Below, in pieces: positions 1 to 60,898 of a DNA stretch of 60,898 bases. This DNA comes from a bacterium. GTDB taxonomy: Bacteria; Patescibacteriota; Minisyncoccia; Phycocordibacterales; JAUSHB01. The translations under genes were made by a program, and so were the position numbers. Location of the stretch: positions 1 through 60,898 of the forward strand of contig JAUSHB010000004.1 in the NCBI GenBank assembly GCA_030648955.1, given 5' to 3'. The number at the start of each line of letters is the position of its first letter. Positions within the stretch are counted from its first letter, which is position 1. A model generated the notes under the pieces. That model had not been told where the DNA came from and ran no database searches. It worked only from the letters and a program-made list of their open reading frames with translations.

Positions 1-1
1 A

Positions 2-982
2 CTTTTTGAATCTCAAGTGTCCGCCTTGCGGTCGTTCAAGCTTCTCTCTGTCGAATTGGAGAATCCCCTGATGAGGAAAAAACTTTCTGAAATTGGAGAT
101 GACCTCCAGAGCGGAATGTCGATATCACAGGCGCTCAATAAGCATCCGAGCGTGTTCTCCGGTTTTTATGTGAACATGGTTCGCTCCGGAGAGGAGTCGG
201 GAAAATTGAGCGAAACATTTGCATATCTCGCCGACTATCTCGAGCGGACCTACGAACTAACCTCAAAGGTCCGCGGAGCATTGGCGTACCCGGCATTCGT
301 GTTCATGGTCTTTATTGTGATCATGGTTCTTCTGATGACTAAGATCGTGCCACAACTAGCCGATATGCTTAAGGCAGGAGGCCAAGAGCTTCCTGTGTAT
401 ACAAAAATTATTATAGGCATAAGCGATTTCATGGTAAACTACGGATTATTTTTTCTCGTAGTGCTTATTATGGCAGGAGTGGCAGTGTGGCGATATAGCA
501 AAGCGGGGGTCATTTCATTTTCCGCGATCAAATTAAAGCTCCCGCTCTTCGGTGATCTTTTTAGGAAAATTTACCTCGCGCGTATTTCAGACAATATGTA
601 CACCATGCTTTCAAGCGGGATCCCGATGATCAAATCGATAGAGATCAGCGCGAACGTCGTTGGAAACGACATATACAAAAAAATCCTTGAAGACGCCGCG
701 GACGCGATCAAAACAGGGAACACGATGTCGTCCGCGCTGGTGGGGTATAAAGAAATCCCGGCAATTATGATCCAGATGATCAAGGTGGGTGAGGAGACGG
801 GGCAAGTCGCGAATATTCTCCAAAAACTTGCGAAATTCTATCGCCGCGAGGTGGACACATCGGTTGAAACGCTTATTAGTCTTATTGAGCCAATATTGAT
901 GGTATTTTTGGGTCTTGGTGTCGGGATTGTCCTTGCCGCGGTCCTTATCCCGATCTACGACATCGCGGGAGGGATAAATTAG
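2..982 (+). CDS. pilC: Type IV pilus/T2SS inner-membrane platform protein PilC/GspF (5' partial)
   Basis: GESGKL and GEETG motifs, two T2SSF repeats, C-terminal EP(I)LMV...AVLIPIY; frame open to window start. Confidence 0.93.
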   Translation, partial: LFESQVSALRSFKLLSVELENPLMRKKLSEIGDDLQSGMSISQALNKHPSVFSGFYVNMVRSGEESGKLSETFAYLADYLERTYELTSKVRGALAYPAFVFMVFIVIMVLLMTKIVPQLADMLKAGGQELPVYTKIIIGISDFMVNYGLFFLVVLIMAGVAVWRYSKAGVISFSAIKLKLPLFGDLFRKIYLARISDNMYTMLSSGIPMIKSIEISANVVGNDIYKKILEDAADAIKTGNTMSSALVGYKEIPAIMIQMIKVGEETGQVANILQKLAKFYRREVDTSVETLISLIEPILMVFLGLGVGIVLAAVLIPIYDIAGGIN

Positions 983-1042
983 CTTCTAGCTTCCAGAGCT
1001 TCAGTAGCTTCAAAAGGTTTTAAATCAAGAAGCTTATAAGCC

Positions 1043-1101
1043 AAAGGTCCGACCCTGCCTACCGGCAGGCAGGCCTTAAGGCTCCCAAGGTCGGACCCTT
1101 G
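1043..1101. repeat. REP-like palindrome pair with nested CCTGCCTACCGGCAGGCAGG element
   Basis: aaaggtccgac-[cctgcctaccggcaggcagg, 1054-1073]-ccttaag followed by caaggtcggacccttg (1086-1101). Confidence 0.7.
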
Positions 1102-1292
1102 TAAATTACACGTTTTACGACCCTCACTTATCCACACCCGCTATTTCCTTGATTTTTTGATGATATATAATTACTACAGCCTAGAAACAAGCGCTTTCGT
1201 GTTATCTTTTGGTCGAATTTTCCTCTAAGCACGATAAGCGCAATAAGGTTGGTTATATATTATTAAAGTTTATTATTTAGAATAAGAAACAA

Positions 1293-1778
1293 ATGAAAAA
1301 ACGAGGTTTTACATTGATCGAACTTTTGGTCGTTATCGCCATTATTGGTATTCTCGCGTCAGTTGTGTTGGCATCGCTCAACACCGCGCGAACAAAAGGT
1401 TCAGACGCTGCAGGAAAAGCTCAAATGTCCGGGGCTCGTGCTCAAGCGGAACTTTTCTACGACAGTAATGGTAATAGCTATGATGGGGGTACTGCGGCGA
1501 CAAATGTCTGTGATCCTGCTGGTTTAGCTGGCGGTGTAAGTGGAGTCAACGCACTTGTTTTAGCAGCTGCAAAGAACGCGCTTAGCACCGCTGTTGTTGG
1601 TGTTGACGATACTGTTACCACAGTACCTGCGACTGCTTCTTGTAACGCGACTGCTAATGCATATGCCGCCGAAGTTGCCTTAAAGGGCGGCTCTTTCTTT
1701 TGTGTAGATTCTACAGGGAAAGGGCAGGTTAATGCCGCTGCTGGTCTCGACAACACAGCAACCGACGTTAGTTGTTAA
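1293..1778 (+). CDS. Type IV major pilin
   Basis: MKKRG|FTLIELLVVIAIIGILA class III signal peptide; C-terminal FCVDSTG with Cys pairs. Confidence 0.92.
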   Translation: MKKRGFTLIELLVVIAIIGILASVVLASLNTARTKGSDAAGKAQMSGARAQAELFYDSNGNSYDGGTAATNVCDPAGLAGGVSGVNALVLAAAKNALSTAVVGVDDTVTTVPATASCNATANAYAAEVALKGGSFFCVDSTGKGQVNAAAGLDNTATDVSC

Positions 1779-1800
1779 TCTAGTAATTTTCAAATTCCAC

Positions 1801-1828
1801 AAAAAACCACCCGAGCGGGTGGTTTTTT
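1801..1828 (+). terminator. Intrinsic terminator
   Basis: aaaaaaccacccg-ag-cgggtggtttttt after pilin stop. Confidence 0.85.
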
Positions 1829-1830
1829 GA

Positions 1831-1904
1831 TGGGGCACAAAGGACTTTCCTTTGTAAACCCTAATTATGGGGCACAAAGGACTTTCCTTTGTAAACCCTA
1901 ATTA
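1831..1904. repeat. 37-bp perfect tandem duplication containing REP-like hairpin
   Basis: tggggcacaaaggactttcctttgtaaaccctaatta at 1831-1867 and 1868-1904; core acaaaggactttcctttg recurs at 2841-2858. Confidence 0.9.
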
Positions 1905-1954
1905 TTAAAATCGAATTCTGGTTGGATCCAATCTCGCAGGGATAAGGGGGTCAG

Positions 1955-2686
1955 ATAAGGGGGTCAGGTACCCTTTTCTTTTGGTTCTGATATACTAAAT
2001 TCATGCCTCGCATCACTCGTACCGACATTGGCAATCATTGTTATCATGTCATAAATCGTGCCAACGCTCGACTCCCAATTTTCTTTACAGAAAAGGATTA
2101 CATTTTGTTCGAGAATGTTTTAGAAGAAGCTCAAGAAAAGTTTTCTATGAGAATTCTCGCGTATTGCCTTATGCCAAATCATTTTCACCTCGTACTGTAC
2201 CCAAGAAATGATGGTGATATGGGTAAATTCATGCAATGGCTCACACTCACTCATACGCAACGCTGGCATCAAATAAACAATACAAAGGGAACGGGGCACC
2301 TCTATCAAGGAAGGTACAAATCTTTTTTGATACAAGAAGACAACCATCTTCTTTCTGTCATTCGCTATGTGGAGCGAAATGCCCTTCGTGCAAAGCTTGT
2401 TAAAAAAGCAGAGAACTGGGGTTTCTGTAGTTTGGCGCGCAGGCTTTCAAGGGACACAAGAAAAAAGAAGCTTTTGTCAGCGTGGCCGATATCAGAACCC
2501 GAAGATTATCTTTTGTTTGTAAATACTCCGCAACCCAAAGAGGAAGAAGAAAATATTAGAGCATCTGTCGTAAGGGGGAAACCGTTGGGTACAGATACAT
2601 GGACTGTAAAAGTGATAAAAAAATTTAGACTCGAAGCTACCATCCGCTCGCCATGGAGGCCCCAAAAGGGTACCTGACCCCCTTAT
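1955..2686. mobile_element. RAYT-like element bounded by 23-bp perfect inverted repeats
   Basis: ataagggggtcaggtaccctttt (1955-1977) / aaaagggtacctgacccccttat (2664-2686) enclosing the transposase ORF. Confidence 0.8.
2003..2677 (+). CDS. REP-associated tyrosine (Y1/HUH) transposase, IS200-like TnpA/RAYT
   Basis: YHVINR, AYCLMPNHFHL (HUH), HLYQGRYKS, YVERNALRA motifs. Confidence 0.9.
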   Translation: MPRITRTDIGNHCYHVINRANARLPIFFTEKDYILFENVLEEAQEKFSMRILAYCLMPNHFHLVLYPRNDGDMGKFMQWLTLTHTQRWHQINNTKGTGHLYQGRYKSFLIQEDNHLLSVIRYVERNALRAKLVKKAENWGFCSLARRLSRDTRKKKLLSAWPISEPEDYLLFVNTPQPKEEEENIRASVVRGKPLGTDTWTVKVIKKFRLEATIRSPWRPQKGT

Positions 2687-2818
2687 TCTTATTCTTATTC
2701 CCTTATTCTGACCCCCTTATTTCCCTTATTTCTTATTTCTTATTTTTCTGACTGACCCCCTTTCTGACCCCCTTTCCCCCTTTCCTGACCTTTCCCCCCT
2801 TTCCTGACCCCCTTTCTA
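2674..2818. repeat. Degenerate array of ctgacccccttt / cccttatt motifs
   Basis: Several ctgacc(ccc) copies plus cttatt short repeats downstream of the transposase. Confidence 0.75.
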
Positions 2819-2941
2819 ATAACAAAAAACCCCCACTTCTACAAAGGACTTTCCTTTGCATTCTCTGTTTCTTTGTTGATAGAACGAACCTTGATAAAAC
2901 ATTGATAATTTAAATGGTATGAACTGTGGTATTATACATAT

Positions 2942-3766
<825 letters not shown>

Positions 3767-3806
3767 ACTATAGAGATAGGAAAAGATTTTTATTTAAAAA
3801 GTAATC

Positions 3807-4439
3807 ATGTTTTTAAAACGCAAAAAGGGGTTGTTTAAAAAAGGAGGATTTACACTCATCGAGCTTCTCGTTGTGTTTTTTATTATGGTCTCAATACTCG
3901 CAATCATTATTCCTGACTACCTATCATATTCAGATAAAAGTGATTTTGATAATTTGACACTCGATATTGCCCTAACTATACGTGAAGCGCAGAGCTATGG
4001 GATAAGCGCAAAAGAAACATTTGCGGGTTCAGGTAACTTCGACATCCCCTATGGTGTTCATTTTGATATAAATAAACCCAACGAATTTCTCTTTTTTGAA
4101 GATACCAATAAAGATTATATGTATATTGATACAGATGATACTGTTATCAGTACTTACACCGTGAAACCCGGATATGCTCTTAGTGGTTTGTGTCGCGTGA
4201 AAGATGATGGTAACTCTGATAAGTGTAAAGTCGAGTGCTTGAGCACGACATTTAGAAGACCATCTCCCAATGCGTGGATGGGTATGAGAAAAAAACAAGG
4301 AAGTAGCTGTAGTAATATTTTGGATGGTGGTGTGAGCAGGCTTCAAGATAACGTGCGCATAGAACTTACTTCTCCAAGCGGAACAACAAAGAGTATCAAC
4401 ATAACTCCTTTTGGAAGTGTTTCAGTGCCGAATAATTAA
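3807..4439 (+). CDS. Minor pilin (FimT/GspH-like)
   Basis: GG|FTLIELLVV N-terminus; PYGVHF and TKSINITPFG features. Confidence 0.85.
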   Translation: MFLKRKKGLFKKGGFTLIELLVVFFIMVSILAIIIPDYLSYSDKSDFDNLTLDIALTIREAQSYGISAKETFAGSGNFDIPYGVHFDINKPNEFLFFEDTNKDYMYIDTDDTVISTYTVKPGYALSGLCRVKDDGNSDKCKVECLSTTFRRPSPNAWMGMRKKQGSSCSNILDGGVSRLQDNVRIELTSPSGTTKSINITPFGSVSVPNN

Positions 4440-4448
4440 TGATGTATT

Positions 4449-5171
4449 TTGAAAATCGTGAAATATAACCAGAAAAAAACTTTTTTCAATAATGAACGCG
4501 AGCGGGGGTTTATCCCATACGAGAGAACGCAATTTGACACTCAATCAGTGAAAAAAAACTTCAGGAGAAAAATAACTGACTCTCGTACGGGATTTACTCT
4601 CGTTGAACTCATTGTTTCGATGTCACTGTTTATTGTTGTTGTTTTTATTACCACCTCCGCATTTCTTACCCTTGCTGACTTGAGCAAGAAAGCCAGTGCA
4701 ACCAGAATCGCCATTGATAATTTGAGCGTTGCGGTTGAAGACATGGCGCGAAAATTGAGGACGGGATACTATTATCGATGTGCGGGCGAGGATGCATACG
4801 CAGATTTGGCCATACCGCCTGTCCCGCGTGATTGTTCGTCATCCACCTCGCTTGATAATTCATCCATATCATTTCAATGGAGTGAGACAAGTGCTCTTGC
4901 TGCATATTGGTTGGTAGTGGATCCAGGTAGTGGTAGGGGGCGAATAATGTTCGGTGATGCTAGTGGTGTCGGAGGGCTCTCCTGGTCAGATTATCTGACT
5001 TCTCCCGAAATCAATATCACTAATCTTAAATTTTACGTCATAGGTGCCGAAGGAGTAGGACTGGAACAGCCCCGTGTTAATATTGTAGTGCAGGGAATTG
5101 CGGGCATGGATGTTAAAACCCAATCAAATTTCACCATCTATACATCGGTGACACAACGGTCTCCAAAATAA
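4449..5171 (+). CDS. Minor pilin (PilW-like) with elongated leader peptide
   Basis: TG|FTLVELIVSMSLF at 4590; leader contains an earlier RG-FI motif at 4506. Confidence 0.82.
   Translation: MKIVKYNQKKTFFNNERERGFIPYERTQFDTQSVKKNFRRKITDSRTGFTLVELIVSMSLFIVVVFITTSAFLTLADLSKKASATRIAIDNLSVAVEDMARKLRTGYYYRCAGEDAYADLAIPPVPRDCSSSTSLDNSSISFQWSETSALAAYWLVVDPGSGRGRIMFGDASGVGGLSWSDYLTSPEINITNLKFYVIGAEGVGLEQPRVNIVVQGIAGMDVKTQSNFTIYTSVTQRSPK
4512..4593. mobile_element. Small inverted-repeat element inside prepilin leader
   Basis: atcccatacgagag / ctctcgtacgggat (14 bp, 1 mismatch); GF codons repeated 84 nt apart. Confidence 0.65.
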
Positions 5172-5215
5172 TAGAGTGAGAGAAAATACATATATGATTT
5201 TTTTTAAATTTAAAA

Positions 5216-5773
5216 ATGAGTAAAAAGATTTACAGCAAAAAAGGATTTACTCTTGTGGAAACACTTGTTGCGATATCGATTTTGTTAATGGCTGTGGTTG
5301 CTCCACTTACCATCCTCGCTAAAAACATAAGTGCGGCATTTGATGCAAAAAACAAAGTTACTGCGCTGTATCTCGCGGAAGACGCGATTGATTTTGTAAA
5401 ATACAAAATTGCGACAAAGTTCAATGCGGGCGATCCGGGTTGGCTTGATTGGCCCCCTGCAAATCCATCGTGTCCCGGTGACGGTGATGGGGGAGGGCCA
5501 TATTGCAGAGTTGATTCTTTCGCCGACGAAATAATTTCGTGCGCTGGTTCGGATTGTGTTCTTTTATTTGATTCCACGACAGGGGTATATGGGTACGTTT
5601 CTGGTTCGGCATCCAAGTTCACAAGAACCGTCACTGTTGCAAACGCTTCGCAAGACCCTAATCCAAATACGCCGTCCTCTGATGAGGTTGTTATAACCGC
5701 AACAGTTTTGTGGCAAGATCATGGAGTGGATAAAAAAACCACTATATCAGAACATGCATTTGCGTGGAGATAG
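5216..5773 (+). CDS. Minor pilin (PilV-like)
   Basis: KG|FTLVETLVAISIL; ALYLAEDAID; KFTRTVTV. Confidence 0.85.
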   Translation: MSKKIYSKKGFTLVETLVAISILLMAVVAPLTILAKNISAAFDAKNKVTALYLAEDAIDFVKYKIATKFNAGDPGWLDWPPANPSCPGDGDGGGPYCRVDSFADEIISCAGSDCVLLFDSTTGVYGYVSGSASKFTRTVTVANASQDPNPNTPSSDEVVITATVLWQDHGVDKKTTISEHAFAWR

Positions 5774-5801
5774 TCTGAATATATGCTAAAAATACATCAA
5801 T

Positions 5802-6404
5802 ATGATCCAAGCGACACACAAAGATAATACGAAAACATCATTAAACCATGGCGGGGCGCTTATTCTCGGGCTTATGATTGCGAGCATCCTCCTTTCGGTG
5901 GGAATGGGGATTTCTAATATTGCACTGAAAGAGATAAAACTCTCATCAATTGGCAACAAATCCGGCATTGCGTTTTATATGGCTGATACAGGTATCGAGT
6001 GTGCACTGTATTGGGACTCACAATCAACAACAACCGTTGATAGGATTGATGATGGAATTGCCAATAACAGTGCGGCATATGTTTTCGCCACTTCATCTGT
6101 GTCCGGAAGTTATCCCAACCCCAATACTCACCGTATTAAATGTTTTGATGGGGTTGATATCACCGGAGGAACTGATAGTGGGAAGCCACAGTGGAGTCTT
6201 GTGTATGGTGCTGGTCCGAGTGCGACGACTACCTTCGAACTTCGCGATCCCACCAACGATACAAAACCCTGCGTAGTGGTGGCTGTCGGCAAGCGCGATA
6301 ATGGCAGTGGTGCTTTTTTTACAACCATTGATTCTCGTGGCAGGAGCTCGTGTGATTCAACTGACCTTCGCCGAGTAGAACGGGGACTTAAGGTTTTCTA
6401 CTAA
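5802..6404 (+). CDS. Minor pilin (PilX-like)
   Basis: GG|ALILGLMIASIL leader, AFYMADTGIECALYWD motif, ends ERGLKVFY. Confidence 0.8.
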   Translation: MIQATHKDNTKTSLNHGGALILGLMIASILLSVGMGISNIALKEIKLSSIGNKSGIAFYMADTGIECALYWDSQSTTTVDRIDDGIANNSAAYVFATSSVSGSYPNPNTHRIKCFDGVDITGGTDSGKPQWSLVYGAGPSATTTFELRDPTNDTKPCVVVAVGKRDNGSGAFFTTIDSRGRSSCDSTDLRRVERGLKVFY

Positions 6405-6405
6405 G

Positions 6406-6431
6406 TTTCCAAAGCCTCGCTTTGGAAATTG
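6406..6431. repeat. REP-like hairpin, identical copy at 56770-56793
   Basis: tccaaagcctcgctttggaaattg (24 bp) just after stop codons at two loci. Confidence 0.8.
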
Positions 6432-6442
6432 AAAGAATGTAT

Positions 6443-6497
6443 ATATCCCCCGCTTACCTGTTTGTGCCATAAGCACAAATAGGTAAGCGGGGGATAT
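6443..6497. repeat. 25-bp-stem inverted repeat
   Basis: atatcccccgcttacctgtttgtgc-cataa-gcacaaataggtaagcgggggatat. Confidence 0.85.
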
Positions 6498-6503
6498 TCT
6501 TGA

Positions 6504-8624
<2,121 letters not shown>

Positions 8625-8719
8625 GAAGCCATATAGACCCAACTTCAGAGTTTCCATAAACCACAAAACTCAAATTTCCCAAGCTTCTCGTGGGGCTCAA
8701 AAAGTGATAATATAGCTCC

Positions 8720-9001
8720 ATGATTGAGAAAAAAGACATCGAAAAACTCGCAACACTCTGCCGAATCGAGGTCTCGGAAGAAGAAAGGGATATTTTGTGC
8801 AAGGATATGGAATCTATTCTTGATTATGTTTCCCAGATCAAGGGAGCAGTTTCCGAAGTGCCACTCAAGGAAGGGGGCGAATTGAGGAATGTGATGAGAG
8901 GGGACAATGATCCACACCCCAAGGGAATGTACACAAAAGAAATTATGGATGAAGTTCCCGATACAGAAAATGGGTATGTGAAGGTTAAGCAGATTCTCTA
9001 A
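8720..9001 (+). CDS. gatC: Asp/Glu-tRNA amidotransferase subunit C
   Basis: IEKLATLCRIEV...ILDYV...LRNVMRGD...YVKVKQIL; directly upstream of gatA. Confidence 0.92.
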   Translation: MIEKKDIEKLATLCRIEVSEEERDILCKDMESILDYVSQIKGAVSEVPLKEGGELRNVMRGDNDPHPKGMYTKEIMDEVPDTENGYVKVKQIL

Positions 9002-9002
9002 T

Positions 9003-10454
9003 ATGAGTATTGATCTCAAAACACTCACCATAAAAAAAGCTCATGAACACCTTGCACAGGGCGATTTTTCTGCCATGGAACTTTCCGAAGCGTATCTTAA
9101 AAATATTGAAGCGCACAACAAAAATATCAATGCATATCTTGAAGTATTTAATGACATAGAAGAACAAGCCAAAGAATCACAAAAAATTATAGAATCAAAG
9201 AAAGGCGGAATATTTACGGGCATTCCCATCGCAGTGAAGGACAACATTTTAATAAAAGGAAAACGAGCAAGTTCCGCGTCAAAAATTCTTGAAGGATATA
9301 CAGCAACTTATGATGCAACGGTAATTAAAAAATTGAAAGCGGATGGCGCGGTGTTTTTAGGAAGAACGAATATGGATGAGTTTGCCATGGGGGGATCGAC
9401 CGAAAATTCTGCCTTTGGGGCAACAAAGAACCCCCTTGATATTTCTAGGGTTCCCGGCGGTTCTTCGGGCGGCTCTGCCGCCGCCGTTGCGATGGATGGC
9501 GCACTTGTAGCACTTGGTTCGGATACAGGGGGATCTATCAGACAACCCGCCTCATTTTGTGGGCTTGTCGGGCTTAAACCAACCTACGGTGCAGTTTCAA
9601 GATATGGCCTTATGGCAATGGCATCGTCGCTCGACCAAATCGGACCATTCGGAAAAACCGTTGAAGACGCGGAAATTTTGTTCAATGTGATCGGGGGGCA
9701 TGATCCGATGGACAGCACTTCTTCGCCTCGCGAGGCACGGAACAACACGGACATAACACAGAATGATCCAGGGAAAAAAATAACGATTGGAATTCCCAAA
9801 GACATTGTCGATTCACCAGGAATAGATTCGGCAGTGCTCAAAAATTTTAATGAAACAATCACAAAACTTAAGAACGTAGGATATTTGATTAAGGAAATTA
9901 CACTGCCACACATGCACTACGCGCTATCGGTGTATTACATCATCATGCCTGCGGAAGCCTCCACCAACCTCGCGCGTTTTGATGGTGTGCGCTATGGTTT
10001 ATCACAAAAAGGAGCAACACCGTTTGAGGATTATGCAAAAACCCGAGGAGAAGGGTTTGGAAGAGAAGTGCGTCGCCGAATACTTTTGGGAACCTATGTT
10101 CTCTCATCAGGATATTACGATGCATATTACAATAAAGCATGGAGTCTTCGTTCTTTAATGGGTAAGGATTTTGAACAGGCCTTTAAAGATGTCGATGTTA
10201 TTGCAACGCCAACAACTCCTACGCCTGCATTTAAGATTGGGGAGAAAAGTAATGACCCACTTGCCATGTATCTCGCGGATGTTTTCACGGTTCCCGCGAA
10301 CCTCATTGGTATTCCAGCACTATCAGTGCCTTCGGGATATGATGATCGCGATGGGAAAAAACTTCCCTTGGGACTGCAGCTCATGGCGCCTCATTTCGAA
10401 GAAGCATTACTATTCAAGATAGGGAAGGATGTTTTTGGATCTTCGGCATCATAA
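9003..10454 (+). CDS. gatA: Asp/Glu-tRNA amidotransferase subunit A
   Basis: Amidase signature GGSSGGSAAAVA, GSDTGGSIRQPA, RRRILLGTYVLSSGYYDAYY. Confidence 0.97.
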   Translation: MSIDLKTLTIKKAHEHLAQGDFSAMELSEAYLKNIEAHNKNINAYLEVFNDIEEQAKESQKIIESKKGGIFTGIPIAVKDNILIKGKRASSASKILEGYTATYDATVIKKLKADGAVFLGRTNMDEFAMGGSTENSAFGATKNPLDISRVPGGSSGGSAAAVAMDGALVALGSDTGGSIRQPASFCGLVGLKPTYGAVSRYGLMAMASSLDQIGPFGKTVEDAEILFNVIGGHDPMDSTSSPREARNNTDITQNDPGKKITIGIPKDIVDSPGIDSAVLKNFNETITKLKNVGYLIKEITLPHMHYALSVYYIIMPAEASTNLARFDGVRYGLSQKGATPFEDYAKTRGEGFGREVRRRILLGTYVLSSGYYDAYYNKAWSLRSLMGKDFEQAFKDVDVIATPTTPTPAFKIGEKSNDPLAMYLADVFTVPANLIGIPALSVPSGYDDRDGKKLPLGLQLMAPHFEEALLFKIGKDVFGSSAS

Positions 10455-10464
10455 AAGGAAATGT

Positions 10465-11136
10465 ATGGCAGAAAAAGGAACAGGAGGGAAAAACAAAGTA
10501 GGATTTGAAAATGACGCAATCGATTATGTGATTTTTTCGTTTGTCATTCTTGCTGTTATAAGTGCCACGTTTGGAATCCATGACATCAATGATGTGCCTC
10601 AGGTTCTTAAGAAAGGTTACGAGACGTATATCAAATTATCCAGTGATATGGTTGTGTCGTGGATTATTTCTTATACTGCACTCTTTAAAACAATTTCTTT
10701 TCTTATTATCATGCTTTCTGTTGCCGGCATCGTTTATATTTTTTTGCGATTACGAAGATTACAGGCGCAAGAACATGAGAAATATAAGGCTGTGGATGTT
10801 GAGGGTGAGGATGCGAAAGCGAGACAAGTTCAATGGGAAATTATTCTCAAGCATATGGCATCAGAAAATAATGCTGAATGGAAGCTGGGAATTCTTGAGG
10901 CCGATAATATCCTCGATGAACTTTTAGAAGAACGTGGATATCGCGGAGAGACTCTTGGTGATCGACTGAAGTTTGCTGAATCAAAGGGACTTAAAACGCT
11001 TAACGACGCGTGGGAGGCACACAAGGCGCGTAATAAGATTGTACACGAAGAAGCAACGTCGCCACTTAATAAACGCGATGCGCGGAAAATCATTGACCTG
11101 TATGAAAAAGTGTTTAAAGAACTAGGATATCTTTAG
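10465..11136 (+). CDS. Conserved hypothetical membrane protein
   Basis: Two TM segments, then WKLGILEADNILDELL...GETLGDRLK...AWEAHKARNKIVH. Confidence 0.75.
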   Translation: MAEKGTGGKNKVGFENDAIDYVIFSFVILAVISATFGIHDINDVPQVLKKGYETYIKLSSDMVVSWIISYTALFKTISFLIIMLSVAGIVYIFLRLRRLQAQEHEKYKAVDVEGEDAKARQVQWEIILKHMASENNAEWKLGILEADNILDELLEERGYRGETLGDRLKFAESKGLKTLNDAWEAHKARNKIVHEEATSPLNKRDARKIIDLYEKVFKELGYL

Positions 11137-11224
11137 CCTGTCTGTCGGCAGGTTGCATTACGTGTCGTGGTTGGTATATAATCTCACTATCTTAAAAACG
11201 CCTAAAAAGCGTTTTTGACATTAT

Positions 11225-11295
11225 AGCGGGGTGGAGGAGTGGTACCTCGCAAGGCTCATAACCTTGAGACACCGGTTCAAATCCGGTCCCCGCAA
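11225..11295 (+). tRNA. tRNA-fMet (CAT), initiator
   Basis: Cloverleaf; unpaired 1:72 (A:A), A11:U24, anticodon arm CAAGG-CTCATAA-CCTTG; CCA not encoded. Confidence 0.85.
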
Positions 11296-11304
11296 CAAGT
11301 TTAT

Positions 11305-11339
11305 AAAAAAGCCGTTCGCTTTAGGCGGGCGGCTTTTTT
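11305..11339 (+). terminator. Intrinsic terminator
   Basis: aaaaaagccg...cggctttttt after tRNA. Confidence 0.75.
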
Positions 11340-11379
11340 ATTGAAAAGTACGTTTAAAAATGATATTGTTTCGTGTATT

Positions 11380-11455
11380 GCCGGGGTAGCTCAGTGGTTA
11401 GAGCGGGCGTTTCATAAGCGCCAGGTCGGCAGTTCAAATCTGCCCTCCGGCACCA
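11380..11455 (+). tRNA. tRNA with CAT anticodon (elongator Met; Ile2 not excluded)
   Basis: GCCGGGG/CTCCGGC acceptor, TTCATAA loop, GTTCAAAT T-loop, CCA encoded. Confidence 0.85.
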
Positions 11456-11632
11456 TAAAATGATCTCTTATTAAATACATCTTAGGTGGTGGATATTAGT
11501 TGACTAATGTCTACTGTGAGCTATCAGGGGTATTTTGAAATTGTATGGTTTTATGTATAATCATGAAGTCCCAATATTAAATAACCTTTTTCTTGAGCGG
11601 AAGAAAAATGTATTTAGTAGATACATAAAAAT

Positions 11633-11704
11633 GCGGCTGTAGTTCAACGGTAGAACACTCGCCTGTCACGCGAGAGGTCGTGGGGTCAGCACCCATCAGC
11701 CGCG
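11633..11704 (+). tRNA. tRNA-Asp (GTC)
   Basis: GCGGCTG/CAGCCGC acceptor, CTCGC-CTGTCAC-GCGAG anticodon arm, G73; atypical T-loop GTCAGCA. Confidence 0.88.
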
Positions 11705-20739: not shown

Positions 20740-21516
20740 ATGAACTACAATAAAGATGAGATCACTATTCTAATACCTTGCTATAACGAAGAATCACTAA
20801 TAGGATTAATAATAGAGAATTTTCACAAAGTAGGCTTCAGTAATATTTTGGTCGTAGACGATGGTTCAAAAGATGAATCCTCAAAAATAGCCTCAAGTCT
20901 TAATGCGCAGGTCATTAGAAATTATAAAGTAAGTGGATTAGACATGGCAATCCTCAGGGGAGTTTATGAAGTTAAAACTCCTTATACGTTAATATTTTAT
21001 CATTACTCTGAAGAACCAATCACACCAGAACTTTTAGAACAATTTATTCAGTTTGGAATCAGTGGCAGGTATTCATTATTGATTTCAAAAGATGATTCTA
21101 AAAGATCCACTACTTTAAGTGGCATTATTAAAAAAAGATTTGGTCTATTCATAGCGGAGCCTCTTTTTGACGTTATTTTTTTGAACAATGATCTAACTGA
21201 CCTTATAAAGAAAAAAATTGGTGGAACGGGTTATTATCTTTTTTTTGAAATAATAGGAGAAGCAATAAAGAATAAATTAAAAATCGGGAGTTATTCTTTG
21301 GGAATATCTCGATATAGACCAAAAATGTTTCGAGAAAAGATTTGGATGTTTTTAAACACCATACTAGATCATAATCCTAAAGAATATTTCAAATATGCAG
21401 TGCCAGATATAGAAAAAAGAGAGAGAAATAAGACAATATTAATTATAGTAATTACTGCCGCAATTACATTTTTATTTGATTTAATACTCAGGTATTTTTC
21501 TGTGACATTTATGTAG
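20740..21516 (+). CDS. GT2-family glycosyltransferase-like protein
   Basis: ILIPCYNEE, VVDDGSKD; C-terminal TM; visibly AT-rich. Confidence 0.75.
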   Translation: MNYNKDEITILIPCYNEESLIGLIIENFHKVGFSNILVVDDGSKDESSKIASSLNAQVIRNYKVSGLDMAILRGVYEVKTPYTLIFYHYSEEPITPELLEQFIQFGISGRYSLLISKDDSKRSTTLSGIIKKRFGLFIAEPLFDVIFLNNDLTDLIKKKIGGTGYYLFFEIIGEAIKNKLKIGSYSLGISRYRPKMFREKIWMFLNTILDHNPKEYFKYAVPDIEKRERNKTILIIVITAAITFLFDLILRYFSVTFM

Positions 21517-21715
21517 ATGGATTTAACCCTTACGCACTGAATACAATAACCATTCCAAGTAGCGTCAGAATGGTAGAATAAAAGTAACCCAAAAATCCTT
21601 GTGGGCTTAATGGATAAACCCATGAGACCGGTGAGGGCGAACAAACTCGCATACCCTCCCAAATTTCTGGAATATGTTATCATAGAGCATTACCAGGATA
21701 ACTTATTTACATATT

Positions 21716-22651
21716 ATGAAAACATCAACTATCGTATGGACTATCGTTGTTCTTATTCTTGTCGGTATTGGCGGGTATTTTTTGATGCAAGGTTCGTCCA
21801 ATAACGCGCCCGCAGTAACACAGAATCAGAATACAACAACTGACACGACGAAGTCGCAAGACAACAAGCAGGGAGGACAACCGCAGGCTGTAGATCAACA
21901 CAAAGGGGGCAGTCAATTCGTCATTGGAAAGTCTGTGCAGGGACGTGATATCACTGCTCATTACTATGGTGACGGCGGTAAAAAAATTCTCTTTGTCGGT
22001 GGCATTCATGGCGGGTACGAATGGAATACAGCACTCGTTGCATACGAGCTCATGGATTATCTCAAGGCAAACCCGAGCGTCATTCCCAGCAATGAACAAG
22101 TGACGGTCATTCCTGTTTTGAATCCGGACGGTCTCAACAAAGTTGTTAGCACCACTGGTCGCTTCGCCGCAGTAGATGTTTCATCATCAGCAGACGTGCA
22201 AGTATCCGGCCGTTTTAACGCAAATAATGTAGACCTTGGTCGCAACTTCGATTGCAACTGGAAGTCTGATGGCGTTTGGCAGAGCAAAACCGTGAGTGGT
22301 GGAAGCGAAGTATTTTCCGAGTCGGAAAGCAAGGCGGTGCGAGATTATGTAGCATCATACAAACCGGATGCGGTTGTTGTCTGGTACAGCGCCGCCGGTG
22401 GCGTGTTCGCCTCAAGTTGTAATAACGGTGTTTTGCCCGAAACGAACACGATCACAAATATTTACGCAAAAGCATCAGGCTATCCCGCGTACAAAAGTTT
22501 TGATTTCTATACAATAACGGGCGATATGGTGGATTGGCTCGCAAAAAATAACATTCCCGCAATCAGTGTTCTTCTCTCCACACATACGGATACTGAATGG
22601 GATAAAAACCTTGCAGGTATAAAAGCGCTTCTCGAACACTACGCACAATAA
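21716..22651 (+). CDS. M14 zinc carboxypeptidase-like (MpaA-like), probably catalytically dead
   Basis: GGIHGGYEW, NPDG, DLGRNF, WYS, ISVLL; N-terminal TM anchor. Confidence 0.8.
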   Translation: MKTSTIVWTIVVLILVGIGGYFLMQGSSNNAPAVTQNQNTTTDTTKSQDNKQGGQPQAVDQHKGGSQFVIGKSVQGRDITAHYYGDGGKKILFVGGIHGGYEWNTALVAYELMDYLKANPSVIPSNEQVTVIPVLNPDGLNKVVSTTGRFAAVDVSSSADVQVSGRFNANNVDLGRNFDCNWKSDGVWQSKTVSGGSEVFSESESKAVRDYVASYKPDAVVVWYSAAGGVFASSCNNGVLPETNTITNIYAKASGYPAYKSFDFYTITGDMVDWLAKNNIPAISVLLSTHTDTEWDKNLAGIKALLEHYAQ

Positions 22652-23565
22652 TGCGGTCTCTTTCTTCGAAGCAGGTCATCACGGCCATTCTCATTGTTGT
22701 TTTGATTGGTGGCTTGCTCGCGTTTGCTGTTTTGCGTTATAACAAAGTGCCAGCGTCGCCGGTAGCACAGCCGGTAGAGAAAGTTTCTGGTCCGATACAC
22801 AAGGTGATAGGCACGTCCGTGCAAGGGCGCGCGATCGATTCGTACACATATCTACCTGCCGGAAACTCGGCGCAGACAAGTGGAACAGGCGATATACATC
22901 TCGCGTTTGTCGGTGGCATACATGGCGGCTATGAGTGGAACAGCGTCTCTCTGGCGTATAAATTTATGGATTATCTCAAGGCAAACCAAGAGGTCATTCC
23001 CAAAAACATAACCGTTTCGGTGATTCCGTCCGCTAATCCTGACGGCGTGTATAAAGTGATAGGCAAAGAGGGTCGTTTCGCTTTTGCGGATGTGTCCAAA
23101 GAAGCGGCTACTGTTCCAGGGCGATTCAATGCCCATGATGTTGACCTCAACCGTAACTTTGACTGTAGGTGGAAATCGGAGAGTATGTGGAAAGGAAATA
23201 AAGTAAGCGCCGGAACAGAACCGTTCTCGGAGCCGGAAGCCAGGGCTGTTCGGGATTTTGTTTTAGAAAATAAGCCAGATGCTGTTATCTTCTGGCATAG
23301 TCAGGCCAATGCTGTGTACGCATCCGAGTGCAAGGACGGCATTCTTCCCAAGACACTCGACATCATGAATGCATATGCGCGCGCGGCCGGATATCCGGCA
23401 GTCAAATCATTTGACGCATACGCGATCACCGGCGATGCCGAAGGGTGGCTTGCATCCATAAACATTCCAGCAATTACTGTTGAACTTAAAACTCACGAGA
23501 CCATTGAGTGGGATAAAAACTTAGCCGGTATCAACGCGCTTTTTAAGTACTATGGACATATATGA
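22651..23565 (+). CDS. M14 zinc carboxypeptidase (MpaA-like)
   Basis: GGIHGGYEW, NPDG, DLNRNF, FWHS, ITVEL; N-terminal TM anchor. Confidence 0.85.
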   Translation: MRSLSSKQVITAILIVVLIGGLLAFAVLRYNKVPASPVAQPVEKVSGPIHKVIGTSVQGRAIDSYTYLPAGNSAQTSGTGDIHLAFVGGIHGGYEWNSVSLAYKFMDYLKANQEVIPKNITVSVIPSANPDGVYKVIGKEGRFAFADVSKEAATVPGRFNAHDVDLNRNFDCRWKSESMWKGNKVSAGTEPFSEPEARAVRDFVLENKPDAVIFWHSQANAVYASECKDGILPKTLDIMNAYARAAGYPAVKSFDAYAITGDAEGWLASINIPAITVELKTHETIEWDKNLAGINALFKYYGHI

Positions 23566-23578
23566 TAGAATTTAATAT

Positions 23579-23920
23579 ATGACAGAAAAATTTGACCCAA
23601 AATCTCAAGAGGAAAATCCTGAAAGCCTTTCGAAAAAAGAGAGGTTTGAAAGCTTGTGCAAAGTATTTGATGAAGCAGAAGCCGTATTTGCGTCTGAAGG
23701 AAGAGAGGAACTAAAAACATACCTAACGAGAATTTACGACGACTTGATTGCGCTAAACAAAAGAGACACAGAAGATTGGATGAATGTGTTTGTTTGGAAT
23801 CCAGATGGAGATTTGACCGAACAAGAATTTAACACCTTAAACCTTCGAAGGAAAAAATTATCTACTGGCGTAGGAATGAGGAATTCGGGGGAGATTAGGC
23901 ATGATTTGAACGAAATTTAA
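23579..23920 (+). CDS. Hypothetical protein
   Basis: 113-aa ORF preceded by TGaTAGAAT extended -10. Confidence 0.6.
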   Translation: MTEKFDPKSQEENPESLSKKERFESLCKVFDEAEAVFASEGREELKTYLTRIYDDLIALNKRDTEDWMNVFVWNPDGDLTEQEFNTLNLRRKKLSTGVGMRNSGEIRHDLNEI

Positions 23921-24070
23921 AGTAAACAAGATCTGCTATTGGGGATCTAATTGAGTGTCGTCAAACTATATAGTCTTGGATCCCACTACCTCATACTCAA
24001 TACAAAAACATATTGCAAATTTTTAGGCTGTGTTACTATAGAGCATTATTAGGGTAATTTGTTACATGTT

Positions 24071-24544
24071 ATGAAGCCATCAATTATTTGGATTGTTGTT
24101 CTTATTCTTGTTGTATTAGGGGGTTGGTATCTTTACTCCGTGCAGACTGTCTCCGCTCCTGTTGTGCCATCAGTGGAAACGCAGATGACCGCCGGCACAA
24201 ATACTTCCGCGCCCACCACCTCATCGGCGTCAATGTCCGCAACCGTGAAGTTCACCAGTTCCGGTTTTTCTCCGGGAACAGTGACTATTGTCAAAGGCGG
24301 CACGGTTACCTGGGTCGACGAAAGCGGCAGTTCGATGTGGATCGCTTCAGCTATGCACCCGGCGCATCTACTTTACGACAACACCTCCAAAGATGAGCAC
24401 TGCGCTCCAGGCTATACTGGTCCAACACCGCTTGATCAGTGTTTGTCTGGCGCAAATTACAGTTTCACCTTCAATAAAATCGGTACATGGAAGTATCACA
24501 ATCATGCCAATGAATCGCAGTTTGGCACGGTGATAGTGCAATAA
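24071..24544 (+). CDS. Membrane-anchored cupredoxin-fold protein
   Basis: GFSPGTVTIVKGGTVTW, YSFTFNKIGTWKYHNH. Confidence 0.8.
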   Translation: MKPSIIWIVVLILVVLGGWYLYSVQTVSAPVVPSVETQMTAGTNTSAPTTSSASMSATVKFTSSGFSPGTVTIVKGGTVTWVDESGSSMWIASAMHPAHLLYDNTSKDEHCAPGYTGPTPLDQCLSGANYSFTFNKIGTWKYHNHANESQFGTVIVQ

Positions 24545-24613
24545 CATCTCCTACGTCTAGAGCAATAGAAAATTCCTCTGGTGGAGAGAAACGCACGCTC
24601 ATTGGGGAAAATT

Positions 24614-24640
24614 TGACAAAAATGCATTTATAGTATACCA
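24614..24640 (+). promoter_or_regulatory. sigma70-like promoter upstream of cold-shock gene
   Basis: TTGACA followed by tagtataccat. Confidence 0.5.
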
Positions 24641-24710
24641 TTGCGTTCTAGTGTAAGGCACGGAAACAAAGTCGAGTTTCGGAGTATTAAGTAAACAATA
24701 AGCAAATCAC

Positions 24711-24905
24711 ATGACAGGAACAATAAATTCCCTTAGAGAAGGATATGGATTCATTTCTCGCGAAGGCGAAGCAAAGGATCTTTTTTTTCATGCAAAGGAA
24801 TTGAGAGGTGTTGCATTTGATGAATTGAAAAAGGGAGACGAACTCACTTTTGAAGTCATTGAAACTGAAAAAGGCGCAGCTGCTACGAACGTAGCACGCG
24901 CGTAA
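24711..24905 (+). CDS. Cold-shock protein (CspA family)
   Basis: GYGFI (RNP1), DLFFH (RNP2), KGAAATNV. Confidence 0.95.
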   Translation: MTGTINSLREGYGFISREGEAKDLFFHAKELRGVAFDELKKGDELTFEVIETEKGAAATNVARA

Positions 24906-24917
24906 TCATCTATTAAG

Positions 24918-24950
24918 AAAAAACCGCCCTCATTACGAGGGCGGTTTTTT
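24918..24950 (+). terminator. Intrinsic terminator
   Basis: aaaaaaccgccctc-attac-gagggcggtttttt. Confidence 0.85.
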
Positions 24951-24981
24951 CTTTACCGTTCTCGTGGTAGAGTGACTTCTT

Positions 24982-26466
24982 ATGGCAAAGTCGGAAACAG
25001 TTATTTCGTTTGAAGAAGTGTCGTTTGAATATGGACACAACCACCCAATTTTAGATGAGGTGGATTTTTCTGTGCGACAAAGAAGAAAGGTAACTGTTAT
25101 GGGTCAGAACGGCGCGGGGAAGAGTACCGTCTTTGGGCTCATCACCGGCGAGCTTAATCCGGAATCAGGGAACGTGCACATCACCAAAGGCATTACCATC
25201 GCGACCGCAAAACAGGTCATCCCGCGAGAAGATCTCGACCTCACGGTGCGCGCATTTTTCGAGAAATGTTTTTCAAAAAAAATATATGACATTGACCCGC
25301 GTATCGACGACGTGCTTGAAGTGGTGAATTTGAAAGGACACACCAAGGTGCACGATCGTATTATCCGCTCGTTTTCGGGCGGTCAGCAGGCGCGGCTTCT
25401 TCTCGCTTCCGCGCTTATCCAAGACCCGGACATCCTCCTTCTTGATGAGCCGACGAACAATTTAGATAAGGCGGGAATCGCGCATCTGACAAAATTTCTC
25501 GTGGATTATCAGAAGACGTGCATTGTTATTTCGCACGATGCAGATTTTTTGAATGCGTTTACCGATGGTGTGCTGTATTTGGATATTCATACGCGTAAAG
25601 TGGAACAGTATATGGGCAACTATGCCGATGTGGTGAAAGAGATCACTGCGCGCATGGAAAAGGAGAACAGAAAAAATGCCCAGCTTTCCAAAGAAATTCA
25701 GGCGAACAAAGATAAGGCTAACTTTTTTGCGATGAAGGGCGGACAGATGCGTATGGTGGCAAAGCGAATGAGGCAAAAGGCAGAAGAGATGGAGGAAGCA
25801 AAAGTTGACACGCGGAAAGAAGACAAGACGATACGGGCATTCAAAATCCCTGCGCAGAAGGAACTGTCAGGAGAGATCCTTGCTATCTCGGCATTTACCA
25901 CGATGGTTGACCATCCCTCGAGTAGCCTCGGGACAAGTAAGATAAAATCCCGCACAGCAAATATTTCACTTCGGAAAAACAAACACTTGCTCCTTGTTGG
26001 CCCCAATGGCATCGGCAAGTCGACACTTCTTGAAGCGCTTGCGAATGGAGTTACTAAGGGCGCGCATATCGCAGAGGGTGTCACGGTCGGCTATTATCGA
26101 CAGGATTTTTCCACGCTCAATTTTGACGACACGGTGTATCAGTCGCTTATTTCAGTGATGAAACAGCCGGACGAAGAAGTAATGCGTTCTGTCGCGGCGG
26201 GATTTTTAATAACCTCCGCAGTTATGAATACAAAAATCGGCAGTCTTTCAGAAGGACAAAAAGGCCTCGTTGCTTTCGCGCGTCTCGTGCTTGAGAAGCC
26301 CGGACTTCTCATCCTCGATGAGCCCACAAACCACATTAACTTTCGCCATCTGCCCGTCATCGCACAGGCGCTTGATTCCTATGAAGGCGCAATGGTTCTC
26401 GTCTCCCACGTTCCTGAATTCGTAAAGCAAATCAGAATTGACGAGATATTGGACATGGGGAAGTAG
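24982..26466 (+). CDS. ABC-F family ATPase
   Basis: Two NBDs (GQNGAGKS, GPNGIGKS; DEPTN twice), no TM. Confidence 0.92.
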   Translation: MAKSETVISFEEVSFEYGHNHPILDEVDFSVRQRRKVTVMGQNGAGKSTVFGLITGELNPESGNVHITKGITIATAKQVIPREDLDLTVRAFFEKCFSKKIYDIDPRIDDVLEVVNLKGHTKVHDRIIRSFSGGQQARLLLASALIQDPDILLLDEPTNNLDKAGIAHLTKFLVDYQKTCIVISHDADFLNAFTDGVLYLDIHTRKVEQYMGNYADVVKEITARMEKENRKNAQLSKEIQANKDKANFFAMKGGQMRMVAKRMRQKAEEMEEAKVDTRKEDKTIRAFKIPAQKELSGEILAISAFTTMVDHPSSSLGTSKIKSRTANISLRKNKHLLLVGPNGIGKSTLLEALANGVTKGAHIAEGVTVGYYRQDFSTLNFDDTVYQSLISVMKQPDEEVMRSVAAGFLITSAVMNTKIGSLSEGQKGLVAFARLVLEKPGLLILDEPTNHINFRHLPVIAQALDSYEGAMVLVSHVPEFVKQIRIDEILDMGK

Positions 26467-26527
26467 GAAATGTAGAACATAAATCCTAGAGCGTAGAGCT
26501 TTAAAAAAATGTGATAAAATTAAAATT

Positions 26528-27294
26528 ATGAAAATAATTACTCTCAATACATGGGGAGGACGGGCAGGAAAGAAAAAACTCCTTTCGTTTTTTAAAAAGT
26601 ATAACGATACAACTGATATATTTTGCCTTCAGGAAATATGGGCTGCGCCTTACGAACATTTAGATGGGCATATGGCTGGCGGCAGGGCAATGAATCACTC
26701 AGAGATTATGGTGTATGGCATGCAAGAAATATCTAGAACATTGCCTGAATATGCAGCATATTTTCGTCCTCATTATTTAGATAACTACGGTCTTATGTTG
26801 CTTGTGAAAAAAAATTATTAGTGACCGAAGAGGGGGAGGTTTTTGTGTATAAACATAAGGGGTATATTCCCGAAGGAGACATTGGTAATCATGCTCGCAA
26901 TATTCAGTACGTTACCATCCAGACAAGTAATGGACCACTAACGGTGGTTAATTTTCATGGACTATGGAATGGGAAGGGAAAAACAGATACGGAAGACAGA
27001 ATAAATCAATCAAAAAATATTTTGGAATTTACTAAAAATCTCCAAGGAGAACATGTCTTATGCGGTGATTTTAATCTTTTGCCCGATACTGAAAGTATTA
27101 CCATTCTTGAAAATGCGGGTCTTCAAAATTTAATTAAACGGTTTGGTGTTACTTCGACAAGAACATCACACTACACTAAACCTGATAAATATGCCGATTA
27201 TGTATTTATCACGAATGAAATAAAAGTAAAAGATTTTAAAGTGCTTCCCGAAGAAGTATCAGATCACCATGCTCTTTATCTTAAAATAGAGTAG
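26528..27294 (+). pseudogene. Endonuclease/exonuclease/phosphatase (EEP) gene split by a 1-nt frameshift
   Basis: TLNTW...CLQE in ORF1 (26528-26821); GDFN and DYVF...SDH in ORF2 (26821-27294); break at the A8 run near 26807. Confidence 0.8.
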
Positions 27295-27327
27295 TGTTTT
27301 AAGAGTGCTGCTGTTAACGATTTTTTC

Positions 27328-27364
27328 ACACACTATCCCCTGCGACAAATCCTGTGGTCCAGCA
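27328..27364. repeat. 37-bp direct repeat of flavoprotein gene 3' end
   Basis: acacactatcccctgcgacaaatcctgtggtccagca identical to 28037-28073; degenerate similarity continues ~30 bp. Confidence 0.9.
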
Positions 27365-27415
27365 AGCTCTCGATAATAGCCGCCTCTTGGGCGGTTGGTA
27401 TGGTAAAATAAATTC

Positions 27416-27943
27416 ATGATTCAAAAAGGAAATAACAATGCTTACATAGATGGTAATAATTTATATCGCGGAGTAAGTAATTCCGGTTGGAAGATCGATT
27501 TTGTCAGATTCAGAAAGTGGCTTGAGGATAAGCACGGAGTAATTCGAGCTTACTATTTTATCGGGTTGATTCCCAAGGAAAAAGATATGTATGAGGCGCT
27601 GCAGAAAGCAGGCTTCACATTGATTTTTAAAGAAGTGGTTTATGACGGAGATGGTAAGCCAAAGGGTAATTGCGATGCCGATTTGGTTTTACAGGCAACC
27701 AGAGATGTTTATGAAAATTCTTGCGAAAAATTAGTATTAGTTACTAGCGACGGAGACTACTCTAGTTTGGTAAAATTTTTGCAAGAAAAAAATAAATTAA
27801 AAATTATACTTTCCCCCAGCGTTCAAAAAAGATGTTCAATTTTATTGAAAAGAACTAACGCGCCGATTACGTATTTAGATGAAGTAAAAGGCAAAATTTC
27901 TCTGCAACCTAAAGAAAAAGCCCCCATTAAGGACAAGCCTTAA
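27416..27943 (+). CDS. NYN (LabA/DUF88, PIN-like) domain protein
   Basis: YIDGNNL, KGNCDADL, LVTSDGDY acidic motifs. Confidence 0.9.
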   Translation: MIQKGNNNAYIDGNNLYRGVSNSGWKIDFVRFRKWLEDKHGVIRAYYFIGLIPKEKDMYEALQKAGFTLIFKEVVYDGDGKPKGNCDADLVLQATRDVYENSCEKLVLVTSDGDYSSLVKFLQEKNKLKIILSPSVQKRCSILLKRTNAPITYLDEVKGKISLQPKEKAPIKDKP

Positions 27944-28034
27944 CAGGGTCTTTTTCGTAGTGATATGTATATATTAGCAAGTGCTTAACACAAGTCAAGG
28001 CGAGCTGTGGAAAATTTAGCATCATTGCAAAATC

Positions 28035-29384
28035 CTACACACTATCCCCTGCGACAAATCCTGTGGTCCAGCAGAGCTGAAGGGAATAGCCGCCTGATGG
28101 GCGGTTGATATTGAGTATGTCGCCTGCGAAATAAAGGTTTGGGTAGAGGCGCGAGCGCATGGTTTTGGTATCCACTTCGTCAAGCGAAACCCCACCGTCC
28201 GATACCACAGCGCGGTCATATCCCATAAGTCCTTTGATGGCGAGCGGCGCACCTTTCAAGATATGGACGAGGCGCTTACGGTCTTCTTTGGTGATGCTGT
28301 GCGCTTTAATATTTACGTCGGGAAGCCCCCAGAGCATTAAGATGGCAGGGTCGGTGCCGTGAGGGACAAGCGCGTCAAGGAAATTTTTGAGATTTTTGTT
28401 TTTATTGGCATCAATGGTTTTAAGAATACTTCGCTCAAGATCCGCAAAATCAGTATCGGGATACATATCAATTTCTGCGGTCACCTCGCCCCCCTCGAGC
28501 AATTCGCTTACCTGTTTTGCGGAGTTGAGAATAAGTGGACCGGAAAGTCCGAAGTGAGTGAAGAGAAGTTTTCCTTTTTTTGAAAATGCCTTTTTTCTTT
28601 TACCCTGAGCGTCGTCGAACGGGTTGCCGTTTTGAAAAAAAGTTATTTTCATAAATGAAAGTGATATGCCGGAAAGTTTTTTGACCCACGCGTCTTTGAC
28701 CGCAAGAGGTACAATATTTGGGCTTCCAGGGGCGACAGTATGGCCGAGTTCTTTGAGCCATTTAAACCCATCGCCCGTCGAGCCTGTTTCGGGACGGGAA
28801 TATCCGCCCGTTGTGATAATAAAATTATCTGCGGTGTAGCGGGTGGCCTGACTGCGAGCGCCGTGCCTGCGCCGTAGCGCGGCAGGCAGGTTCTCGCTCA
28901 GGCAGGCACCGCAAGAAACAGAAACAATCTTGCCGCCGAGAGCGGTGACTCGTCCGACGGCGGCACCCATCTTTACTGTCACGTGATTATCGGCGATATA
29001 TTGTTTCATAACACGCGACACGTCTGTCGCTTTTTGCGTGTTGGGAAAAGCGCGTTTACGAGCTTCAACCACGAGTGGTAATTCGTGTGATTCAAAAAAT
29101 TCAAATGTATTTTTTACACCGAAGCGTGAAAAAGGGGAGTAGAGATAGTTTTTTGCCGTAGAGTAGTGTTTTAAAAATTCATGGACGTCGTATTCGGCGT
29201 TGGTGATATTGCACCTGCCACCGCCCGTCATATCGAGTTTTTTCCCAAGCGTTTTATTTTTTTCAAGAAGAAGAACGGACTTGCCGTGCTCTCCTGCATG
29301 CCCCGCCGCCATCATACCCGCCGGACCTCCGCCGATGACAATAACATCAAAATGAGTTTTTTCCACCTTTTTCATACTGGGCAT
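28035..29384 (-). CDS. HI0933/YhiN-family NAD(P)/FAD-dependent flavoprotein
   Basis: GGGPAG, GGGRCNITN, TGSTGDG, LFTHFGLSGP, GGYSLQ; two palindromic inserts. Confidence 0.92.
   Translation of the reverse strand: MPSMKKVEKTHFDVIVIGGGPAGMMAAGHAGEHGKSVLLLEKNKTLGKKLDMTGGGRCNITNAEYDVHEFLKHYSTAKNYLYSPFSRFGVKNTFEFFESHELPLVVEARKRAFPNTQKATDVSRVMKQYIADNHVTVKMGAAVGRVTALGGKIVSVSCGACLSENLPAALRRRHGARSQATRYTADNFIITTGGYSRPETGSTGDGFKWLKELGHTVAPGSPNIVPLAVKDAWVKKLSGISLSFMKITFFQNGNPFDDAQGKRKKAFSKKGKLLFTHFGLSGPLILNSAKQVSELLEGGEVTAEIDMYPDTDFADLERSILKTIDANKNKNLKNFLDALVPHGTDPAILMLWGLPDVNIKAHSITKEDRKRLVHILKGAPLAIKGLMGYDRAVVSDGGVSLDEVDTKTMRSRLYPNLYFAGDILNINRPSGGYSLQLCWTTGFVAGDSV
28601..28624. repeat. In-frame cccNttcgacNNgctcaggg-type palindromic insert
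   Basis: Coding strand cccgttcgacgacgctcagggta, encodes PFDDAQG. Confidence 0.6.
28847..28906. repeat. Nested 30+30 bp in-frame palindromic insert
   Basis: cctgactgcgagcg-[ccgtgcctgcgccgtagcgcggcaggcagg]-ttctcgctcaggcagg. Confidence 0.85.
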
Positions 29385-29403
29385 AGTAGCATATTTACTT
29401 ATG

Positions 29404-29437
29404 AAAAAACCGCCCCAAGTTCTTCATGGGGCGGTTT
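29404..29437 (-). terminator. Intrinsic terminator
   Basis: aaaaaaccgcccca...tggggcggttt. Confidence 0.7.
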
Positions 29438-29450
29438 CAAGAAACAAAAA

Positions 29451-29861
29451 CTAATGAAGGGTGTGTTTCTCTTTTTCTGAAGTTTCATCAAAATAAATCA
29501 CACCATTTTCCGGAAAATATTCCTCGAAGACTATACTCACATAGCGATCGAGTTCTTCAAGAAATTTATCAATCATTTCCGGTGGCTGTCCTTCCGCGAC
29601 AATACTACTCAGCATATTCCGAAGAAATGAAAGCACCCTGTCTTTAAAAAGCATCCACCCAGCAATTTCTTCCCGAAGCATCATCGCGTTGTCTTCCATG
29701 ATTTTCTTTTGTTGCACAGCTTCTTCAAGAATTTGAATTCCATCGTCGTATGATGAAAACTCGAGAGACTGGCTTCCGTCGGGATAGTTGATATGTCCGT
29801 GAAGCCCACAGTTACAACGTTCGGCAAAAGCAACACGCTGAATGATAAGTTTCGTATTCAC
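29451..29861 (-). CDS. Hypothetical protein
   Basis: 136-aa ORF followed by a terminator. Confidence 0.6.
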   Translation of the reverse strand: MNTKLIIQRVAFAERCNCGLHGHINYPDGSQSLEFSSYDDGIQILEEAVQQKKIMEDNAMMLREEIAGWMLFKDRVLSFLRNMLSSIVAEGQPPEMIDKFLEELDRYVSIVFEEYFPENGVIYFDETSEKEKHTLH

Positions 29862-29963
29862 TGGTTCTATCCTCCGTGTATTCTTTATTTATATTGCTCG
29901 CAGGACTTCAAAAAGTCAATCCCACATATCATATTAATTTTTTTATATGTTAAAATATCTCTT

Positions 29964-30431
29964 ATGCAGATTAAAGAGCTTGGGCATGTTGTACTCTACG
30001 TAACCAACCTTGAAACGGTCACAAATTTTTATCGTGACGTGCTCGGATTCCGTGAAGTTGATCGCAATGATGGTTTTGCCGTTTTTTCCTCGGGACGTAC
30101 ACATCACGAGCTTCTTTTAATTCAAGTCGGCGGCACTCCGCGCCCGCCTGAGCGAGTTCGCTCGCAGTCAGGGAAAAAGGGAGTAGAGCCGGGGTTGTAT
30201 CATATCGGTTTTAAAGTTGCAGACACCGACCAAGAATTAAAAGAAATTTACCGGCATCTAAAAAAACACCACGTAACGATCATTGGCACGGGAGATCATA
30301 CCGTGACACACAGTATTTATATTCTTGATCCCGATGGGAATGAACTTGAGTTATATGCCGACGTTTCCGATGTCTGGAAAAAAGATCCGAAATCAATCAT
30401 GTCGCTTACCAAACCACTTAACCTTGATTAA
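29964..30431 (+). CDS. VOC/glyoxalase family protein
   Basis: LGHVVLYV, FYRDVLGF, LYHIGF, SIYILDPDGNELEL; start moved to ATG 29964 behind TGtTAAAAT. Confidence 0.9.
   Translation: MQIKELGHVVLYVTNLETVTNFYRDVLGFREVDRNDGFAVFSSGRTHHELLLIQVGGTPRPPERVRSQSGKKGVEPGLYHIGFKVADTDQELKEIYRHLKKHHVTIIGTGDHTVTHSIYILDPDGNELELYADVSDVWKKDPKSIMSLTKPLNLD
30143..30172. repeat. In-frame 30-bp palindromic insert
   Basis: cccgcctgagcgagttcgctcgcagtcagg; reverse complement matches the outer element at 28847-28906. Confidence 0.85.
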
Positions 30432-30618
30432 AGTAATTGATATCGATTGCCCGCCAGGCCCTCTTTTCATAGGACTAATTATTTCTTGATATACTTGAGT
30501 CATTTTTTCTGAATGCAAGCGACCAAAAATTATCCATTACTAGCGAAGGGGAGCTAATGGTTATGAGTATCCCCAGAAGACCATTGTGGCTTAAATTTAG
30601 ATTTAGTAATATAAACTC

Positions 30619-31152
30619 ATGAAAAGTCTTTCATTGTGGAAAATATTCATCATAGTTTTTATTCTTTTGCTTCTTTGGTTTGTGATTAAAGTACTCTTTC
30701 CGCTTGGCGGCGCGGTAGTTGAAATTGAGTCTACAAGAGATACACTAAATCGTTCTTTTGCAGGGCGTTTTCTTGACATTGAAGCACCTGCACAACCCGG
30801 GAAAGTAATTCATGTAAACCATGTCAATATGCCTGAGCCGGGGTTCATTGTTATCTATCGCTCTGCTGGATACACAAACAATGGACAAGAGCCGGAAAAA
30901 TTTTTTGGTTCATCCGTACTGCTCACTAAGGGAATAAAACAGGACTTTGATATTTCACTCATTGAAGAAATAAAATGCACACGACTTACTGCGAGGTTAC
31001 ATAAAGATATAAACAAGGATGGCGTATTTGATTTTTCTACTGAAGGTGAGTATGGAAAGGCAAATATGAATGGAGAAACTAGAATTTTAAATCCTGATTT
31101 GAAATCTCAACCGAGCAGTATTTTCCAAAACTTTGATGTAAAATGTCGGTAA
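30619..31152 (+). CDS. Membrane-anchored hypothetical protein
   Basis: N-terminal TM; VNMPEPGFIVI...LHKDINKDGVFDF beta-rich domain. Confidence 0.65.
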   Translation: MKSLSLWKIFIIVFILLLLWFVIKVLFPLGGAVVEIESTRDTLNRSFAGRFLDIEAPAQPGKVIHVNHVNMPEPGFIVIYRSAGYTNNGQEPEKFFGSSVLLTKGIKQDFDISLIEEIKCTRLTARLHKDINKDGVFDFSTEGEYGKANMNGETRILNPDLKSQPSSIFQNFDVKCR

Positions 31153-31210
31153 GTCAGTAAAATTACCGATCAAGTTGTCAAGGAGGTATCCCGCACATAT
31201 ACATTTATTA

Positions 31211-31996
31211 TCAGTTCTTTTTCTGCGCATACACGGAAATACTTCTGCGTTTCCATGCTTTGCCGTGGCGCGTGTGGCGATGTGATTTGCTTGTCTTGTG
31301 AATTATGAAATACTCGCCGAGAAAATCGTAGATTTCTTTTTCAGTGAACACATGCTCTGAAACGCCGATGATGGGGTGGATATACGAGCCTTCTTCTCCC
31401 GCAGGATTTTCGCGCAAGAGCCGTTCGGCATGCTGATCCTCGTCTCGTAAAAATGTTTTAAAGAATAGCCATCCGTCAGGACGAAGTACGCGAGCGATTT
31501 CGCCAATGAGTATTTTTCGCTCTGCTTCCTTAAGAAAGTGCGAGGTCATCATATCAAGCACGATTGTTTGTGACTGGTCGGGGAGAGAGATAGGTCCTGC
31601 GATCGTTCGTGTTTCGTATTCAAGCGGTAAGTCATTGCTTAAGCGAGTTGCTTGCGCAGTTGCTTCGTGTGAAATATCAAAACCAACACCATGACACCCA
31701 AATTGTTGCGCAAGGTAAATAAGATTGCGCCCATTGCCGCACCCCAGATCAAGAATTGAAATTGTTTTGTTGAGATATTTTCCTCCGTGTTGGCGAGAGA
31801 GCCATCGGGTAAACTTTACCAGATCTTCACTCGGGTTACTTGAAAGCATAATATGTTCTTTGTTTTTATATTCTTTATTCCAAAACGCCCCGCCCCGGCC
31901 CTTATTTCTGCCGGATTCACGGATTTGTCTTCTGGCTTGTTTTTTACTCCGGTATCTTTTCATGTATCTTTTTATACCATAGGTGGGCAAAAGCAC
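31211..31996 (-). CDS. Class I SAM-dependent methyltransferase
   Basis: ILDLGCGNGRN, GFDIS, RVLRPDG. Confidence 0.9.
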   Translation of the reverse strand: MLLPTYGIKRYMKRYRSKKQARRQIRESGRNKGRGGAFWNKEYKNKEHIMLSSNPSEDLVKFTRWLSRQHGGKYLNKTISILDLGCGNGRNLIYLAQQFGCHGVGFDISHEATAQATRLSNDLPLEYETRTIAGPISLPDQSQTIVLDMMTSHFLKEAERKILIGEIARVLRPDGWLFFKTFLRDEDQHAERLLRENPAGEEGSYIHPIIGVSEHVFTEKEIYDFLGEYFIIHKTSKSHRHTRHGKAWKRRSISVYAQKKN

Positions 31997-32078
31997 ATAG
32001 CGTAAGTCTCCAAACGTTCAATGTGAGAAAAATAGATTTATACTCGCCAGTACTTAGTGTTTACGGTACACTGGATGT

Positions 32079-32846
32079 ATGAAACACATGATTCCCAATG
32101 TATATATTTACGGCAAACATGCGCTTGTGGAAGCATTGCGCAATTCACCTCATGCGGTTACGAAGGTGTTGCTTGCTCCGCAAGGTGAAGACAACGAAGT
32201 GAGAGCGCTTGCTAAGAGCGCCAACATTCCTGTCGTAGACCTTTCTCCAAAAACAACGCCCCACGATATTGATTCATCCGCGGTGCATCAAGGAGTTATC
32301 GGACTGGTATCGCTTGGCAAGCTCGTGCGCGAATACCGTGAGTTTATTGAGGGTCTGAAAATCGACCCCGATTCATCACTTGTCATTTTGGGAGAGATAC
32401 AAGACCCGCAAAATGTCGGCGCAATCATTCGCTCTGCCGCGGCGTTTGGTGTTGCGGGCGTGCTTATCCCCGAGCACAATCAAGCGCCCATCACGGGTAC
32501 TGTCGTTAAGGTATCTGCGGGCATGGCATTTCGTGTGCCCCTGGTTTCGATCGGGAACGTGAACACAACAGCACGTGACCTCAAGGAACGTGGTTTCTGG
32601 ATCTACGGTCTTGAAGGCGATGCGTCAAAAAATATTACACAGGAGAATTTTGATGCACCGGCAGTGTTTATTTTAGGGAATGAAGCAACCGGTATTCGTC
32701 TCAAGACCCGCGAACTTTGTGATATTCTTCTTTCAATCCCCATGAATCCCGGATGCGAATCGCTTAATGTTTCGGCATCTGCCGCAGTTGCATTGTATGC
32801 ATGGAGTGCGCAACATCCAGGGGCGCTTGGGGGAAAACAGGAATAA
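32079..32846 (+). CDS. rlmB: TrmH/SpoU-family rRNA methyltransferase (RlmB-like)
   Basis: IYGKHALVEAL, DPQNVGAIIRSA, GNEATG, ESLNVS. Confidence 0.85.
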   Translation: MKHMIPNVYIYGKHALVEALRNSPHAVTKVLLAPQGEDNEVRALAKSANIPVVDLSPKTTPHDIDSSAVHQGVIGLVSLGKLVREYREFIEGLKIDPDSSLVILGEIQDPQNVGAIIRSAAAFGVAGVLIPEHNQAPITGTVVKVSAGMAFRVPLVSIGNVNTTARDLKERGFWIYGLEGDASKNITQENFDAPAVFILGNEATGIRLKTRELCDILLSIPMNPGCESLNVSASAAVALYAWSAQHPGALGGKQE

Positions 32847-32982
32847 GCGTTGATGTGTTCTCTTAAAAAATATCCTAAATTGCCTTCTTGTCTCCCAGTT
32901 GTTTTTTTAAAAGCGCTGTATGTTTCTCGCGCTGTTTTCTGATACAATATAATCACTCATTGTAACTAGACACTCATACATC

Positions 32983-35448
32983 ATGCCCACAGACAATAAT
33001 CGCTCGGTCATCAATCTTCCCAAAGGAGTCTCGGGACTTTCCCGTCGCGAGGCGAAAGAGCGCCTAGCAACATACGGTCCAAATGAGATTATTCAAGGTG
33101 TCAAGCTCTCTCTTGTTGCAAATTTCTTTTTGAAATTTAAAAATCCTCTCATCATCATCCTCATTATTGCCGCGCTCATCTCCGGCTTTTTGGGTAATCG
33201 TATCGACCCGTTCATTATTATTGCGATGGTGATATTAAGTGTCACGATCGATTTTTTTAATACTTATAAATCGCAAAAAGCAGCAGAAGCTCTTCGAGAT
33301 CGTGTAAAAATTACGGGAACGGTGGTTCGCGAGGGAACCATCGAGGAAATTCCACTCTCGCTTATTGTTCCCGGTGATGTGGTCATACTTTCGCCCGGCG
33401 ATGTTATTCCCGCCGATGGCGTCGTGTTGCAGTCAAAGGACTTTTTCTTGAATGAATCGTCACTTACAGGTGAGTCATTTCCCGCCGAAAAAGATATTCA
33501 TTCTCCCATTTTTATGGGGAGCAGTGTTGTGACGGGGTCCGGACTCATGACGGTCCTTACAACAGGGAAAAAAACAAAATTCGGATCTATCGCCGAAACG
33601 CTTATGCGCAAAGAAGAACCGACTGAATTCGACCGAGGAATCAAGGATTTCAGCGTGCTCATTATGAAGATGATTTTTATTCTGGTTATCTTTGTGTTTT
33701 TCGTCAATGCGTTTACCAAGAATCAATTACTTGATTCATTTCTTTTTGCTATTGCTCTTGCAGTAGGCCTTACTCCAGAGCTTTTACCGATGATTATTGC
33801 GCTCAATCTTTCTCGCGGATCACTTGTCATGTCAAAACGGGGCGTCATCGTGAAAAAGCTTAGTGCGATACAAAGTTTCGGAAGTATGGATATTTTGTGC
33901 ACCGATAAAACGGGGACACTTACCGAAGATCGCATCGTGTTGATTAAGTGTGTAGATGGTTTTGGGGTAGAATCTGAAAAAGTGTTTCTTTATTCATATG
34001 TGAATAGTTTTTATCAGAGCGGGTTTTTAAATCCGCTCGATTCGGCAGTTGTTGAATTCAGAAAGCTTCATACGAAAGAGTACAAAAAAGTTGATGAAAC
34101 ACCTTTTGATTATATTCGAAAACGTAACACCGTGGTTGTGGATGGTCCAGAGGGGAGACTTCTCATTACTAAGGGAGCTCCAGAAGAACTTTTACGAGAA
34201 TGTAGTTTTTATGCCGATGATAGCACACCATTTTCGGATGACATATCAAAACGCGTTTATGGTCAATATCAAGACTTAAGTAAGGAGGGGTTTCGTGTTC
34301 TCGCGGTCGGTATCAAGAAAATTCATGAGAAAAGAGAGGTGTATGGAAAGAATGAAGAGCACAACATGGTGTTTGCGGGCTTCATTGCTTTTCTTGATCC
34401 CGCAAAAAAGACTGTTGCAGAAACACTCAAAAAATTAGAAGAGTATGGGATTGAAATTAAGATTATCACAGGTGATAACGACCTAGTGAGTCAAAAAATT
34501 GCCCGTGATATTAATTTGCTCGTCAAAGGGGTTCTTACGGGAAACGAAATTGAAATTTTAACTGATGATGCATTAAGAATTCGAGCCGAAGAAACAACGA
34601 TTTTTGCACGCGTGTCACCGGACCAGAAAACAAGGATTATCAGGCTTCTTCAGAAAAATAAACACGTGGTTGGATATATGGGTGATGGAATTAATGATGC
34701 GCCGGCTCTTAAGGCGGCAGATGTCGGCATCTCGGTCAACAATGCTGTTGACGTTGCAAAAGAATCAGCAGATATTATTTTGATTCACAAAAGCCTTAAC
34801 GATCTTGTTGAGGGTGTGATAGAAGGGAGAAAAACTTTTTCTAATACTATGAAATATCTTATGATGACGCTATCGTCCAATTTCGGCAATATGTTTTCAA
34901 TGGCAGGTGCGTCGCTTTTTATTCCATTTCTACCAATGCTCCCGACACAAATCTTACTCAACAATTTTATTTACGACAGCTCTCAACTTGCTCTTTCTGT
35001 CGATAACGTTGACCACGCTGAAATAAAAAAACCCCACAAACTTGATATCGGGTTCATTAAGAAGTTCATGATGGTCTTCGGCCCATTAAGTTCTGTCTTC
35101 GATGTTGTAACATTTCTGGTACTATTGCTTGTGTTTAACTTTGTTGAAAGTGATTTTCAAACGGGGTGGTTTATTGAATCTCTTGCTACACAAACACTGG
35201 TAATCTATATGATTCGTTCGCGATTCTCGTTCTTCAAAAGCAAGCCGAGTATCGCATTAGTGATAAGCACTATCGTAGCCGTCGGTGTTGGGTGGGGGAT
35301 CGCGCAGAGTTCGCTCGGAACAATATTCAATTTTAAACCACTCGCACTTCTTCCGCTCATCGCGATTGGCGCCATTGTCACCGCATATCTTGCGGCAGTG
35401 TATTTTGCAAAGAAGTGGTTTTACAACAAGCTTTTGAAAGATTACTAA
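32983..35448 (+). CDS. mgtA: Mg2+-translocating P-type ATPase
   Basis: TGES, PELLP, DKTGTLT, TGDN, GDGINDAPAL; LPTQILLNN. Confidence 0.88.
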   Translation: MPTDNNRSVINLPKGVSGLSRREAKERLATYGPNEIIQGVKLSLVANFFLKFKNPLIIILIIAALISGFLGNRIDPFIIIAMVILSVTIDFFNTYKSQKAAEALRDRVKITGTVVREGTIEEIPLSLIVPGDVVILSPGDVIPADGVVLQSKDFFLNESSLTGESFPAEKDIHSPIFMGSSVVTGSGLMTVLTTGKKTKFGSIAETLMRKEEPTEFDRGIKDFSVLIMKMIFILVIFVFFVNAFTKNQLLDSFLFAIALAVGLTPELLPMIIALNLSRGSLVMSKRGVIVKKLSAIQSFGSMDILCTDKTGTLTEDRIVLIKCVDGFGVESEKVFLYSYVNSFYQSGFLNPLDSAVVEFRKLHTKEYKKVDETPFDYIRKRNTVVVDGPEGRLLITKGAPEELLRECSFYADDSTPFSDDISKRVYGQYQDLSKEGFRVLAVGIKKIHEKREVYGKNEEHNMVFAGFIAFLDPAKKTVAETLKKLEEYGIEIKIITGDNDLVSQKIARDINLLVKGVLTGNEIEILTDDALRIRAEETTIFARVSPDQKTRIIRLLQKNKHVVGYMGDGINDAPALKAADVGISVNNAVDVAKESADIILIHKSLNDLVEGVIEGRKTFSNTMKYLMMTLSSNFGNMFSMAGASLFIPFLPMLPTQILLNNFIYDSSQLALSVDNVDHAEIKKPHKLDIGFIKKFMMVFGPLSSVFDVVTFLVLLLVFNFVESDFQTGWFIESLATQTLVIYMIRSRFSFFKSKPSIALVISTIVAVGVGWGIAQSSLGTIFNFKPLALLPLIAIGAIVTAYLAAVYFAKKWFYNKLLKDY

Positions 35449-35559
35449 TCCAATGTACTCTGTTTTGATGATTTAAATTTTCACCTGCCCGCGCGTTACT
35501 TACTTGAGTGAATCTTCGGTCATCCCGAAGTGCGTGTGAAATACATCACCAAACACATT

Positions 35560-36537
35560 TCAACGCAGGCGGGGAATTTTACTTGTAACTGCCCTAACGA
35601 CATTTACCGGGATTGCAAAGCTGATGTTGCTTGAACCCATGACCGTGGCGACATTGATACCCACCACTTTGCCGTCTATGTCGATGAGCGGACCGCCTGA
35701 ATTGCCTGGATTGATTGCGGCATCAGTTTGAATAATACCAGTAAGTTTTTGCACTTTTCCATTGCTGTCAGTCGCTTCTATTTCACGATTAAGTCCTGAA
35801 ATGATGCCGACGGAAATTGAATTATTGTATTCACCAAGCGCATTTCCAATCGCCACAACCGTTTGGCCCAATTTAAGCGTGGAAGAATCACCAAGTGTTA
35901 CGGTTGAGTAGTTATTTCCTTCTATTTTGAGAATCGCGATGTCACTCACGGGGTCTCGATACGAAATCATCGCTTTTTTTTGTGTTCCTGTTGAAAGGAG
36001 TACAGTATAGTCTGCAACAGTATCTGCGACGACATGTTTATTGGTAATAATGTATCCATCCTTAGTTACAATAAATCCTGTTCCTGCACCAACTTTTTTA
36101 TGCTCAACCCCCTTCTGTTGATACACGGGAATTTGGAATTTGAAATTACCGAAAAATGGATCGTCGCCGAAAGGATTTTGATAGGTCACTTCAAGTTTGG
36201 GAACATCTTTTGAAATTACGATTGAAACCACGGAGGGTGATATTTGGGAAACCGCGCCAGTAAGGAGCTCGTCTTGAGATTTTTCACGGACTTGTTGTCG
36301 ATTTTCTATTTCACTGAGTGATAGTGCAACGCGTGAATTTTCCCCGGTTATTTTGGTGATCTCGTTTTGAAGCGAAGAAATCTGTTTTTGCAACGCGGTG
36401 ATTTTTGTGTTGAATAATTTATCACGCTCAGCGGATGATTCTTTCACACTTAAATACGTTTGGTAGGAAAGCGCGATTCCCGCGATTACCAACAACATTA
36501 CAACGGTGCGTATTGATGATGGGTTAAAATTTTTCAT
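35560..36537 (-). CDS. Trypsin-like (HtrA/DegP-type) serine protease without PDZ
   Basis: TNKHVV, SDIA, QTDAAINPGNSGGPL; N-terminal TM and coiled coil. Confidence 0.9.
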   Translation of the reverse strand: MKNFNPSSIRTVVMLLVIAGIALSYQTYLSVKESSAERDKLFNTKITALQKQISSLQNEITKITGENSRVALSLSEIENRQQVREKSQDELLTGAVSQISPSVVSIVISKDVPKLEVTYQNPFGDDPFFGNFKFQIPVYQQKGVEHKKVGAGTGFIVTKDGYIITNKHVVADTVADYTVLLSTGTQKKAMISYRDPVSDIAILKIEGNNYSTVTLGDSSTLKLGQTVVAIGNALGEYNNSISVGIISGLNREIEATDSNGKVQKLTGIIQTDAAINPGNSGGPLIDIDGKVVGINVATVMGSSNISFAIPVNVVRAVTSKIPRLR

Positions 36538-36780
36538 GATTTGCTGTTTTATTTAAGACTCTTATTTTATATAATTTAGTTTCAGTGTGTCAACACACCC
36601 GTTATTTCTATCTTCTCTATTTCCTCATATACAATTAATTTCTGCGATAGCATGAATTAATTGTATCTATAGTAACTATGTGCATGCATTGTTCATTCAT
36701 TTGACAACCGGTGTCACATTGCTAGACTGTTCCCAGTGTTCTTTGCTATGCCGCCACAACTCTAAACGAGGAGTAAATTC

Positions 36781-37155
36781 ATGGATAAAGAAATCATACT
36801 TTCCGCAGTTCAAGATGCATGTAGCGTTAGCACCTCCCTTATTACTTGTGAATCCTGTGGTCGCGTGCATTTCAACGATGAAGAACCAGAAAAACTTGAG
36901 GAGCTTACTAAGAAAGCTCAAGTGAAACCCGATCGTTATATTGATCATGGAGATGTGAGCATCGCGTGGTTTACATTTAATGGTAAACAAGTAGTGGTTG
37001 ATTGTCAGTGTGACAAAGCCGCGGCGATCGGGAAATTTTTATGGCAGCACCGCTTTTTTATTAGAGATGTCCTTGTTGGGGTCGCGGAAAAGAATGCAGA
37101 AATTGCGAGGGGCGACCAGAAGTCGATGGGTAAGCTACAGGCAACACCTTTATAA
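36781..37155 (+). CDS. Hypothetical protein with CxxC/CxC motifs
   Basis: 124-aa ORF, CESCGRVH and DCQC; followed by a terminator. Confidence 0.6.
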   Translation: MDKEIILSAVQDACSVSTSLITCESCGRVHFNDEEPEKLEELTKKAQVKPDRYIDHGDVSIAWFTFNGKQVVVDCQCDKAAAIGKFLWQHRFFIRDVLVGVAEKNAEIARGDQKSMGKLQATPL

Positions 37156-37177
37156 TTTTCCTACACGTTCTTTTTTT

Positions 37178-37210
37178 AAAGTCCCGTTAGTTGTACTGGC
37201 GGGACTTTTT
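37178..37210 (+). terminator. Intrinsic terminator
   Basis: aaagtcccg...cgggactttt. Confidence 0.7.
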
Positions 37211-37316
37211 GTAAAAGATAATCGCCATAATCAGCAGGATAAAAACTAGTTTTTTGACTTTTTTACTTTCTTGATGTAGTATATGGTATTAATCCCATCA
37301 GGGGGATTTTTTCATT

Positions 37317-39104
37317 ATGGAGATTAGGAATATAGCTATTATTGCTCACGTTGACCACGGGAAGACCACGCTCACAGACGCTATCATGCGGCAGACGGGA
37401 ATGTTTACCGAAGGGATGAGTATGGATGTAAACGCGCTTGAACAAGAGCGCGGCATTACGATATACGCTAAAAATACCGCAACATTTTATAAGGGCACAA
37501 AAATCAATATTGTGGACACTCCCGGCCACGCCGATTTCGGTTCTGAAGTGGAGCGCGTGCTCCGTTCGATCGATTCCGTACTTCTTGTTGTTGACGCGCA
37601 GGAAGGGCCAATGCCCCAGACACGCTTTGTGCTTAAAAAATCCCTTGAATTGGGGCTCAAGCCGATTGTGGTGATAAATAAGATTGATAAACCTGCGGCT
37701 GATGTAGGGCGCACACATGACCAAGTACTTGAGCTATTCATCGATCTTGGCGCAAACCATGACCAGCTTGATTTTCCTGTTATATACGCGATTGGCCGCT
37801 CGGGGATTGCAAAGAAAAATCTCGCTGATGAATCAAAAGACCTCACCCCGCTTCTCGACATGATCCTTGAAAAAGTTCCCGCCGCGCCTTCGCAAACAGA
37901 TCTCCCTTTGCGAGCACAGCCGTTTAATCTTGCATACGACAATTTTCTCGGACGTCTTGCTATTGTCCGCATGTATGAAGGGGTGATTCGTGCTGGAGAT
38001 ACAGTGTATGTGAAAAATTTTAATAATCCCAACGAAACACCCAAGAGTGGAAAAATTACAAAACTCTTTACGTTCCGTGGTGTTGCAAGGGAAGAGGCGA
38101 CAGAAGCATGCGCTGGAGACATTGCGATGATTGCGGGTATCCCCGGTATTTTTATTGGTGATACTATTTGTGCGAACGGCGATCAAGAAGCGCTTCCCGC
38201 AATCAAAATCGACGAGCCGACCATCGCGCTTAATTTTTTTGTGAATAGCTCTCCGTTTGCGGGACGCGAAGGAAAATTTGTGACGTCTCGACAAATCCGT
38301 GAACGTCTCGAGAAGGAGCTTGAGGTAAACGTCGGACTTCATGTAGACTTTGGTGCAAACGACACATTCAAGGTATACGGACGAGGAGAGCTTCATATTG
38401 CTATCTTACTTGAAAACATGCGTCGCGAAGGACATGAACTTCAAGTATCACAACCGCAAGTAATTATTAAGGAGGAAAACGGAAAGAAGCTCGAACCTTT
38501 CGAGGAAATTACTATTGATATTCCTGCAGAATTTCAGGGTACGGTAATTGAAAAAATGGGAAAGCGCGCTGCGCAACTTCAAGACATGAAACACCATGGC
38601 AACACCGCGCGTCTTATTTTCGAAGGTCCTACGAGAGGACTCTTGGGATATCGCGGGCAATTCGTGATCGATACAAAGGGCGAGGGCATTATGGCAAGCC
38701 GTGTCATTGGATTTAAGCCGCACGTGGGAGAGATCGAGAAACGTGCGGTGGGGTCAATGATGTCTATGGCAACAGGGAAGGCGACCGGTTACTCGCTATG
38801 GAACCTTCAGGATCGTGGTACGCTGTATATTGACCCCAACACGGAAGTATATGAAGGGATGGTTATCGGCAATACCTCAAAGGGCGAGGAAATGGTAGTA
38901 AATCCAATTAAGGGAAAACAGCTTTCCAATGTTCGCTCATCGGGGACTGATGATGCAATCGAGCTCGTACCCCCATACATCCTATCTCTTGAACGTGGAC
39001 TTGAAACGATGTCGGAAGATGAATACCTTGAAATTACTCCAAAAAACGTTCGTCTTCGCAAACAATATCTTACCGAGACAGAACGTTCACGGGCTCGTAG
39101 GTAA
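37317..39104 (+). CDS. typA: Translational GTPase TypA/BipA
   Basis: AHVDHGKTT, DTPGHADF, NKID, GRGELH, EITPKNVRLRK. Confidence 0.96.
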   Translation: MEIRNIAIIAHVDHGKTTLTDAIMRQTGMFTEGMSMDVNALEQERGITIYAKNTATFYKGTKINIVDTPGHADFGSEVERVLRSIDSVLLVVDAQEGPMPQTRFVLKKSLELGLKPIVVINKIDKPAADVGRTHDQVLELFIDLGANHDQLDFPVIYAIGRSGIAKKNLADESKDLTPLLDMILEKVPAAPSQTDLPLRAQPFNLAYDNFLGRLAIVRMYEGVIRAGDTVYVKNFNNPNETPKSGKITKLFTFRGVAREEATEACAGDIAMIAGIPGIFIGDTICANGDQEALPAIKIDEPTIALNFFVNSSPFAGREGKFVTSRQIRERLEKELEVNVGLHVDFGANDTFKVYGRGELHIAILLENMRREGHELQVSQPQVIIKEENGKKLEPFEEITIDIPAEFQGTVIEKMGKRAAQLQDMKHHGNTARLIFEGPTRGLLGYRGQFVIDTKGEGIMASRVIGFKPHVGEIEKRAVGSMMSMATGKATGYSLWNLQDRGTLYIDPNTEVYEGMVIGNTSKGEEMVVNPIKGKQLSNVRSSGTDDAIELVPPYILSLERGLETMSEDEYLEITPKNVRLRKQYLTETERSRARR

Positions 39105-39170
39105 AATATCATTAGTCCACTATCATACGATATGTCGTATGATAGTGGACACAAAAACTAAACACTATAT

Positions 39171-40451
39171 ATGTATAAAAAATCATTTGGATCAAGTGGT
39201 CCTAAAAAATCATACGGAGGAGGAAAAAGCGGAGGAGGAAATTTCAAAAGAGGTTCTTCTTTTGGGCGTAGTAACGTGGGTGGGTCCCGTGGTGGACGAG
39301 GGTTCTCTCGCGGCAGTGGCAGCGGCGGAGGCAGAAGATTCACGGGACAAAGGATTGATGTGTCGCGCTTCATCAGCAAGGCGACCGTGACAGAAGAAGT
39401 GAAAGATTATAGTCCAGAGCATTCGTTTGCAACGTTTAAAATTCACGAAAAACTTAAAGCAAATATCCTCAATAAGGGATATGTTTTGCCGACACCGATT
39501 CAAGACAAAGCTATCCCGCACATTCTTGAGGGGAAAGATATCGTTGGCGTTGCAAACACGGGCACAGGAAAAACTGCGGCGTTCCTCATTCCCTTCATCA
39601 ACAAGATTCTCCATAGCACCAACGAGCAGATTTTGATCGTCGCTCCCACGCGAGAACTTGCAACGCAGATCAACGATGAATTTATCGGATTCGCACGGGG
39701 GCTTGGTTTGTTTTCTGTGGTGTGTATTGGCGGAGCCAATATCCACCAACAAATGAGCAATTTGCGCCGCAAGTATAGTATTGTTATCGGAACACCGGGA
39801 CGGCTTAAGGATTTGATAGAACGAAGAGCACTGACGTTAAATAAGGTTTCAAATGTTGTTTTAGATGAAGCCGATCGCATGCTTGATATGGGTTTTATCA
39901 ACGACATGAAGTATCTTCTTTCAAAAGTTGCCCCGGAACGACAAACACTTCTTTTCTCCGCAACGATTTCACATGAGATCGAAGGGATCATCAGAACTTT
40001 TCTCCGTAATCCGATCAAAATATCAGTGAAGACCGGAGACACGGCTTCAAACGTGGAACAAGATATTATTCGCGTGAAGCAAGGGGAGAAGAAGAATGAT
40101 ATTCTTCGCAACTTGCTTACTCAAAAAGATTTCAGCAAAGTGCTTATTTTTGGCAGAACGAAACATGGGGTTGAAAAACTTTCCCGCACTCTTGCCGAAC
40201 TAGGGTTTAAAGCAGTTTCAATTCATGGCGATAAAACACACGGGAATCGCGCACGCGCACTCAAGCAATTTAAGGACAATCAAGTGCAGATTTTGGTTGC
40301 AACCGATGTTGCCGCACGCGGACTTGATATTCCTGATGTGACCCATGTCATAAACTACGATATTCCCGGAACCTATGAAGACTATGTTCACCGCATCGGC
40401 CGCACCGGCAGAGCAAACAAAAAAGGCTTTGCGCTGACGTTCGTTGAGTAA
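39171..40451 (+). CDS. DEAD-box RNA helicase
   Basis: PTPIQ, TGTGKT, PTRELA, DEAD, SAT, HRIGRTGR; G/R-rich N-terminus. Confidence 0.95.
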   Translation: MYKKSFGSSGPKKSYGGGKSGGGNFKRGSSFGRSNVGGSRGGRGFSRGSGSGGGRRFTGQRIDVSRFISKATVTEEVKDYSPEHSFATFKIHEKLKANILNKGYVLPTPIQDKAIPHILEGKDIVGVANTGTGKTAAFLIPFINKILHSTNEQILIVAPTRELATQINDEFIGFARGLGLFSVVCIGGANIHQQMSNLRRKYSIVIGTPGRLKDLIERRALTLNKVSNVVLDEADRMLDMGFINDMKYLLSKVAPERQTLLFSATISHEIEGIIRTFLRNPIKISVKTGDTASNVEQDIIRVKQGEKKNDILRNLLTQKDFSKVLIFGRTKHGVEKLSRTLAELGFKAVSIHGDKTHGNRARALKQFKDNQVQILVATDVAARGLDIPDVTHVINYDIPGTYEDYVHRIGRTGRANKKGFALTFVE

Positions 40452-40548
40452 GCGAATTTAATATATCTCACTATCCGACACAAAAGCCCCGCACAAAACG
40501 GGTGCTTTTTTGTAAAAATATCGAGGACGTTCCTTGGTAAATAGATAA

Positions 40549-41988
40549 TTATTGTAAACTATTGAGTTTTGCGCGGGTTTTGGGTCCTACTAATCCATAT
40601 CCCACAACTCCACTTGAAGCAACGCTATATTTAACTTGGAAACGCTTGATCGCTTGTTCGGTGAGCGCTCCATAGTAACCAGTTGCTTGTCCGTTGGGGT
40701 AGATATCGGATAACCGCGCGAGAAATTCTTGAAGCGCAATTACTTCTGTTCCCCGTGAACCGCGCGAGAGTGGTTTGGTGAATTTGTATTTTTTTCCACT
40801 CGTCGATGTCGATGGAGTTTGCGATGTTACGTTTTCTGTTACCGTTTGTGTTTGTGGTGTTATGGTCGTCTCTTGCACAACCTGTGGTGTGCGAATCATG
40901 AGTGTGATTTGTTTTCCGCGCGTCGCATCATACCCGCCTCCCTTGCGAAGCGGGAAAAGATATATCGTAACGGGTTCTGTGGTGAAGCTTTTGTTGGTAA
41001 ACATAATTGATGCAGTGCTTGTTGCGGCAAGTGGTATACCGAATGCGGGGATATTGCAAGGAAGTGTGCTGGTTGCTCCACTCGCGATTACTTGCGCGGT
41101 CAGTTGTGCGCCACACCCGATCTGGATATTTGCACCGTCGGACTTGCTTGTTCCCCATGAAAATGTGATCGCTTCTCCGGAATTCGCTATAATTGCGGAC
41201 GCGGTAAACAAATTAGTTGTCGGATCAGGGATTGTGTCAGATCCGATGTCGAAGGTTACACTTTGTGAATGGGTGCCATCATAGATACCCGGCGCAATCG
41301 ACGGGAGAATGCGCACTGTGTAGGGAATCGAATATGGCGTGTTGTTAAAAAATTGAAATGGTACAGAACCCGAAGCTGGTAAATCGCTTGTAAAAATCGG
41401 CGTACCGCACGACATGAATCCAAGCGCGGGATAGCTCGGCGAGGACGTGCGAATGTTACTATTGCATTCGAGCATTAAATTAATGCCGTCGATGTCTTGC
41501 GATGACCATGAAAGCGTGGTGGGGACACCTGATGTAGTAGTTGTTACGGGTGTTATAAAACTTAGAATTGGGTCGGGGAGTTGAGCCACAGAAACGGTAA
41601 TATCTTGTTTGCCGGCATCGTAATCGTTCCCTGAAATGTCTTTGGGGATAATACGGGCGGTAAAACTTCGTGTTCCCCCGCTCACGTTTGCTACCGTCAC
41701 GGCAATAGTATCGCTGGTTGCGTTTATGGAAGATATTTTTGTATCACATGGGAGGGCGTCAATCCCTGATTTTTTAAATTTCATTCCCTGCACGCAAGGA
41801 ATGACGAAAGAATAGCCGATACCTTCCTGGATATTCCATGAAAAAAATATTGCCTGATGAGAGTTGACTAAAGTTGCCGATGCGGTGAATGAAGAGACCA
41901 CGGGAGTTGCGGCGGAAGTTGTGTGGGCGATCGTGAAGAACACAAAAAGTCCGACTGCGAATATTGAGAATTTTAATGAACGCATCAT
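40549..41988 (-). CDS. Secreted protein, three Ig-like repeats plus C-terminal peptidoglycan-binding domain
   Basis: Signal peptide; LSRGSRGTEVIALQEFL...TGYYGALTEQAIKRFQ...VGPKTRAKLN. Confidence 0.82.
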   Translation of the reverse strand: MMRSLKFSIFAVGLFVFFTIAHTTSAATPVVSSFTASATLVNSHQAIFFSWNIQEGIGYSFVIPCVQGMKFKKSGIDALPCDTKISSINATSDTIAVTVANVSGGTRSFTARIIPKDISGNDYDAGKQDITVSVAQLPDPILSFITPVTTTTSGVPTTLSWSSQDIDGINLMLECNSNIRTSSPSYPALGFMSCGTPIFTSDLPASGSVPFQFFNNTPYSIPYTVRILPSIAPGIYDGTHSQSVTFDIGSDTIPDPTTNLFTASAIIANSGEAITFSWGTSKSDGANIQIGCGAQLTAQVIASGATSTLPCNIPAFGIPLAATSTASIMFTNKSFTTEPVTIYLFPLRKGGGYDATRGKQITLMIRTPQVVQETTITPQTQTVTENVTSQTPSTSTSGKKYKFTKPLSRGSRGTEVIALQEFLARLSDIYPNGQATGYYGALTEQAIKRFQVKYSVASSGVVGYGLVGPKTRAKLNSLQ

Positions 41989-42134
41989 GGTGTTGAGTTG
42001 TTAATGATTATGGAACCATTATATCAATAGTATAGATAATATAAAACCAACAGAGGGCATCTGATTGACTTTTAAGTTTCCCTGCGTAGGATGGAAAAAG
42101 ATTTGTTTCAAACATACAAACGTGGAGGTATGCT

Positions 42135-42479
42135 ATGGCAAAGAAGAAAGATGATTCCTTAAGATCTAATATTTCCGACATATCGAACCGTGTAGTCCTT
42201 ATATTAGGGCAGACATGGGATTTGAGTGAGGAGCAAATACACCTACTGTTTAATACTTCTTCCAGTAACAATGAAGAGGTAAAACACAGACTCACTCTTT
42301 TATTTGATATACGGGCTAAGCTCGATGGCATTTTTCATAATATTGAGGTTGAAAAACAGTGGCTCCGTGAAAAGCAAAAGATTTTAAACGGAGCGATGCC
42401 GCTCGATTTCATTTTAAGTGGAGATATGGTGAATCTTCAACGTGTTCTAGGGTTGGTTGAATACATGGATGGTCGGTAG
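42135..42479 (+). CDS. Xre/MbcA/ParS-type antitoxin C-terminal domain protein
   Basis: KQWLREKQKILNGAMPLDFI...LQRVLGLV. Confidence 0.7.
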   Translation: MAKKKDDSLRSNISDISNRVVLILGQTWDLSEEQIHLLFNTSSSNNEEVKHRLTLLFDIRAKLDGIFHNIEVEKQWLREKQKILNGAMPLDFILSGDMVNLQRVLGLVEYMDGR

Positions 42480-42610
42480 TGAATGGTTAATGATCCCAAA
42501 AACCCACTCAAGAATGTTAATCGCAAAAGACTTTTTATATCACACGAATGAAATTGTATTTCACCAGTCCCATCGGGGCTGGTTTTGTTTTGTCGTGATA
42601 TGATAGTGCT

Positions 42611-43018
42611 ATGAATACTATACCTCAACACAATGAAGATGAATTAAAGAAAAAACTCACCCCGGAGCAATATCACGTACTGCGCGAGAAAGGAACAGAG
42701 CGACCTTTTTCTGGGAACTATGTGCATCACAAAGAAAAAGGGGTGTATAAATGCGCCGCATGTGGAAATGAATTGTTTTCATCCGACACCAAATTTGATT
42801 CCGGAACGGGTTGGCCAAGTTTTACCGACCCGATGAATAAGGAAAATATAATTCTCGAGCAAGATACAAGTCTTGGGATGAATCGCACAGAAGTTAAGTG
42901 TAAACGATGTGGCTCGCACTTGGGGCACGTTTTTTCCGATGGACCTGGAGCTTCGGGGAATCGTTACTGCATCAATTCTGTTTGTTTGATTCACGAAAAA
43001 GAAACCAAGGATTCTTAG
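42611..43018 (+). CDS. msrB: Peptide-methionine (R)-S-oxide reductase
   Basis: GTERPF, CAAC, KFDSGTGWPSF, HLGHVF, RYCINS. Confidence 0.96.
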   Translation: MNTIPQHNEDELKKKLTPEQYHVLREKGTERPFSGNYVHHKEKGVYKCAACGNELFSSDTKFDSGTGWPSFTDPMNKENIILEQDTSLGMNRTEVKCKRCGSHLGHVFSDGPGASGNRYCINSVCLIHEKETKDS

Positions 43019-43037
43019 TTAACATACTTTTATATAT

Positions 43038-43422
43038 GACTCGCGATATATTTGAACGGCTTGTTGCTGAGGGAATACAGGCGATTCCGCAAAAATTTCT
43101 CGATAAACTTTCAAATGTGGCGATTGTGGTTGAGGACGAGCCGACACAAGAGCAACTCAAAAAGAATCATGTTCGCCAGGGGTGGACGCTATTTGGTTTA
43201 TATGAAGGTGTTCCCCAAACCGCACGAGGATCTTCATATGGGTGGGTGTTGCCCGATAAGATAACTATTTTTCAGAAACCTATCGAAGAAGCTGCACATA
43301 GCCCGGAAGAAATCAAGGAGATTGTAAAAGATACTGTGTGGCACGAGATCGCGCACCACTTTGGGATGAATGAAGGAGAGGTGCAGATGAGGGAACGTAT
43401 ACGAAAGAATAATGCTCGTTAA
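43038..43422 (+). CDS. Zincin-like metallopeptidase family protein
   Basis: LFGLYEGVP, PDKITIFQ, TVWHEIAHHFG; start moved to ATG near 43037. Confidence 0.85.
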
Positions 43423-43437
43423 AGATATATAAAAAGT

Positions 43438-43466
43438 AAAAAAACGTACCATGTGGTACGTTTTTT
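43438..43466 (+). terminator. Intrinsic terminator
   Basis: aaaaaacgtacca-tg-tggtacgtttttt. Confidence 0.75.
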
Positions 43467-43833
43467 ATTGGAAGAAGGTGCTATTGTGAAATAGTGGGGA
43501 AGGAAGTGGTTGAAAATTGTGTTTGTGGTTGAATGTTTTTGAAAACAATCAGTAAACTGAAAGGCAATTTTCAACGACTTCGGAATCCCTAAGTCACTCT
43601 AATTTCCTACCTTGAGTATAGCAACCCATAAAATGCTGTCAAGCCTAGACTGTGGATAACTGCGGGGTCCTTTCCCATATAGACATTAAGAATTTTTGTG
43701 TAAGAAAGACAGCATAGACCCGTCTTTATGAGCACAGAAACCAGATTATTGGTTTCTGATATTTTAGTGGTATACTTTACTGTGGTTTATTAGGGTTTAT
43801 TAGTTCGTTAAAGTTAATAATTAGAAATATCTT

Positions 43834-45108
43834 ATGAAAATAGCAATACGTTTTTCGGCACTCATACTCGGTTTTTCAATGCTTTTGCCCGCATTAAGTT
43901 ATGCAGAAACTGCGACTTCTGTAGATGCGATTACCCAGCTTAAACAAAAAATTCTTGAGCTTCAAGCGCAGATCCTTGAGCTTCAAAAACAGCAACAACA
44001 AGTTACTCTTGAATTGCTTAAAAATCTTGGACAGGGGGCAAGTGGTGATGATGTGAAAACACTCCAGGCGCTCCTTGCGGGAGACTCGGAAATATATCCC
44101 GAAGGTAAAATCACGGGGTTTTTTGGTCCACTGACAGTCAAAGCACTCAAAAAGTTCCAAGCAAAACACGGGATTGAACAGGTTGGTTTTGCCGGACCGA
44201 AGACTCTTAAAAAACTCAATGAATTACTCAAGGGAAGCACCGTTGTTGTAGTGGGTGATTCGCAAAATCTCACTGCGTCCACAACGTGCACCGTTCTTCC
44301 TCCCGGGCACTACATTGCTCCGGGATGGAATAAAAAAATGAGCGATGACCATGAAGACGATGATGACGGCGATAACGATAATGATAAGAAGAAGAATAAA
44401 GAAAATAAGGGAAAAGAACAAAAATTTGGTTCAATTCCATTTAGTATACCGTGCAACCAGCTTCCCCCGGGAATTGCCAAGAAAATTGGTCAGGGAACAA
44501 CAACTCCTCCACTTCCAGATACGATTGTCCCTACCATATCGAATGTAGTCGTCGGAACAATTATCCAAACAGGAGCATCAATCACGTGGACAACTAGTGA
44601 GCCGACTCGATCAAAAATTTCCTATGGTACAAGCACGGCGTACACCGTTGAGACAGGATTTAGCTCAACACTATCTTCCGCATTTACCCAAGTAATATCA
44701 GGTCTTACGTCTTCTACTGTGTATCACTTCAAAATTGCTGCCAAGGATGCGGCAGGGAATACAACCTCTACGGGAGATATGACATTTACCACAGCAAGTG
44801 TTCCACCCCCAACTGACACCACTGCGCCGGCGATTTCATCGATTTCTGTTGGAAGTATTGCGTCAACAACTGCGAGTGTGACATGGACGACCAATGAACT
44901 TGCACGAAGCAAGGTCTACTATAGTACTACCACCCCGCTTAGTCTTTCAAGCGCTTCATTTATAGCAGATTCTTCTTTGGTAACAAGCCACACGAAGACA
45001 CTTTCGAGCCTTACAGCAAGTACAACTCACTACTATGTGATCGAATCCCAAGACGGAGCAGGCAATATCGCGACTTCAACTGAAAATTCTTTCACAACGC
45101 TACCCTAA
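43834..45108 (+). CDS. Secreted peptidoglycan-binding + two fibronectin type III domains
   Basis: Signal peptide, GDDVKTLQALL...TGFFGPLT...FQ, LPPG motifs, two ITW/VTWTT-E FN3 repeats. Confidence 0.85.
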   Translation: MKIAIRFSALILGFSMLLPALSYAETATSVDAITQLKQKILELQAQILELQKQQQQVTLELLKNLGQGASGDDVKTLQALLAGDSEIYPEGKITGFFGPLTVKALKKFQAKHGIEQVGFAGPKTLKKLNELLKGSTVVVVGDSQNLTASTTCTVLPPGHYIAPGWNKKMSDDHEDDDDGDNDNDKKKNKENKGKEQKFGSIPFSIPCNQLPPGIAKKIGQGTTTPPLPDTIVPTISNVVVGTIIQTGASITWTTSEPTRSKISYGTSTAYTVETGFSSTLSSAFTQVISGLTSSTVYHFKIAAKDAAGNTTSTGDMTFTTASVPPPTDTTAPAISSISVGSIASTTASVTWTTNELARSKVYYSTTTPLSLSSASFIADSSLVTSHTKTLSSLTASTTHYYVIESQDGAGNIATSTENSFTTLP

Positions 45109-45290
45109 GAGCCTATTCATTATCTAACCGCAAAATGTGTTACAAAACATTGCTTGCCTGCCAAAATTCTCAAATTTCGGCTACAAATCACTCATTCCTC
45201 CTCAACGTATCTCGATATGCTTCGTCGGACTTCGTGATTTTCGCTCGAAATTTGAGAATTTTAACTAGGCATTAGATAATGAACAGGCTC
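45109..45290. mobile_element. 182-bp MITE, 19-bp TIRs, TAA target duplication
   Basis: TAA|gagcctattcattatctaa...ttagataatgaacaggctc|TAA; internal IR aaaattctcaaatttcg/cgaaatttgagaatttt. Confidence 0.88.
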
Positions 45291-45330
45291 TAAGCTAAAA
45301 AACTAAAAAAGCTTGTAAAATATAGCTTTT

Positions 45331-45363
45331 ATACCCCCGCCTTCTCAAGGAAGGCGGGGGTAT
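45331..45363 (+). terminator. Terminator-like hairpin
   Basis: atacccccgccttc...gaaggcgggggtat. Confidence 0.7.
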
Positions 45364-45634
45364 TTTGCACCAAAAACGACAAAATATCCTTAATTTTCAA
45401 TGGTTTTTTCAAGATTTAGCTATTTTATCTATATTTGACAATATAAAATAGGTGTTGTATAACCATTGACTTTTGATACCAAACACGCTAGACTTCTTGC
45501 ATCTCAGGGTAACACCTGGGAATTTTATTTTCCCCCTTATTTTATAAGGTTAAAACCTCGGATAAGGGTTAAGGGATTTATCATTAACTTACAACATTAT
45601 TTTTACAACTATTACTACTTTTACAACCCTATCC

Positions 45635-46087
45635 ATGGCCTTTTCGGCATTCATAGGGGGAGGGTTTGCGCAGCAGTCAGTATCTCAAACAACACCTTCT
45701 GCAACTTCTTCTCAAACAGGAGAACGTATCGAGGTTCCTTTGAAGCAAAAAATTGCAACGAGCACCCAAGATATTTCGGTAAAATGGGTGGTGAGTGAAT
45801 ATTTTGCTGATATTCCAGAACTTGTAGGTGTTGCTCAATGCGAGTCACACTTTCGCCATTTCGACAAGAATGGGCGCGTGCTTCGTGGATATGTTAACAA
45901 AAGCGATATTGGTGTAATGCAAATCAACGAGTATTATCATGGCAAGAAGGCAGAAGAGCTTGGGTACGATCTCTACTCTATAGAGGGGAATATGTTGTAT
46001 GCTCGTTATTTATATAACCGCGAAGGTCTTACTCCATGGTTGTCGTCCTCAAAATGCTGGAAGATGAATGAGCTTGCGCTTCGTTAA
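45635..46087 (+). CDS. Lysozyme-like/transglycosylase domain protein
   Basis: VAQCESHF, DIGVMQIN, GNMLYARYLY...PW; start uncertain. Confidence 0.75.
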   Translation: MAFSAFIGGGFAQQSVSQTTPSATSSQTGERIEVPLKQKIATSTQDISVKWVVSEYFADIPELVGVAQCESHFRHFDKNGRVLRGYVNKSDIGVMQINEYYHGKKAEELGYDLYSIEGNMLYARYLYNREGLTPWLSSSKCWKMNELALR

Positions 46088-46122
46088 TTCAAAACGTGAA
46101 ACTTGGAGCGTAGGGCGTGAAG

Positions 46123-46152
46123 CCTGCCTACCGCCCCAACAGGGCAGGCAGG
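46123..46152. repeat. Intergenic 30-bp CCTGCC...GGCAGG palindrome
   Basis: cctgcctaccgccccaacagggcaggcagg. Confidence 0.78.
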
Positions 46153-46179
46153 CGTAAAACAGGGAACAGAGATTGTGAT

Positions 46180-46215
46180 AAAAAAATCTTCCTCGTAATG
46201 GGGAGGATTTTTTTT
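46180..46215. terminator. Bidirectional terminator
   Basis: aaaaaaatcttcctc...gggaggattttttt between convergent genes. Confidence 0.75.
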
Positions 46216-46216
46216 G

Positions 46217-47389
46217 TCACTTAGTATCTTTAATGATAAGTCCGTAATACACCCCCAAGAACATCAATGCTCCCAAAACGAGGAACAGATGATTGTATTC
46301 GATATTAAATATTGTCAGAAGCATTGTGGCGACGATAGGGCCGACAAGGAACGATAATGGTGGCAGATTTCTGAACAAGGTGATGAGGTGAGTGTCGGTG
46401 CCGTCAACTTGTTTGAAGAAATAGGTTTCTGACATTACCTCAACAGCACTTGCGCCGACTCGGGTTAAGAAGAGAAGGAACGCCCAAAGGTAAATGTTGG
46501 TCGACGTGACGAATGCAAGTAAGGCGGTAGTGATTGCCATAATAATAAATCCACCAATGAGCATTTCTTGCTCGCCCCATTTTCTGTCAGCGAGCCTTCC
46601 CATAACAACTTGGAAAAGCACAAACGGAATAAGTGCGATAGGCGTAATGATTCCCACGACCTCTCGCAAAGGAATTCCAAGTGTTTTATAGAGATAGAGC
46701 GGTGTGTAGATGATCATCCACGTATAAAAAAAGTTAAGAAGAAATGATGTGACGAATGCGCCATAGATATTTTTATTTGCGCTTACTTCACGGAGTGTGC
46801 TCCATAGGGGCACGTGTTTGTAATGGGGGTCTTGATAGCCCTTGAATGTGAAGTAAATAAGAAAAAAAACAGGAGCGAGGATGAGCGCCGCGGCGAGATA
46901 AACTTTCCCAAACTCACCATCGGAGAACATCATCCCAGCGAGAAACGGCGCGATGAGAATTGCAACGTTTAAGATTGTGAGAAACATCCCACGAATCGAG
47001 CCTGTGAATCCATCCGTGGAGTATGCCTCAAGGAAAACGTTGAGATTGAGATACAAGACGTTCAGTATGATCTGGTTGAATATAAAAACAGGGATAAGAA
47101 AGAGTGGCGACTCTATAATCGCAAGCCCTAAAAGAGAAACAACCTCAAGGACGATCGAAAGAAGGGTAATACGATAATTCCCAAATGCTGCGAGTATGCG
47201 CGACATATTGAAAAAAAGAACTATAGTAACCAAAGAGCCAAGCGCGTAGATCATTCCCACAGTCTCCTCACGTACGTATTCTCCCATGAACGTAGAGGCG
47301 ACATAGAGCGGAAGCGCATAATGAAGGGCGTAGAGAAAGCTTGCAAGGTAGATAATAAGAAAGGGAAGTTTTCCGTGGAGTGTTTGCAT
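46217..47389 (-). CDS. MFS transporter
   Basis: ~12 TM, GRLADRKWG motif A. Confidence 0.88.
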   Translation of the reverse strand: MQTLHGKLPFLIIYLASFLYALHYALPLYVASTFMGEYVREETVGMIYALGSLVTIVLFFNMSRILAAFGNYRITLLSIVLEVVSLLGLAIIESPLFLIPVFIFNQIILNVLYLNLNVFLEAYSTDGFTGSIRGMFLTILNVAILIAPFLAGMMFSDGEFGKVYLAAALILAPVFFLIYFTFKGYQDPHYKHVPLWSTLREVSANKNIYGAFVTSFLLNFFYTWMIIYTPLYLYKTLGIPLREVVGIITPIALIPFVLFQVVMGRLADRKWGEQEMLIGGFIIMAITTALLAFVTSTNIYLWAFLLFLTRVGASAVEVMSETYFFKQVDGTDTHLITLFRNLPPLSFLVGPIVATMLLTIFNIEYNHLFLVLGALMFLGVYYGLIIKDTK

Positions 47390-47448
47390 GATGTATTTCA
47401 GTATAACGTACGAGAAGCTCTGCGGGCAAGTCTTTTTGGTAATTCCAC

Positions 47449-48192
47449 CTAAAAAATGTTTGTTATGACTTTTTTAGCAAGAAAGACAATAATCGCAACC
47501 ATTACAATAGCAACGATTATGTTTATTGTTTTTTTATCGAGTTTATACAAAACTTTTCTACCCATGAAGGTTCCTAAGGCGATAAAAGGAAATATATACA
47601 ATAATGGAATTAAATCGGGGACATTTAACTGATTAGTAAATAATCGAACAATAGTAGCGAGAAGAAAATTAGAGGTACCTATCAAAGAGGAAGTTCCATG
47701 AACTTGAGCGATATTCAAATTCTTACCATATAAGTAGCTGTTTCTAACGTCGCTTCCTGCAAGTCCGGCACCCTGCAGAAATCCAGAGAACAAACCGATA
47801 AAACCAGTAATATACTGCCCAGCGCTCCTGCTGTGGAAAGAAGGGATTAATTTTATCAGTTTAAGGAAAAAATAAATAGCAAAAGCAAGCACTATGACTA
47901 AAAGCAGCGTACTGTTGATCACAACGAGAGATAGCGAACCAACAAAAGCCGCCAGTAACGAGATGGGAAGCAACGCCCTTACTTCATCCCACTGGATATC
48001 TTTTCGGAATAACGGAACTCGTATAACTCCACTCAATAAAAAATAAAAAGAAGCTAACCCTATTGCCGTATGGGGATTAGTAAGAATAGTAAGAAAAGGC
48101 GTAACCACCGCGGACCCAGATATTGGTACCAGAATGTTTATGAATGAAGCGGCCCCCAAAACAATGTAGATAGCTAAATCCGTAAAAGACAT
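47449..48192 (-). CDS. TauE/SafE (TSUP) family membrane protein
   Basis: Multiple TM, GSAVVTPFL and GFLQGAG repeats. Confidence 0.7.
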   Translation of the reverse strand: MSFTDLAIYIVLGAASFINILVPISGSAVVTPFLTILTNPHTAIGLASFYFLLSGVIRVPLFRKDIQWDEVRALLPISLLAAFVGSLSLVVINSTLLLVIVLAFAIYFFLKLIKLIPSFHSRSAGQYITGFIGLFSGFLQGAGLAGSDVRNSYLYGKNLNIAQVHGTSSLIGTSNFLLATIVRLFTNQLNVPDLIPLLYIFPFIALGTFMGRKVLYKLDKKTINIIVAIVMVAIIVFLAKKVITNIF

Positions 48193-48232
48193 TTGTTATT
48201 TTTTTATCTCTGTTAATACTTGCTGGGAAAAT

Positions 48233-49087
48233 TTATCCGATGCGAATGAGAATTACTGCAAAGATCGCCAAAAACAAAAGAATCATTTTCTTCTTTGAAA
48301 GTTCTTCTTGAAATAAAAAATATGCGGTTAGTGCTGTTACAAAAATGTAAAGCGAATGAATAGAAGTAATCAACGGGAACGGTCCTTTCGTCAACGCGAT
48401 ATAAAGTGAGTAACCCCCGAAAAAACTAAAAACGCCTATTAAACTTCCAATGCCTAGCCCGCCAGAAAAAATATGTTTTTTCCAATCGCGACGATGAATA
48501 ATTAAATAAAGTATTAGGGAAAATATAGCCGCAAATAAGTATTGATAAATTTGAAAAGCATGAATATCAAATTTTCCAGCAACAATTTTTTGAAGAACTT
48601 TATTAAAGGCGGAAATAAAAACAATTCCAGAACCAACACCAATCAAGAGAGGAGAGTACTGCAGTTTTCCGCCCTTATAGAGAAACAAGAAAATGGTAAT
48701 GACTGCAAGAATAATACCAAGAGTTTGAACAACGGTAATATGCTCACTAAAGAAAAATATGCCTACGAGAACGGTAATGACGAGGCTTGTGGTTGTGGTG
48801 ATAGGAAATAAAACATTAGTATCAACATGACTCAATGCATACATTTGAAGAAGCGCAATACAAGTAAATGTGACCCCCCAAAGCAGTGCTGTCCACAGCA
48901 TCGCAGGTGTGCTCAAAGAAATATATGAATGGAAAAACACAAGAGCCAATCCTGCTGGAACGGCAAGCGACCAAAAAGTGGCAACAAACCGATTTTGTTT
49001 TTTCGCCGACGGTAATTTATATAATGCCATTGCCACACCGAGAAGCAGTGTGGCAAATACGGAAAATGAAAACCAAGTTAATCCCAT
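48233..49087 (-). CDS. DMT/EamA family transporter
   Basis: ~10 TM in two repeats, FFSEHIT...GIIL and FQEELS...LLFL. Confidence 0.8.
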   Translation of the reverse strand: MGLTWFSFSVFATLLLGVAMALYKLPSAKKQNRFVATFWSLAVPAGLALVFFHSYISLSTPAMLWTALLWGVTFTCIALLQMYALSHVDTNVLFPITTTTSLVITVLVGIFFFSEHITVVQTLGIILAVITIFLFLYKGGKLQYSPLLIGVGSGIVFISAFNKVLQKIVAGKFDIHAFQIYQYLFAAIFSLILYLIIHRRDWKKHIFSGGLGIGSLIGVFSFFGGYSLYIALTKGPFPLITSIHSLYIFVTALTAYFLFQEELSKKKMILLFLAIFAVILIRIG

Positions 49088-49122
49088 GTTAAAAATTTTA
49101 TTTTCCCTAAAACTTTTTATCC

Positions 49123-51204
49123 CTATACTCCTAGTAGCACCGGAAGCACCATTGGTCGCTTTGCGGTTTCTTGAAAGAGGAATTTACTGACGTTATCAGT
49201 CACCTGGTCTTTAATATAGTCAAAATCAATCGGATTCATTCCAGCACTCATATCTTCGATAGTTTTTTTTGCTATAAGACGAGCATGATGCAGGAGGTCT
49301 TGAGATTCTCGAAGATATACGAATCCACGTGAAATAATATCTGGAGATTTTCTAACTTTTCCCGTACGAATATCAACAATGGCAATGATAACAAACATTC
49401 CATCCTGCGCGAGCATTTGTCTATCCCGGACGACAACCTCTTGGACGTTGCCAATAGAAAATCCTTCAACAACCATCATACCGGAAGGAGCTCGTTCTTT
49501 TCGTACCGAAAGCTTGGTTCCTTTGTCGGTTATCTCTACCACCATACCATTGTCTGGTATTACTATATTTTCTTTAGGGAATCCGTTTCTTTCTTGGATA
49601 AGCTGTGAGTGGATATGGAGCATAGTGTAATTTCCGTATCCAGGCATAAAAAACTTTGCACCGACTGTTTTGTTAATCCACACCAAATCTTCCTGCCGAG
49701 CATGTCCGCCTGAGTGAACTTCAAGCGTTTTGTAGTGAATGAGTTTCAAGTCGTGTCGATAAAGGTTATCTTTCAGTTTTTGTATACTCACTTCATTGCC
49801 GGGGATAATCGATGAGGAAAGCATCACGGTGTCACGGGCGTTGAATTTTATATATTTGTGCTGATTCGTCGCAATTCTCATGAGCGCTGCAAATTCTTCT
49901 CCTTGTGCACCTGTTGCAATAACCACAATACGATCTGGGGGATACTGGTCTATGTTTTGTGGGGCAATAATAGTATCCTCTTTTGGTTTGAGTAATCCCG
50001 CGAGCTTAGCAATTTCTATATTGGTTTTAATACTTCTTCCTTCCAAAATAATTTTTTTGTTATGGCGTTCACATATCTCAATAATTTTAACCATACGGTC
50101 AAATTGAGATGCGAATGTTCCAATAATAAGTCGTCCGGTTGTAGTTTTGACAACCTGCTCAATGTTTTTTTGAACCTCTTTTTCTGAAACTGAAAATCCT
50201 TCTACTTCAGCGTTTGTTGAATCTGCAATAAGAAGTAAGTTGTTCTCTTTTCCTATGTTTCCCCATGTTTTTTCTTCTTTTTCCGTTGCCTTGCCGTTTT
50301 CGTGGTCAAGTTTCATGTCACCCGATGCGACGATATTTCCAAATGGCGTACCAATAATGACTCCCATTGAATCGGGAATCGAATGATATACAGGAAAAAA
50401 TCTTATAGAAAGTTGATTGAACTGTATTTTACTGTCAGGGGTAACAACGTTTATGGTGAGCGGAAGGTTGTTGGGAAATTCTTCTTGACGTTTCTTAATC
50501 ATGAGTGTGGTCAAGTATTGTGCATAAATAGGCGGATTTCCTATTTTATCCATAATAAATGGAATACCACCGATGTGATCGAGATGTCCGTGGGTGATGA
50601 CTACTGCGCGAACTTTTGATTTGTGCTCTTCAAGATACTTGAAATTGGGAAGTGTGTAATCTGCTCCCAACGCGTCATCTTCTTTAACGAAATGAAATCC
50701 AACATCGAGGACGACAATATCATTGCCGCATTCGACAAGAATCATATTTCTTCCAACTTCTTCGACACCGCCCAGAGGAATAATTCGAACAGTGTCATGA
50801 GCTATTGGGGGGACACTCGAACTCTCTCTTCGTTTAGGAATCATTGCTTTTGACCTCATTCTGTCATGTCGTATATTTCCAGTCCCTTTTCCTCTGTTCC
50901 CTCTTCCTTTTCCCGCGGACGGCCCTCTTCCTTCTGGGGGTCTACTTGATGGTAAACGATTTCGTTCAAGGAGACTGGCACCATTATGAGTACCTTGTGA
51001 TCCTGTACCTGATGACGAACTTGTGTGCGGGGTTCCGCCTCCTGTCCTTGCGGGATTAGTATGTCGAACAGGAAAGCGTGAGTGTCCGCCCGCGCCCGTC
51101 TGCGGATCTCGCATGGGTGGGCGCGGGTTGTGGGGCGACTGCTGCCCTGGTCGTCTCTGACTGCTTCCCCCTTGTTGAATATTTCTTCCGTCTCTTTCAA
51201 TCAT
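49123..51204 (-). CDS. rnj: Ribonuclease J with long disordered N-terminal extension
   Basis: IPLGGVEEVGRNM, THGHLDHIGG, HSIPD, GTFAS, HSGGHA, RPMVLP. Confidence 0.95.
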   Translation of the reverse strand: MIERDGRNIQQGGSSQRRPGQQSPHNPRPPMRDPQTGAGGHSRFPVRHTNPARTGGGTPHTSSSSGTGSQGTHNGASLLERNRLPSSRPPEGRGPSAGKGRGNRGKGTGNIRHDRMRSKAMIPKRRESSSVPPIAHDTVRIIPLGGVEEVGRNMILVECGNDIVVLDVGFHFVKEDDALGADYTLPNFKYLEEHKSKVRAVVITHGHLDHIGGIPFIMDKIGNPPIYAQYLTTLMIKKRQEEFPNNLPLTINVVTPDSKIQFNQLSIRFFPVYHSIPDSMGVIIGTPFGNIVASGDMKLDHENGKATEKEEKTWGNIGKENNLLLIADSTNAEVEGFSVSEKEVQKNIEQVVKTTTGRLIIGTFASQFDRMVKIIEICERHNKKIILEGRSIKTNIEIAKLAGLLKPKEDTIIAPQNIDQYPPDRIVVIATGAQGEEFAALMRIATNQHKYIKFNARDTVMLSSSIIPGNEVSIQKLKDNLYRHDLKLIHYKTLEVHSGGHARQEDLVWINKTVGAKFFMPGYGNYTMLHIHSQLIQERNGFPKENIVIPDNGMVVEITDKGTKLSVRKERAPSGMMVVEGFSIGNVQEVVVRDRQMLAQDGMFVIIAIVDIRTGKVRKSPDIISRGFVYLRESQDLLHHARLIAKKTIEDMSAGMNPIDFDYIKDQVTDNVSKFLFQETAKRPMVLPVLLGV

Positions 51205-51290
51205 AAAATTAATTAATTATTTACTTTGTCTCTTAATTGGTTGGTGAGAATGAGTACTGTTACGTTACCCTCATTTAAATTCTAAGTTTT

Positions 51291-53078
51291 TTATTTTGCA
51301 TACATCTTCCACACCTGCGCTTTTTCGAGATACCATGTGTGAACCGCAATGAAACGCTCCGATGGTGTTACGACATGTCCAATCGCGACCCCCTTTATAT
51401 TTTTTGGAAGAACATACGTGAGGTCGGGTGAATATATAAACACCGCAGGAACGTCATCACTCACCATATCTCTAAATGTTGCATATGTTTCTGCGCGAAT
51501 ATCAGGGTCACTCAACTCTCTTCCTTTTTCGAGCGCTTTGTCTGCTTTTATGTTTGCGTAAAGCGCGATATTGAGTCCTGGATCAAGGCGTTGCGATGAA
51601 TGCCAAAATGCAAATGGGTCAGAATCTCTCCCGATCACTTCTCCAAAAAGAAGGGCATCATATTTTCTTGGGCGGATGGCATTTTGGCTCAAATCTCCCT
51701 TGGTTTCAAAAACTTTCACATCTACGCGTGCACCCAATTGCTCCCAATTTTCCTTAATGATTACTGCTGCAGACTTGAGTGCGGGGATTACTGTCGGAGA
51801 AATAGTTGAAATCGAAAATGAAAGTTCCTGCGTAACATTTTTAACCTTTTTTATCATCACATGTTTCTCATCGTCATACTTCCAACCGTCTTTAATAAGA
51901 AGAGCTTGTGCATCCGCAATACGTTCCTCGAATGTTTTATTGCTCGCTTGATAGGGTGCATATCCAAGAGCACCAGGTGGAAGAGGACCATCAATGGGGG
52001 TCGCGTATCCACGGAAGACTTCGTTGATAATCCGCTCTTTGTCTAAAGTATCGTGAAGTGCGGTGCGCACGACTTTATCTGCGAAATAACTTTTTTGATT
52101 TTGATTAAAAAATACACCAAAAATATGAAGCAGGGGCGCTTTGTCTACGCGAAAACCGATAGTCGAAAGATTTTGCGCGGTTTCAGGAGTAATATATACG
52201 GTACTTTGTATTTCTCCTGATTGTAATGCCTTGAGCAAACTTTCTTCATTGCCGTAAAATCTAACATTTATGTTGTCTATGTAGGGTTTTCCAAGTGCGA
52301 ATGCATCAAATGCTACTAAGTTGTAGGAGAGAGGAATATCATTTGCGTCGCGTATTATTTTTGATAGTTTATACGGACCCGACCCAATTGGTTCCCGATT
52401 GTAGCGATTATATTCAAACTGAGAAGAATCGATTGATGCCCAAATATGTTTAGGAAGAATTCCTAATGTCATATTTTCAAGAAATGGGGGATAGGGGTTT
52501 TCAAGAATAAATCGCACTGTTCTAGCACTTACTTCTTCAACAATAATTCCATCCCAACTCGCACGCTTTGGACTTTTGAGAATACTATCCTGCGCTTTTG
52601 CGATGGTGAATACGACATCTTCCGCAGTAATGGGCTCACCATCATGCCAATAAATGTTATCTTTGAGAAAAAAAGTATAGGTTAATCCATCTTGAGAAAC
52701 ATCATATCGATTTGCAAGGTCGGGGTCGAGTGTTCCATCAGGATTCGCGCGCAGTAGTCCTGAATAGATAAGCGCAGTAAGATCACGGTCTACCTCGGAT
52801 GCTCGTTCAGAATTTGCAAACAGAGGGTTGATAAGCACGGGCGATCGTATCGCGCCTTCAACGAGGGTCCCTCCGTGCGCTGGCACAGGAACGAGAAATG
52901 CTTGGTTAATGTACCACAGCATCCCCAAGACACTTGTTGTCATGAGAAGCGCGAACACAAAAAATACAGCTCGTTCTATTTTTGAAAATGAGCGTATAAC
53001 AAACGTCACCGTTGTTTCCCAAGTTAACACACGGTGACTGACAAATATTTGAAATATAGAGATTAGTTTTTCTTTCAC
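51291..53078 (-). CDS. ABC peptide substrate-binding protein (family 5), membrane anchored
   Basis: LIYSGLL...PDLANRYDVSQDGLTYTF, PIGSGPY, YDALLFG. Confidence 0.88.
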   Translation of the reverse strand: MKEKLISIFQIFVSHRVLTWETTVTFVIRSFSKIERAVFFVFALLMTTSVLGMLWYINQAFLVPVPAHGGTLVEGAIRSPVLINPLFANSERASEVDRDLTALIYSGLLRANPDGTLDPDLANRYDVSQDGLTYTFFLKDNIYWHDGEPITAEDVVFTIAKAQDSILKSPKRASWDGIIVEEVSARTVRFILENPYPPFLENMTLGILPKHIWASIDSSQFEYNRYNREPIGSGPYKLSKIIRDANDIPLSYNLVAFDAFALGKPYIDNINVRFYGNEESLLKALQSGEIQSTVYITPETAQNLSTIGFRVDKAPLLHIFGVFFNQNQKSYFADKVVRTALHDTLDKERIINEVFRGYATPIDGPLPPGALGYAPYQASNKTFEERIADAQALLIKDGWKYDDEKHVMIKKVKNVTQELSFSISTISPTVIPALKSAAVIIKENWEQLGARVDVKVFETKGDLSQNAIRPRKYDALLFGEVIGRDSDPFAFWHSSQRLDPGLNIALYANIKADKALEKGRELSDPDIRAETYATFRDMVSDDVPAVFIYSPDLTYVLPKNIKGVAIGHVVTPSERFIAVHTWYLEKAQVWKMYAK

Positions 53079-53371
53079 GAAAATAGTTTTCGTTATTTTT
53101 TAGAAGTATTGATGGCAGATGTCTTTCCGAAAGGAAGTGTTCGCCAATGTGTGTGTCACAGCAACAAGAAAGAGTTTTAGTATGGACGTATTTTATACAC
53201 CGAAGTCAATATTATTACACGAGTGCTTAATTGTTTAACAACGGCTAAGGAATTTATATTAAATAATTGACCATCACTTACGGAACGTATGCGGGATTTT
53301 TGTTTATTTACCAGCCAACACAGAAGTTCCAAAAAGGAAACCGAATGTCTCCATAATACCATCGAGGGGAT

Positions 53372-53599
53372 TTATGTCACAAGTACTGCAAATGTTGATA
53401 ACACAAAAAGAATTGCAAGGACAATAGAAGAATGGAAGAGAATTTTTTCAAATCCTCGTCGCGTGTAGTTGATGCTTCCATCACTGCCTCCAAACGCACC
53501 GCCAACCCCAGCACCTGTTTGTTGGAGAAGAATGGTCACGACCAGTAAGACCGATAGAGTAACTTGCACCCACGGCAATATGTTAACTAAGAGTTCCAT
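53372..53599 (-). CDS. secG: Preprotein translocase subunit SecG
   Basis: ILLQQTGAGVGGAFGGS...TRRGFEKILF. Confidence 0.92.
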   Translation of the reverse strand: MELLVNILPWVQVTLSVLLVVTILLQQTGAGVGGAFGGSDGSINYTRRGFEKILFHSSIVLAILFVLSTFAVLVT

Positions 53600-53654
53600 A
53601 TAGAAAAGGATTATAACAGGTGTTTGGAAAAATGCAATCTGCTGTCACAATAAA

Positions 53655-53681
53655 GGGCGATTTCGTATCACGAAATCGCCC
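53655..53681. terminator. Terminator-like hairpin
   Basis: gggcgatttcgt-atc-acgaaatcgccc. Confidence 0.6.
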
Positions 53682-53716
53682 CCACCAAACCTGCACGTGT
53701 CGCTATTTTTTCTTAG

Positions 53717-53798
53717 TAAAATCATCAAATCCCTTAAGTAACGCAGGATTTTCATCTAAAATCATCAAATCCCTTAAGTAACGCAGGATTTTCATCTA
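53717..53798. repeat. 40-bp-period tandem duplication
   Basis: 53717-53758 identical to 53757-53798. Confidence 0.9.
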
Positions 53799-54441
53799 TA
53801 GCTTTTTGTAACGCACCTTCAAGATCATCCCCCGATTTTGGTGGGGTGAAAATGTATGCAGGATCAATCATCCGCTCAATTTCATGGGAGAAACACTCCG
53901 GGTTGATGCAATGCGTGTAAGGATACGAGTACATTTCAAACGGAGGAATATTCATTGAAGGGGGAGGCATAAGACCACGGTGGTATTTATGTTCTTTCCC
54001 CGAGTGTTTTTTCCCACAAACAACACATTCCCGATGGGAAGAATGTGCACTCCCATCAAGAAACGATGACCACTTCCACACAAGGAGCATTATTGCAGTG
54101 TCAATATTTACAACCCTATCTTTTTTATAAGAATCAAAGGTTTTATATCCACCGGGGGTTAGAATTTCCATGGCTTCATCATCAATGGCGGTGAAATGTT
54201 CAAGTGATTTGGGATTTTCTTGGGTAGTTGTTACCACAACCCCCTCACCCCGTACCTTCCATATCTCAAAGCGAACCATATCTTCAAATGCTTTTAATAT
54301 GATTTCTTTAAGTCCCGCATTAAACGAAGCTGGACTATGGGCTGAACGCTCATCATTGTTTACACCCCCTTCAATGAATATTATGGATGCGTTTGGCTTG
54401 TAATTACACAAGGTCAGTTCAATTCTTACAATCGCGCTCAT
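53752..54441 (-). CDS. Hypothetical protein with Cys/His motifs
   Basis: CVVCGKKH and HCINPECFSH. Confidence 0.65.
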   Translation of the reverse strand: MSAIVRIELTLCNYKPNASIIFIEGGVNNDERSAHSPASFNAGLKEIILKAFEDMVRFEIWKVRGEGVVVTTTQENPKSLEHFTAIDDEAMEILTPGGYKTFDSYKKDRVVNIDTAIMLLVWKWSSFLDGSAHSSHRECVVCGKKHSGKEHKYHRGLMPPPSMNIPPFEMYSYPYTHCINPECFSHEIERMIDPAYIFTPPKSGDDLEGALQKAIDENPALLKGFDDFR

Positions 54442-54526
54442 GTTGTGTTCTCCTTGATTTCATGCAAAATGATTGGGTTTCAAACAAACTATATATCTTT
54501 TTCAACTCTATCACTTCAAAAACGCG

Positions 54527-54554
54527 TTGACAACACCCTAAAATCACGTATAAT
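54527..54554 (+). promoter_or_regulatory. sigma70 promoter of groESL
   Basis: TTGACA-N16-TATAAT. Confidence 0.7.
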
Positions 54555-54704
54555 TCCTACCTGTCTGCGTGCTGTCTGTGTGTAAATCACACACCAGCGG
54601 GTCACTTCAAGTCTCGCGTATTTGTATTACTAGTAATCTATGCAAACGAGAAGCTTTTACGATTTCATTATTAAAAAATTTTAATTTCTATTCAAAATAT
54701 ACCC

Positions 54705-55013
54705 ATGAGCACAAAAATCAAAATCGTACCTCTCGGCGACAAAGTGTTGGTGAAGCCCATGAGTGGAGAAGAGGGAAAAAAGACAAAATCGGGGATTATT
54801 ATTCCCGAAACAATAGACAAAGAAAAGCCGGAACAAGGGAAGGTCATTGCCGTGGGAGACGGGCGCATGAACGATGAAGGAAAACTTTTACCCATGAAAG
54901 TAAAAGTAGGCGATACTGTTTTATTTTCGAAATATGGCCCTGATGAAGTTAAGATCGACGGAGAAGAATATTTTATTTTAAGCGAGGGAAGTATATTAGC
55001 AATCATTAAATAA
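54705..55013 (+). CDS. groES: Co-chaperonin GroES
   Basis: PLGDKVLV, TKSGIIIPET, VGDTVLFSKY. Confidence 0.97.
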   Translation: MSTKIKIVPLGDKVLVKPMSGEEGKKTKSGIIIPETIDKEKPEQGKVIAVGDGRMNDEGKLLPMKVKVGDTVLFSKYGPDEVKIDGEEYFILSEGSILAIIK

Positions 55014-55106
55014 CTAATTGAGTCGAAAGTTCATAAAGTTATAAGGTTCATAAAGTGAACATGTAATTTTCCTCTTTATAAACTTTATACACTTTCTACT
55101 TTATAA

Positions 55107-56759
<1,653 letters not shown>

Positions 56760-56809
56760 ATCATAGTAATCCAAAGCCTCGCTTTGGAAATTGGAAATAT
56801 AGCAAAAAT

Positions 56810-56837
56810 AAAACGCCTCGTAAATCCGGGGCGTTTT
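56810..56837. terminator. Bidirectional terminator
   Basis: aaaacgcctcg...cggggcgtttt. Confidence 0.75.
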
Positions 56838-56869
56838 GAAATTGAGAAACAAGAAACAGAAGCGAAGAT

Positions 56870-57127
56870 TTATTCAGATTCAACCTTGAAGTCGCACTGA
56901 CCAGGCTGCTTTCCTTTTGGATTGCCACATACCGGACATATTTTCATTACGGGTGAAATACCCAACGTCAACCACAGACATCTTCCGGTTTGTCGACATC
57001 GTACAAGTTTGTTTGTGGATGACGCTGCGAATTTGACTGTATCACCTGATGCTGTTTCATGGCTGATTGTACTCACGTGTCCTTCTCCTTTTTTCCAATG
57101 TAACAAATATACTGTTCCATTTCGCAT
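56870..57127 (-). CDS. Small Cys-rich hypothetical protein
   Basis: 85 aa, CPVCG motif. Confidence 0.45.
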   Translation of the reverse strand: MRNGTVYLLHWKKGEGHVSTISHETASGDTVKFAASSTNKLVRCRQTGRCLWLTLGISPVMKICPVCGNPKGKQPGQCDFKVESE

Positions 57128-57256
57128 TGTAATCCTAAATTCATTACTGTCAATTTTTTATGGAAAAAATATCGCATACCATGATATAATTATATGGTAT
57201 TTTCGTCGAAAATGATTCGACCATTAGCCAGTAATTAATAAGTGTTTACTATATAT

Positions 57257-58225
57257 ATGAATACTCAAGAAATAAAAAATTTTTTAAGTCAACCCAAAAA
57301 AGTTGCCCTCGCAGTGTTTTTTGTTTTCATGGCATTTTTTTTGGTTTCAGTTCTCTCGGCGGGAGTTAGTAACAGAAACTCATTTCCTTTAAATAAAGTG
57401 TCCGCTCCCATGATGGGTGTGCCATCTTCTCCTTATACTAAAGGAGGATATGGTGTTGCTGAAGATGCATATGCGCCAGAATTTGAGCAGGGAATTCGCA
57501 CGGGAACCGGAGTCGTTATTTCTCCTGACAGAAAAGTCATTCAAAGTGCGAGTCTTTCTATTGTGGTAAACAAGGCGCGTGAAGCAGTTGAGCAAATAAA
57601 GAGTGTTGCAAAAAAGTGGAACGGATTTGTTGAGTACGCGAATATTTATGAAACAGGAGATAATCGGACTGCAGGATCAATCGCTATTCGCGTACCATCA
57701 AAGGATCTTGATGAAGCACTTCGGGAAGTGAAGGAAACCGCGATCAAGATTACGCACGAGAATGTGAATACTCAAGACGTGACCAAGCAGTTTGTTGATT
57801 TGGAAGCCCGTCTCCGTAATTTCAAAGCGCAAGAAGAACAATATCTTCTTATATTGAAACGAGCGGAAAAAATTCCGGATATTCTTTCGGTGACACAAAG
57901 TTTAAGTTCTGTGCGAGAAAATATAGAACGTTTGCAGGCAGAAATGAATTATCTTTCAGCACAGATTGAGATGTCAAGTATTGCTGTCGAACTTACTGCC
58001 GAAGCTGATGTGAAAATCTTTGGTGTGGTATGGAATCCGATGCAGGAAATCAAGAGCGCTCTCAATGATCTTATTGAATCGCTGGTGCAGTTCGCAAACA
58101 GTGTCATTTCATTCATATTCTTCATTCCTGCCCTTGCGCTCTGGCTCCTCGTTATTTGGCTTGGCGGATGGATTATTTGGAAAGTAGCGCGAAAACTTAA
58201 AACCCACCTCATGACACATTTATAG
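57257..58225 (+). CDS. DUF4349 domain protein
   Basis: DRKVIQSASL, IRVPS, DVTKQFVDLEARL, EIERLQ-like coiled coil, C-terminal TM. Confidence 0.85.
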   Translation: MNTQEIKNFLSQPKKVALAVFFVFMAFFLVSVLSAGVSNRNSFPLNKVSAPMMGVPSSPYTKGGYGVAEDAYAPEFEQGIRTGTGVVISPDRKVIQSASLSIVVNKAREAVEQIKSVAKKWNGFVEYANIYETGDNRTAGSIAIRVPSKDLDEALREVKETAIKITHENVNTQDVTKQFVDLEARLRNFKAQEEQYLLILKRAEKIPDILSVTQSLSSVRENIERLQAEMNYLSAQIEMSSIAVELTAEADVKIFGVVWNPMQEIKSALNDLIESLVQFANSVISFIFFIPALALWLLVIWLGGWIIWKVARKLKTHLMTHL

Positions 58226-58358
58226 AATACACAGTATGGGGTGGCAGAGAATAACTAGGATAAATATACATAGGTTTAACCTATGTACCACTAAATAATG
58301 GATATTCGCAAGCATGTGCGGTACAATACAGGGGAATTAAAAGATAGTTAAAATCATT

Positions 58359-58913
58359 ATGAATCCACTAAATATTCTTTTGGGAATTATAGTCCTTATT
58401 GTTCTTTGGGCAGTATTTGCCTACAACCAGTTTGTCACACTCATCAACCGTGTCAAAGAGGCGTGGTCGGACATCGATGTTCAACTGAAGCGTCGCTACG
58501 ATCTTATTCCCAATCTTGTAGAAACAGTGAAGGGATATGCGACCCACGAACGCGAAGCGTTTGAGAATGTAACCAAGGCACGTGCTCAATCAATGCAAGC
58601 GGGAACTCCTGCGGCAAAAGGACAGGCAGAAAACATGCTCTCTGGCGCGCTCAAATCTTTGTTTGCGGTCGCCGAAGCATATCCGGACTTGAAGGCAAAC
58701 CAAAATTTTCTCGGACTTCAGACTGAACTTTCCGATACGGAGAACAAAATCCAAGCCGCTCGCCGTTTCTACAATGGTAATGTCCGTGACTTAAATACTT
58801 CAATCGAAACATTTCCCTCAAACTTGATCGCCAATATGTTCAAGTTTGAACCTCGTGAATTCTTCGAACTCGAAGATGCGGCCGCAAAAGAGCCGGTGAA
58901 GGTGAAGTTCTAA
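58359..58913 (+). CDS. lemA: LemA family protein
   Basis: WSDIDVQLKRRYDLIPNLV, AEAYPDLKAN, ARRFYN. Confidence 0.95.
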   Translation: MNPLNILLGIIVLIVLWAVFAYNQFVTLINRVKEAWSDIDVQLKRRYDLIPNLVETVKGYATHEREAFENVTKARAQSMQAGTPAAKGQAENMLSGALKSLFAVAEAYPDLKANQNFLGLQTELSDTENKIQAARRFYNGNVRDLNTSIETFPSNLIANMFKFEPREFFELEDAAAKEPVKVKF

Positions 58914-58948
58914 ACAGTCAACACTCCAATGCTTAAGGGCGTACAAAA

Positions 58949-58986
58949 AACAAAAACCCGAGCAGTTGTGCTGGGGTTTTTGTTTG
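58949..58986 (+). terminator. Intrinsic terminator
   Basis: aaacaaaaacccgagca...tgctggggtttttgttt. Confidence 0.75.
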
Positions 58987-59195
58987 CCTGTATGATTTTT
59001 CCTGTACAATACTCGCTGGGGGTATGAATGAGTGTCTTCCTCGGACTGACCGAATCGAGGAGCTCATTGGATGGAATATCTCGCAACTTGCTGTAGAATT
59101 AAACAAACGGTGTGAGTTTCAAATAAGTTCGTCGCAACATGTCCGGATAACATTTATTGTATGAAGCTCAATTATTGTTGCTTGTATTAAAAAAT

Positions 59196-60011
59196 ATGAT
59201 TAGCCCAGAGTTACTTGACTACATAAAAGACACCATAAGGAATAACCAATCCCGCGAAGTAATTACCAAGAATTTGCTTCAAAATGGGTGGGATCTGGAA
59301 GATGTGAGCGAAGGGTTTGATATCATCGTTGGACCGACATACCTATCGCCAACATCGCCTTTGCGTGCGAAGCCAATTACACACCAAGAATCAAAAGAAT
59401 CAAGCAAACCCGATCTAGTGGTCAAAGAAAATCCTGAAGCGTCGGCTGAAATATCGACAGTAGTTTTGCCACTTCGGAGTAGTAATACGTTTACGCTAGC
59501 AATTACGTTTCTTCTTGTTTTAATAGTCATCGTTTCCTTTGGGGGCACCTATATCTTGAGGATGAAAACGGGAGACACAAGAATCCCTCTTGCGCAGTTG
59601 GAAGTACATCCGGAAGTTTCGCAACCAATTCCGCAAATTCAAGAAAACGATCAACTTTCACCACCAGATGAAGAACAAAAGACTATCGCAACCCAAGTGA
59701 TTGATTGCGAAAATGAAGAGTGTTTTCAAGAAGCGTTTACTGCTTGCAGGGAAGCTATCTTGCAAATAGATACAGGAGTCACGACTGCTTACTACAAAAT
59801 TGTAGGATTAGCACCTCAAGGCTGTGAAATGATGTTCAAGTATACAGTAAACCCAAATGACAATTGGGTGAACAAAGAAATAACGTGCATACTCGACAAT
59901 CAAATCAATTTTCAAAGATCGATGGTTAATGCGTTTAAAGAGGTGGTTGAAGGTAGTATGGTTATTTGCACAGGACCTTTTGTGGGGGTACTAAAGCTGC
60001 AGGGGACTTAA
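59196..60011 (+). CDS. Hypothetical bitopic membrane protein
   Basis: N-terminal LLDYIK...LLQNGW domain, central TM, Cys-rich C-terminal domain. Confidence 0.7.
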   Translation: MISPELLDYIKDTIRNNQSREVITKNLLQNGWDLEDVSEGFDIIVGPTYLSPTSPLRAKPITHQESKESSKPDLVVKENPEASAEISTVVLPLRSSNTFTLAITFLLVLIVIVSFGGTYILRMKTGDTRIPLAQLEVHPEVSQPIPQIQENDQLSPPDEEQKTIATQVIDCENEECFQEAFTACREAILQIDTGVTTAYYKIVGLAPQGCEMMFKYTVNPNDNWVNKEITCILDNQINFQRSMVNAFKEVVEGSMVICTGPFVGVLKLQGT

Positions 60012-60280
60012 AAGAATTACCATCCCCTCGAATATTTTTAATAATTCGCCAGCCCTGATTTTCTTGACCGTCTTAGTAAAAACCTAGCGACTACAGATAT
60101 CGATTAAGGTGCATGGATATCTTCGATAGTTTTCCATCAAATGTTGTGATGCCAATGTGGTGGGTGCACCCCCCCTTGCTATTTTGTTAGAGAGGTATAA
60201 GCTTTTTCATAGGTTCTTTGATCTCCATTCTCTGTCCATTTTATACACGCGTATTAACAGTATTCATAATAACTACTTTT

Positions 60281-60898
60281 ATGTTGAAAACGTTGTTTTT
60301 AGCGGTCTCTCTTGCTGTGTTTGATCATACAAGAAAGACCCAAGTTCAAGCGGTATTGCTCGGAATTTTCTTTGTTCTCCTCATGGCACCATCTACGGTG
60401 CTATTTTTTATGCCCCAGCAGGTTGATGCGTTTGGGGTTACGTGTACTAATACAAAAGTTGCTTACCACGTTAATGGAGATAGAGAGACGGCGTATCTCT
60501 ATGCCACTCATGCGTTACCAGGGAGCGAACTTTATTACGGTGAATTTCATCCCACATATGGTTCGCACTATATATACAACAAAGGGTGTCCCGCAAACGT
60601 TAATTTGCTTTGTTCCTATGAACATGGATACGCATTTGCTTGCGATGCAACTGTCGAACAATATCCCAATCCCGCAATTGTACCCCCCGTCATCATCCCC
60701 CCTACAATCCCTCCCGTGAGCGTTTCTCTGTGGCTCTCCAGCGACGCAACTTCTGCCACCATCGACTACAACCAGACGGCAACACTCTACTGGAGTTCAA
60801 AAAACGCCAAATCATGCACGGCATCAGGCGATTGGACCGGCCCTAAAACAGTAAATTCTGCAAATGATAATACGGGAGGGTATGACGGCGATGAACGG
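60281..60898 (+). CDS. Secreted/surface protein with Ig-like repeat (3' partial; absent from ORF track)
   Basis: My translation from ATG 60281 is open to the window end: MLKTLFLAVSL...TATLYWSSKNAKSCTASGDWTG. Confidence 0.75.
   Translation, partial: MLKTLFLAVSLAVFDHTRKTQVQAVLLGIFFVLLMAPSTVLFFMPQQVDAFGVTCTNTKVAYHVNGDRETAYLYATHALPGSELYYGEFHPTYGSHYIYNKGCPANVNLLCSYEHGYAFACDATVEQYPNPAIVPPVIIPPTIPPVSVSLWLSSDATSATIDYNQTATLYWSSKNAKSCTASGDWTGPKTVNSANDNTGGYDGDER

Follow-up and report, generated by a model that had tools for sequence, protein, structure and literature searches.

The window analysed here, a 60,898-nt stretch of the genome of an ultra-small groundwater bacterium of the Patescibacteria, contains six to seven copies of very short palindromic elements in its 61 kb, and four of the seven lie inside protein-coding genes. 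The elements are GC-rich hairpins in a genome of 42% GC. They probably belong to a cosmopolitan superfamily of insertion elements, non-autonomous GC-rich mini-hairpins that spread by the mechanism proposed below. Elements of this kind are already in print, as intragenic REPs, RPEs, cyanobacterial SDRs and yeast mitochondrial GC clusters; we found no description of the type A/type B hairpin family itself in the literature.

Two hairpin subtypes in the window

The original prediction described one dispersed family of tiny CCTGCC...GGCAGG palindromes that insert in frame into proteins. Every site that it listed exists, at or within 1 nt of the position given, and the picture of dispersed, related hairpins holds, but they form two subtypes rather than a single family (Table 1). 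The subtypes have common ends, conserved across the superfamily as 5'-CCTGNCTG ... CAGNCAGG-3', with consensus termini CCTGCCTG... and ...GCAGGCAGG or GCAGTCAGG. Type B consists of CCTGCCTGCC, a loop and CGGCGCAGGCAGG, and type A has the layout CCTGCCTGAGCGAG-NN-CGCTCGCAGTCAGG. Units are 27-33 nt long, or 27-39 nt at the widest, and composites 57-60 nt. The type A arms at 30143-30172 and those of the outer shell of 28847-28906 are identical over 12 + 13 bases.

The motif CCTGYC-N(5-25)-GRCAGG occurs three times in the window against 0.09 expected, a count that none of 100 shuffles reached. The sequence GCAGGCAGG occurs four times, and the 8-mer CAGGCAGG five times (0.6 expected). A covariance model, R1, was built from 70 copies of other genomes, the window copy at 12335 and the counterpart of the latter in the ortholog L004. 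Run over the window with filters off, it returned six type B loci only, all of them already in the original list. The copy predicted as degenerate at 11136 is present, directly 3' of the stop codon of ORF 10429-11136, although its low score makes it a doubtful member.

Table 1. Hairpin elements and the Y1 transposase gene in the window
Feature	Position	Strand	Description	R1 hit
Type B mini-hairpin, intergenic	1054..1073		CCTGCC-TACC-GGCAGG plus CAGG	1054-1073; 23.2 bits, E 0.017
Y1 (HUH) tyrosine transposase gene	2003..2677	+	PF01797, 2.8e-16; tested as mobiliser, not a family member	
Possible degenerate mini-hairpin	11137..11152		CCTGTC-TGTC-GGCAGG	11137-11152; 10.5 bits, E 4.5 (weak)
Type B, 33 nt, in frame	12335..12367	-	LPATTGTAQAG; sense orientation, ORF 12196-12942	12335-12367; 48.2 bits (copy itself in model)
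Decayed type B, 30 nt, in frame	22852..22881	+	LPAGNSAQTS; M14 peptidase gene 22651-23565	22856-22875; 16.9 bits, E 0.28
Composite insert, 60 nt	28847..28906	-	ACLSENLPAALRRRHGARSQ; HI0933/BaiN-type flavoprotein gene 28035-29384	
Outer type A of composite	28847-28860 plus 28891-28906	-	Arms identical to 30143 copy	
Nested type B, 30 nt	28861..28890	-	In type A loop between GAGAA and CGCTC	28862-28890; 30.7 bits, E 7e-4
Type A, 30 nt, in frame	30143..30172	+	PPERVRSQSG; VOC/glyoxalase gene; 1 mismatch vs consensus	
Type B variant, 30 nt, intergenic	46123..46152		Between convergent gene ends 46087 and 46217	46123-46152; 22.8 bits, E 0.021

The intergenic copy at 1054 lies between a T2SS-F-like gene (end 982) and a prepilin gene (start 1293), within a larger imperfect hairpin, and has CCTGCCTACCG in common with the copy at 46123. 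Orientation is ambiguous for both of these copies. For the conserved Patescibacteria protein encoded by the ORF that holds the 12335 element, no Pfam family passes the threshold; near-identical copies of this element occur at many other loci in four metagenomes. The M14 peptidase gene is the second of a tandem pair, and its copy matches the cosmopolitan 30-mer CTGCCTGCCGAAGCCTCGGCGCAGGCAGG at about 23 of 29 positions in a hand alignment. The VOC/glyoxalase gene has its real start at about 29967 and ends at 30431.

Filled and empty insertion sites

All four genic copies are exact in-frame insertions that are absent from close homologs, and distant orthologs likewise lack the peptides, whose presence there would have refuted the original prediction. 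As predicted, their lengths (33, 30, 60 and 30 nt) are multiples of three and the ORFs remain open. The 33-nt insert at 12335 is missing from a 98%-identical ortholog (L003), in which ATTATC is joined directly to GGGGAC. The 88%-identical ortholog L004 carries a copy at this site with identical arms and a loop that differs at 6 of 10 bases, and the tree of the orthologs requires at least two events. The adjacent paralog lacks the 10 residues of the M14 insert, as do 10 of 11 other homologs, and in relatives' contigs YTY and GNG are joined directly. None of 15 aligned homologs of the flavoprotein, one of them 92% identical, has the 60-nt insert, and a 241-nt contig of about 99% identity from another study's metagenome skips exactly these 60 nt, with a boundary ambiguity of 3 nt. 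The VOC insert is missing from homologs at 90% identity or less, leaving a DNA gap of exactly 30 nt against the relative L005, and is found at the same site in a contig of a 93%-identical relative (run X3). In a structure model of low confidence (mean pLDDT 53.6), the HI0933 inserts map to turns between paired strands.

The flavoprotein gene also has a 30-nt insert encoding NPFDDAQGKR, for which the window and the relative L002 are 93% identical, with flanks at about 80%; the insert is absent from the closer relative L001.

The ancestral state is empty in all outgroups, and two sites (33 and 60 nt) are polymorphic between strains that are 98-99% identical, in keeping with the recent activity that had been proposed. 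These strain polymorphisms could reflect loss or inter-strain recombination instead of new insertion. The fetched contigs of relatives, including the 13-kb syntenic contig of L001, contain no family copies apart from that of L004 at the 12335 site. The elements enter new sites, genic and intergenic, as exact units with no consistent target duplication. Because the insert boundaries are ambiguous by 0-3 nt, a target duplication of 2-3 bp may nonetheless occur.

A different reading of this patchiness, which we consider unlikely, is that new insertions are very rare and that the pattern arises mainly from homologous recombination between strains and from precise deletion of old inserts by palindrome-stimulated slippage. 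The microhomologies of 2-3 nt that flank two of the inserts fit such deletion, the NPFDDAQGKR insert shows a typical recombination pattern, and Wu and Hao (2015, PMC4478555) report that species exchange GC clusters through homologous recombination. Yet the sites are empty in all outgroups, and recombination and deletion fail to explain identical units in the unrelated flavoprotein and VOC genes of one genome, nesting, or the same units across phyla and in different genes.

Distribution, coding compatibility and mobilisation

Scans of public sequence returned at least 120 loci per subtype, drawn from more than 15 phyla as well as from viral contigs, with units that are often the same letter for letter. 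The hosts among the matches listed include Latescibacterota, Omnitrophota, Verrucomicrobiota, Planctomycetota, Bacteroidota, Patescibacteria, Methylomirabilota, Desulfobacterota, Acidobacteriota and others, and the host sequences listed include complete chromosomes. At least 32 viral contigs carry elements, and one 30-mer is identical at no fewer than 16 of the loci listed. The distribution among these matches is clearly not cyanobacterial. Where flank GC is below 0.45, 17 of 27 type A public loci lie outside any ORF of at least 240 nt and 7 of 17 type B loci lie inside ORFs of at least 600 nt; ORF calls are unreliable in GC-rich hosts. The family is not specific to this genome, a cosmopolitan range that the original prediction did not foresee.

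This range bears on the proposal that the Y1 transposase encoded at 2003 mobilises the hairpins, which would then be REPs in the strict sense, moved in trans by a RAYT-like enzyme. The best-scoring model for the Y1 protein is indeed that of the REP-associated tyrosine transposase (NF047646), the gene has a type B hairpin some 930 nt upstream, the size and hairpin shape of the elements and the placement of the 46123 copy between convergent genes are REP-like, and intragenic REPs are documented (PMC3733652). However, the score of 70.7 bits falls below the curated cut-off of 80, and the repeat around the gene is a different one. The gene sits between inverted repeats of its own, 20-23 bp long and with GGGGTCAG, at 1941-1975 and 2669-2690, which are followed by an array of CTGACCCCC units; this ensemble is of the TIRYT type, an arrangement with a GGGGWSAS motif (Di Nocera et al. 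2013, PMC3733652). No CCTGCC hairpin flanks the gene, the nearest being the upstream one. The sub-cut-off score, the unrelated repeats and the lack of a flanking hairpin leave this gene unsupported as the mobiliser. Among the matches listed, about 240 public loci, a Y1-like ORF lies near just one, and it is truncated; over about 4 kb around copies there is no enrichment of Y1 or of any other gene family. The elements also have neither of the terminal tags, GTAG and CGTC, by which the REP superfamilies are defined, and identical 30-mers are shared by more than 15 phyla, whereas a RAYT-REP pair is usually specific to its lineage. We give the REP reading the same low standing as recombination and deletion.

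Among the matches listed, 97 of 110 distinct type B sequences have a length divisible by three (p 8e-33), and in 78 of 94 all six frames are open, compared with 49.7 when whole sequences are shuffled and 69.3 when only loops are. Nesting recurs as well: a metagenome locus (L085) has a 27-nt family member at the same type A loop position as the nested type B of the window, and dozens of metagenome loci carry a type A unit within a CCTGTCTGCGTG...CGCACAGGCAGG shell.

Arms are perfectly conserved, loops are variable, and the inner stem shows compensatory CG/AU/UA changes. Such conservation would be expected if the hairpins were functional host sequences kept by selection, either at the RNA level (mRNA structure, terminators, protein-binding sites) or as useful peptide loops, and the intergenic copies do follow genes, where terminator-like hairpins are common. 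We regard host function as very unlikely, since the inserts in genes lie in either orientation and are read in different frames, so that their peptides are unrelated, near-identical strains lack the inserts with no other sign of a difference in the gene, the M14 copy is decaying toward the low GC of the genome, and no Rfam family matches the hairpins. An assembly artefact or a chance product of composition is scarcely credible: palindromes can confuse de Bruijn assemblers and MAG bins can be contaminated, but the motif count is far above that of shuffles, frames are kept with flanks colinear with orthologs, and the same inserts recur in independent assemblies and studies (a Logan contig of run X1, the X3 contig and, in another groundwater project, L004), and copies are present in complete long-read chromosomes.

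If the hairpins are mobile insertion elements, as we favour, their target would be DNA that transiently becomes single-stranded or forms an extruded hairpin. When flanks are joined, they fold better than control junctions do, at -8.4 versus -7.0 kcal/mol for type B (p 0.004) and -12.1 versus -5.4 kcal/mol for type A (p 1e-23). Part of this signal comes from copies that sit inside other copies. Relative to GC skew, orientation is unbiased across 167 loci, and neither strand folds better than the other; together, these two comparisons give no positive sign of a single-stranded, replication-coupled mechanism. Catalysis would be provided in trans by an enzyme encoded outside the window, for which an HUH/RAYT-like transposase and a structure-specific nuclease are the obvious candidates. 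Copies may be lost through precise excision, or when slippage between microhomologies of 2-3 nt crosses the palindrome. In genes, copies would survive only when their length is a multiple of three, they contain no stops and they sit in tolerant surface turns, the insert then presumably being simply translated. This filter may have shaped the whole family, giving it lengths in threes and six-frame openness. Spread between phyla would be horizontal, possibly through phages.

Comparison with known mini-elements

Intragenic REPs lie wholly inside ORFs and add 10-30 residues to unrelated proteins; in the GTAG- and CGTC-tagged superfamilies the link to a transposase is often missing, the CGTC families having none, and RPE-4 and RPE-6 have been equated with CGTC REPs (Di Nocera, De Gregorio, Rocco 2013, PMC3733652). 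Like REPs, the elements are imperfect palindromes of 20-40 bp with G-T pairs in their stems and many dispersed copies (six to seven in the window and at least 240 public loci), found between convergent genes and inside ORFs. Unlike REPs, they have GTAG only internally, in the 1054 and 46123 variants, most window copies are genic, lengths run in threes and six frames are open, identical units span more than 15 phyla, and copies are nested in loops rather than arranged as head-to-head dimers. In contrast to a REPtron, a RAYT gene with copies of one and the same REP on its flanks, the sole Y1 gene of the window has GGGGTCAG inverted repeats and not CCTGCC hairpins as its flanks.

RPE-1 to RPE-8 of Rickettsia are mostly about 100-150 bp long, and RPE-1 is restricted to that genus. 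These Rickettsia palindromic elements (RPE) are reportedly those of Ogata et al. 2000. The present elements resemble them as palindromic repeats in frame in protein-coding genes whose orthologs lack them. They are set apart from RPE, by description, in being 27-33 nt long, GC-rich in a 42% GC genome, hosted by Patescibacteria and cosmopolitan.

SDR1-8 of Nostoc and relatives, attributed to Elhai et al. 2008 (Genome Res 18:1484), are said to be 21-27 nt long with a common hairpin fold, to insert precisely without duplication, also into their own copies so that they become nested, and to have been proposed as the smallest mobile elements; they reportedly occur only within a single subgroup of cyanobacteria, in association with HIP1 or heptamer contexts, with coding compatibility no hallmark. 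By description, our elements are likewise very short hairpins, with slightly longer units, that leave exact gaps against orthologs and nest at a fixed loop position, but they are cosmopolitan and not cyanobacterial. The SDRs are also treated in PMC3116915 and PMC4390886.

Wu and Hao (2015, PMC4478555) describe a further parallel, the palindromic GC clusters of yeast mitochondria. They too are GC-rich palindromes in a lower-GC genome, with rapid gain and loss within populations, units that merge and nest, transfer between species and no known transposase. The byp elements of Magnusiomyces, reportedly described by Lang et al. 2014, are said to be passed over by the ribosome, and their lengths need not be divisible by 3. 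The stop-free elements in threes found here differ from byps in this respect, which points to plain translation; GC clusters and byps are moreover organellar, whereas these elements are bacterial.

PATEs, miniature elements derived from IS200/IS605, have a hairpin near each end, left and right, with a conserved tetranucleotide for cleavage; they insert 3' of a fixed target tetranucleotide and show a strand bias relative to replication. The units described here have a single hairpin each, verified inserts are preceded on the 5' side by different bases (TTGG, GGTG, GCGC, GAGAA), and orientation is unbiased against GC skew. The family can be placed beside the known REP, RPE and GC-cluster mini-elements as a cosmopolitan relative.

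Two hairpin subtypes in the window

The dispersed palindrome family named in the original prediction is real. The motif CCTGYC-N(5-25)-GRCAGG is observed three times in the window against 0.09 expected, and GCAGGCAGG occurs four times. Site reading and alignment separate the units into two subtypes, type B and type A, whose ends are related. One type A unit is common to the copy in the glyoxalase-type (VOC) gene and to the outer 14 + 16 nt of a 60-nt insert in the HI0933/BaiN-type flavoprotein gene, and the inner 30 nt of that insert are a type B unit placed in the type A loop. Seventy-two copies went into a covariance model: 70 of them came from other genomes, together with the window copy at 12335 and its counterpart in the relative's contig L004. 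Run on the window without filters and at E values of up to 10, this model gave ten matches, some on both strands and all on the six type B loci originally predicted; the copy at 11137 is weak (10.5 bits). A single orientation suffices to write all four clear type B copies; the model gives the two intergenic copies higher scores in the opposite one. A GC-rich stretch tried as a further insert was rejected as a conserved amidase signature.

Features of the window and unit sequences
Feature	Position	Strand	Sequence
Type B unit			5'-CCTGCCTGCC-loop-CGG(CGC or T)AGGCAGG
Type A unit			5'-CCTGCCTGAGCGAG-NN-CGCTCGCAGTCAGG
Shell form			CCTGTCTG
Example peptide across an insert			IIGLPATTGTAQAGDETH
Type B, intergenic	1054-1073		
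Separate hairpin repeat	about 1837, 1873, 2843		CACAAAGGACTTTCCTTTGT
Y1 unit	1941-2830		
Y1 gene	2003-2677		
Amidase signature (rejected as insert)	9444-9507		GGSSGGSAAAVA
Type B, weak	11137-11152		
Type B in ORF 12196-12942	12335-12367		
Type B in M14 peptidase gene 22651-23565	22852-22881		
Region syntenic with 13-kb contig	24752-40406		
Insert in ABC-F type ATPase gene 24982-26466	25915-25938		PSSSLGTS
Second insert in flavoprotein gene 28035-29384	28596-28625	minus	NPFDDAQGKR
60-nt insert in flavoprotein gene, type A in its outer 14 + 16 nt	28847-28906		
Type B (inner) in flavoprotein gene	28861-28890		
Type A in VOC gene ending 30431	30143-30172		
Type B, intergenic	46123-46152		
RNase J gene	49123-51204	minus	
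RNase J N-terminal extension	50800-51204		

From the labels of the best named relatives of the window proteins, the host is assigned to Patescibacteria (CPR), of the Minisyncoccota/Paceibacteria kind and near Yonathbacteria-like lineages. The window has a GC content of ∼42%, and a groundwater metagenome is the only run with the whole stretch.

Genic copies and their empty sites

By comparison with homologs, all four genic copies are clean insertions, in agreement with the predicted in-frame insertion into proteins: each is a multiple of three and the reading frames stay open in all four. In the ORF with the 33-nt copy, exactly these 33 nt are missing from a 98%-identical ortholog (L003; empty site ATTATC/GGGGAC), and the unit is also missing from eleven more distant orthologs. 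An 88% ortholog has a copy at the same site with identical arms, differing at 6 of 10 loop bases, and a maximum-likelihood tree requires at least two gains or losses. The 60 nt of the flavoprotein gene are missing from 15 homologs, including one that is 92% identical and lies on a 13-kb contig syntenic with part of the window; a 241-nt contig from another study, ∼99% identical on both flanks, omits exactly the 60 nt, with a 3-nt ambiguity. The 30-nt unit of the VOC gene is kept in a 93%-identical relative and missing from homologs at ≤90% identity. In the M14 peptidase, ten residues are without counterpart in the adjacent paralog and in 10 of 11 other homologs, and the corresponding DNA is a decayed form of the commonest type B 30-mer (∼23 of 29 positions match in a hand alignment). 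Because of this decay, we take the M14 copy to be the oldest of the four. By eye, the three verified empty sites resemble small hairpin loops.

The inserts are presumably translated. An AlphaFold model of the flavoprotein, made with 16 sequences, was poor (pLDDT 53.6) and was used for strand order only; in this low-confidence model both flavoprotein inserts lie at hairpin turns between paired strands. In distant homologs, the VOC loop (P0286 and P0292) and the M14 loop (P0368) hold other, unrelated inserts of 5, 11 and 18 residues, and the turns that hold the VOC and M14 inserts appear generally permissive.

Three further insertions or extensions were seen in the window. The second clean 30-nt in-frame insert of the flavoprotein gene is common to the window and an 82%-identical ortholog (L002; 93% nucleotide identity). 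L001, which is closer (92%), lacks it, as do all others. The insert forms a weak hairpin only, with just CCTGAGCG in common with type A. Because its distribution is patchy, it suggests recombination or repeated gain. Compared with L001, the ABC-F type ATPase gene carries 24 extra nt in frame; this insert contains a small hairpin (CCCTCGAG-TAGC-CTCGGG), lacks the family ends and may be another mini-hairpin type. The RNase J gene has an Arg/Gly/Pro-rich, GC-rich N-terminal extension of ∼135 residues that contains a very stable hairpin, CCCGCGCCC...GGGCGCGGG (-49 and -38 kcal/mol in two foldings), and may be built of accreted GC-rich hairpin DNA.

Family properties, spread and proposed mobilization

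Beyond the window, all results come from scans of public collections and from relatives' contigs. The scans used exact arm patterns, so that arm conservation is partly by construction, and returned at least 120 type A loci in metagenomes and at least 120 type B loci in species-representative genomes. Among the matches listed, type B length is a multiple of three in 97 of 110 distinct sequences (p = 8e-33; 27, 30, 33, 36, 39, 48 or 51 nt), and 78 of 94 are stop-free in all six frames; shuffling the whole sequences gives 49.7, and shuffling only the loops gives 69.3. In type A, each strand has a single closed frame, and the window uses both open sense frames. The inner stem covaries (CG, AU, UA). 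Units nest at fixed loop positions: in the window a type B unit lies within type A, in the public locus L085 a 27-mer occupies the same position, and a CCTGTCTGCGTG...CGCACAGGCAGG shell around type A makes up a 57-nt composite found at dozens of loci, most of them intergenic in AT-rich hosts. Copies are both genic and intergenic and occur in both orientations, with ORF context being unreliable in GC-rich hosts.

Type B hosts, among the matches listed, are Latescibacterota (many copies, complete chromosomes), Omnitrophota, Verrucomicrobiota, Kiritimatiellota, Lentisphaerota, Planctomycetota, Bacteroidota, Patescibacteria, Methylomirabilota, Desulfobacterota, Acidobacteriota, WOR-3, Fibrobacterota, Calditrichota, Gallionella and the isolate Thiorhodospira sibirica. 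Identical units are found in >15 phyla, and the 30-mer CCTGCCTGCCGAAGCCTCGGCGCAGGCAGG is identical in at least 16 loci; a MAG title may be wrong for an individual contig, but complete chromosomes are nonetheless among the matches. Flank GC ranges from 0.42 to 0.68 among the public loci listed. Type B occurs in 31 contigs labeled viral in their collection and type A in one, ORF calls at their 55-72% GC being unreliable. In sequenced plasmids (7.3 Gb), the 30-mer had partial matches at chance level only and the 57-mer composite had no matches; Rfam returned zero families, whether at the gathering threshold or with E values of up to 1. Depth over the 33-nt unit is several-fold higher, with many differing flanks, in four groundwater and freshwater metagenomes; Logan contigs indicate presence, not frequency. 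In Latescibacterota chromosomes, type B units recur within a larger conserved repeat, AAAAGAA..GCG-[unit]-GCC(G/C)CTC... (loci L131, L135, L156, L176, L178, L180-L182, L214, L222, L240 and L245), where the unit is, as judged from the repeat, the travelling core of a longer element.

No gene family is enriched near copies by all-against-all clustering of 3,336 ORFs from ∼240 loci: the clusters were only of common families such as sensor kinases and ABC ATPases, and of a small number of restriction/defence genes. Restriction-modification or defence-type genes (type I R subunit, DUF1156 methylase-like, helicases) are present at L028, L147, L198, L236 and other loci, and may simply mean that these loci lie in variable genome islands. 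Across 167 public loci among the matches listed, copies show no replication-strand bias relative to GC skew, and no strand-specific folding difference (G-U wobble) for type A or type B, with a hint in six composites only. Neither a consistent target duplication nor a consistent target word was found, and boundary ambiguity is 0-3 nt. Flanks joined after removal of a unit form better folds than control junctions do.

Our reading is that the units are probably mobile, non-autonomous hairpin elements that are filtered by coding. They would insert in trans into loop or single-stranded DNA, selection for coding compatibility would filter the copies, and loss would occur by precise excision or slippage. 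We name no particular enzyme, because no enriched gene family, strand bias, folding asymmetry or consistent target emerged. The Y1 gene originally proposed as the mobilizer resembles REP-associated tyrosine transposases, but it scores below the cut-off, it forms a self-contained unit between inverted repeats of its own that contain GGGGTCAG, with the same motif arrayed downstream, and Y1 genes are not enriched beside public copies; we consider this source unlikely and set it aside as unsupported. The Y1 unit sits inside a pilus gene cluster, continues after the gene with ∼140 nt of CTGACCCCC(TTT) units, and matches the TIRYT class, including the GGGGWSAS motif given for that class by Di Nocera et al. 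(2013, PMC3733652). A separate hairpin repeat occurs at three nearby positions. That the pattern of the units reflects mostly recombination and deletion has, in our judgment, an equally slim chance of being correct.

A broader reading of the same non-autonomous elements is that CCTGNCTG...CAGNCAGG units are one lineage of cosmopolitan, codon-compatible nano-transposons of exactly 9-11 codons, open in six frames and mainly genic, that target hairpin loops including their own, cross phyla perhaps on phages, and are moved by a widespread enzyme that has yet to be linked with a transposon family. We regard this combination as unlikely; if true, loop insertions in proteins of uncultured bacteria would have a general source that has so far gone unrecognized.

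Relation to known elements

We found no description in the literature of this family, of its identical units in >15 phyla, or of its 3n quantization and six-frame openness; unit sequence strings returned unrelated primers only, and we found no paper joining palindromic, in-frame and Patescibacteria. In uncultured bacteria, housekeeping and enzyme genes repeatedly acquire units of only 9-11 codons, which are then kept, decay or are precisely lost, a mechanism of loop-length evolution overlooked by annotation pipelines and alignment-based phylogenies. They are useful as strain markers in groundwater Patescibacteria, and the short identities that they create between phyla call for caution when MAGs are curated. 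As a substrate they are tractable: the oligonucleotide is 30 nt long with defined ends, and natural pairs of filled and empty sites are numerous.

The kind of element is already in print, and this family is a variant of it. Elhai and colleagues reportedly described, in 2008, cyanobacterial mobile repeats of 21-27 nt that nest in themselves. REPs of 20-40 bp lie wholly within ORFs in several phyla, and RPE-4 and RPE-6 have been equated with such REPs (Di Nocera et al. 2013, PMC3733652), while yeast mitochondrial GC clusters show turnover, merger and interspecies transfer (Wu and Hao 2015, PMC4478555). The letter-for-letter identity of the present units across many phyla sharpens the question of how transposase-less elements like REPs, SDRs and GC clusters move.

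Follow-up and report, generated by a model that had tools for sequence, protein, structure and literature searches.

An in-frame, MITE-like hairpin element at the cleavage-site codons of a minor prepilin gene from Patescibacteria

A minor prepilin gene (pilin2) in the 60,898-nt stretch of patescibacterial DNA analyzed here (hereafter, the window) is interrupted in its leader region by what is very probably an inserted mobile hairpin element, termed element B (positions 4513-4592). The insertion, its target duplication, its in-frame length, the rebuilt cleavage motif, and the recurrence at the same codons across pilin families are all present in the DNA itself. We propose that a non-autonomous hairpin transposon of ~80 bp entered the TTTA of the Gly-Phe-Thr codons of pilin2 and duplicated these 4 nt, that the net gain of 84 nt kept the frame, and that the element end and the duplicated TTTA together recreated G|FT at the far end. 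Pilin2 would still be translated from GTG 4458 with a leader of 45 residues, and the PilD-type peptidase encoded nearby (2942-3766) would then cut after Gly45, discarding the 28 element-encoded residues. Based on sequence comparisons, we assign a probability of about 0.7 to this full mechanism, that is, a mobile hairpin in a leader, with the cut site rebuilt and the peptide removed by prepilin peptidase.

Pilin2 is part of a pilus gene cluster (Table 1) and lies two genes 3' of a prepilin peptidase gene, the product of which is the enzyme expected to cut the leader. The open reading frame (ORF) spans 4449..5171, and the gene-caller product, P0001, begins at 4458. An initial reading made from the letters of the window alone (the sequence-only reading) had pointed to an 84-nt interval of 28 codons between RG-FI and TG-FTLVE, and this interval was confirmed in the ORF, which reads ...NNERERG-FIPYERTQFDTQSVKKNFRRKITDSRTG-FTLVELIVS with the 28 codons separating two Phe codons. 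The downstream motif is a prepilin N-methylation motif (Pfam PF07963, residues 46-66), the only Pfam domain found in the protein. Pilin2 has the characteristics of a type IV prepilin, namely G(-1), F(+1), E(+5), a hydrophobic helix, and a dedicated A24 peptidase. Its homologues came from uncultured groundwater bacteria, one of them named Candidatus Azambacteria in its source, and many carried long N-terminal extensions containing repeated GF motifs. A profile search of the genome contigs with the pilin protein alignment returned distant pilins only, among the matches listed; the string GFTLVELIV is too generic. The adjacent pilin1 has a leader of ordinary length and represents an empty site for element B.

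Table 1. Coordinates of the pilus gene cluster, of element B, and of related modules; positions refer to the window unless a locus is given.
Feature	Position	Strand	Details
T2SS-F-type platform gene	17-982		
Major-type pilin gene	1293-1778		
Y1 transposase gene	2003-2677		
Prepilin peptidase (PilD-type, peptidase A24)	2942..3766	+	Pfam PF06750 (1.6e-31), PF01478 (1e-08)
Pilin1, upstream minor pilin	3807..4439	+	14-aa leader MFLKRKKGLFKKGG, then FTLIE; first of four pilin-like genes (3807, 4449/4458, 5216, 5802)
Pilin2, minor prepilin gene from conserved GTG	4458..5171	+	45-aa leader, 192-aa mature pilin
Pre-insertion leader codons	4458..4508	+	MKYNQKKTFFNNERERG (17 aa)
Probable 3' remnant of older module A (tentative)	4497..4508	+	CGCGAGCGGGGG; identical to the 3' end of A in L024/L025
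Target-site duplication, left copy	4509..4512	+	TTTA
Element B, 80-nt MITE-like palindromic element	4513..4592	+	Covariance model 76.2 bits, E = 1.2e-16
Left terminal inverted repeat	4513..4525	+	TCCCATACGAGAG (13 nt)
Alternative start, in-frame GTG in loop	4548..4550	+	Would give 15-aa leader MKKNFRRKITDSRTG
Right terminal inverted repeat	4580..4592	+	CTCTCGTACGGGA (13 nt); last bases GGA (4590-4592) are the Gly(-1) codon
Target-site duplication, right copy	4593..4596	+	TTTA; gives the Phe(+1) codon and first base of Thr(+2)
Mature pilin2, through stop codon	4593..5171	+	FTLVELIVSMSLF...
Pilin-like gene	5216		
Pilin-like gene	5802		Followed by ligA
Module A copy (approximate)	L024:733-787		
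Module A copy (approximate)	L025:1327-1381		
Module A copy (approximate)	L027:3034-3084		
Module A copy (approximate)	L030:2945-2999		
Module A copy (approximate)	L026:3061-3114		
GIY-YIG ORF, 74 aa	L026:461-685		

The inverted repeat, originally given as 14 bp (4512-4525 / 4580-4593), is real, but 13 of these 14 positions are complementary and the terminal repeats proper are 13 nt; with mismatches, the repeat reaches 4503-4525 / 4580-4602 (23 nt). The 14-mer (<=2 mismatches) occurs only twice in the 60.9-kb window, with a chance expectation of 0.26, and two occurrences were reached in 1 of 100 shuffles. Folding of the 100 nt from 4503 to 4602 gave -34.1 kcal/mol, versus -16.3 ± 3.1 for shuffled sequences (z = -5.7). 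The imperfect direct repeat gg(g/a)ttta, also noticed from the letters, is present as GGGTTTA (4506-4512) and GGATTTA (4590-4596); its TTTA is the target-site duplication, and the GGA of the second copy is part of the right terminal repeat. The insertion point is the TTTA within GGG-TTT-ACT, the Gly(-1)-Phe(+1)-Thr(+2) codons of pilin2.

Element length (80 nt) and duplication (4 nt) add up to a net insertion of 84 nt, or 28 codons, and hence the pilin2 frame is preserved. With GGA as the last bases of the right arm and the duplicated TTTA directly behind them, the junction reads GGA TTT A(CT), Gly-Phe-Thr, and the cleavage motif G|FT(LVE) is rebuilt, so that the proposal of a cleavage site regenerated downstream held. 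Removal of 4513-4596 in silico yielded ...CGG GGG TTT ACT CTC GTT GAA, which translates to ...RG|FTLVE with a 17-aa leader. With the cut site recreated by the element itself, its 28 additional residues are probably lost along with the leader peptide, and a cleaved leader from which the peptidase discards element-encoded residues would be a tolerated parking place for such DNA. At the left junction (window 4506-4523), the residues G-F-I-P-Y-E have the prepilin-like G-F-x-x-x-E spacing, with Glu at +5 and no hydrophobic helix behind; this leftover motif recurs in nearly all pilin copies of B.

Using a covariance model built from 14 copies, a single copy of element B was detected in the 61-kb window. 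Rfam 15 covariance models gave nothing near significance in window 3700-5300 or in loci L002, L024, and L025, and tRNAs alone reached the gathering score in the window, five of these genes being clustered at 11225-12192 and a sixth located at 20460-20530. Sequencing runs containing this region were DNA runs, with no RNA run among them. No form without the 84 nt was present in the contigs of four DNA runs, which are assembled contigs that rare forms could escape. In one of these comparisons, a relative's contig in run X2 read GTGTGAGCTCGCAAG immediately 5' of 4498.

Judged by its sequence features, B belongs to a MITE-like family of non-autonomous hairpin transposons, ~80 bp in length, from groundwater CPR/Patescibacteria. 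Like MITEs, its members have terminal inverted repeats and a duplication that varies from site to site, and they are dispersed over unrelated loci, with both occupied and empty sites observed. The termini of B, TCCCRTACGARAG and CTYTCGTAYGGGA, form 13-bp terminal inverted repeats around a loop of ~54 nt, and 97.3% of arm cells are paired across 14 copies. An arm-only pattern scan of metagenome contigs (groundwater CPR) identified 16 loci (L033-L048) at ~7 distinct sites. Five of these sites were intergenic, such as the one preceding mreB in L043, and the remainder comprised one pilin and one non-pilin gene; pilin leaders accounted for 2 of the 16 loci. Copies placed in the same orientation have homologous loops. 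Site-specific direct repeats of 4-5 nt abut the arms at 9 of 12 distinct sites: TTTA in the window, L024, L030, and L031; TTCA in L032; TTTG in L043; TTCG in L045; TTTCA in L037; and TCAAA in L033. GGR lies directly 5' of the duplication at seven of the nine sites that have one, including the non-pilin sites L043 and L037. The site pattern suggests that B prefers the sequence GGR|TTYR and that selection may reinforce this preference.

Presence and absence of B correspond to exact 84-nt filled/empty pairs in pilin2 (L024 versus L027) and in pilin1 (L031/L032 versus L024), so that the empty orthologues sought for both genes were found. All eight genic copies compared are exactly 80 nt, for a net 84 nt, and contain no stop codon in the host frame. 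The length of intergenic copies varies (78-81 nt), and five of six have 1-3 stops in the corresponding frame. The B-encoded peptides are basic and hydrophilic, as fits a cytoplasmic leader. Together, the dispersed copies, the duplications, and the filled/empty pairs uphold the original suggestion of a mobile inverted-repeat element as opposed to a native leader. The accompanying suggestion that it targets conserved GF(T) codons fared less well; the same codons are indeed occupied in several pilin families, but exclusive targeting was overstated given the predominance of intergenic sites and the non-pilin site, a distribution that fits the GGR|TTYR preference plus selection.

B was observed at G|F codons in at least four pilin families. 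In pilin2 it is found in the window, L002, and L024, the first two sharing a loop type and the third having a different loop that is nearer to the pilin1 copy of L031 than to the window copy. In pilin1 it is found in loci L027, L031, and L032 and in proteins P0025 and P0026, and major-type pilins with B comprise P0027, P0028, P0029, and P0031. The long leaders of relatives were checked for inverted repeats, and these were present. When 1.84 billion representative proteins were searched with a profile built from the element's translation, all matches were pilins except for one false match; the profile included the GF flanks, and this search is therefore biased toward pilins.

A second unit, module A, sits at the same G|F codons as B, either alone or upstream of B. 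It consists of a 47-nt hairpin (CCCCCACACCTAT..ATAGGTGTG) and a mini-hairpin (GCTCGCAACGCGAGC; covarying variant GCCCGCAAGGCGGGC), and with its 4-nt duplication amounts to 51 nt, or 17 codons, translated FTxTPxNxGVSSQRERG. The end of A (...GGGGG) followed by TTTA gives Gly-Phe, and the cleavage motif is rebuilt as with B. Elements were also stacked, with A followed by B in L024 and L030 and with A in both pilin1 and pilin2 of L025, in which the open frame implies a leader of up to about 76-80 aa. For pilin1 of L025, the called ATG (508) implies a leader of 59 aa, with 72 open codons upstream of Phe, and the loop of its A copy contains a 72-nt (24-codon) in-frame insert (L025:560-690), an insertion nested in an insertion.

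Two further settings of B were noted. At L045:2603-2682 and L034:324-403 (minus strand), B, flanked by the TTCG duplication, lies in frame within a membrane protein other than a pilin, in its N-terminal cytoplasmic tail; this protein, MHNRKKAF[VPYES...YFRTGF]GLIGLLITLAIIALA, is without a Pfam family, and the insertion occupies another N-terminal position preceding a membrane helix. Upstream of mreB at L043:3420-3660 (minus strand), a long inverted repeat resembling A (CCCCCACACCTATGCTGTCATT ... AATGACAGCATGGGTGTGGGGG, loop ~95 nt) has B inserted exactly at its GGGGG|TTTG end. B seems to favor the ends of A besides pilin GF codons. Viral contigs scanned for A and for B gave no matches.

Comparison of orthologues revealed which property of the element is maintained. 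The L002 copy (54% protein identity) has a 14/14 stem, via G4523A together with C4582T and via A4517G, which repairs an A.C mismatch. In L001 (90% identity), all three in-element substitutions are non-synonymous, and two of the three, C4515T (C-G to U-G) and C4588T (A.C to A-U), keep or improve pairing. Pair 11-73 is A-U in nine and G-C in five of the 14 copies, and is never mixed. Orthologues retain pairing in the stem even though the encoded peptide varies; what is constrained is therefore the inverted repeat or hairpin (mobility or mRNA structure) and not the peptide, as expected for a discarded leader.

Compensatory changes between orthologues would also suit a vertically inherited cis-regulatory mRNA structure of pilin2, such as an attenuator, RNase III site, or thermosensor, that is not mobile DNA. 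The strong fold (z = -5.7 to -9.1 in pilin copies) and the flanks GGGGG / CYCTC, which lengthen the stem in pilin contexts, point the same way. We nevertheless consider this explanation very unlikely. Unrelated intergenic positions and a non-pilin gene carry the same arms with homologous loops, every such copy having a direct repeat of its own; orthologues differ patchily in whether exactly these 84 nt are present; L021 functions despite having lost the left arm; and there is no Rfam match. The hairpin of a mobile element may still have acquired a secondary regulatory role. Slightly less probable again is that B is a REP doublet (REPIN) mobilized by the Y1 (IS200-like / RAYT-like) transposase whose gene lies 1.8 kb upstream. 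REPINs are hairpins of a size similar to B, and the Y1_Tnp gene (PF01797, 2.8e-16) is located within the pilus cluster. However, this gene has its own repeats, a perfect 23-bp inverted repeat (ATAAGGGGGTCAGGTACCCTTTT) and seven copies of AAGGGGGTCAG found only beside it, and we rejected the link because these flanking repeats are unrelated to B. Moreover, B has variable 4-5-nt target duplications, unlike Y1/HUH products (to our knowledge, Y1/HUH single-strand transposition makes no target duplications), and it is present at orthologous loci from which the Y1 gene is absent. The least probable of the explanations weighed here, with a negligible chance of being correct, is that the 54 nt between the arms act as a phase-variation switch, with inversion of the start region. 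The inverted repeats do bracket a segment containing a possible start codon, but strand-changing joints were absent from the four DNA runs (as assembled contigs, which rare forms would escape), the orientation of B is identical in all pilin copies, 54 nt is very short for recombinase-mediated inversion, and no recombinase gene adjoins.

A more substantial alternative concerns the start codon. We lean toward translation from GTG 4458, which would give a basic leader of 45 residues instead of 17. The start position and the N-terminus MK(Y/F/L)(N/K)Q.K are common to the window, L002, L024, and the element-free P0007 (MKLKQQKT...), the frame is open back to the stop codon of the upstream gene at every locus, and the observed indels (84, 51, 72, 108, and 21 nt) are all multiples of 3. 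In L021, pilin1 has a decayed B copy without the hairpin that is still open in frame behind the conserved start. The alternative, which we regard as rather unlikely, is that B took over initiation, with translation starting at GTG 4548 in the loop to produce the 15-aa leader MKKNFRRKITDSRTG, and with the old leader and left arm reduced to 5' untranslated RNA. The hairpin would then bracket the start region, and there would be neither a long leader nor any peptidase clean-up beyond that of an ordinary leader. In-frame GTG 4548 is kept in L001, L002, and L021, and each genic B loop offers an in-frame ATG or GTG from which a basic leader of 10-19 aa would result. In pilin1 of L027, no start codon is possible upstream of the left arm and the start must be within the element loop, and pilin2 of L021, which has lost its left arm, starts at an ATG in the former loop sequence. 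Described leaders of class III signal peptides are 6-26 aa (PMC4471445), and 15 residues is a normal length, close to the 14 aa of neighboring pilin1, whereas 45 aa falls outside that range. Against a takeover in pilin2 stand the conserved GTG 4458 and N-terminal residues, shared even with the element-free P0007, and the open frames from the upstream stop with indels only in multiples of 3. Chance alone gives an in-frame start within about 20 codons in roughly two thirds of cases, and several intergenic B copies have no in-frame start. A Shine-Dalgarno-like motif is found at neither candidate, 4458 or 4548. A true start inside the interval, which the sequence-only reading had named as grounds for refutation, must exist in pilin1 of L027 and may exist in the window, in which the internal GTG 4548 and the conserved upstream GTG are both in frame; both leader forms, 45 aa and 15 aa, may be made.

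The notion that B always supplies its own start codon was dropped because chance suffices and several intergenic copies have none. P0002 (90% identical, called as MGFTLVE...) was rejected as an example of an empty site, since its DNA (L001) contains the element. A C-to-T change at L001:1342 (ACG to ATG, corresponding to window 4587-4589) moved the gene-caller start to MGFTLVE, so that neither leader nor element shows in the called protein. For these pilins, start codons as called are unreliable; P0001 and P0002 were called differently.

With regard to what moves B, no autonomous partner with B-type ends was found among the 48 loci. Locus L026 contains a 316-bp element (415-730) with A-type ends (CCCCCACACCT...) and a TTAT duplication that encloses the 74-aa GIY-YIG ORF, and beside it a second hairpin-bounded element (L026:96-361) that encloses a GIY-YIG ORF of about 78 aa. 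These are candidate autonomous relatives of the miniature modules. In the window, a tblastn search using the GIY-YIG proteins of L026 as queries detected no gene of this kind. The Y1 gene of the window encodes a 224-aa product between the major pilin gene and pilD. Its 23-bp inverted repeat is at 1955-1977 / 2664-2686, copies of the hairpin GGGGCACAAAGGACTTTCCTTTGTAAACCCTAATTAT are near it at 1832-1905 and 2838-2858, and the AAGGGGGTCAG repeats occur nowhere else in the window; orthologous clusters are without the Y1 gene. This region (1830-2860) looks like a RAYT with its own REP-like repeats.

In-frame palindromic MITEs are already known, chiefly the Rickettsia palindromic elements (RPEs), which are mobile, palindromic repeats that are inserted in frame and translated (Ogata et al. 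2000, as summarized in PMC10969869). RPEs and B are both small palindromic mobile repeats that lie in frame in coding genes and are tolerated through their position in the protein, and the eight genic copies of B lie in ORFs, add a net multiple of three, and are stop-free in the host frame, as for RPEs. In that summary, RPEs are about 100-150 bp, occur in many unrelated metabolic genes at protein surfaces, and are kept in the mature protein. B, in contrast, is 80 bp with a 4-bp duplication, recurs at one codon junction (the prepilin cleavage site), rebuilds this site, and lies in the part that is cut off; the likeness is one of description, in a different phylum and at a different size. With bacterial MITEs such as Correia/CREE of Neisseria, ERIC, RUP, and Nezha, B shares terminal inverted repeats, a short duplication, dispersed copies, the lack of a transposase gene, and a hairpin once transcribed. 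Those MITEs are mostly intergenic. The termini of module A match the 316-bp element, which carries only the 74-aa GIY-YIG nuclease, a gene product unlike a classical DDE transposase partner.

Pilin2 agrees with class III signal peptides in Gly(-1), Phe(+1), Glu(+5), the hydrophobic helix, the basic hydrophilic leader, and the adjacent A24 peptidase gene, and differs in its 45-aa open frame, compared with 6-26 aa in described leaders (PMC4471445). Inteins and self-splicing introns resemble B in logic only, as selfish insertions into essential genes whose product is removed and whose host protein is unharmed. B involves no splicing chemistry and no Hint or ribozyme domain, its 28 codons having no Pfam domain besides N_methyl and no Rfam match, and its removal, should it occur, would be performed by a host protease that already cleaves at this position. 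In a literature search, we came across no MITE reported at a prepilin cleavage site and none reported in Patescibacteria. What is likely new here is an in-frame MITE whose position and ends make the leader peptidase the likely remover of its peptide.

A and B may even be specialized parasites of prepilin signal peptides, a possibility that we put forward tentatively and at less than even odds. On this reading, they would prefer GGR|TTYAC, which is the Gly-Phe-Thr codon string common to all type IV pilins, their ends would have been shaped to rebuild G|FT, their net lengths of 84 and 51 nt would keep the frame, and their basic, stop-free frame would yield an acceptable cytoplasmic leader, with the peptidase erasing the insertion. 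If so, these elements would be a protease-dependent counterpart of inteins, with stacking to leaders of ~76-80 residues and with start-codon donation (L027), and tiny GIY-YIG nucleases may be what moves them. Should the long leaders be both produced and cleaved, prepilin peptidases would accept leaders two- to threefold longer than any described, and the annotation of pilin genes and start codons in CPR genomes would change. The precursor, with two G-F-x-x-x-E motifs and a membrane helix behind one only, could serve as a test system for PilD recognition. These findings point to little-known hairpin elements in Patescibacteria, larger members of which carry only a GIY-YIG nuclease, and suggest that selfish DNA can reside in a gene of essential function in a tiny, gene-dense genome at almost no cost because a host protease would remove its footprint.

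What the first reader, a model, noticed from the sequence alone, without database searches (positions are those of the whole stretch)
27326..28110. NYN nuclease gene as an integrase-less cassette between duplicated 3' ends of a protein gene
The last 37 bp of the HI0933/YhiN gene (28037-28073) recur exactly at 27328-27364. About 30 further bp are degenerate (NRPSGGYSLQLCW to NRPRGGYYRE, frameshifted). Between them is a single antisense NYN/PIN-like gene whose TGgTAAAAT promoter abuts the duplicate and whose stop sits in a hairpin (aaaaagccc...gggtcttttt). It resembles attL/attR at a gene end with no recombinase, or homology-facilitated capture via DNA uptake.
Basis: partly seen in the sequence, partly recalled or inferred. 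Interest (0 to 1): 0.62.

Follow-up and report, generated by a model that had tools for sequence, protein, structure and literature searches.

The report
Mobile NYN nuclease cassette, duplicated gene end
A small self-contained nuclease gene, paired with a predicted antisense RNA, was inserted at the end of a flavoprotein gene in an ultra-small groundwater bacterium and left a second copy of that gene's last 75 bases; the same scar flanks this cassette in many other such bacteria and points to insertion by ordinary homologous recombination, without a dedicated recombinase.

Summary
The last 37 nt of yhiN (28037-28073) recur exactly at 27328-27364. A further 38 nt follow at about 76% identity with a 1-nt deletion. 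One NYN (PF01936) gene lies between the copies.

The closest relatives (83-93% DNA identity) have a single yhiN end and no copy of this NYN gene. Their stop codon and downstream flank resemble copy A, so copy A is the displaced native end.

The NYN gene moves horizontally. It shares 83-89% protein identity with genes in distant CPR lineages, always as a single gene between unrelated housekeeping genes.

The conserved unit is the ORF, a two-way terminator hairpin and a near-consensus promoter on the opposite strand (66 of 83 tails), often with a DnaA box. This predicts a roughly 57-nt antisense RNA and resembles a type I toxin-antitoxin pair.

Flanking direct repeats of neighbouring gene ends occur at 17 of 76 other NYN loci, against 14 of 315 control ORFs. 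They are independent events, 18-91 nt long. The cassette's 5' end is ragged. The repeat often ends exactly at a start or stop codon, and the two copies look like alleles.

I favour recombinase-free, homology-driven capture (single crossover or one-sided homology). An autonomous element that makes long target duplications is not excluded.

The parts
26528..27294 (+). Endonuclease/exonuclease/phosphatase (EEP) gene, split by a frameshift at the A8 run around 26810-26821. It is the accessory left-hand neighbour.
   Evidence: Both halves match PF03372. Homologues occur in only 3 of 60 same-order genomes and are not next to yhiN there. It is absent between yhiN and ABC-F in relatives L081, L083 and L174.
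27326..27401 (-). Copy A, the displaced 3' end of yhiN. It consists of stop codon TGA (27326-27328), an identical core (27328-27364) and a diverged, frameshifted arm (27365-27401).
   Evidence: The stop codon and the 8 nt to its left resemble the yhiN end and flank of close relatives L175, L179 and L176, so this is the native end.
27401..27409 (+). Extended -10 element TGGTAAAAT of the NYN gene. It lies 6 nt before the ATG, so the mRNA is leaderless or nearly so. A possible 3-nt microhomology (TAT) marks the junction with copy A.
   Evidence: The motif is conserved in the closest NYN loci L065 and L077. The transcription start is inferred, not shown.
27416..27943 (+). NYN (LabA/DUF88-type, PIN-like) nuclease gene, 175 aa.
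   Evidence: PF01936 E 5e-16. The nearest solved structure is 2QIP, of unknown function. The motifs IDGxN, KGNCDxD and SDGD are conserved in 120 relatives. Relatives at 83-89% identity occur in distant CPR lineages.
27915..27955 (.). Two-way terminator hairpin. It encodes the last residues of NYN and contains the stop codon.
   Evidence: It is more stable on the antisense strand in 64 of 83 tails (p = 5e-8). Compensatory changes are seen.
27908..27964 (-). Predicted antisense RNA of about 57 nt, complementary to the 3' end of the NYN mRNA. The ends are inferred.
   Evidence: Inferred from the promoter position and the hairpin followed by a U-run. No transcript data. No Rfam match.
27971..27998 (-). 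Antisense promoter: -35 TTGACT (27993-27998), 16-nt spacer, TGn-extended -10 TAATAT (27971-27976).
   Evidence: Present at a constant position in 66 of 83 distinct NYN tails, against 21 on the sense strand and 8.5 in shuffles. Also present in the genome's own distant paralogues.
28006..28014 (+). DnaA-box-like motif TGTGGAAAA, one mismatch from TGTGGATAA, just upstream of the antisense -35.
   Evidence: 27 of 83 tails have a box with at most one mismatch, against 4.1 in shuffles. The boxes cluster 55-64 nt after the stop codon.
27999..28034 (.). Spacer between the conserved tail and the yhiN stop codon. It probably came in with the cassette.
   Evidence: It is not similar to the flank of any relative's yhiN. 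It was not found joined to a yhiN end in 400 same-order genomes.
28035..28111 (-). Copy B, the functional 3' end of yhiN with stop codon TAG.
   Evidence: It is continuous with the 449-aa ORF. Its proximal part matches the consensus of relatives.
28035..29384 (-). yhiN / HI0933-like FAD flavoprotein gene, the insertion target.
   Evidence: PF03486 and PF22780; TIGR00275.

Best explanation
The segment is the scar of a real insertion. A module of about 635 bp (27402-28036) sits where relatives have only the end of yhiN. The module holds a leaderless NYN nuclease gene, a two-way terminator, a conserved strong promoter reading back into the gene's 3' end, and a DnaA-box-like site.

I think it arrived on foreign DNA that also carried a yhiN-type gene end, and that the host's own homologous recombination integrated it. 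There are two possible routes. One is a single (Campbell-type) crossover between the chromosome's yhiN end and a circularised fragment, or a circle excised from an earlier copy. The other is a staggered double crossover with a donor that already had the repeat-NYN-repeat structure. The crossover fell within the 37 identical bases.

This leaves the native end (copy A, with its native stop TGA and flank) displaced next to the NYN promoter. yhiN stays intact and ends with the incoming stop codon TAG and spacer. No dedicated recombinase is involved.

The module itself probably persists as a selfish or defensive unit that works like a type I toxin-antitoxin pair: a nuclease held in check by a roughly 57-nt antisense RNA.

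Shown: the repeat, the gene content, the absence from relatives, the horizontal spread, the conserved antisense promoter, and the recurrence of such scars. Inferred: the recombination route, the existence of the RNA, and the toxicity.
For: 1. Insertion. Relatives with 83-93% DNA identity (L081, L174, L176, L179) have one yhiN end and no copy of this NYN gene (L175 adds only the gene end and a 23-nt flank). Their stop codon and flank match copy A, not copy B.

2. Mobility. NYN shares 83-89% aa identity with genes in Doudna-, Taga- and Giovannonibacteria MAGs. yhiN is at most 61% identical across 60 same-order genomes. The NYN gene sits as a single gene between KhpA and trmD, thrS and dnaE, and next to dnaX.

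3. The scar is general. 17 of 76 NYN loci have flanking direct repeats, against 14 of 315 control ORFs (Fisher p = 4e-6). The loci share only NYN and its tail, so they are independent events.

4. Homology rather than staggered cuts. The repeat ends at or within a few nt of a start or stop codon in the window, L113, L135 and L136 (L120 begins at a putative ATG), and 1-13 nt upstream of the start in L097 and L146. The extra copies in L113 and L136 keep their reading frame, and L136 keeps its own stop, as alleles would. The window's repeat is a mosaic, 37/37 then 29/38 (p = 0.002).

5. No defined ends. The gap between repeat and ATG ranges from 3 to 170 nt. In L146 the NYN ORF is fused to the duplicated start of the target gene.

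6. No transposition bursts. NYN copies within one genome are at most 82% identical at the DNA level.

7. Host machinery. RecA and ComEC are present, and there is only one tyrosine recombinase.

8. Laboratory precedent. A single crossover of re-circularised linear DNA duplicates the homologous segment (PMC3240628).

9. Antisense RNA.
Against: No donor-type junction (spacer joined to a yhiN end without copy A) was found in 400 same-order genomes. No exact empty site (EEP next to yhiN) exists in the data, because the whole yhiN/ABC-F interval varies between relatives. Copy A's arm is frameshifted and non-conservative, so it either decayed after insertion or arrived as an already dead arm. A plain allelic origin does not predict that. 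Several loci have 100% identical repeats (L120 at 63 nt, L091 at 34 nt), which fit a fresh target duplication equally well. The microhomology at the left junction is only 3 nt. Circular DNA does not survive natural transformation intact, so the transfer step between cells is unclear. Most NYN loci (59 of 76) show no repeat. Reads were not available. The antisense RNA and any toxicity are untested.
Confidence: 0.55

Rival explanations
1. The NYN-plus-RNA unit is an autonomous mobile element. Its PIN-like nuclease, or an unknown partner, cuts the two target strands tens of bases apart. The unit is inserted and gap filling creates long target-site duplications of variable length.
For: Repeats of 18-91 nt flank the unit at many unrelated sites. 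Some are 100% identical (L120, L091, L142). The 3' tail is conserved. The unit always carries a nuclease with intact acidic residues. Earlier notes of this scan raise the same idea, but these are leads only.
Against: The left end is ragged and sometimes lies inside the ORF. There are no terminal repeats. The repeat ends at or close to a gene boundary in most of the nine cases examined (four clear: window, L113, L135, L136), and a rough estimate treating five as exact gives about 4e-4 under random staggered cuts. Diverged copies keep their reading frame like alleles. No near-identical copies occur within a genome. A gene-free hairpin element carries the same kind of repeat at the same site in L091, so the nuclease is not needed.
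Confidence: 0.15
2. The repeats are a site-specific attL/attR pair. The cassette is a non-autonomous integrative element mobilised by a tyrosine or serine recombinase encoded elsewhere.
For: The geometry is classical: a gene 3' end is duplicated, an identical core is followed by a diverged arm, and the gene is restored by the incoming copy. The same window holds gene-free cassettes behind tRNA genes with duplicated 3' ends (earlier notes).
Against: The genome has only one tyrosine recombinase, probably Xer-type. The repeats at different loci share no core sequence. The cassette's left boundary varies by more than 150 nt. The repeats include 5' ends, 3' ends and operon junctions.
Confidence: 0.08
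3. The structure arose by a replication error in the host. A fork or repair synthesis switched template by microhomology, copied the NYN unit from other DNA, and returned 75 nt behind its departure point.
For: This would explain variable repeat lengths, ragged ends and short junction microhomology (TAT at 27399-27401, and TTGTCA in L146).
Against: It predicts identical repeat copies at birth and no tie to gene boundaries. It does not explain the incoming stop codon and spacer next to copy B. It needs the source copy in the same cell, yet the genome has no second copy of this unit.
Confidence: 0.1
4. The duplication is an assembly artefact that joins two strains through the shared 37-mer.
For: The contig comes from a metagenome. 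Reads could not be examined. One related contig, L175, is clearly chimeric.
Against: Copy A's arm (27365-27401) is a unique sequence, continuous with both the core and the NYN promoter. The same architecture, with diverged repeat copies, recurs in MAGs from many laboratories and assemblers.
Confidence: 0.03

Closest known systems
Single-crossover (Campbell-type) integration of re-circularised linear DNA, and homology-facilitated illegitimate recombination (HFIR) (PMC3240628)
   Same: Foreign DNA is integrated using homology on one side only. The single-crossover route duplicates the homologous segment on both sides of the insert (109-950 bp in the laboratory). The junctions are illegitimate, with little or no homology. 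No dedicated recombinase is needed.
   Different: These are laboratory products in E. coli and competent model bacteria. Here the footprints are natural, with homology of only 18-91 nt, and they recur around one gene family in CPR bacteria. HFIR proper gives a deletion, not a duplication.
Integrative elements in the 3' ends of tRNA or protein genes (tyrosine-integrase attL/attR) and their integrase-less derivatives (from my own knowledge)
   Same: The gene end is duplicated, the gene is restored by the incoming copy, and an identical core is followed by a diverged arm.
   Different: There is no integrase, no conserved att core across loci, and a ragged cassette end. The cargo is a single 0.6-kb module.
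Type I toxin-antitoxin loci with convergent, 3'-overlapping antisense RNA, such as B. subtilis txpA/RatA and bsrG/SR4 (my own knowledge; overview in PMC8594479, listed but not read)
   Same: A protein gene and a small RNA are transcribed towards each other, overlap at their 3' ends and share a two-way terminator. The modules are compact, mobile and multi-copy, with diverged variants in one genome.
   Different: The protein is a 175-aa NYN nuclease, not a small membrane peptide. The predicted RNA is only about 57 nt. A DnaA box lies upstream of its promoter. Toxicity and the RNA itself are untested.
HEC-09, an NYN/MARF1-like candidate defence gene (bioRxiv 10.1101/2024.01.29.577857)
   Same: A stand-alone bacterial NYN-domain protein with conserved aspartates, found in variable and defence regions.
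   Different: The sequence match is very weak (E 9e-5 over 18 residues). HEC-09 has an extra N-terminal domain and gave no protection in the tests reported. No antisense RNA is described for it.
Free-standing homing endonuclease genes of phages (my own knowledge)
   Same: A single nuclease gene wedged between conserved housekeeping genes and spread horizontally.
   Different: NYN is not a known homing-endonuclease fold. Homing leaves no duplication of the flank. No target cleavage is known here.
Insertion sequences with target-site duplications (my own knowledge)
   Same: A single-gene unit flanked by direct repeats of target DNA.
   Different: IS duplications are short and of fixed length, the ends are defined inverted repeats, and copies within a genome are near-identical. 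None of these applies here.

Membership tests
NYN domain (PF01936, LabA/DUF88 type) | Match to the Pfam model above its gathering score | tested here: met
   60 bits against a cut-off of 24.2, E 4.8e-16, residues 10-133.
NYN domain (PF01936, LabA/DUF88 type) | Conserved acidic residues of the PIN-like active site | tested here: met
   IDGxN (D12), KGNCDxD (D87, D89) and SDGD (D112, D114) are invariant or nearly so in 120 relatives. Activity was not tested.
Type I toxin-antitoxin system | An antisense RNA gene overlapping the toxin mRNA | tested here: inconclusive
   A consensus promoter lies on the opposite strand in 66 of 83 tails, against 8.5 in shuffles. The hairpin favours the antisense strand in 64 of 83 tails. 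There are no transcript data.
Type I toxin-antitoxin system | The protein is toxic and is neutralised by the RNA | not testable with these tools
   This needs expression with and without the antisense promoter.
Type I toxin-antitoxin system | The toxin is a small hydrophobic peptide (the usual case) | tested here: not met
   The protein is a 175-aa soluble nuclease domain.
Integrase-mediated integrative element (attL/attR) | Direct repeats at a gene end flank the element | tested here: met
Integrase-mediated integrative element (attL/attR) | A recombinase gene in the element or available in trans | tested here: not met
   There is none within the cassette. The genome has one tyrosine recombinase. 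Serine recombinases were not searched.
Integrase-mediated integrative element (attL/attR) | The same core site in related elements | tested here: not met
   The repeats differ at every locus, and only NYN and its tail are shared.
Homology-driven capture (single crossover / HFIR) | The repeat is bounded by the limit of homology on one side and by an illegitimate junction on the other | tested here: met
   The boundary lies at or within a few nt of a start or stop codon in the window, L113, L135 and L136 (L120 at a putative ATG). The inner junction is ragged, with 3-6 nt of microhomology.
Homology-driven capture (single crossover / HFIR) | The two copies derive from different alleles (donor and recipient) | tested here: inconclusive
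   The diverged copies in L113 and L136 stay in frame, and the window's two copies have different stop codons and flanks. However, several repeats are 100% identical and copy A's arm is frameshifted.
Homology-driven capture (single crossover / HFIR) | The host has RecA and DNA-uptake genes | tested here: met
   RecA is at C15 and ComEC at C6.
Transposon / insertion sequence | Defined termini, a fixed-length target duplication, and near-identical copies within a genome | tested here: not met
   The gap to the ATG is 3-170 nt, the repeats are 18-91 nt, and copies within a genome are at most 82% identical.
Integron gene cassette | An attC site and an intI integrase | tested here: not met
   The repeats share no structure, and the only tyrosine recombinase is not adjacent. 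attC models were not run.

The most novel reading that the evidence does not exclude
The NYN nuclease and its small antisense RNA form an autonomous mobile element of a new class in CPR bacteria. It would have no conventional transposase or integrase. The PIN-like nuclease would open target DNA at gene ends with widely staggered cuts, leaving target duplications of 20-90 nt.
Probability: 0.12. Interest if true: 0.9.

Novelty: new variant of a known kind. Interest (0 to 1): 0.6.

Why it matters
CPR/Patescibacteria have tiny genomes, few classical mobile elements and no genetic system, so how they gain genes is largely unknown. These scars would be natural footprints of gene gain through DNA uptake and short-homology recombination, a route so far documented mainly in laboratory crosses. 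A gene end as short as about 20-40 identical bases can apparently serve as a landing pad without damaging the gene. Separately, I found no published description of the NYN-plus-antisense-promoter-plus-DnaA-box module. If it is a nuclease toxin controlled by an antisense RNA, it would widen type I toxin-antitoxin systems both in the type of toxin and in the bacteria that carry them. It would also link a selfish module to the replication initiator.

Tried and rejected
- My first two sets of NYN loci showed no flanking repeats: 21 from same-order genomes and 11 from metagenome contigs. The pattern appeared only in the 76 genome-contig loci, so it affects a minority.
- The yhiN-end remnant in G022, and the similar one in L170, is not a second case of duplication. 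It is only 80% like G022's own yhiN end and looks like a relic of a lost gene.
- L175's apparent truncated yhiN is an assembly chimera with high-GC foreign DNA.
- No donor-type junction (spacer joined to a yhiN end) exists in 400 same-order genomes.
- Rfam has no family for the tail. PADLOC and NCBIfam give only weak NYN hits.
- Literature searches for NYN with Patescibacteria, mobile elements, or toxin-antitoxin/antisense RNA found nothing relevant.
- Most control-ORF repeats in the genome are palindromic hairpins or a local REP-like element on contig C12, not gene-end duplications.
- I did not predict a structure for NYN, because it would not separate the mechanisms.
Full report
**Observation.** The repeat finder reports an exact 37-nt direct repeat, 27328-27364 = 28037-28073. 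It also reports a second block, 27375-27401 versus 28085-28111, at 89% with the register shifted by one base. Aligned, this is one repeat of 74/75 nt: 37/37 identical, then 38 nt with 9 substitutions and a 1-nt deletion. The unevenness is significant (Fisher p = 0.002).

Copy B is the end of a 449-aa HI0933/YhiN-type flavoprotein gene on the minus strand (PF03486, PF22780, TIGR00275). Copy A reads HTNRPRGGYYRE, shifts frame, continues as CWTTGFVAGDSV and ends in its own stop codon TGA, where copy B has TAG. Between them lies one ORF on the plus strand (27416-27943) with an NYN domain at 60 bits against a cut-off of 24.

**Is it an insertion?** The GTDB set holds no close relative; all 60 neighbours belong to other families and their yhiN is at most 61% identical. 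The protein database and a metagenome scan with a degenerate yhiN-end pattern gave closer ones. L081 has 83-88% DNA identity over yhiN and the ABC-F gene. L174, L175, L176 and L179 have 87-93%. None carries this NYN gene, and each has a single yhiN end.

In relatives, yhiN and ABC-F are neighbours, separated by short and variable content: a 104-aa ORF, small membrane proteins, a GNAT gene, and in L176 a distant NYN-like gene at 27% identity. The interval is therefore a hotspot of gene flux. The frameshifted EEP gene of the window is itself accessory.

In L175 and L179 the gene ends ...GTGTGA followed by an A-rich flank, as copy A does. BLAST alignments of three relatives run through copy A into 27320-27322 but stop at 28036/28037 for copy B. 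Copy A with its left flank is therefore the native end. The TAG stop, the 36-nt spacer and the NYN unit are what came in.

**The cargo.** More than 100 proteins are 70-89% identical to this NYN, and they come from MAGs labelled Doudna-, Taga-, Giovannoni-, Komeili- and Azambacteria, among others. This is far closer than housekeeping genes are across these lineages. In each case the gene stands alone between unrelated conserved genes: KhpA|NYN|trmD, thrS|NYN|dnaE and dnaX|NYN. Genomes often hold several copies, some with internal stops. Copies within one genome are at most 82% identical in DNA and mostly unalignable, so they are not the product of recent transposition.

DNA alignments show what travels: the ORF starting a few bases before the ATG, a hairpin that contains the stop codon, and about 55 further bases. 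Read on the opposite strand, that tail is TTGACA, 16 nt, TGn-TATAAT. It is present at a constant position in 66 of 83 distinct tails, against 21 on the sense strand and 8.5 in shuffles. The hairpin is more stable on the antisense strand in 64 of 83 tails (p = 5e-8), because G-U pairs there become C-A mismatches on the sense strand, and it shows compensatory changes. A DnaA box with at most one mismatch lies just beyond the -35 in 27 of 83 tails, against 4.1 in shuffles.

The genome's own distant NYN paralogues on contigs C17 and C12 keep the same layout. I infer a roughly 57-nt antisense RNA covering the 3' end of the NYN mRNA. This geometry matches type I toxin-antitoxin pairs with 3' overlap. 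There are no transcript data and no Rfam family. The protein keeps the acidic motifs of the fold. Its nearest solved relative, 2QIP, has no known function.

**Is the scar general?** I compared 800 nt upstream with 800 nt downstream of NYN at 76 loci from species-representative genomes. Direct repeats at E below 1e-5 appear at 17 loci. The rate is 14 of 315 for size-matched ORFs in the window's own genome (Fisher p = 4e-6), and most of those control hits are palindromes or a local repeat. The NYN-flanking repeats are 18-91 nt long and 605-815 nt apart, and they differ at each locus. Only NYN and its tail are shared between loci, so these are independent events.

The repeats are pieces of the neighbouring genes:
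- the first 25 codons of the downstream gene (L113);
- the last codons of a convergent downstream gene, as in the window (L135, L136);
- the stop/start junction of two adjacent genes (L146);
- the end of the upstream gene (L108);
- a 5' untranslated region (L091, L086).

In L091 and L088 the same repeat occurs three times, with a gene-free hairpin element or an ArsR-like gene as a second cassette. The process therefore does not need the nuclease.

**Mechanism.** Four features argue against a transposase- or integrase-type event.
1. The cassette's 5' boundary is ragged, from 3 to 170 nt before the ATG. In L146 it lies inside the ORF, so NYN starts with the duplicated first codons of the target gene.
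2. There is no shared core in the repeats and no recombinase. The genome has one tyrosine recombinase, plus RecA and ComEC.
3. The repeat edge facing the cassette's 3' tail lies at or within a few nt of a start or stop codon in four clear cases of nine (window, L113, L135, L136), with L120 at a putative ATG and L097 and L146 1-13 nt upstream. This is where homology between two genomes would end. Treating five of the nine as exact, I estimate roughly 4e-4 under randomly placed staggered cuts.
4. Where the copies have diverged they stay in frame, and L136 keeps its own stop, as two alleles would.

The window adds the different stop codons and flanks of the two copies, and a perfectly identical block next to a strongly diverged arm. 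That is expected if recombination needs a short run of identity.

A laboratory precedent exists. When linear DNA with one homologous end enters E. coli, most products carry a duplication of the homologous segment, formed by re-circularisation and a single crossover. True HFIR instead gives a deletion (PMC3240628). I therefore favour homology-driven, recombinase-free capture. The route would be a single crossover of a circular intermediate (for instance one excised by recombination between an earlier pair of repeats), or a staggered double crossover with a donor that already had the structure.

Some observations weigh against this. No donor junction was found. Some repeats are 100% identical. 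Copy A's arm is frameshifted. The junction microhomology is only 3 nt. It is unclear how a circle would pass between cells.

**Rivals.** An autonomous element that makes long target duplications remains possible (about 0.15). It would be the most novel outcome. A recombinase acting in trans, a template-switch error and an assembly artefact are less likely, for the reasons given in their entries.

**Earlier notes of this scan.** I consulted these after reaching the above. They describe the same NYN-plus-small-RNA cassette with flanking duplications in many other genomes, and gene-free cassettes with duplicated tRNA ends in this same window. I treat them as leads. I re-derived the recurrence and the antisense RNA here on independent loci. 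I weigh the mechanism differently from their boldest readings.

**Verdict.** The module and its scars appear undescribed in the literature I could search. The closest named relative is HEC-09, an untested-positive NYN defence candidate. I rate it a new variant of known kinds: a selfish toxin-antitoxin-like module, inserted by short-homology recombination.

Noticed in passing
window 26800-26825: The EEP (PF03372) gene is split into two frames at a run of eight A's. This is a pseudogene, a sequencing error or a slippage site. Homologues in relatives are single ORFs of 249-288 aa.
   Followed up: partly
window 28840-28953: yhiN carries about 60-70 extra GC-rich bases, in frame, that relative L081 lacks (alignment gap). 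Parts of it recur inverted in the glyoxalase gene at 30142-30172.
   Followed up: partly
G000 contig C12 17838-24381: Six copies of a REP-like element of about 50 nt (ACCCCCAGAATACCAAAAATCCCCCGATTTTTCAATGGGTTTGTGGGGATAT) separate consecutive genes. These include a methyltransferase, a prolyl-oligopeptidase-like gene and a 207-aa NYN-like gene.
   Followed up: partly
G000 C9 6821-7526; C6 92623-93320; C6 140162-140877: Three paralogous genes of about 185 aa each have an N-terminal membrane segment and a WDGxW...FDIP...QKSVF motif that looks Cas2/PaaX-like by eye. Each is bracketed on both sides by a near-perfect palindrome of about 40 nt.
   Followed up: no
L146 2957-3592: The NYN ORF has lost its own start and is fused in frame to a duplicated copy of the first seven codons (MPFKKVE) of the downstream 972-aa gene.
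   Followed up: partly
L091 2952-3996 and L088 2890-4247: Stacked cassettes. The same repeat occurs three times, enclosing NYN and then a second insert: a hairpin-rich gene-free element in L091, and an ArsR-like gene upstream of hsdR in L088.
   Followed up: partly
L151 1419-3507: Three NYN-sized ORFs lie in tandem, and the NYN tail sequence itself forms the repeat. I did not confirm that the first two are NYN genes.
   Followed up: no
L062 (G022 C6) 4768-4833 and L170 1627-1677: A 17-22-codon remnant of a yhiN 3' end sits about 2 kb from the ABC-F gene with no yhiN body. In G022 it lies next to a 166-aa ORF of higher GC. G022's intact yhiN is on another contig and has a different C-terminus.
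   Followed up: partly
L174 2351-3158: In a close relative the ABC-F gene has an internal deletion of about 1 kb. In L179 the gene is missing altogether, so this conserved-looking gene is dispensable in the clade.
   Followed up: no
L175 271-1904: The metagenome contig is a chimera. A CPR yhiN end is joined to high-GC DNA encoding a GlmS-like protein.
   Followed up: yes
L076 4733-5941: In one sample the thrS|NYN locus is followed by a 402-aa ORF with a weak rve (integrase core) hit instead of dnaE. This may be an IS insertion or a rearrangement beside the cassette.
   Followed up: no

Follow-up and report, generated by a model that had tools for sequence, protein, structure and literature searches.

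Two neighboring genes of an uncultured ultra-small Patescibacteria bacterium from groundwater each carry an in-frame copy of one 30-base GC-rich hairpin, here named element A. The window, i.e. the whole stretch of DNA analyzed, comprises 60,898 nt, and the two genes and their inserts are arranged in it as follows.

28035..29384, minus strand: host gene 1, a HI0933/BaiN-family NAD(P)/FAD-dependent oxidoreductase (flavoprotein) of 449 aa (ortholog alignments, AF2 model, gap against PDB 2I0Z)
28847..28906, plus strand: composite insert A[B], 60 nt, in the flavoprotein gene (sequence, ortholog gaps, X2 contig)
28847-28860, plus strand: left arm of element A, CCTGACTGCGAGCG, in the flavoprotein insert
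28861..28890, plus strand: element B, CCGTGCCTGCGCCGTAGCGCGGCAGGCAGG, a hairpin of 30 nt that interrupts A directly after its nucleotide 14 (sequence, folding)
28891-28906, plus strand: right part of element A in the flavoprotein insert, loop TT, CTCGCTCAGG and tail CAGG
29964..30431, plus strand: host gene 2, a VOC/glyoxalase-fold protein of 155 aa (ortholog alignments, AF2 model)
30143..30172, minus strand: simple 30-nt element A in the VOC gene, CCTGACTGCGAGCG AA CTCGCTCAGG CGGG

Both copies of element A conform to CCTGACTGCGAGCG-NN-CTCGCTCAGGC(A/G)GG. The flavoprotein insert reads CCTGACTGCGAGCG, CCGTGCCTGCGCCGTAGCGCGGCAGGCAGG, TT and CTCGCTCAGGCAGG on the plus strand (14+30+2+14 = 60 nt), and the reverse complement of the VOC insert reads CCTGACTGCGAGCG-AA-CTCGCTCAGGCGGG (30 nt). 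The 14-mer CCTGACTGCGAGCG is found at only two sites in the window, one in each insert; when up to two mismatches are allowed, 0.18 matches are expected in the window, and two or more matches were obtained in 2 of 100 shuffles. Taken alone, these window statistics for the 14-mer are weak. The shared repeat is nevertheless settled, because 24 specified bases are common to both copies and because it is supported by evidence from outside the window. Together with the gaps in orthologs, this bears out the sequence-only reading, in which members of one repeat family have inserted into two genes that are unrelated, and in which the loop of the flavoprotein copy holds a second, distinct element, the extra 30 nt.

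The residues which that reading had assigned to the inserts were also confirmed: the flavoprotein gains ACLSENLPAALRRRHGARSQ (equivalently CLSE...SQA) from its 60-nt insert, and the VOC protein gains PPERVRSQSG from its 30-nt insert, both in frame. Being stop-free, the inserts are predicted to be read through in frame. In the AF2 models, both inserts are placed in surface loops between β-strands, with the reading frames kept open. The flavoprotein insert, at about residues 160-179, occupies the turn that joins strand 152-158 to strand 181-190 and falls in a gap relative to PDB 2I0Z, while the VOC insert (residues 61-70) forms a low-confidence loop between strands 48-54 and 81-86. The same flavoprotein site carries a different nested family hairpin in the distant ortholog P0036; thus, one loop has been hit repeatedly.

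Hairpin template, families and taxonomic distribution

The 30-mer of element A, CCTGA-CT-GCGAG-CGNN-CTCGC-TCAGG-CAGG, belongs to a superfamily of four families (A, B/E, C and D) that share a common template: a 5-bp stem, a CT bulge, a second 5-bp stem, a 4-nt loop and an unpaired CAGG tail. For the VOC copy, the bulged hairpin is the minimum free energy structure (-8.4 kcal/mol, z -2.7). Among 13 distinct 30-mers, 94.6% of cells pair, compared with 75% in shuffles and 25-45% in slid controls, and four pairs are changed on both sides. Between A and C, pairs 5:22 and 11:18 are both swapped from A:T to T:A. The stems are either invariant or covarying, in contrast to the loop dinucleotides, which are variable (TT, TC, TA, GA, CT, GT, AA and others). 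These data show that compensatory changes between families have preserved the hairpin. Element B looks like a relative of the E family (CCTGCCTGCCGCG...GCAGGCAGG) in reverse orientation, and the B subfamily is still exactly 30 nt long despite two indels relative to E. The conserved unpaired tetranucleotide is CAGG, or CCTG on the other strand. In the window and four carrier loci, the Rfam profiles at the gathering threshold matched tRNAs only. The literature search returned no match to the exact element sequences and no published description of them.

The exact 24-base core was identified in 83 genome stretches from at least 40 metagenome-assembled genomes (MAGs) labeled as about 16 phyla; all carriers are MAGs, so that the phylum labels may include binning errors, though several of the contigs are 86-229 kb long. 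One Lentisphaeria MAG (JAGVIF01) is rich in copies. The core is also present in JGI metagenome contigs and, together with the sister family C, on some predicted viral contigs; copies lie both inside and outside genes. In-frame carriage within long ORFs was observed in other phyla, where the encoded peptides include LPERxRSQSG, ACLSE..ARSQ, GLTASxLAQAG and PDCERxRSGR, and an insert was found in CarB of a Clostridia MAG by comparison with E. coli CarB. Four of the six reading frames of the element are open; genic copies use all four and lie in either orientation with respect to the host ORF. The span of an ORF overestimates genic location, and a copy was counted as genic only where the protein is conserved on both sides of it. 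One copy (locus L032), for instance, falls within an ORF span but precedes the true start of an HsdM-like gene.

Five loci with long common flanks (L033, L044, L058, L060 and L068) were considered as a larger autonomous parent of the element and were rejected, since these flanks belong to an unrelated MITE of ~210 bp with its own terminal inverted repeats. This MITE, which holds A as a passenger in an Aminicenantes MAG, is the only larger carrier, and no larger element with the same ends as the 30-mer, such as an autonomous IS parent, was found.

Insertion sites, nesting and close relatives

The inserts are gains relative to close relatives. Orthologs without a gap at these positions would contradict the sequence-only reading; instead, every close ortholog is gapped exactly at the insert, including ones that are 91% (flavoprotein) and 90% (VOC) identical in the alignments. 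Orthologs without inserts are 86-91% identical in alignments overall (86-90% for the VOC protein), and the syntenic contig L003 carries both genes without either insert. The population evidence consists of assembled contigs. A 241-nt contig from an unrelated run of another study (X2) is identical to the window at 239 of 241 positions and skips exactly 60 nt, forming an empty-site joint 28844->28905 with a 3-nt GGC ambiguity; this near-identical strain is thinly covered, and its contig bears on the flavoprotein site and not on the other copies in the window. Another contig (X3, 151 nt, ~93% identical) contains the VOC insert with the consensus tail CAGG. The VOC copy appears to be older than the flavoprotein composite.

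All nesting breakpoints that could be placed fall in the 4-nt loop of another family member, after position 12, 14, 15 or 16. In at least 25 of 88 copies, in silico removal of A restores an intact 30-nt C element, and 15 nested copies were found in JGI metagenomes. Among non-nested sites, G precedes the insertion (position -1) in 15 of 25 cases and a pyrimidine follows it (position +1) in 24 of 25, with no bias at positions -4 to -2. Non-nested copies are thus shown to occupy G^Y steps, with no consistent target duplication; the empty sites have only 3-nt (GGC) and 1-nt ambiguities. The empty flavoprotein site, GCGGGTGG^CACCGC, is itself a small palindrome. General targeting of hairpin loops at sites outside the family was tested and rejected (mean best stem of 2.73 versus 2.56 in random sites, p = 0.21), and it is the copies nested in family hairpins that account for the lower folding energy seen at empty sites.

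The sequence-only reading had also proposed copying between the two genes and re-targeting of an element that was already in place, and neither proposal is upheld. The two window copies need not derive from one another: direct gene-to-gene copying is unnecessary because they differ in loop (TT versus AA in the same orientation), tail (CAGG versus CGGG) and reading frame, and because the core is present in so many other MAGs. Re-targeting in place would mean that A entered the flavoprotein gene first and that B later targeted the loop of the resident A. Such a stepwise origin agrees with loop nesting as a rule of the superfamily, in which several inner/outer combinations imply that loop insertion happens, and the loop of A varies among the known A[B] composites (TT, TA, TC), which could mean independent insertions of B. 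However, composites of identical architecture, with B after nucleotide 14 of A, are found in three other metagenome contigs, in other contexts: in L095 and L100 the inner 30-mer is the same as B with one loop difference and lies at the same position in A, and L099 carries a B variant with a compensatory G:C->A:T change. Moreover, the X2 strain lacks the whole 60 nt. Of the alleles with zero, one or two inserts that the sequence-only reading had suggested looking for, the empty one was thus recovered, whereas a one-insert, A-only flavoprotein of about 439 aa is absent among close homologs. Because of these three observations a single insertion is likelier: the flavoprotein gene probably acquired the preformed 60-nt A[B] recently and in a single step, and we regard the stepwise origin as a minority alternative that still deserves attention. 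Part of the nesting pattern may likewise come from composites spreading as units and not from repeated loop-targeting.

Candidate mechanism and comparison with known elements

Our main reading, to which we assign a probability of roughly 0.75, is that the two inserts represent copies of a selfish, non-coding miniature element, namely the 30-nt GC-rich bulged hairpin A of the A/B-E/C/D superfamily. We infer that a structure-specific enzyme acting in trans copies or moves the element in the form of folded single-stranded DNA. Its recognition and cleavage signals would then be the invariant parts (CCTG...CT bulge...CAGGCAGG), like the GTAG tag for REPs and RAYT (HUH/Y1) transposases. Genic copies would survive only at sites where the protein accommodates ten additional hydrophilic residues and the reading frame is free of TGA, and phages, MITEs and other mobile DNA would carry the elements from phylum to phylum as hitch-hikers; a benefit to the host would not be required. 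No mobilizing enzyme was found in the window and the carrier loci. All-against-all clustering of 1632 stop-to-stop frames (at least 90 aa) from the carrier loci gave no convincing recurrent neighbor gene; the neighbor clusters, judged by eye, are ordinary-looking (ABC ATPase, GGDEF- and HD-type signaling proteins, a Xer-like recombinase). A weak test, tblastn with approximate probes over about 780 kb (window and loci), gave no match to a Y1/RAYT/HUH transposase.

Among the alternatives, retro-type copy-and-paste through an RNA intermediate instead of single-stranded DNA seems unlikely to us. Any copy within a gene must be transcribed, the hairpin would also fold in RNA, and retrotransposition has been proposed for the analogous GC42 element, the mechanism of which is unresolved (PMC4478555), but genic copies occur in both orientations, no reverse transcriptase is found among the recurrent neighbors, and poly-A and priming signatures are absent. 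Still less probable is that the hairpins are not selfish but functional host motifs under selection, such as sites for RNA processing or stability, pausing, or binding of proteins or nucleases. Although the covarying stems and the strict conservation of the invariant parts across phyla would fit a host function, and REP-like hairpins affect mRNA stability and termination (PMC3733652), the presence of the element varies between near-identical strains and most orthologs lack it. In addition, copies decay, and they lie at arbitrary positions in unrelated proteins, using all four stop-free frames. Excision from RNA or ribosomal bypassing, as for the byp elements of Magnusiomyces, would leave the proteins unaffected, and GC-rich mobile hairpins in coding regions are reportedly bypassed in some yeast mitochondria, as Lang et al. 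are said to have described in 2014. Unlike byp elements, however, the inserts of 30 and 60 nt are predicted to be read through; all genic copies are multiples of three without stops, which would be needless if they were bypassed or excised, and no take-off/landing codon pairs are apparent, so that we consider this explanation very improbable. We attach hardly any weight to an artefact of sequencing or assembly: every carrier is a metagenome assembly, but the same insert was recovered in independent studies with independent assemblers (the X1 contig carries it at a depth of 33, and X3 has the VOC insert), and MAGs of many laboratories hold the element with different flanks and in frame in conserved genes.

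The closest known kinds of elements to the selfish hairpin of our main reading are tagged REPs, small dispersed repeats of cyanobacteria, palindromic elements of Rickettsia and GC clusters of yeast mitochondria. Tagged REPs (GTAG/CGTC) are associated with RAYT transposases, and some REP families are inserted at the center of small target palindromes (Di Nocera et al. 2013, PMC3733652). Like element A, REPs are imperfect stem-loops of 20-40 nt with a conserved unpaired tetranucleotide at one end, are dispersed and sometimes genic, and are presumed to be mobilized in trans as single-stranded DNA. The present elements differ in their CAGG/CCTG tag (not GTAG or CGTC), invariant CT bulge, unit of exactly 30 nt and the genic location of both window copies of A, and the weak search described above gave no RAYT match. 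The core is identical across about 16 labeled phyla, whereas REP families and REP/RAYT pairs are normally lineage-specific, which counts against a REP/RAYT-like model. The IS200/IS605-derived palindrome-associated elements (PATE), transposed by Y1 HUH enzymes, depend on a pair of unlike subterminal hairpins and on a defined target of 4-5 nt. They resemble element A in the lack of target duplication and the precise empty site, and their transposition is hairpin-dependent with a single-stranded DNA substrate, but here there is one 30-nt hairpin and no TnpA was found. The G^Y target is far less specific than 4-5 nt, which counts against an IS200/IS605-like model.

The small dispersed repeats (SDR) of heterocyst-forming cyanobacteria, reportedly described by Elhai et al. 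in 2008, are likewise mobile palindromic repeats of very small size; they insert into each other, at times also into genes, and have no known transposase. However, their sequences are different, they are confined to one cyanobacterial group, and identity across phyla or a 30-nt in-frame unit is unreported for them. Rickettsia palindromic elements (RPE; Ogata et al. 2000, as cited in PMC3733652) are palindromic repeats as well; they occupy protein-coding genes in frame, in a genome that is reduced, and are tolerated in surface regions. In contrast to the 30-nt unit with hosts in Patescibacteria and many other phyla, RPE-1 to RPE-10, as far as that account goes, are about 100-150 bp long and Rickettsia-specific, and do not consist of 30-nt modules set inside one another. 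The GC clusters in the mitochondrial DNA of yeast, e.g. GC42 (Wu and Hao 2015, PMC4478555), share with element A the form of GC-rich hairpins (30-50 nt in the case of GC clusters) in an AT-richer genome, with constrained stems, variable loops and units that merge or shuffle. Those clusters are organellar, mostly intergenic and have a putative AG target-site duplication, whereas the present elements are bacterial and lack a consistent duplication. The CCTG/CAGG ends amount to inverted repeats as in MITEs, but the fixed-length target-site duplication of MITEs was not observed. Finally, integron attC sites consist of R''/L''...L'/R' boxes with a GTTRRRY core, and direct reading of the 30-mer revealed no GTT/AAC boxes.

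Beyond the two inserts, we tentatively propose, with more doubt than confidence, that the CCTG...CAGGCAGG 30-mers represent an undescribed pan-bacterial class of ultra-small mobile DNA, in which each 'genome' is one bulged hairpin. A widespread enzyme acting in trans would recognize such elements in their folded single-stranded DNA form, and they would insert at G^Y, preferably in apical loops of their relatives; nested composites would travel between phyla on phages and other mobile DNA, and the 30-nt unit would permit life in essential genes of gene-dense genomes. If confirmed, they would be among the smallest mobile DNA units known and would show an unusual mix of a core identical across distant phyla, self-nesting in hairpin loops and silent survival inside protein-coding genes. 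Such hairpins would yield spurious 'lineage-specific insertions' in proteins, alignments and structure predictions of CPR/Patescibacteria, and would be a source of short hydrophilic loop insertions (e.g. LPERxRSQSG) in protein evolution. For mobile-element biology, they would imply a structure-specific mobilizing activity, with the CT bulge and CAGG tail as a concrete substrate for finding the enzyme. Their presence or absence between near-identical strains could provide fine-scale strain markers in groundwater communities.

Four other palindromes or element-like sequences were noted in the window.

1042..1101, plus strand: intergenic palindrome CAAAGGTCCGACCCTG...CAAGGTCGGACCCTTG, with a CCTGCCTACCGGCAGGCAGG hairpin of 20 nt inside it (1054-1073)
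12335..12367, plus strand: B/E-like candidate palindrome, 33 nt, CCTGCCTGCGCCG...GGCAGGCAGG, inside the ORF 12196-12942 (minus strand), where it encodes ...LPATTGTAQAG...
22852..22881, plus strand: probable decayed C-like element, CCTGCCGGAAACTCGGCGCAGACAAG, at a 10-residue gap relative to the adjacent paralog
46123..46152, plus strand: D-family copy, intergenic, 30 nt, CCTGCCTACCGCCCCAACAGGGCAGGCAGG

The D family is found as CCTGCCTACCGCCCCAGCGGGGCAGGCAGG in four loci outside the window. The probable C-like element at 22852..22881 accounts for 10 extra residues (LPAGNSAQTS) in one member of a tandem pair of paralogs that are 55% identical.

Inserts in the two host genes

The sequence-only reading had proposed that one element resides in two unrelated genes, and this observation is real. 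Element A, a 30-nt bulged hairpin, occurs as a simple copy in a VOC/glyoxalase gene and, with a second 30-nt hairpin (B) in its loop, as a 60-nt composite, A[B], in a flavoprotein gene; the sequences were read at the following positions:

28847-28906, + strand: composite insert A[B], CCTGACTGCGAGCG / CCGTGCCTGCGCCGTAGCGCGGCAGGCAGG / TT / CTCGCTCAGGCAGG
30143-30172: simple insert A, whose reverse complement reads CCTGACTGCGAGCG / AA / CTCGCTCAGGCGGG
28035-29384, - strand: HI0933/BaiN-family flavoprotein gene, 449 aa, containing the first copy
29964-30431, + strand: VOC/glyoxalase gene, 155 aa, containing the second copy

The 14-mer CCTGACTGCGAGCG has no occurrence in the window beyond these two inserts, which have a G+C content of ~70% compared to ~42% in the window. 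Homologs of the host genes, with labels including Paceibacteria, Minisyncoccota, Yonathbacteria and Kaiserbacteria, place the organism in Patescibacteria. The 61-kb window has only these two A copies, in neighboring genes and 1.24 kb from each other, a spacing that two random sites would show with a chance of roughly 4%. Two copies within 0.4-2 kb were also found at several outside loci (L012, L074, L079), and such close pairs may reflect local hopping.

Ortholog alignments (19 proteins for each gene) show gaps at both inserts. The 20 residues ACLSENLPAALRRRHGARSQ are absent in all flavoprotein orthologs except one, including the 91%-identical P0002, and PPERVRSQSG is absent in all VOC orthologs, including those that are 90% identical. 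In the DNA alignment, locus L001, the nearest ortholog of the flavoprotein gene, shows a clean 60-nt gap, and both inserts are absent in the syntenic locus L003, which has the gene order flavoprotein, 136-aa ORF, VOC. The strongest evidence of insertion is a 241-nt contig from a run of a different study (X2), which joins 28656-28844 to 28905-28956 with 2 mismatches overall, leaving out exactly 60 nt; the joint has a 3-nt ambiguity because GGC is present on either side. This contig represents the unoccupied (or precisely emptied) site in a ~99%-identical strain. In run X3, a 151-nt contig with ~93% identity reads through the VOC insert, where the tail is the consensus CAGG; therefore, we infer that the VOC insertion predates the flavoprotein insertion. 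No allele with one insert was found among close homologs.

Both insert-bearing loops are permissive. For the VOC protein, the AlphaFold2 model (mean pLDDT 82) has a single long stretch of low confidence, a loop bounded by strands 48-54 and 81-86; the insert (residues 61-70) lies there, and other orthologs have unrelated indels in this loop. The flavoprotein model is poor (mean pLDDT 66) and places residues 160-179 in a turn between strands 152-158 and 181-190; the alignment to PDB 2I0Z has a gap at this insert. Invariant residues of both protein families are all retained. A 63%-identical flavoprotein, P0036, is interrupted at the same position by another nested family hairpin, 54 nt long, with C-type (see below) outer arms CCTGCCTGTGC...GCACGCAGACAGG (residues 155-172; locus L115, GCA_030698935.1, JAUYLR010000094.1, gene 501-1859), and further along a second insert of 19 aa (GRPQANQQISWLGLPPLPA). 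Another flavoprotein indel of 10 aa, NPFDDAQGKR (window 28600-28629, - strand), is present in P0003 (81% identical) and not in the closer P0002 (91%). Its DNA, AACCCGTTCGACGACGCTCAGGGTAAAAGA, ends in GCTCAGG, which resembles a decayed A arm; the indel could be an old copy or could have been relocated by recombination.

The 30-nt template and its families

In the A unit, CCTGA CT GCGAG CGNN CTCGC TCAGG CAGG, a CT bulge divides two 5-bp stems, the 4-nt loop varies freely in its last two bases, and the tail is unpaired; the bulged hairpin is the minimum-energy fold of A DNA. The four bases that follow the core are CAGG in nearly all copies, and thus the unit is 30 nt long. In silico excision of A restores an intact second 30-mer, CCTGTCTGCGTGCGGACACGCACAGGCAGG (family C), in at least 25 of 88 copies. 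Family C is built on the template of A, except that A:T is replaced by T:A at both pair 5:22 and pair 11:18. The search for further families fixed the outer parts and left the inner stem and pair 5:22 free, so that pairing at these positions was not imposed by ascertainment. Two further families came from this search:

Family D: CCTGC CT ACCGC CCCA GCGGG GCAGG CAGG, window copy at 46123-46152
Family E: CCTGC CT GCCGC GCCC GCGGC GCAGG CAGG

Stem covariation extends across four families: among 13 distinct 30-mers, pairing is observed in 94.6% of cells compared to 75% in shuffles, four pairs are altered on both sides, and partner sliding lowers pairing to 25-45%. By its sequence, B looks like a reverse-oriented E-type hairpin whose two indels leave the length at 30 nt. 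A variant of B at locus L099 shows a compensatory change of G:C to A:T, and the T.G pair of the window's B is C-G at L095 and L100. No Rfam family matches the element.

Target sites, nesting and proposed mobilization

At sites outside family hairpins, position -1 is G in 15 of 25 and position +1 is a pyrimidine in 24 of 25 (G^Y); the loop breakpoints G^C, G^T and A^C agree with the same flank rule. No consistent target duplication was found at the L001 gap, the X2 joint or the flank-analysed sites. Wherever the breakpoint of a nested case could be placed, the outer hairpin is interrupted within its 4-nt apical loop. Element A enters C behind position 12 or 16, and a viral contig has another 30-mer in C behind position 15. 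In A, the inserts (C, B and other small palindromes) follow position 14 at 13 of 15 metagenome loci; the exceptions are a partial tandem duplication at L088 and an unclassified 26-nt insert at L091. Roughly one in two independent A sites falls within a family hairpin, which is far above the genome share of such hairpins. General targeting of hairpin loops was rejected, as sites outside family hairpins show no loop preference.

Part of the nesting excess is due to composites that spread as units, since 22 of 25 A-in-C cases have one arrangement (opposite orientation, after position 12). The A[B] composite recurs at L095 and L100 (one loop difference in B) and at L099, each time again nested in C. 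Given this recurrence and the X2 allele without any of the 60 nt, a single insertion of a preformed A[B] composite in the flavoprotein gene is likelier. The initial interpretation is partly right: insertion of one repeat family into two genes and the nesting of B in A are retained, and in-place retargeting of an existing element becomes less likely.

Outside Patescibacteria, A is also found in long ORFs, using all four stop-free frames: ...LPERxRSQSG... (as in the window's VOC gene), ...ACLSE..ARSQ... (as in its flavoprotein gene), ...GLTASxLAQAG... and ...PDCERxRSGR.... In a Clostridia MAG, ~27 extra residues that include the hairpin take the place of a short linker in carbamoyl-phosphate synthetase (residues 875-886 in the E. 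coli enzyme). The 30-nt unit preserves any frame, and the only lethal frames are the two with TGA; to account for the survivors, selection for open frames and permissive loops suffices.

These observations show a mini-element that is constrained in structure, shared horizontally, gained or lost precisely, targeted to G^Y and nested in loops. For its movement, we infer a structure-specific enzyme that acts in trans on the folded single-stranded DNA and would recognize the invariant CT bulge and the CCTG/CAGG repeats. Among documented systems, REP/RAYT comes closest; there, an HUH enzyme cuts at an unpaired GTAG tag (PMC3733652). No recurrent neighbor protein was found beside the hairpins at the carrier loci, and approximate tblastn probes, a weak test, gave no Y1 transposase match in ~780 kb of window and loci. 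Among four alternative explanations, an RNA-mediated route is unlikely, and retention of the hairpins for a function in the host is somewhat less probable still; removal of the inserts at the RNA level appears improbable, and an artefact is the most remote of the four.

The element works like tagged REPs and cyanobacterial SDRs, and is tolerated in frame as are Rickettsia RPEs or yeast mitochondrial GC clusters. However, it differs from REPs by its tag, the absence of lineage specificity and a RAYT not found with approximate probes; from Rickettsia RPEs by size and host; from GC clusters and MITEs by the absence of target-site duplication; from IS200/IS605 by the lack of a specific tetranucleotide target; and from byp elements by the lack of a frame break. 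It is a REP/SDR/RPE-like mini-palindrome, and neither its sequences nor a description of it were found in the literature searched.

Distribution, carriers and other sites in the window

Scanning one genome per species with the pattern CCTGACTGCGAGCG-N(2-32)-CTCGCTCAGG (chance expectation ~0.1) identified the A core in 83 stretches from at least 40 MAGs, many of them from groundwater, deep-mine or sediment samples, and in no isolates. One Lentisphaeria MAG carries it on more than 35 contigs. Labels of other carriers include Paceibacterota, Parcubacteria, Saccharibacteria, Nitrospirota, Planctomycetota, Chloroflexota, Atribacteria, Aminicenantes, Bacteroidota, Verrucomicrobia, Gemmatimonadota, several proteobacterial classes and Clostridia. 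Among predicted viral contigs, one carries family A and 11 carry family C. In addition, A is a passenger in a ~210-bp MITE (terminal inverted repeats CCCGCATTTCTCACAAATATT ... AATATCCGTGAGAAAAGCGGG; hairpin tail CAGT) of the Aminicenantes MAG PFL21 (L033, L044, L058, L068) and a Chrysiogenales MAG (L060). Viral contigs and this MITE are plausible vehicles between phyla.

The predicted viral contig L108 (IMGVR_UViG_3300044786_000060) has three C-type hairpins in 2.4 kb (3742-6147), one of them with a further 30-mer, CCTGTCTGCCGTGCCAACGGCACAGGTAGA, in its loop. The sequences of L058 and L060 are nearly identical and their MAGs bear different labels, suggesting binning overlap. Two MAGs from a single study with different phylum labels, Parcubacteria S40-23 (L062) and Sulfuricaulis S40-5 (L072), share homologous GC-rich ORFs in which the A hairpin is identically placed; this reflects either transfer or mis-binning, and the phylum count should be read with caution.

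The window contains other GC-rich palindromes. A large one, GTCCGCCCGCGCCCGTCTGCGG...CATGGGTGGGCGCGGG (51083-51130), belongs to a family other than A-E and lies in ORF 49123-51204 (- strand), in the low-complexity N-terminal extension of a protein that looks like RNase J (metallo-beta-lactamase type); the surrounding ~94-nt GC-rich stretch (51068-51161) folds with about -46 kcal/mol. Another GC-rich stretch (9442-9508), with the palindrome GGGCGGCTCTGCCGCCGCC, is in the coding ORF 9003-10454 (+ strand). Finally, GC-rich hairpins (e.g. 11696-11745) separate five tRNA genes at 11225-12192, where X2 contigs have the alternative joints 11705->11862 and 11706->12047, and thus the tRNA array differs between related strains.
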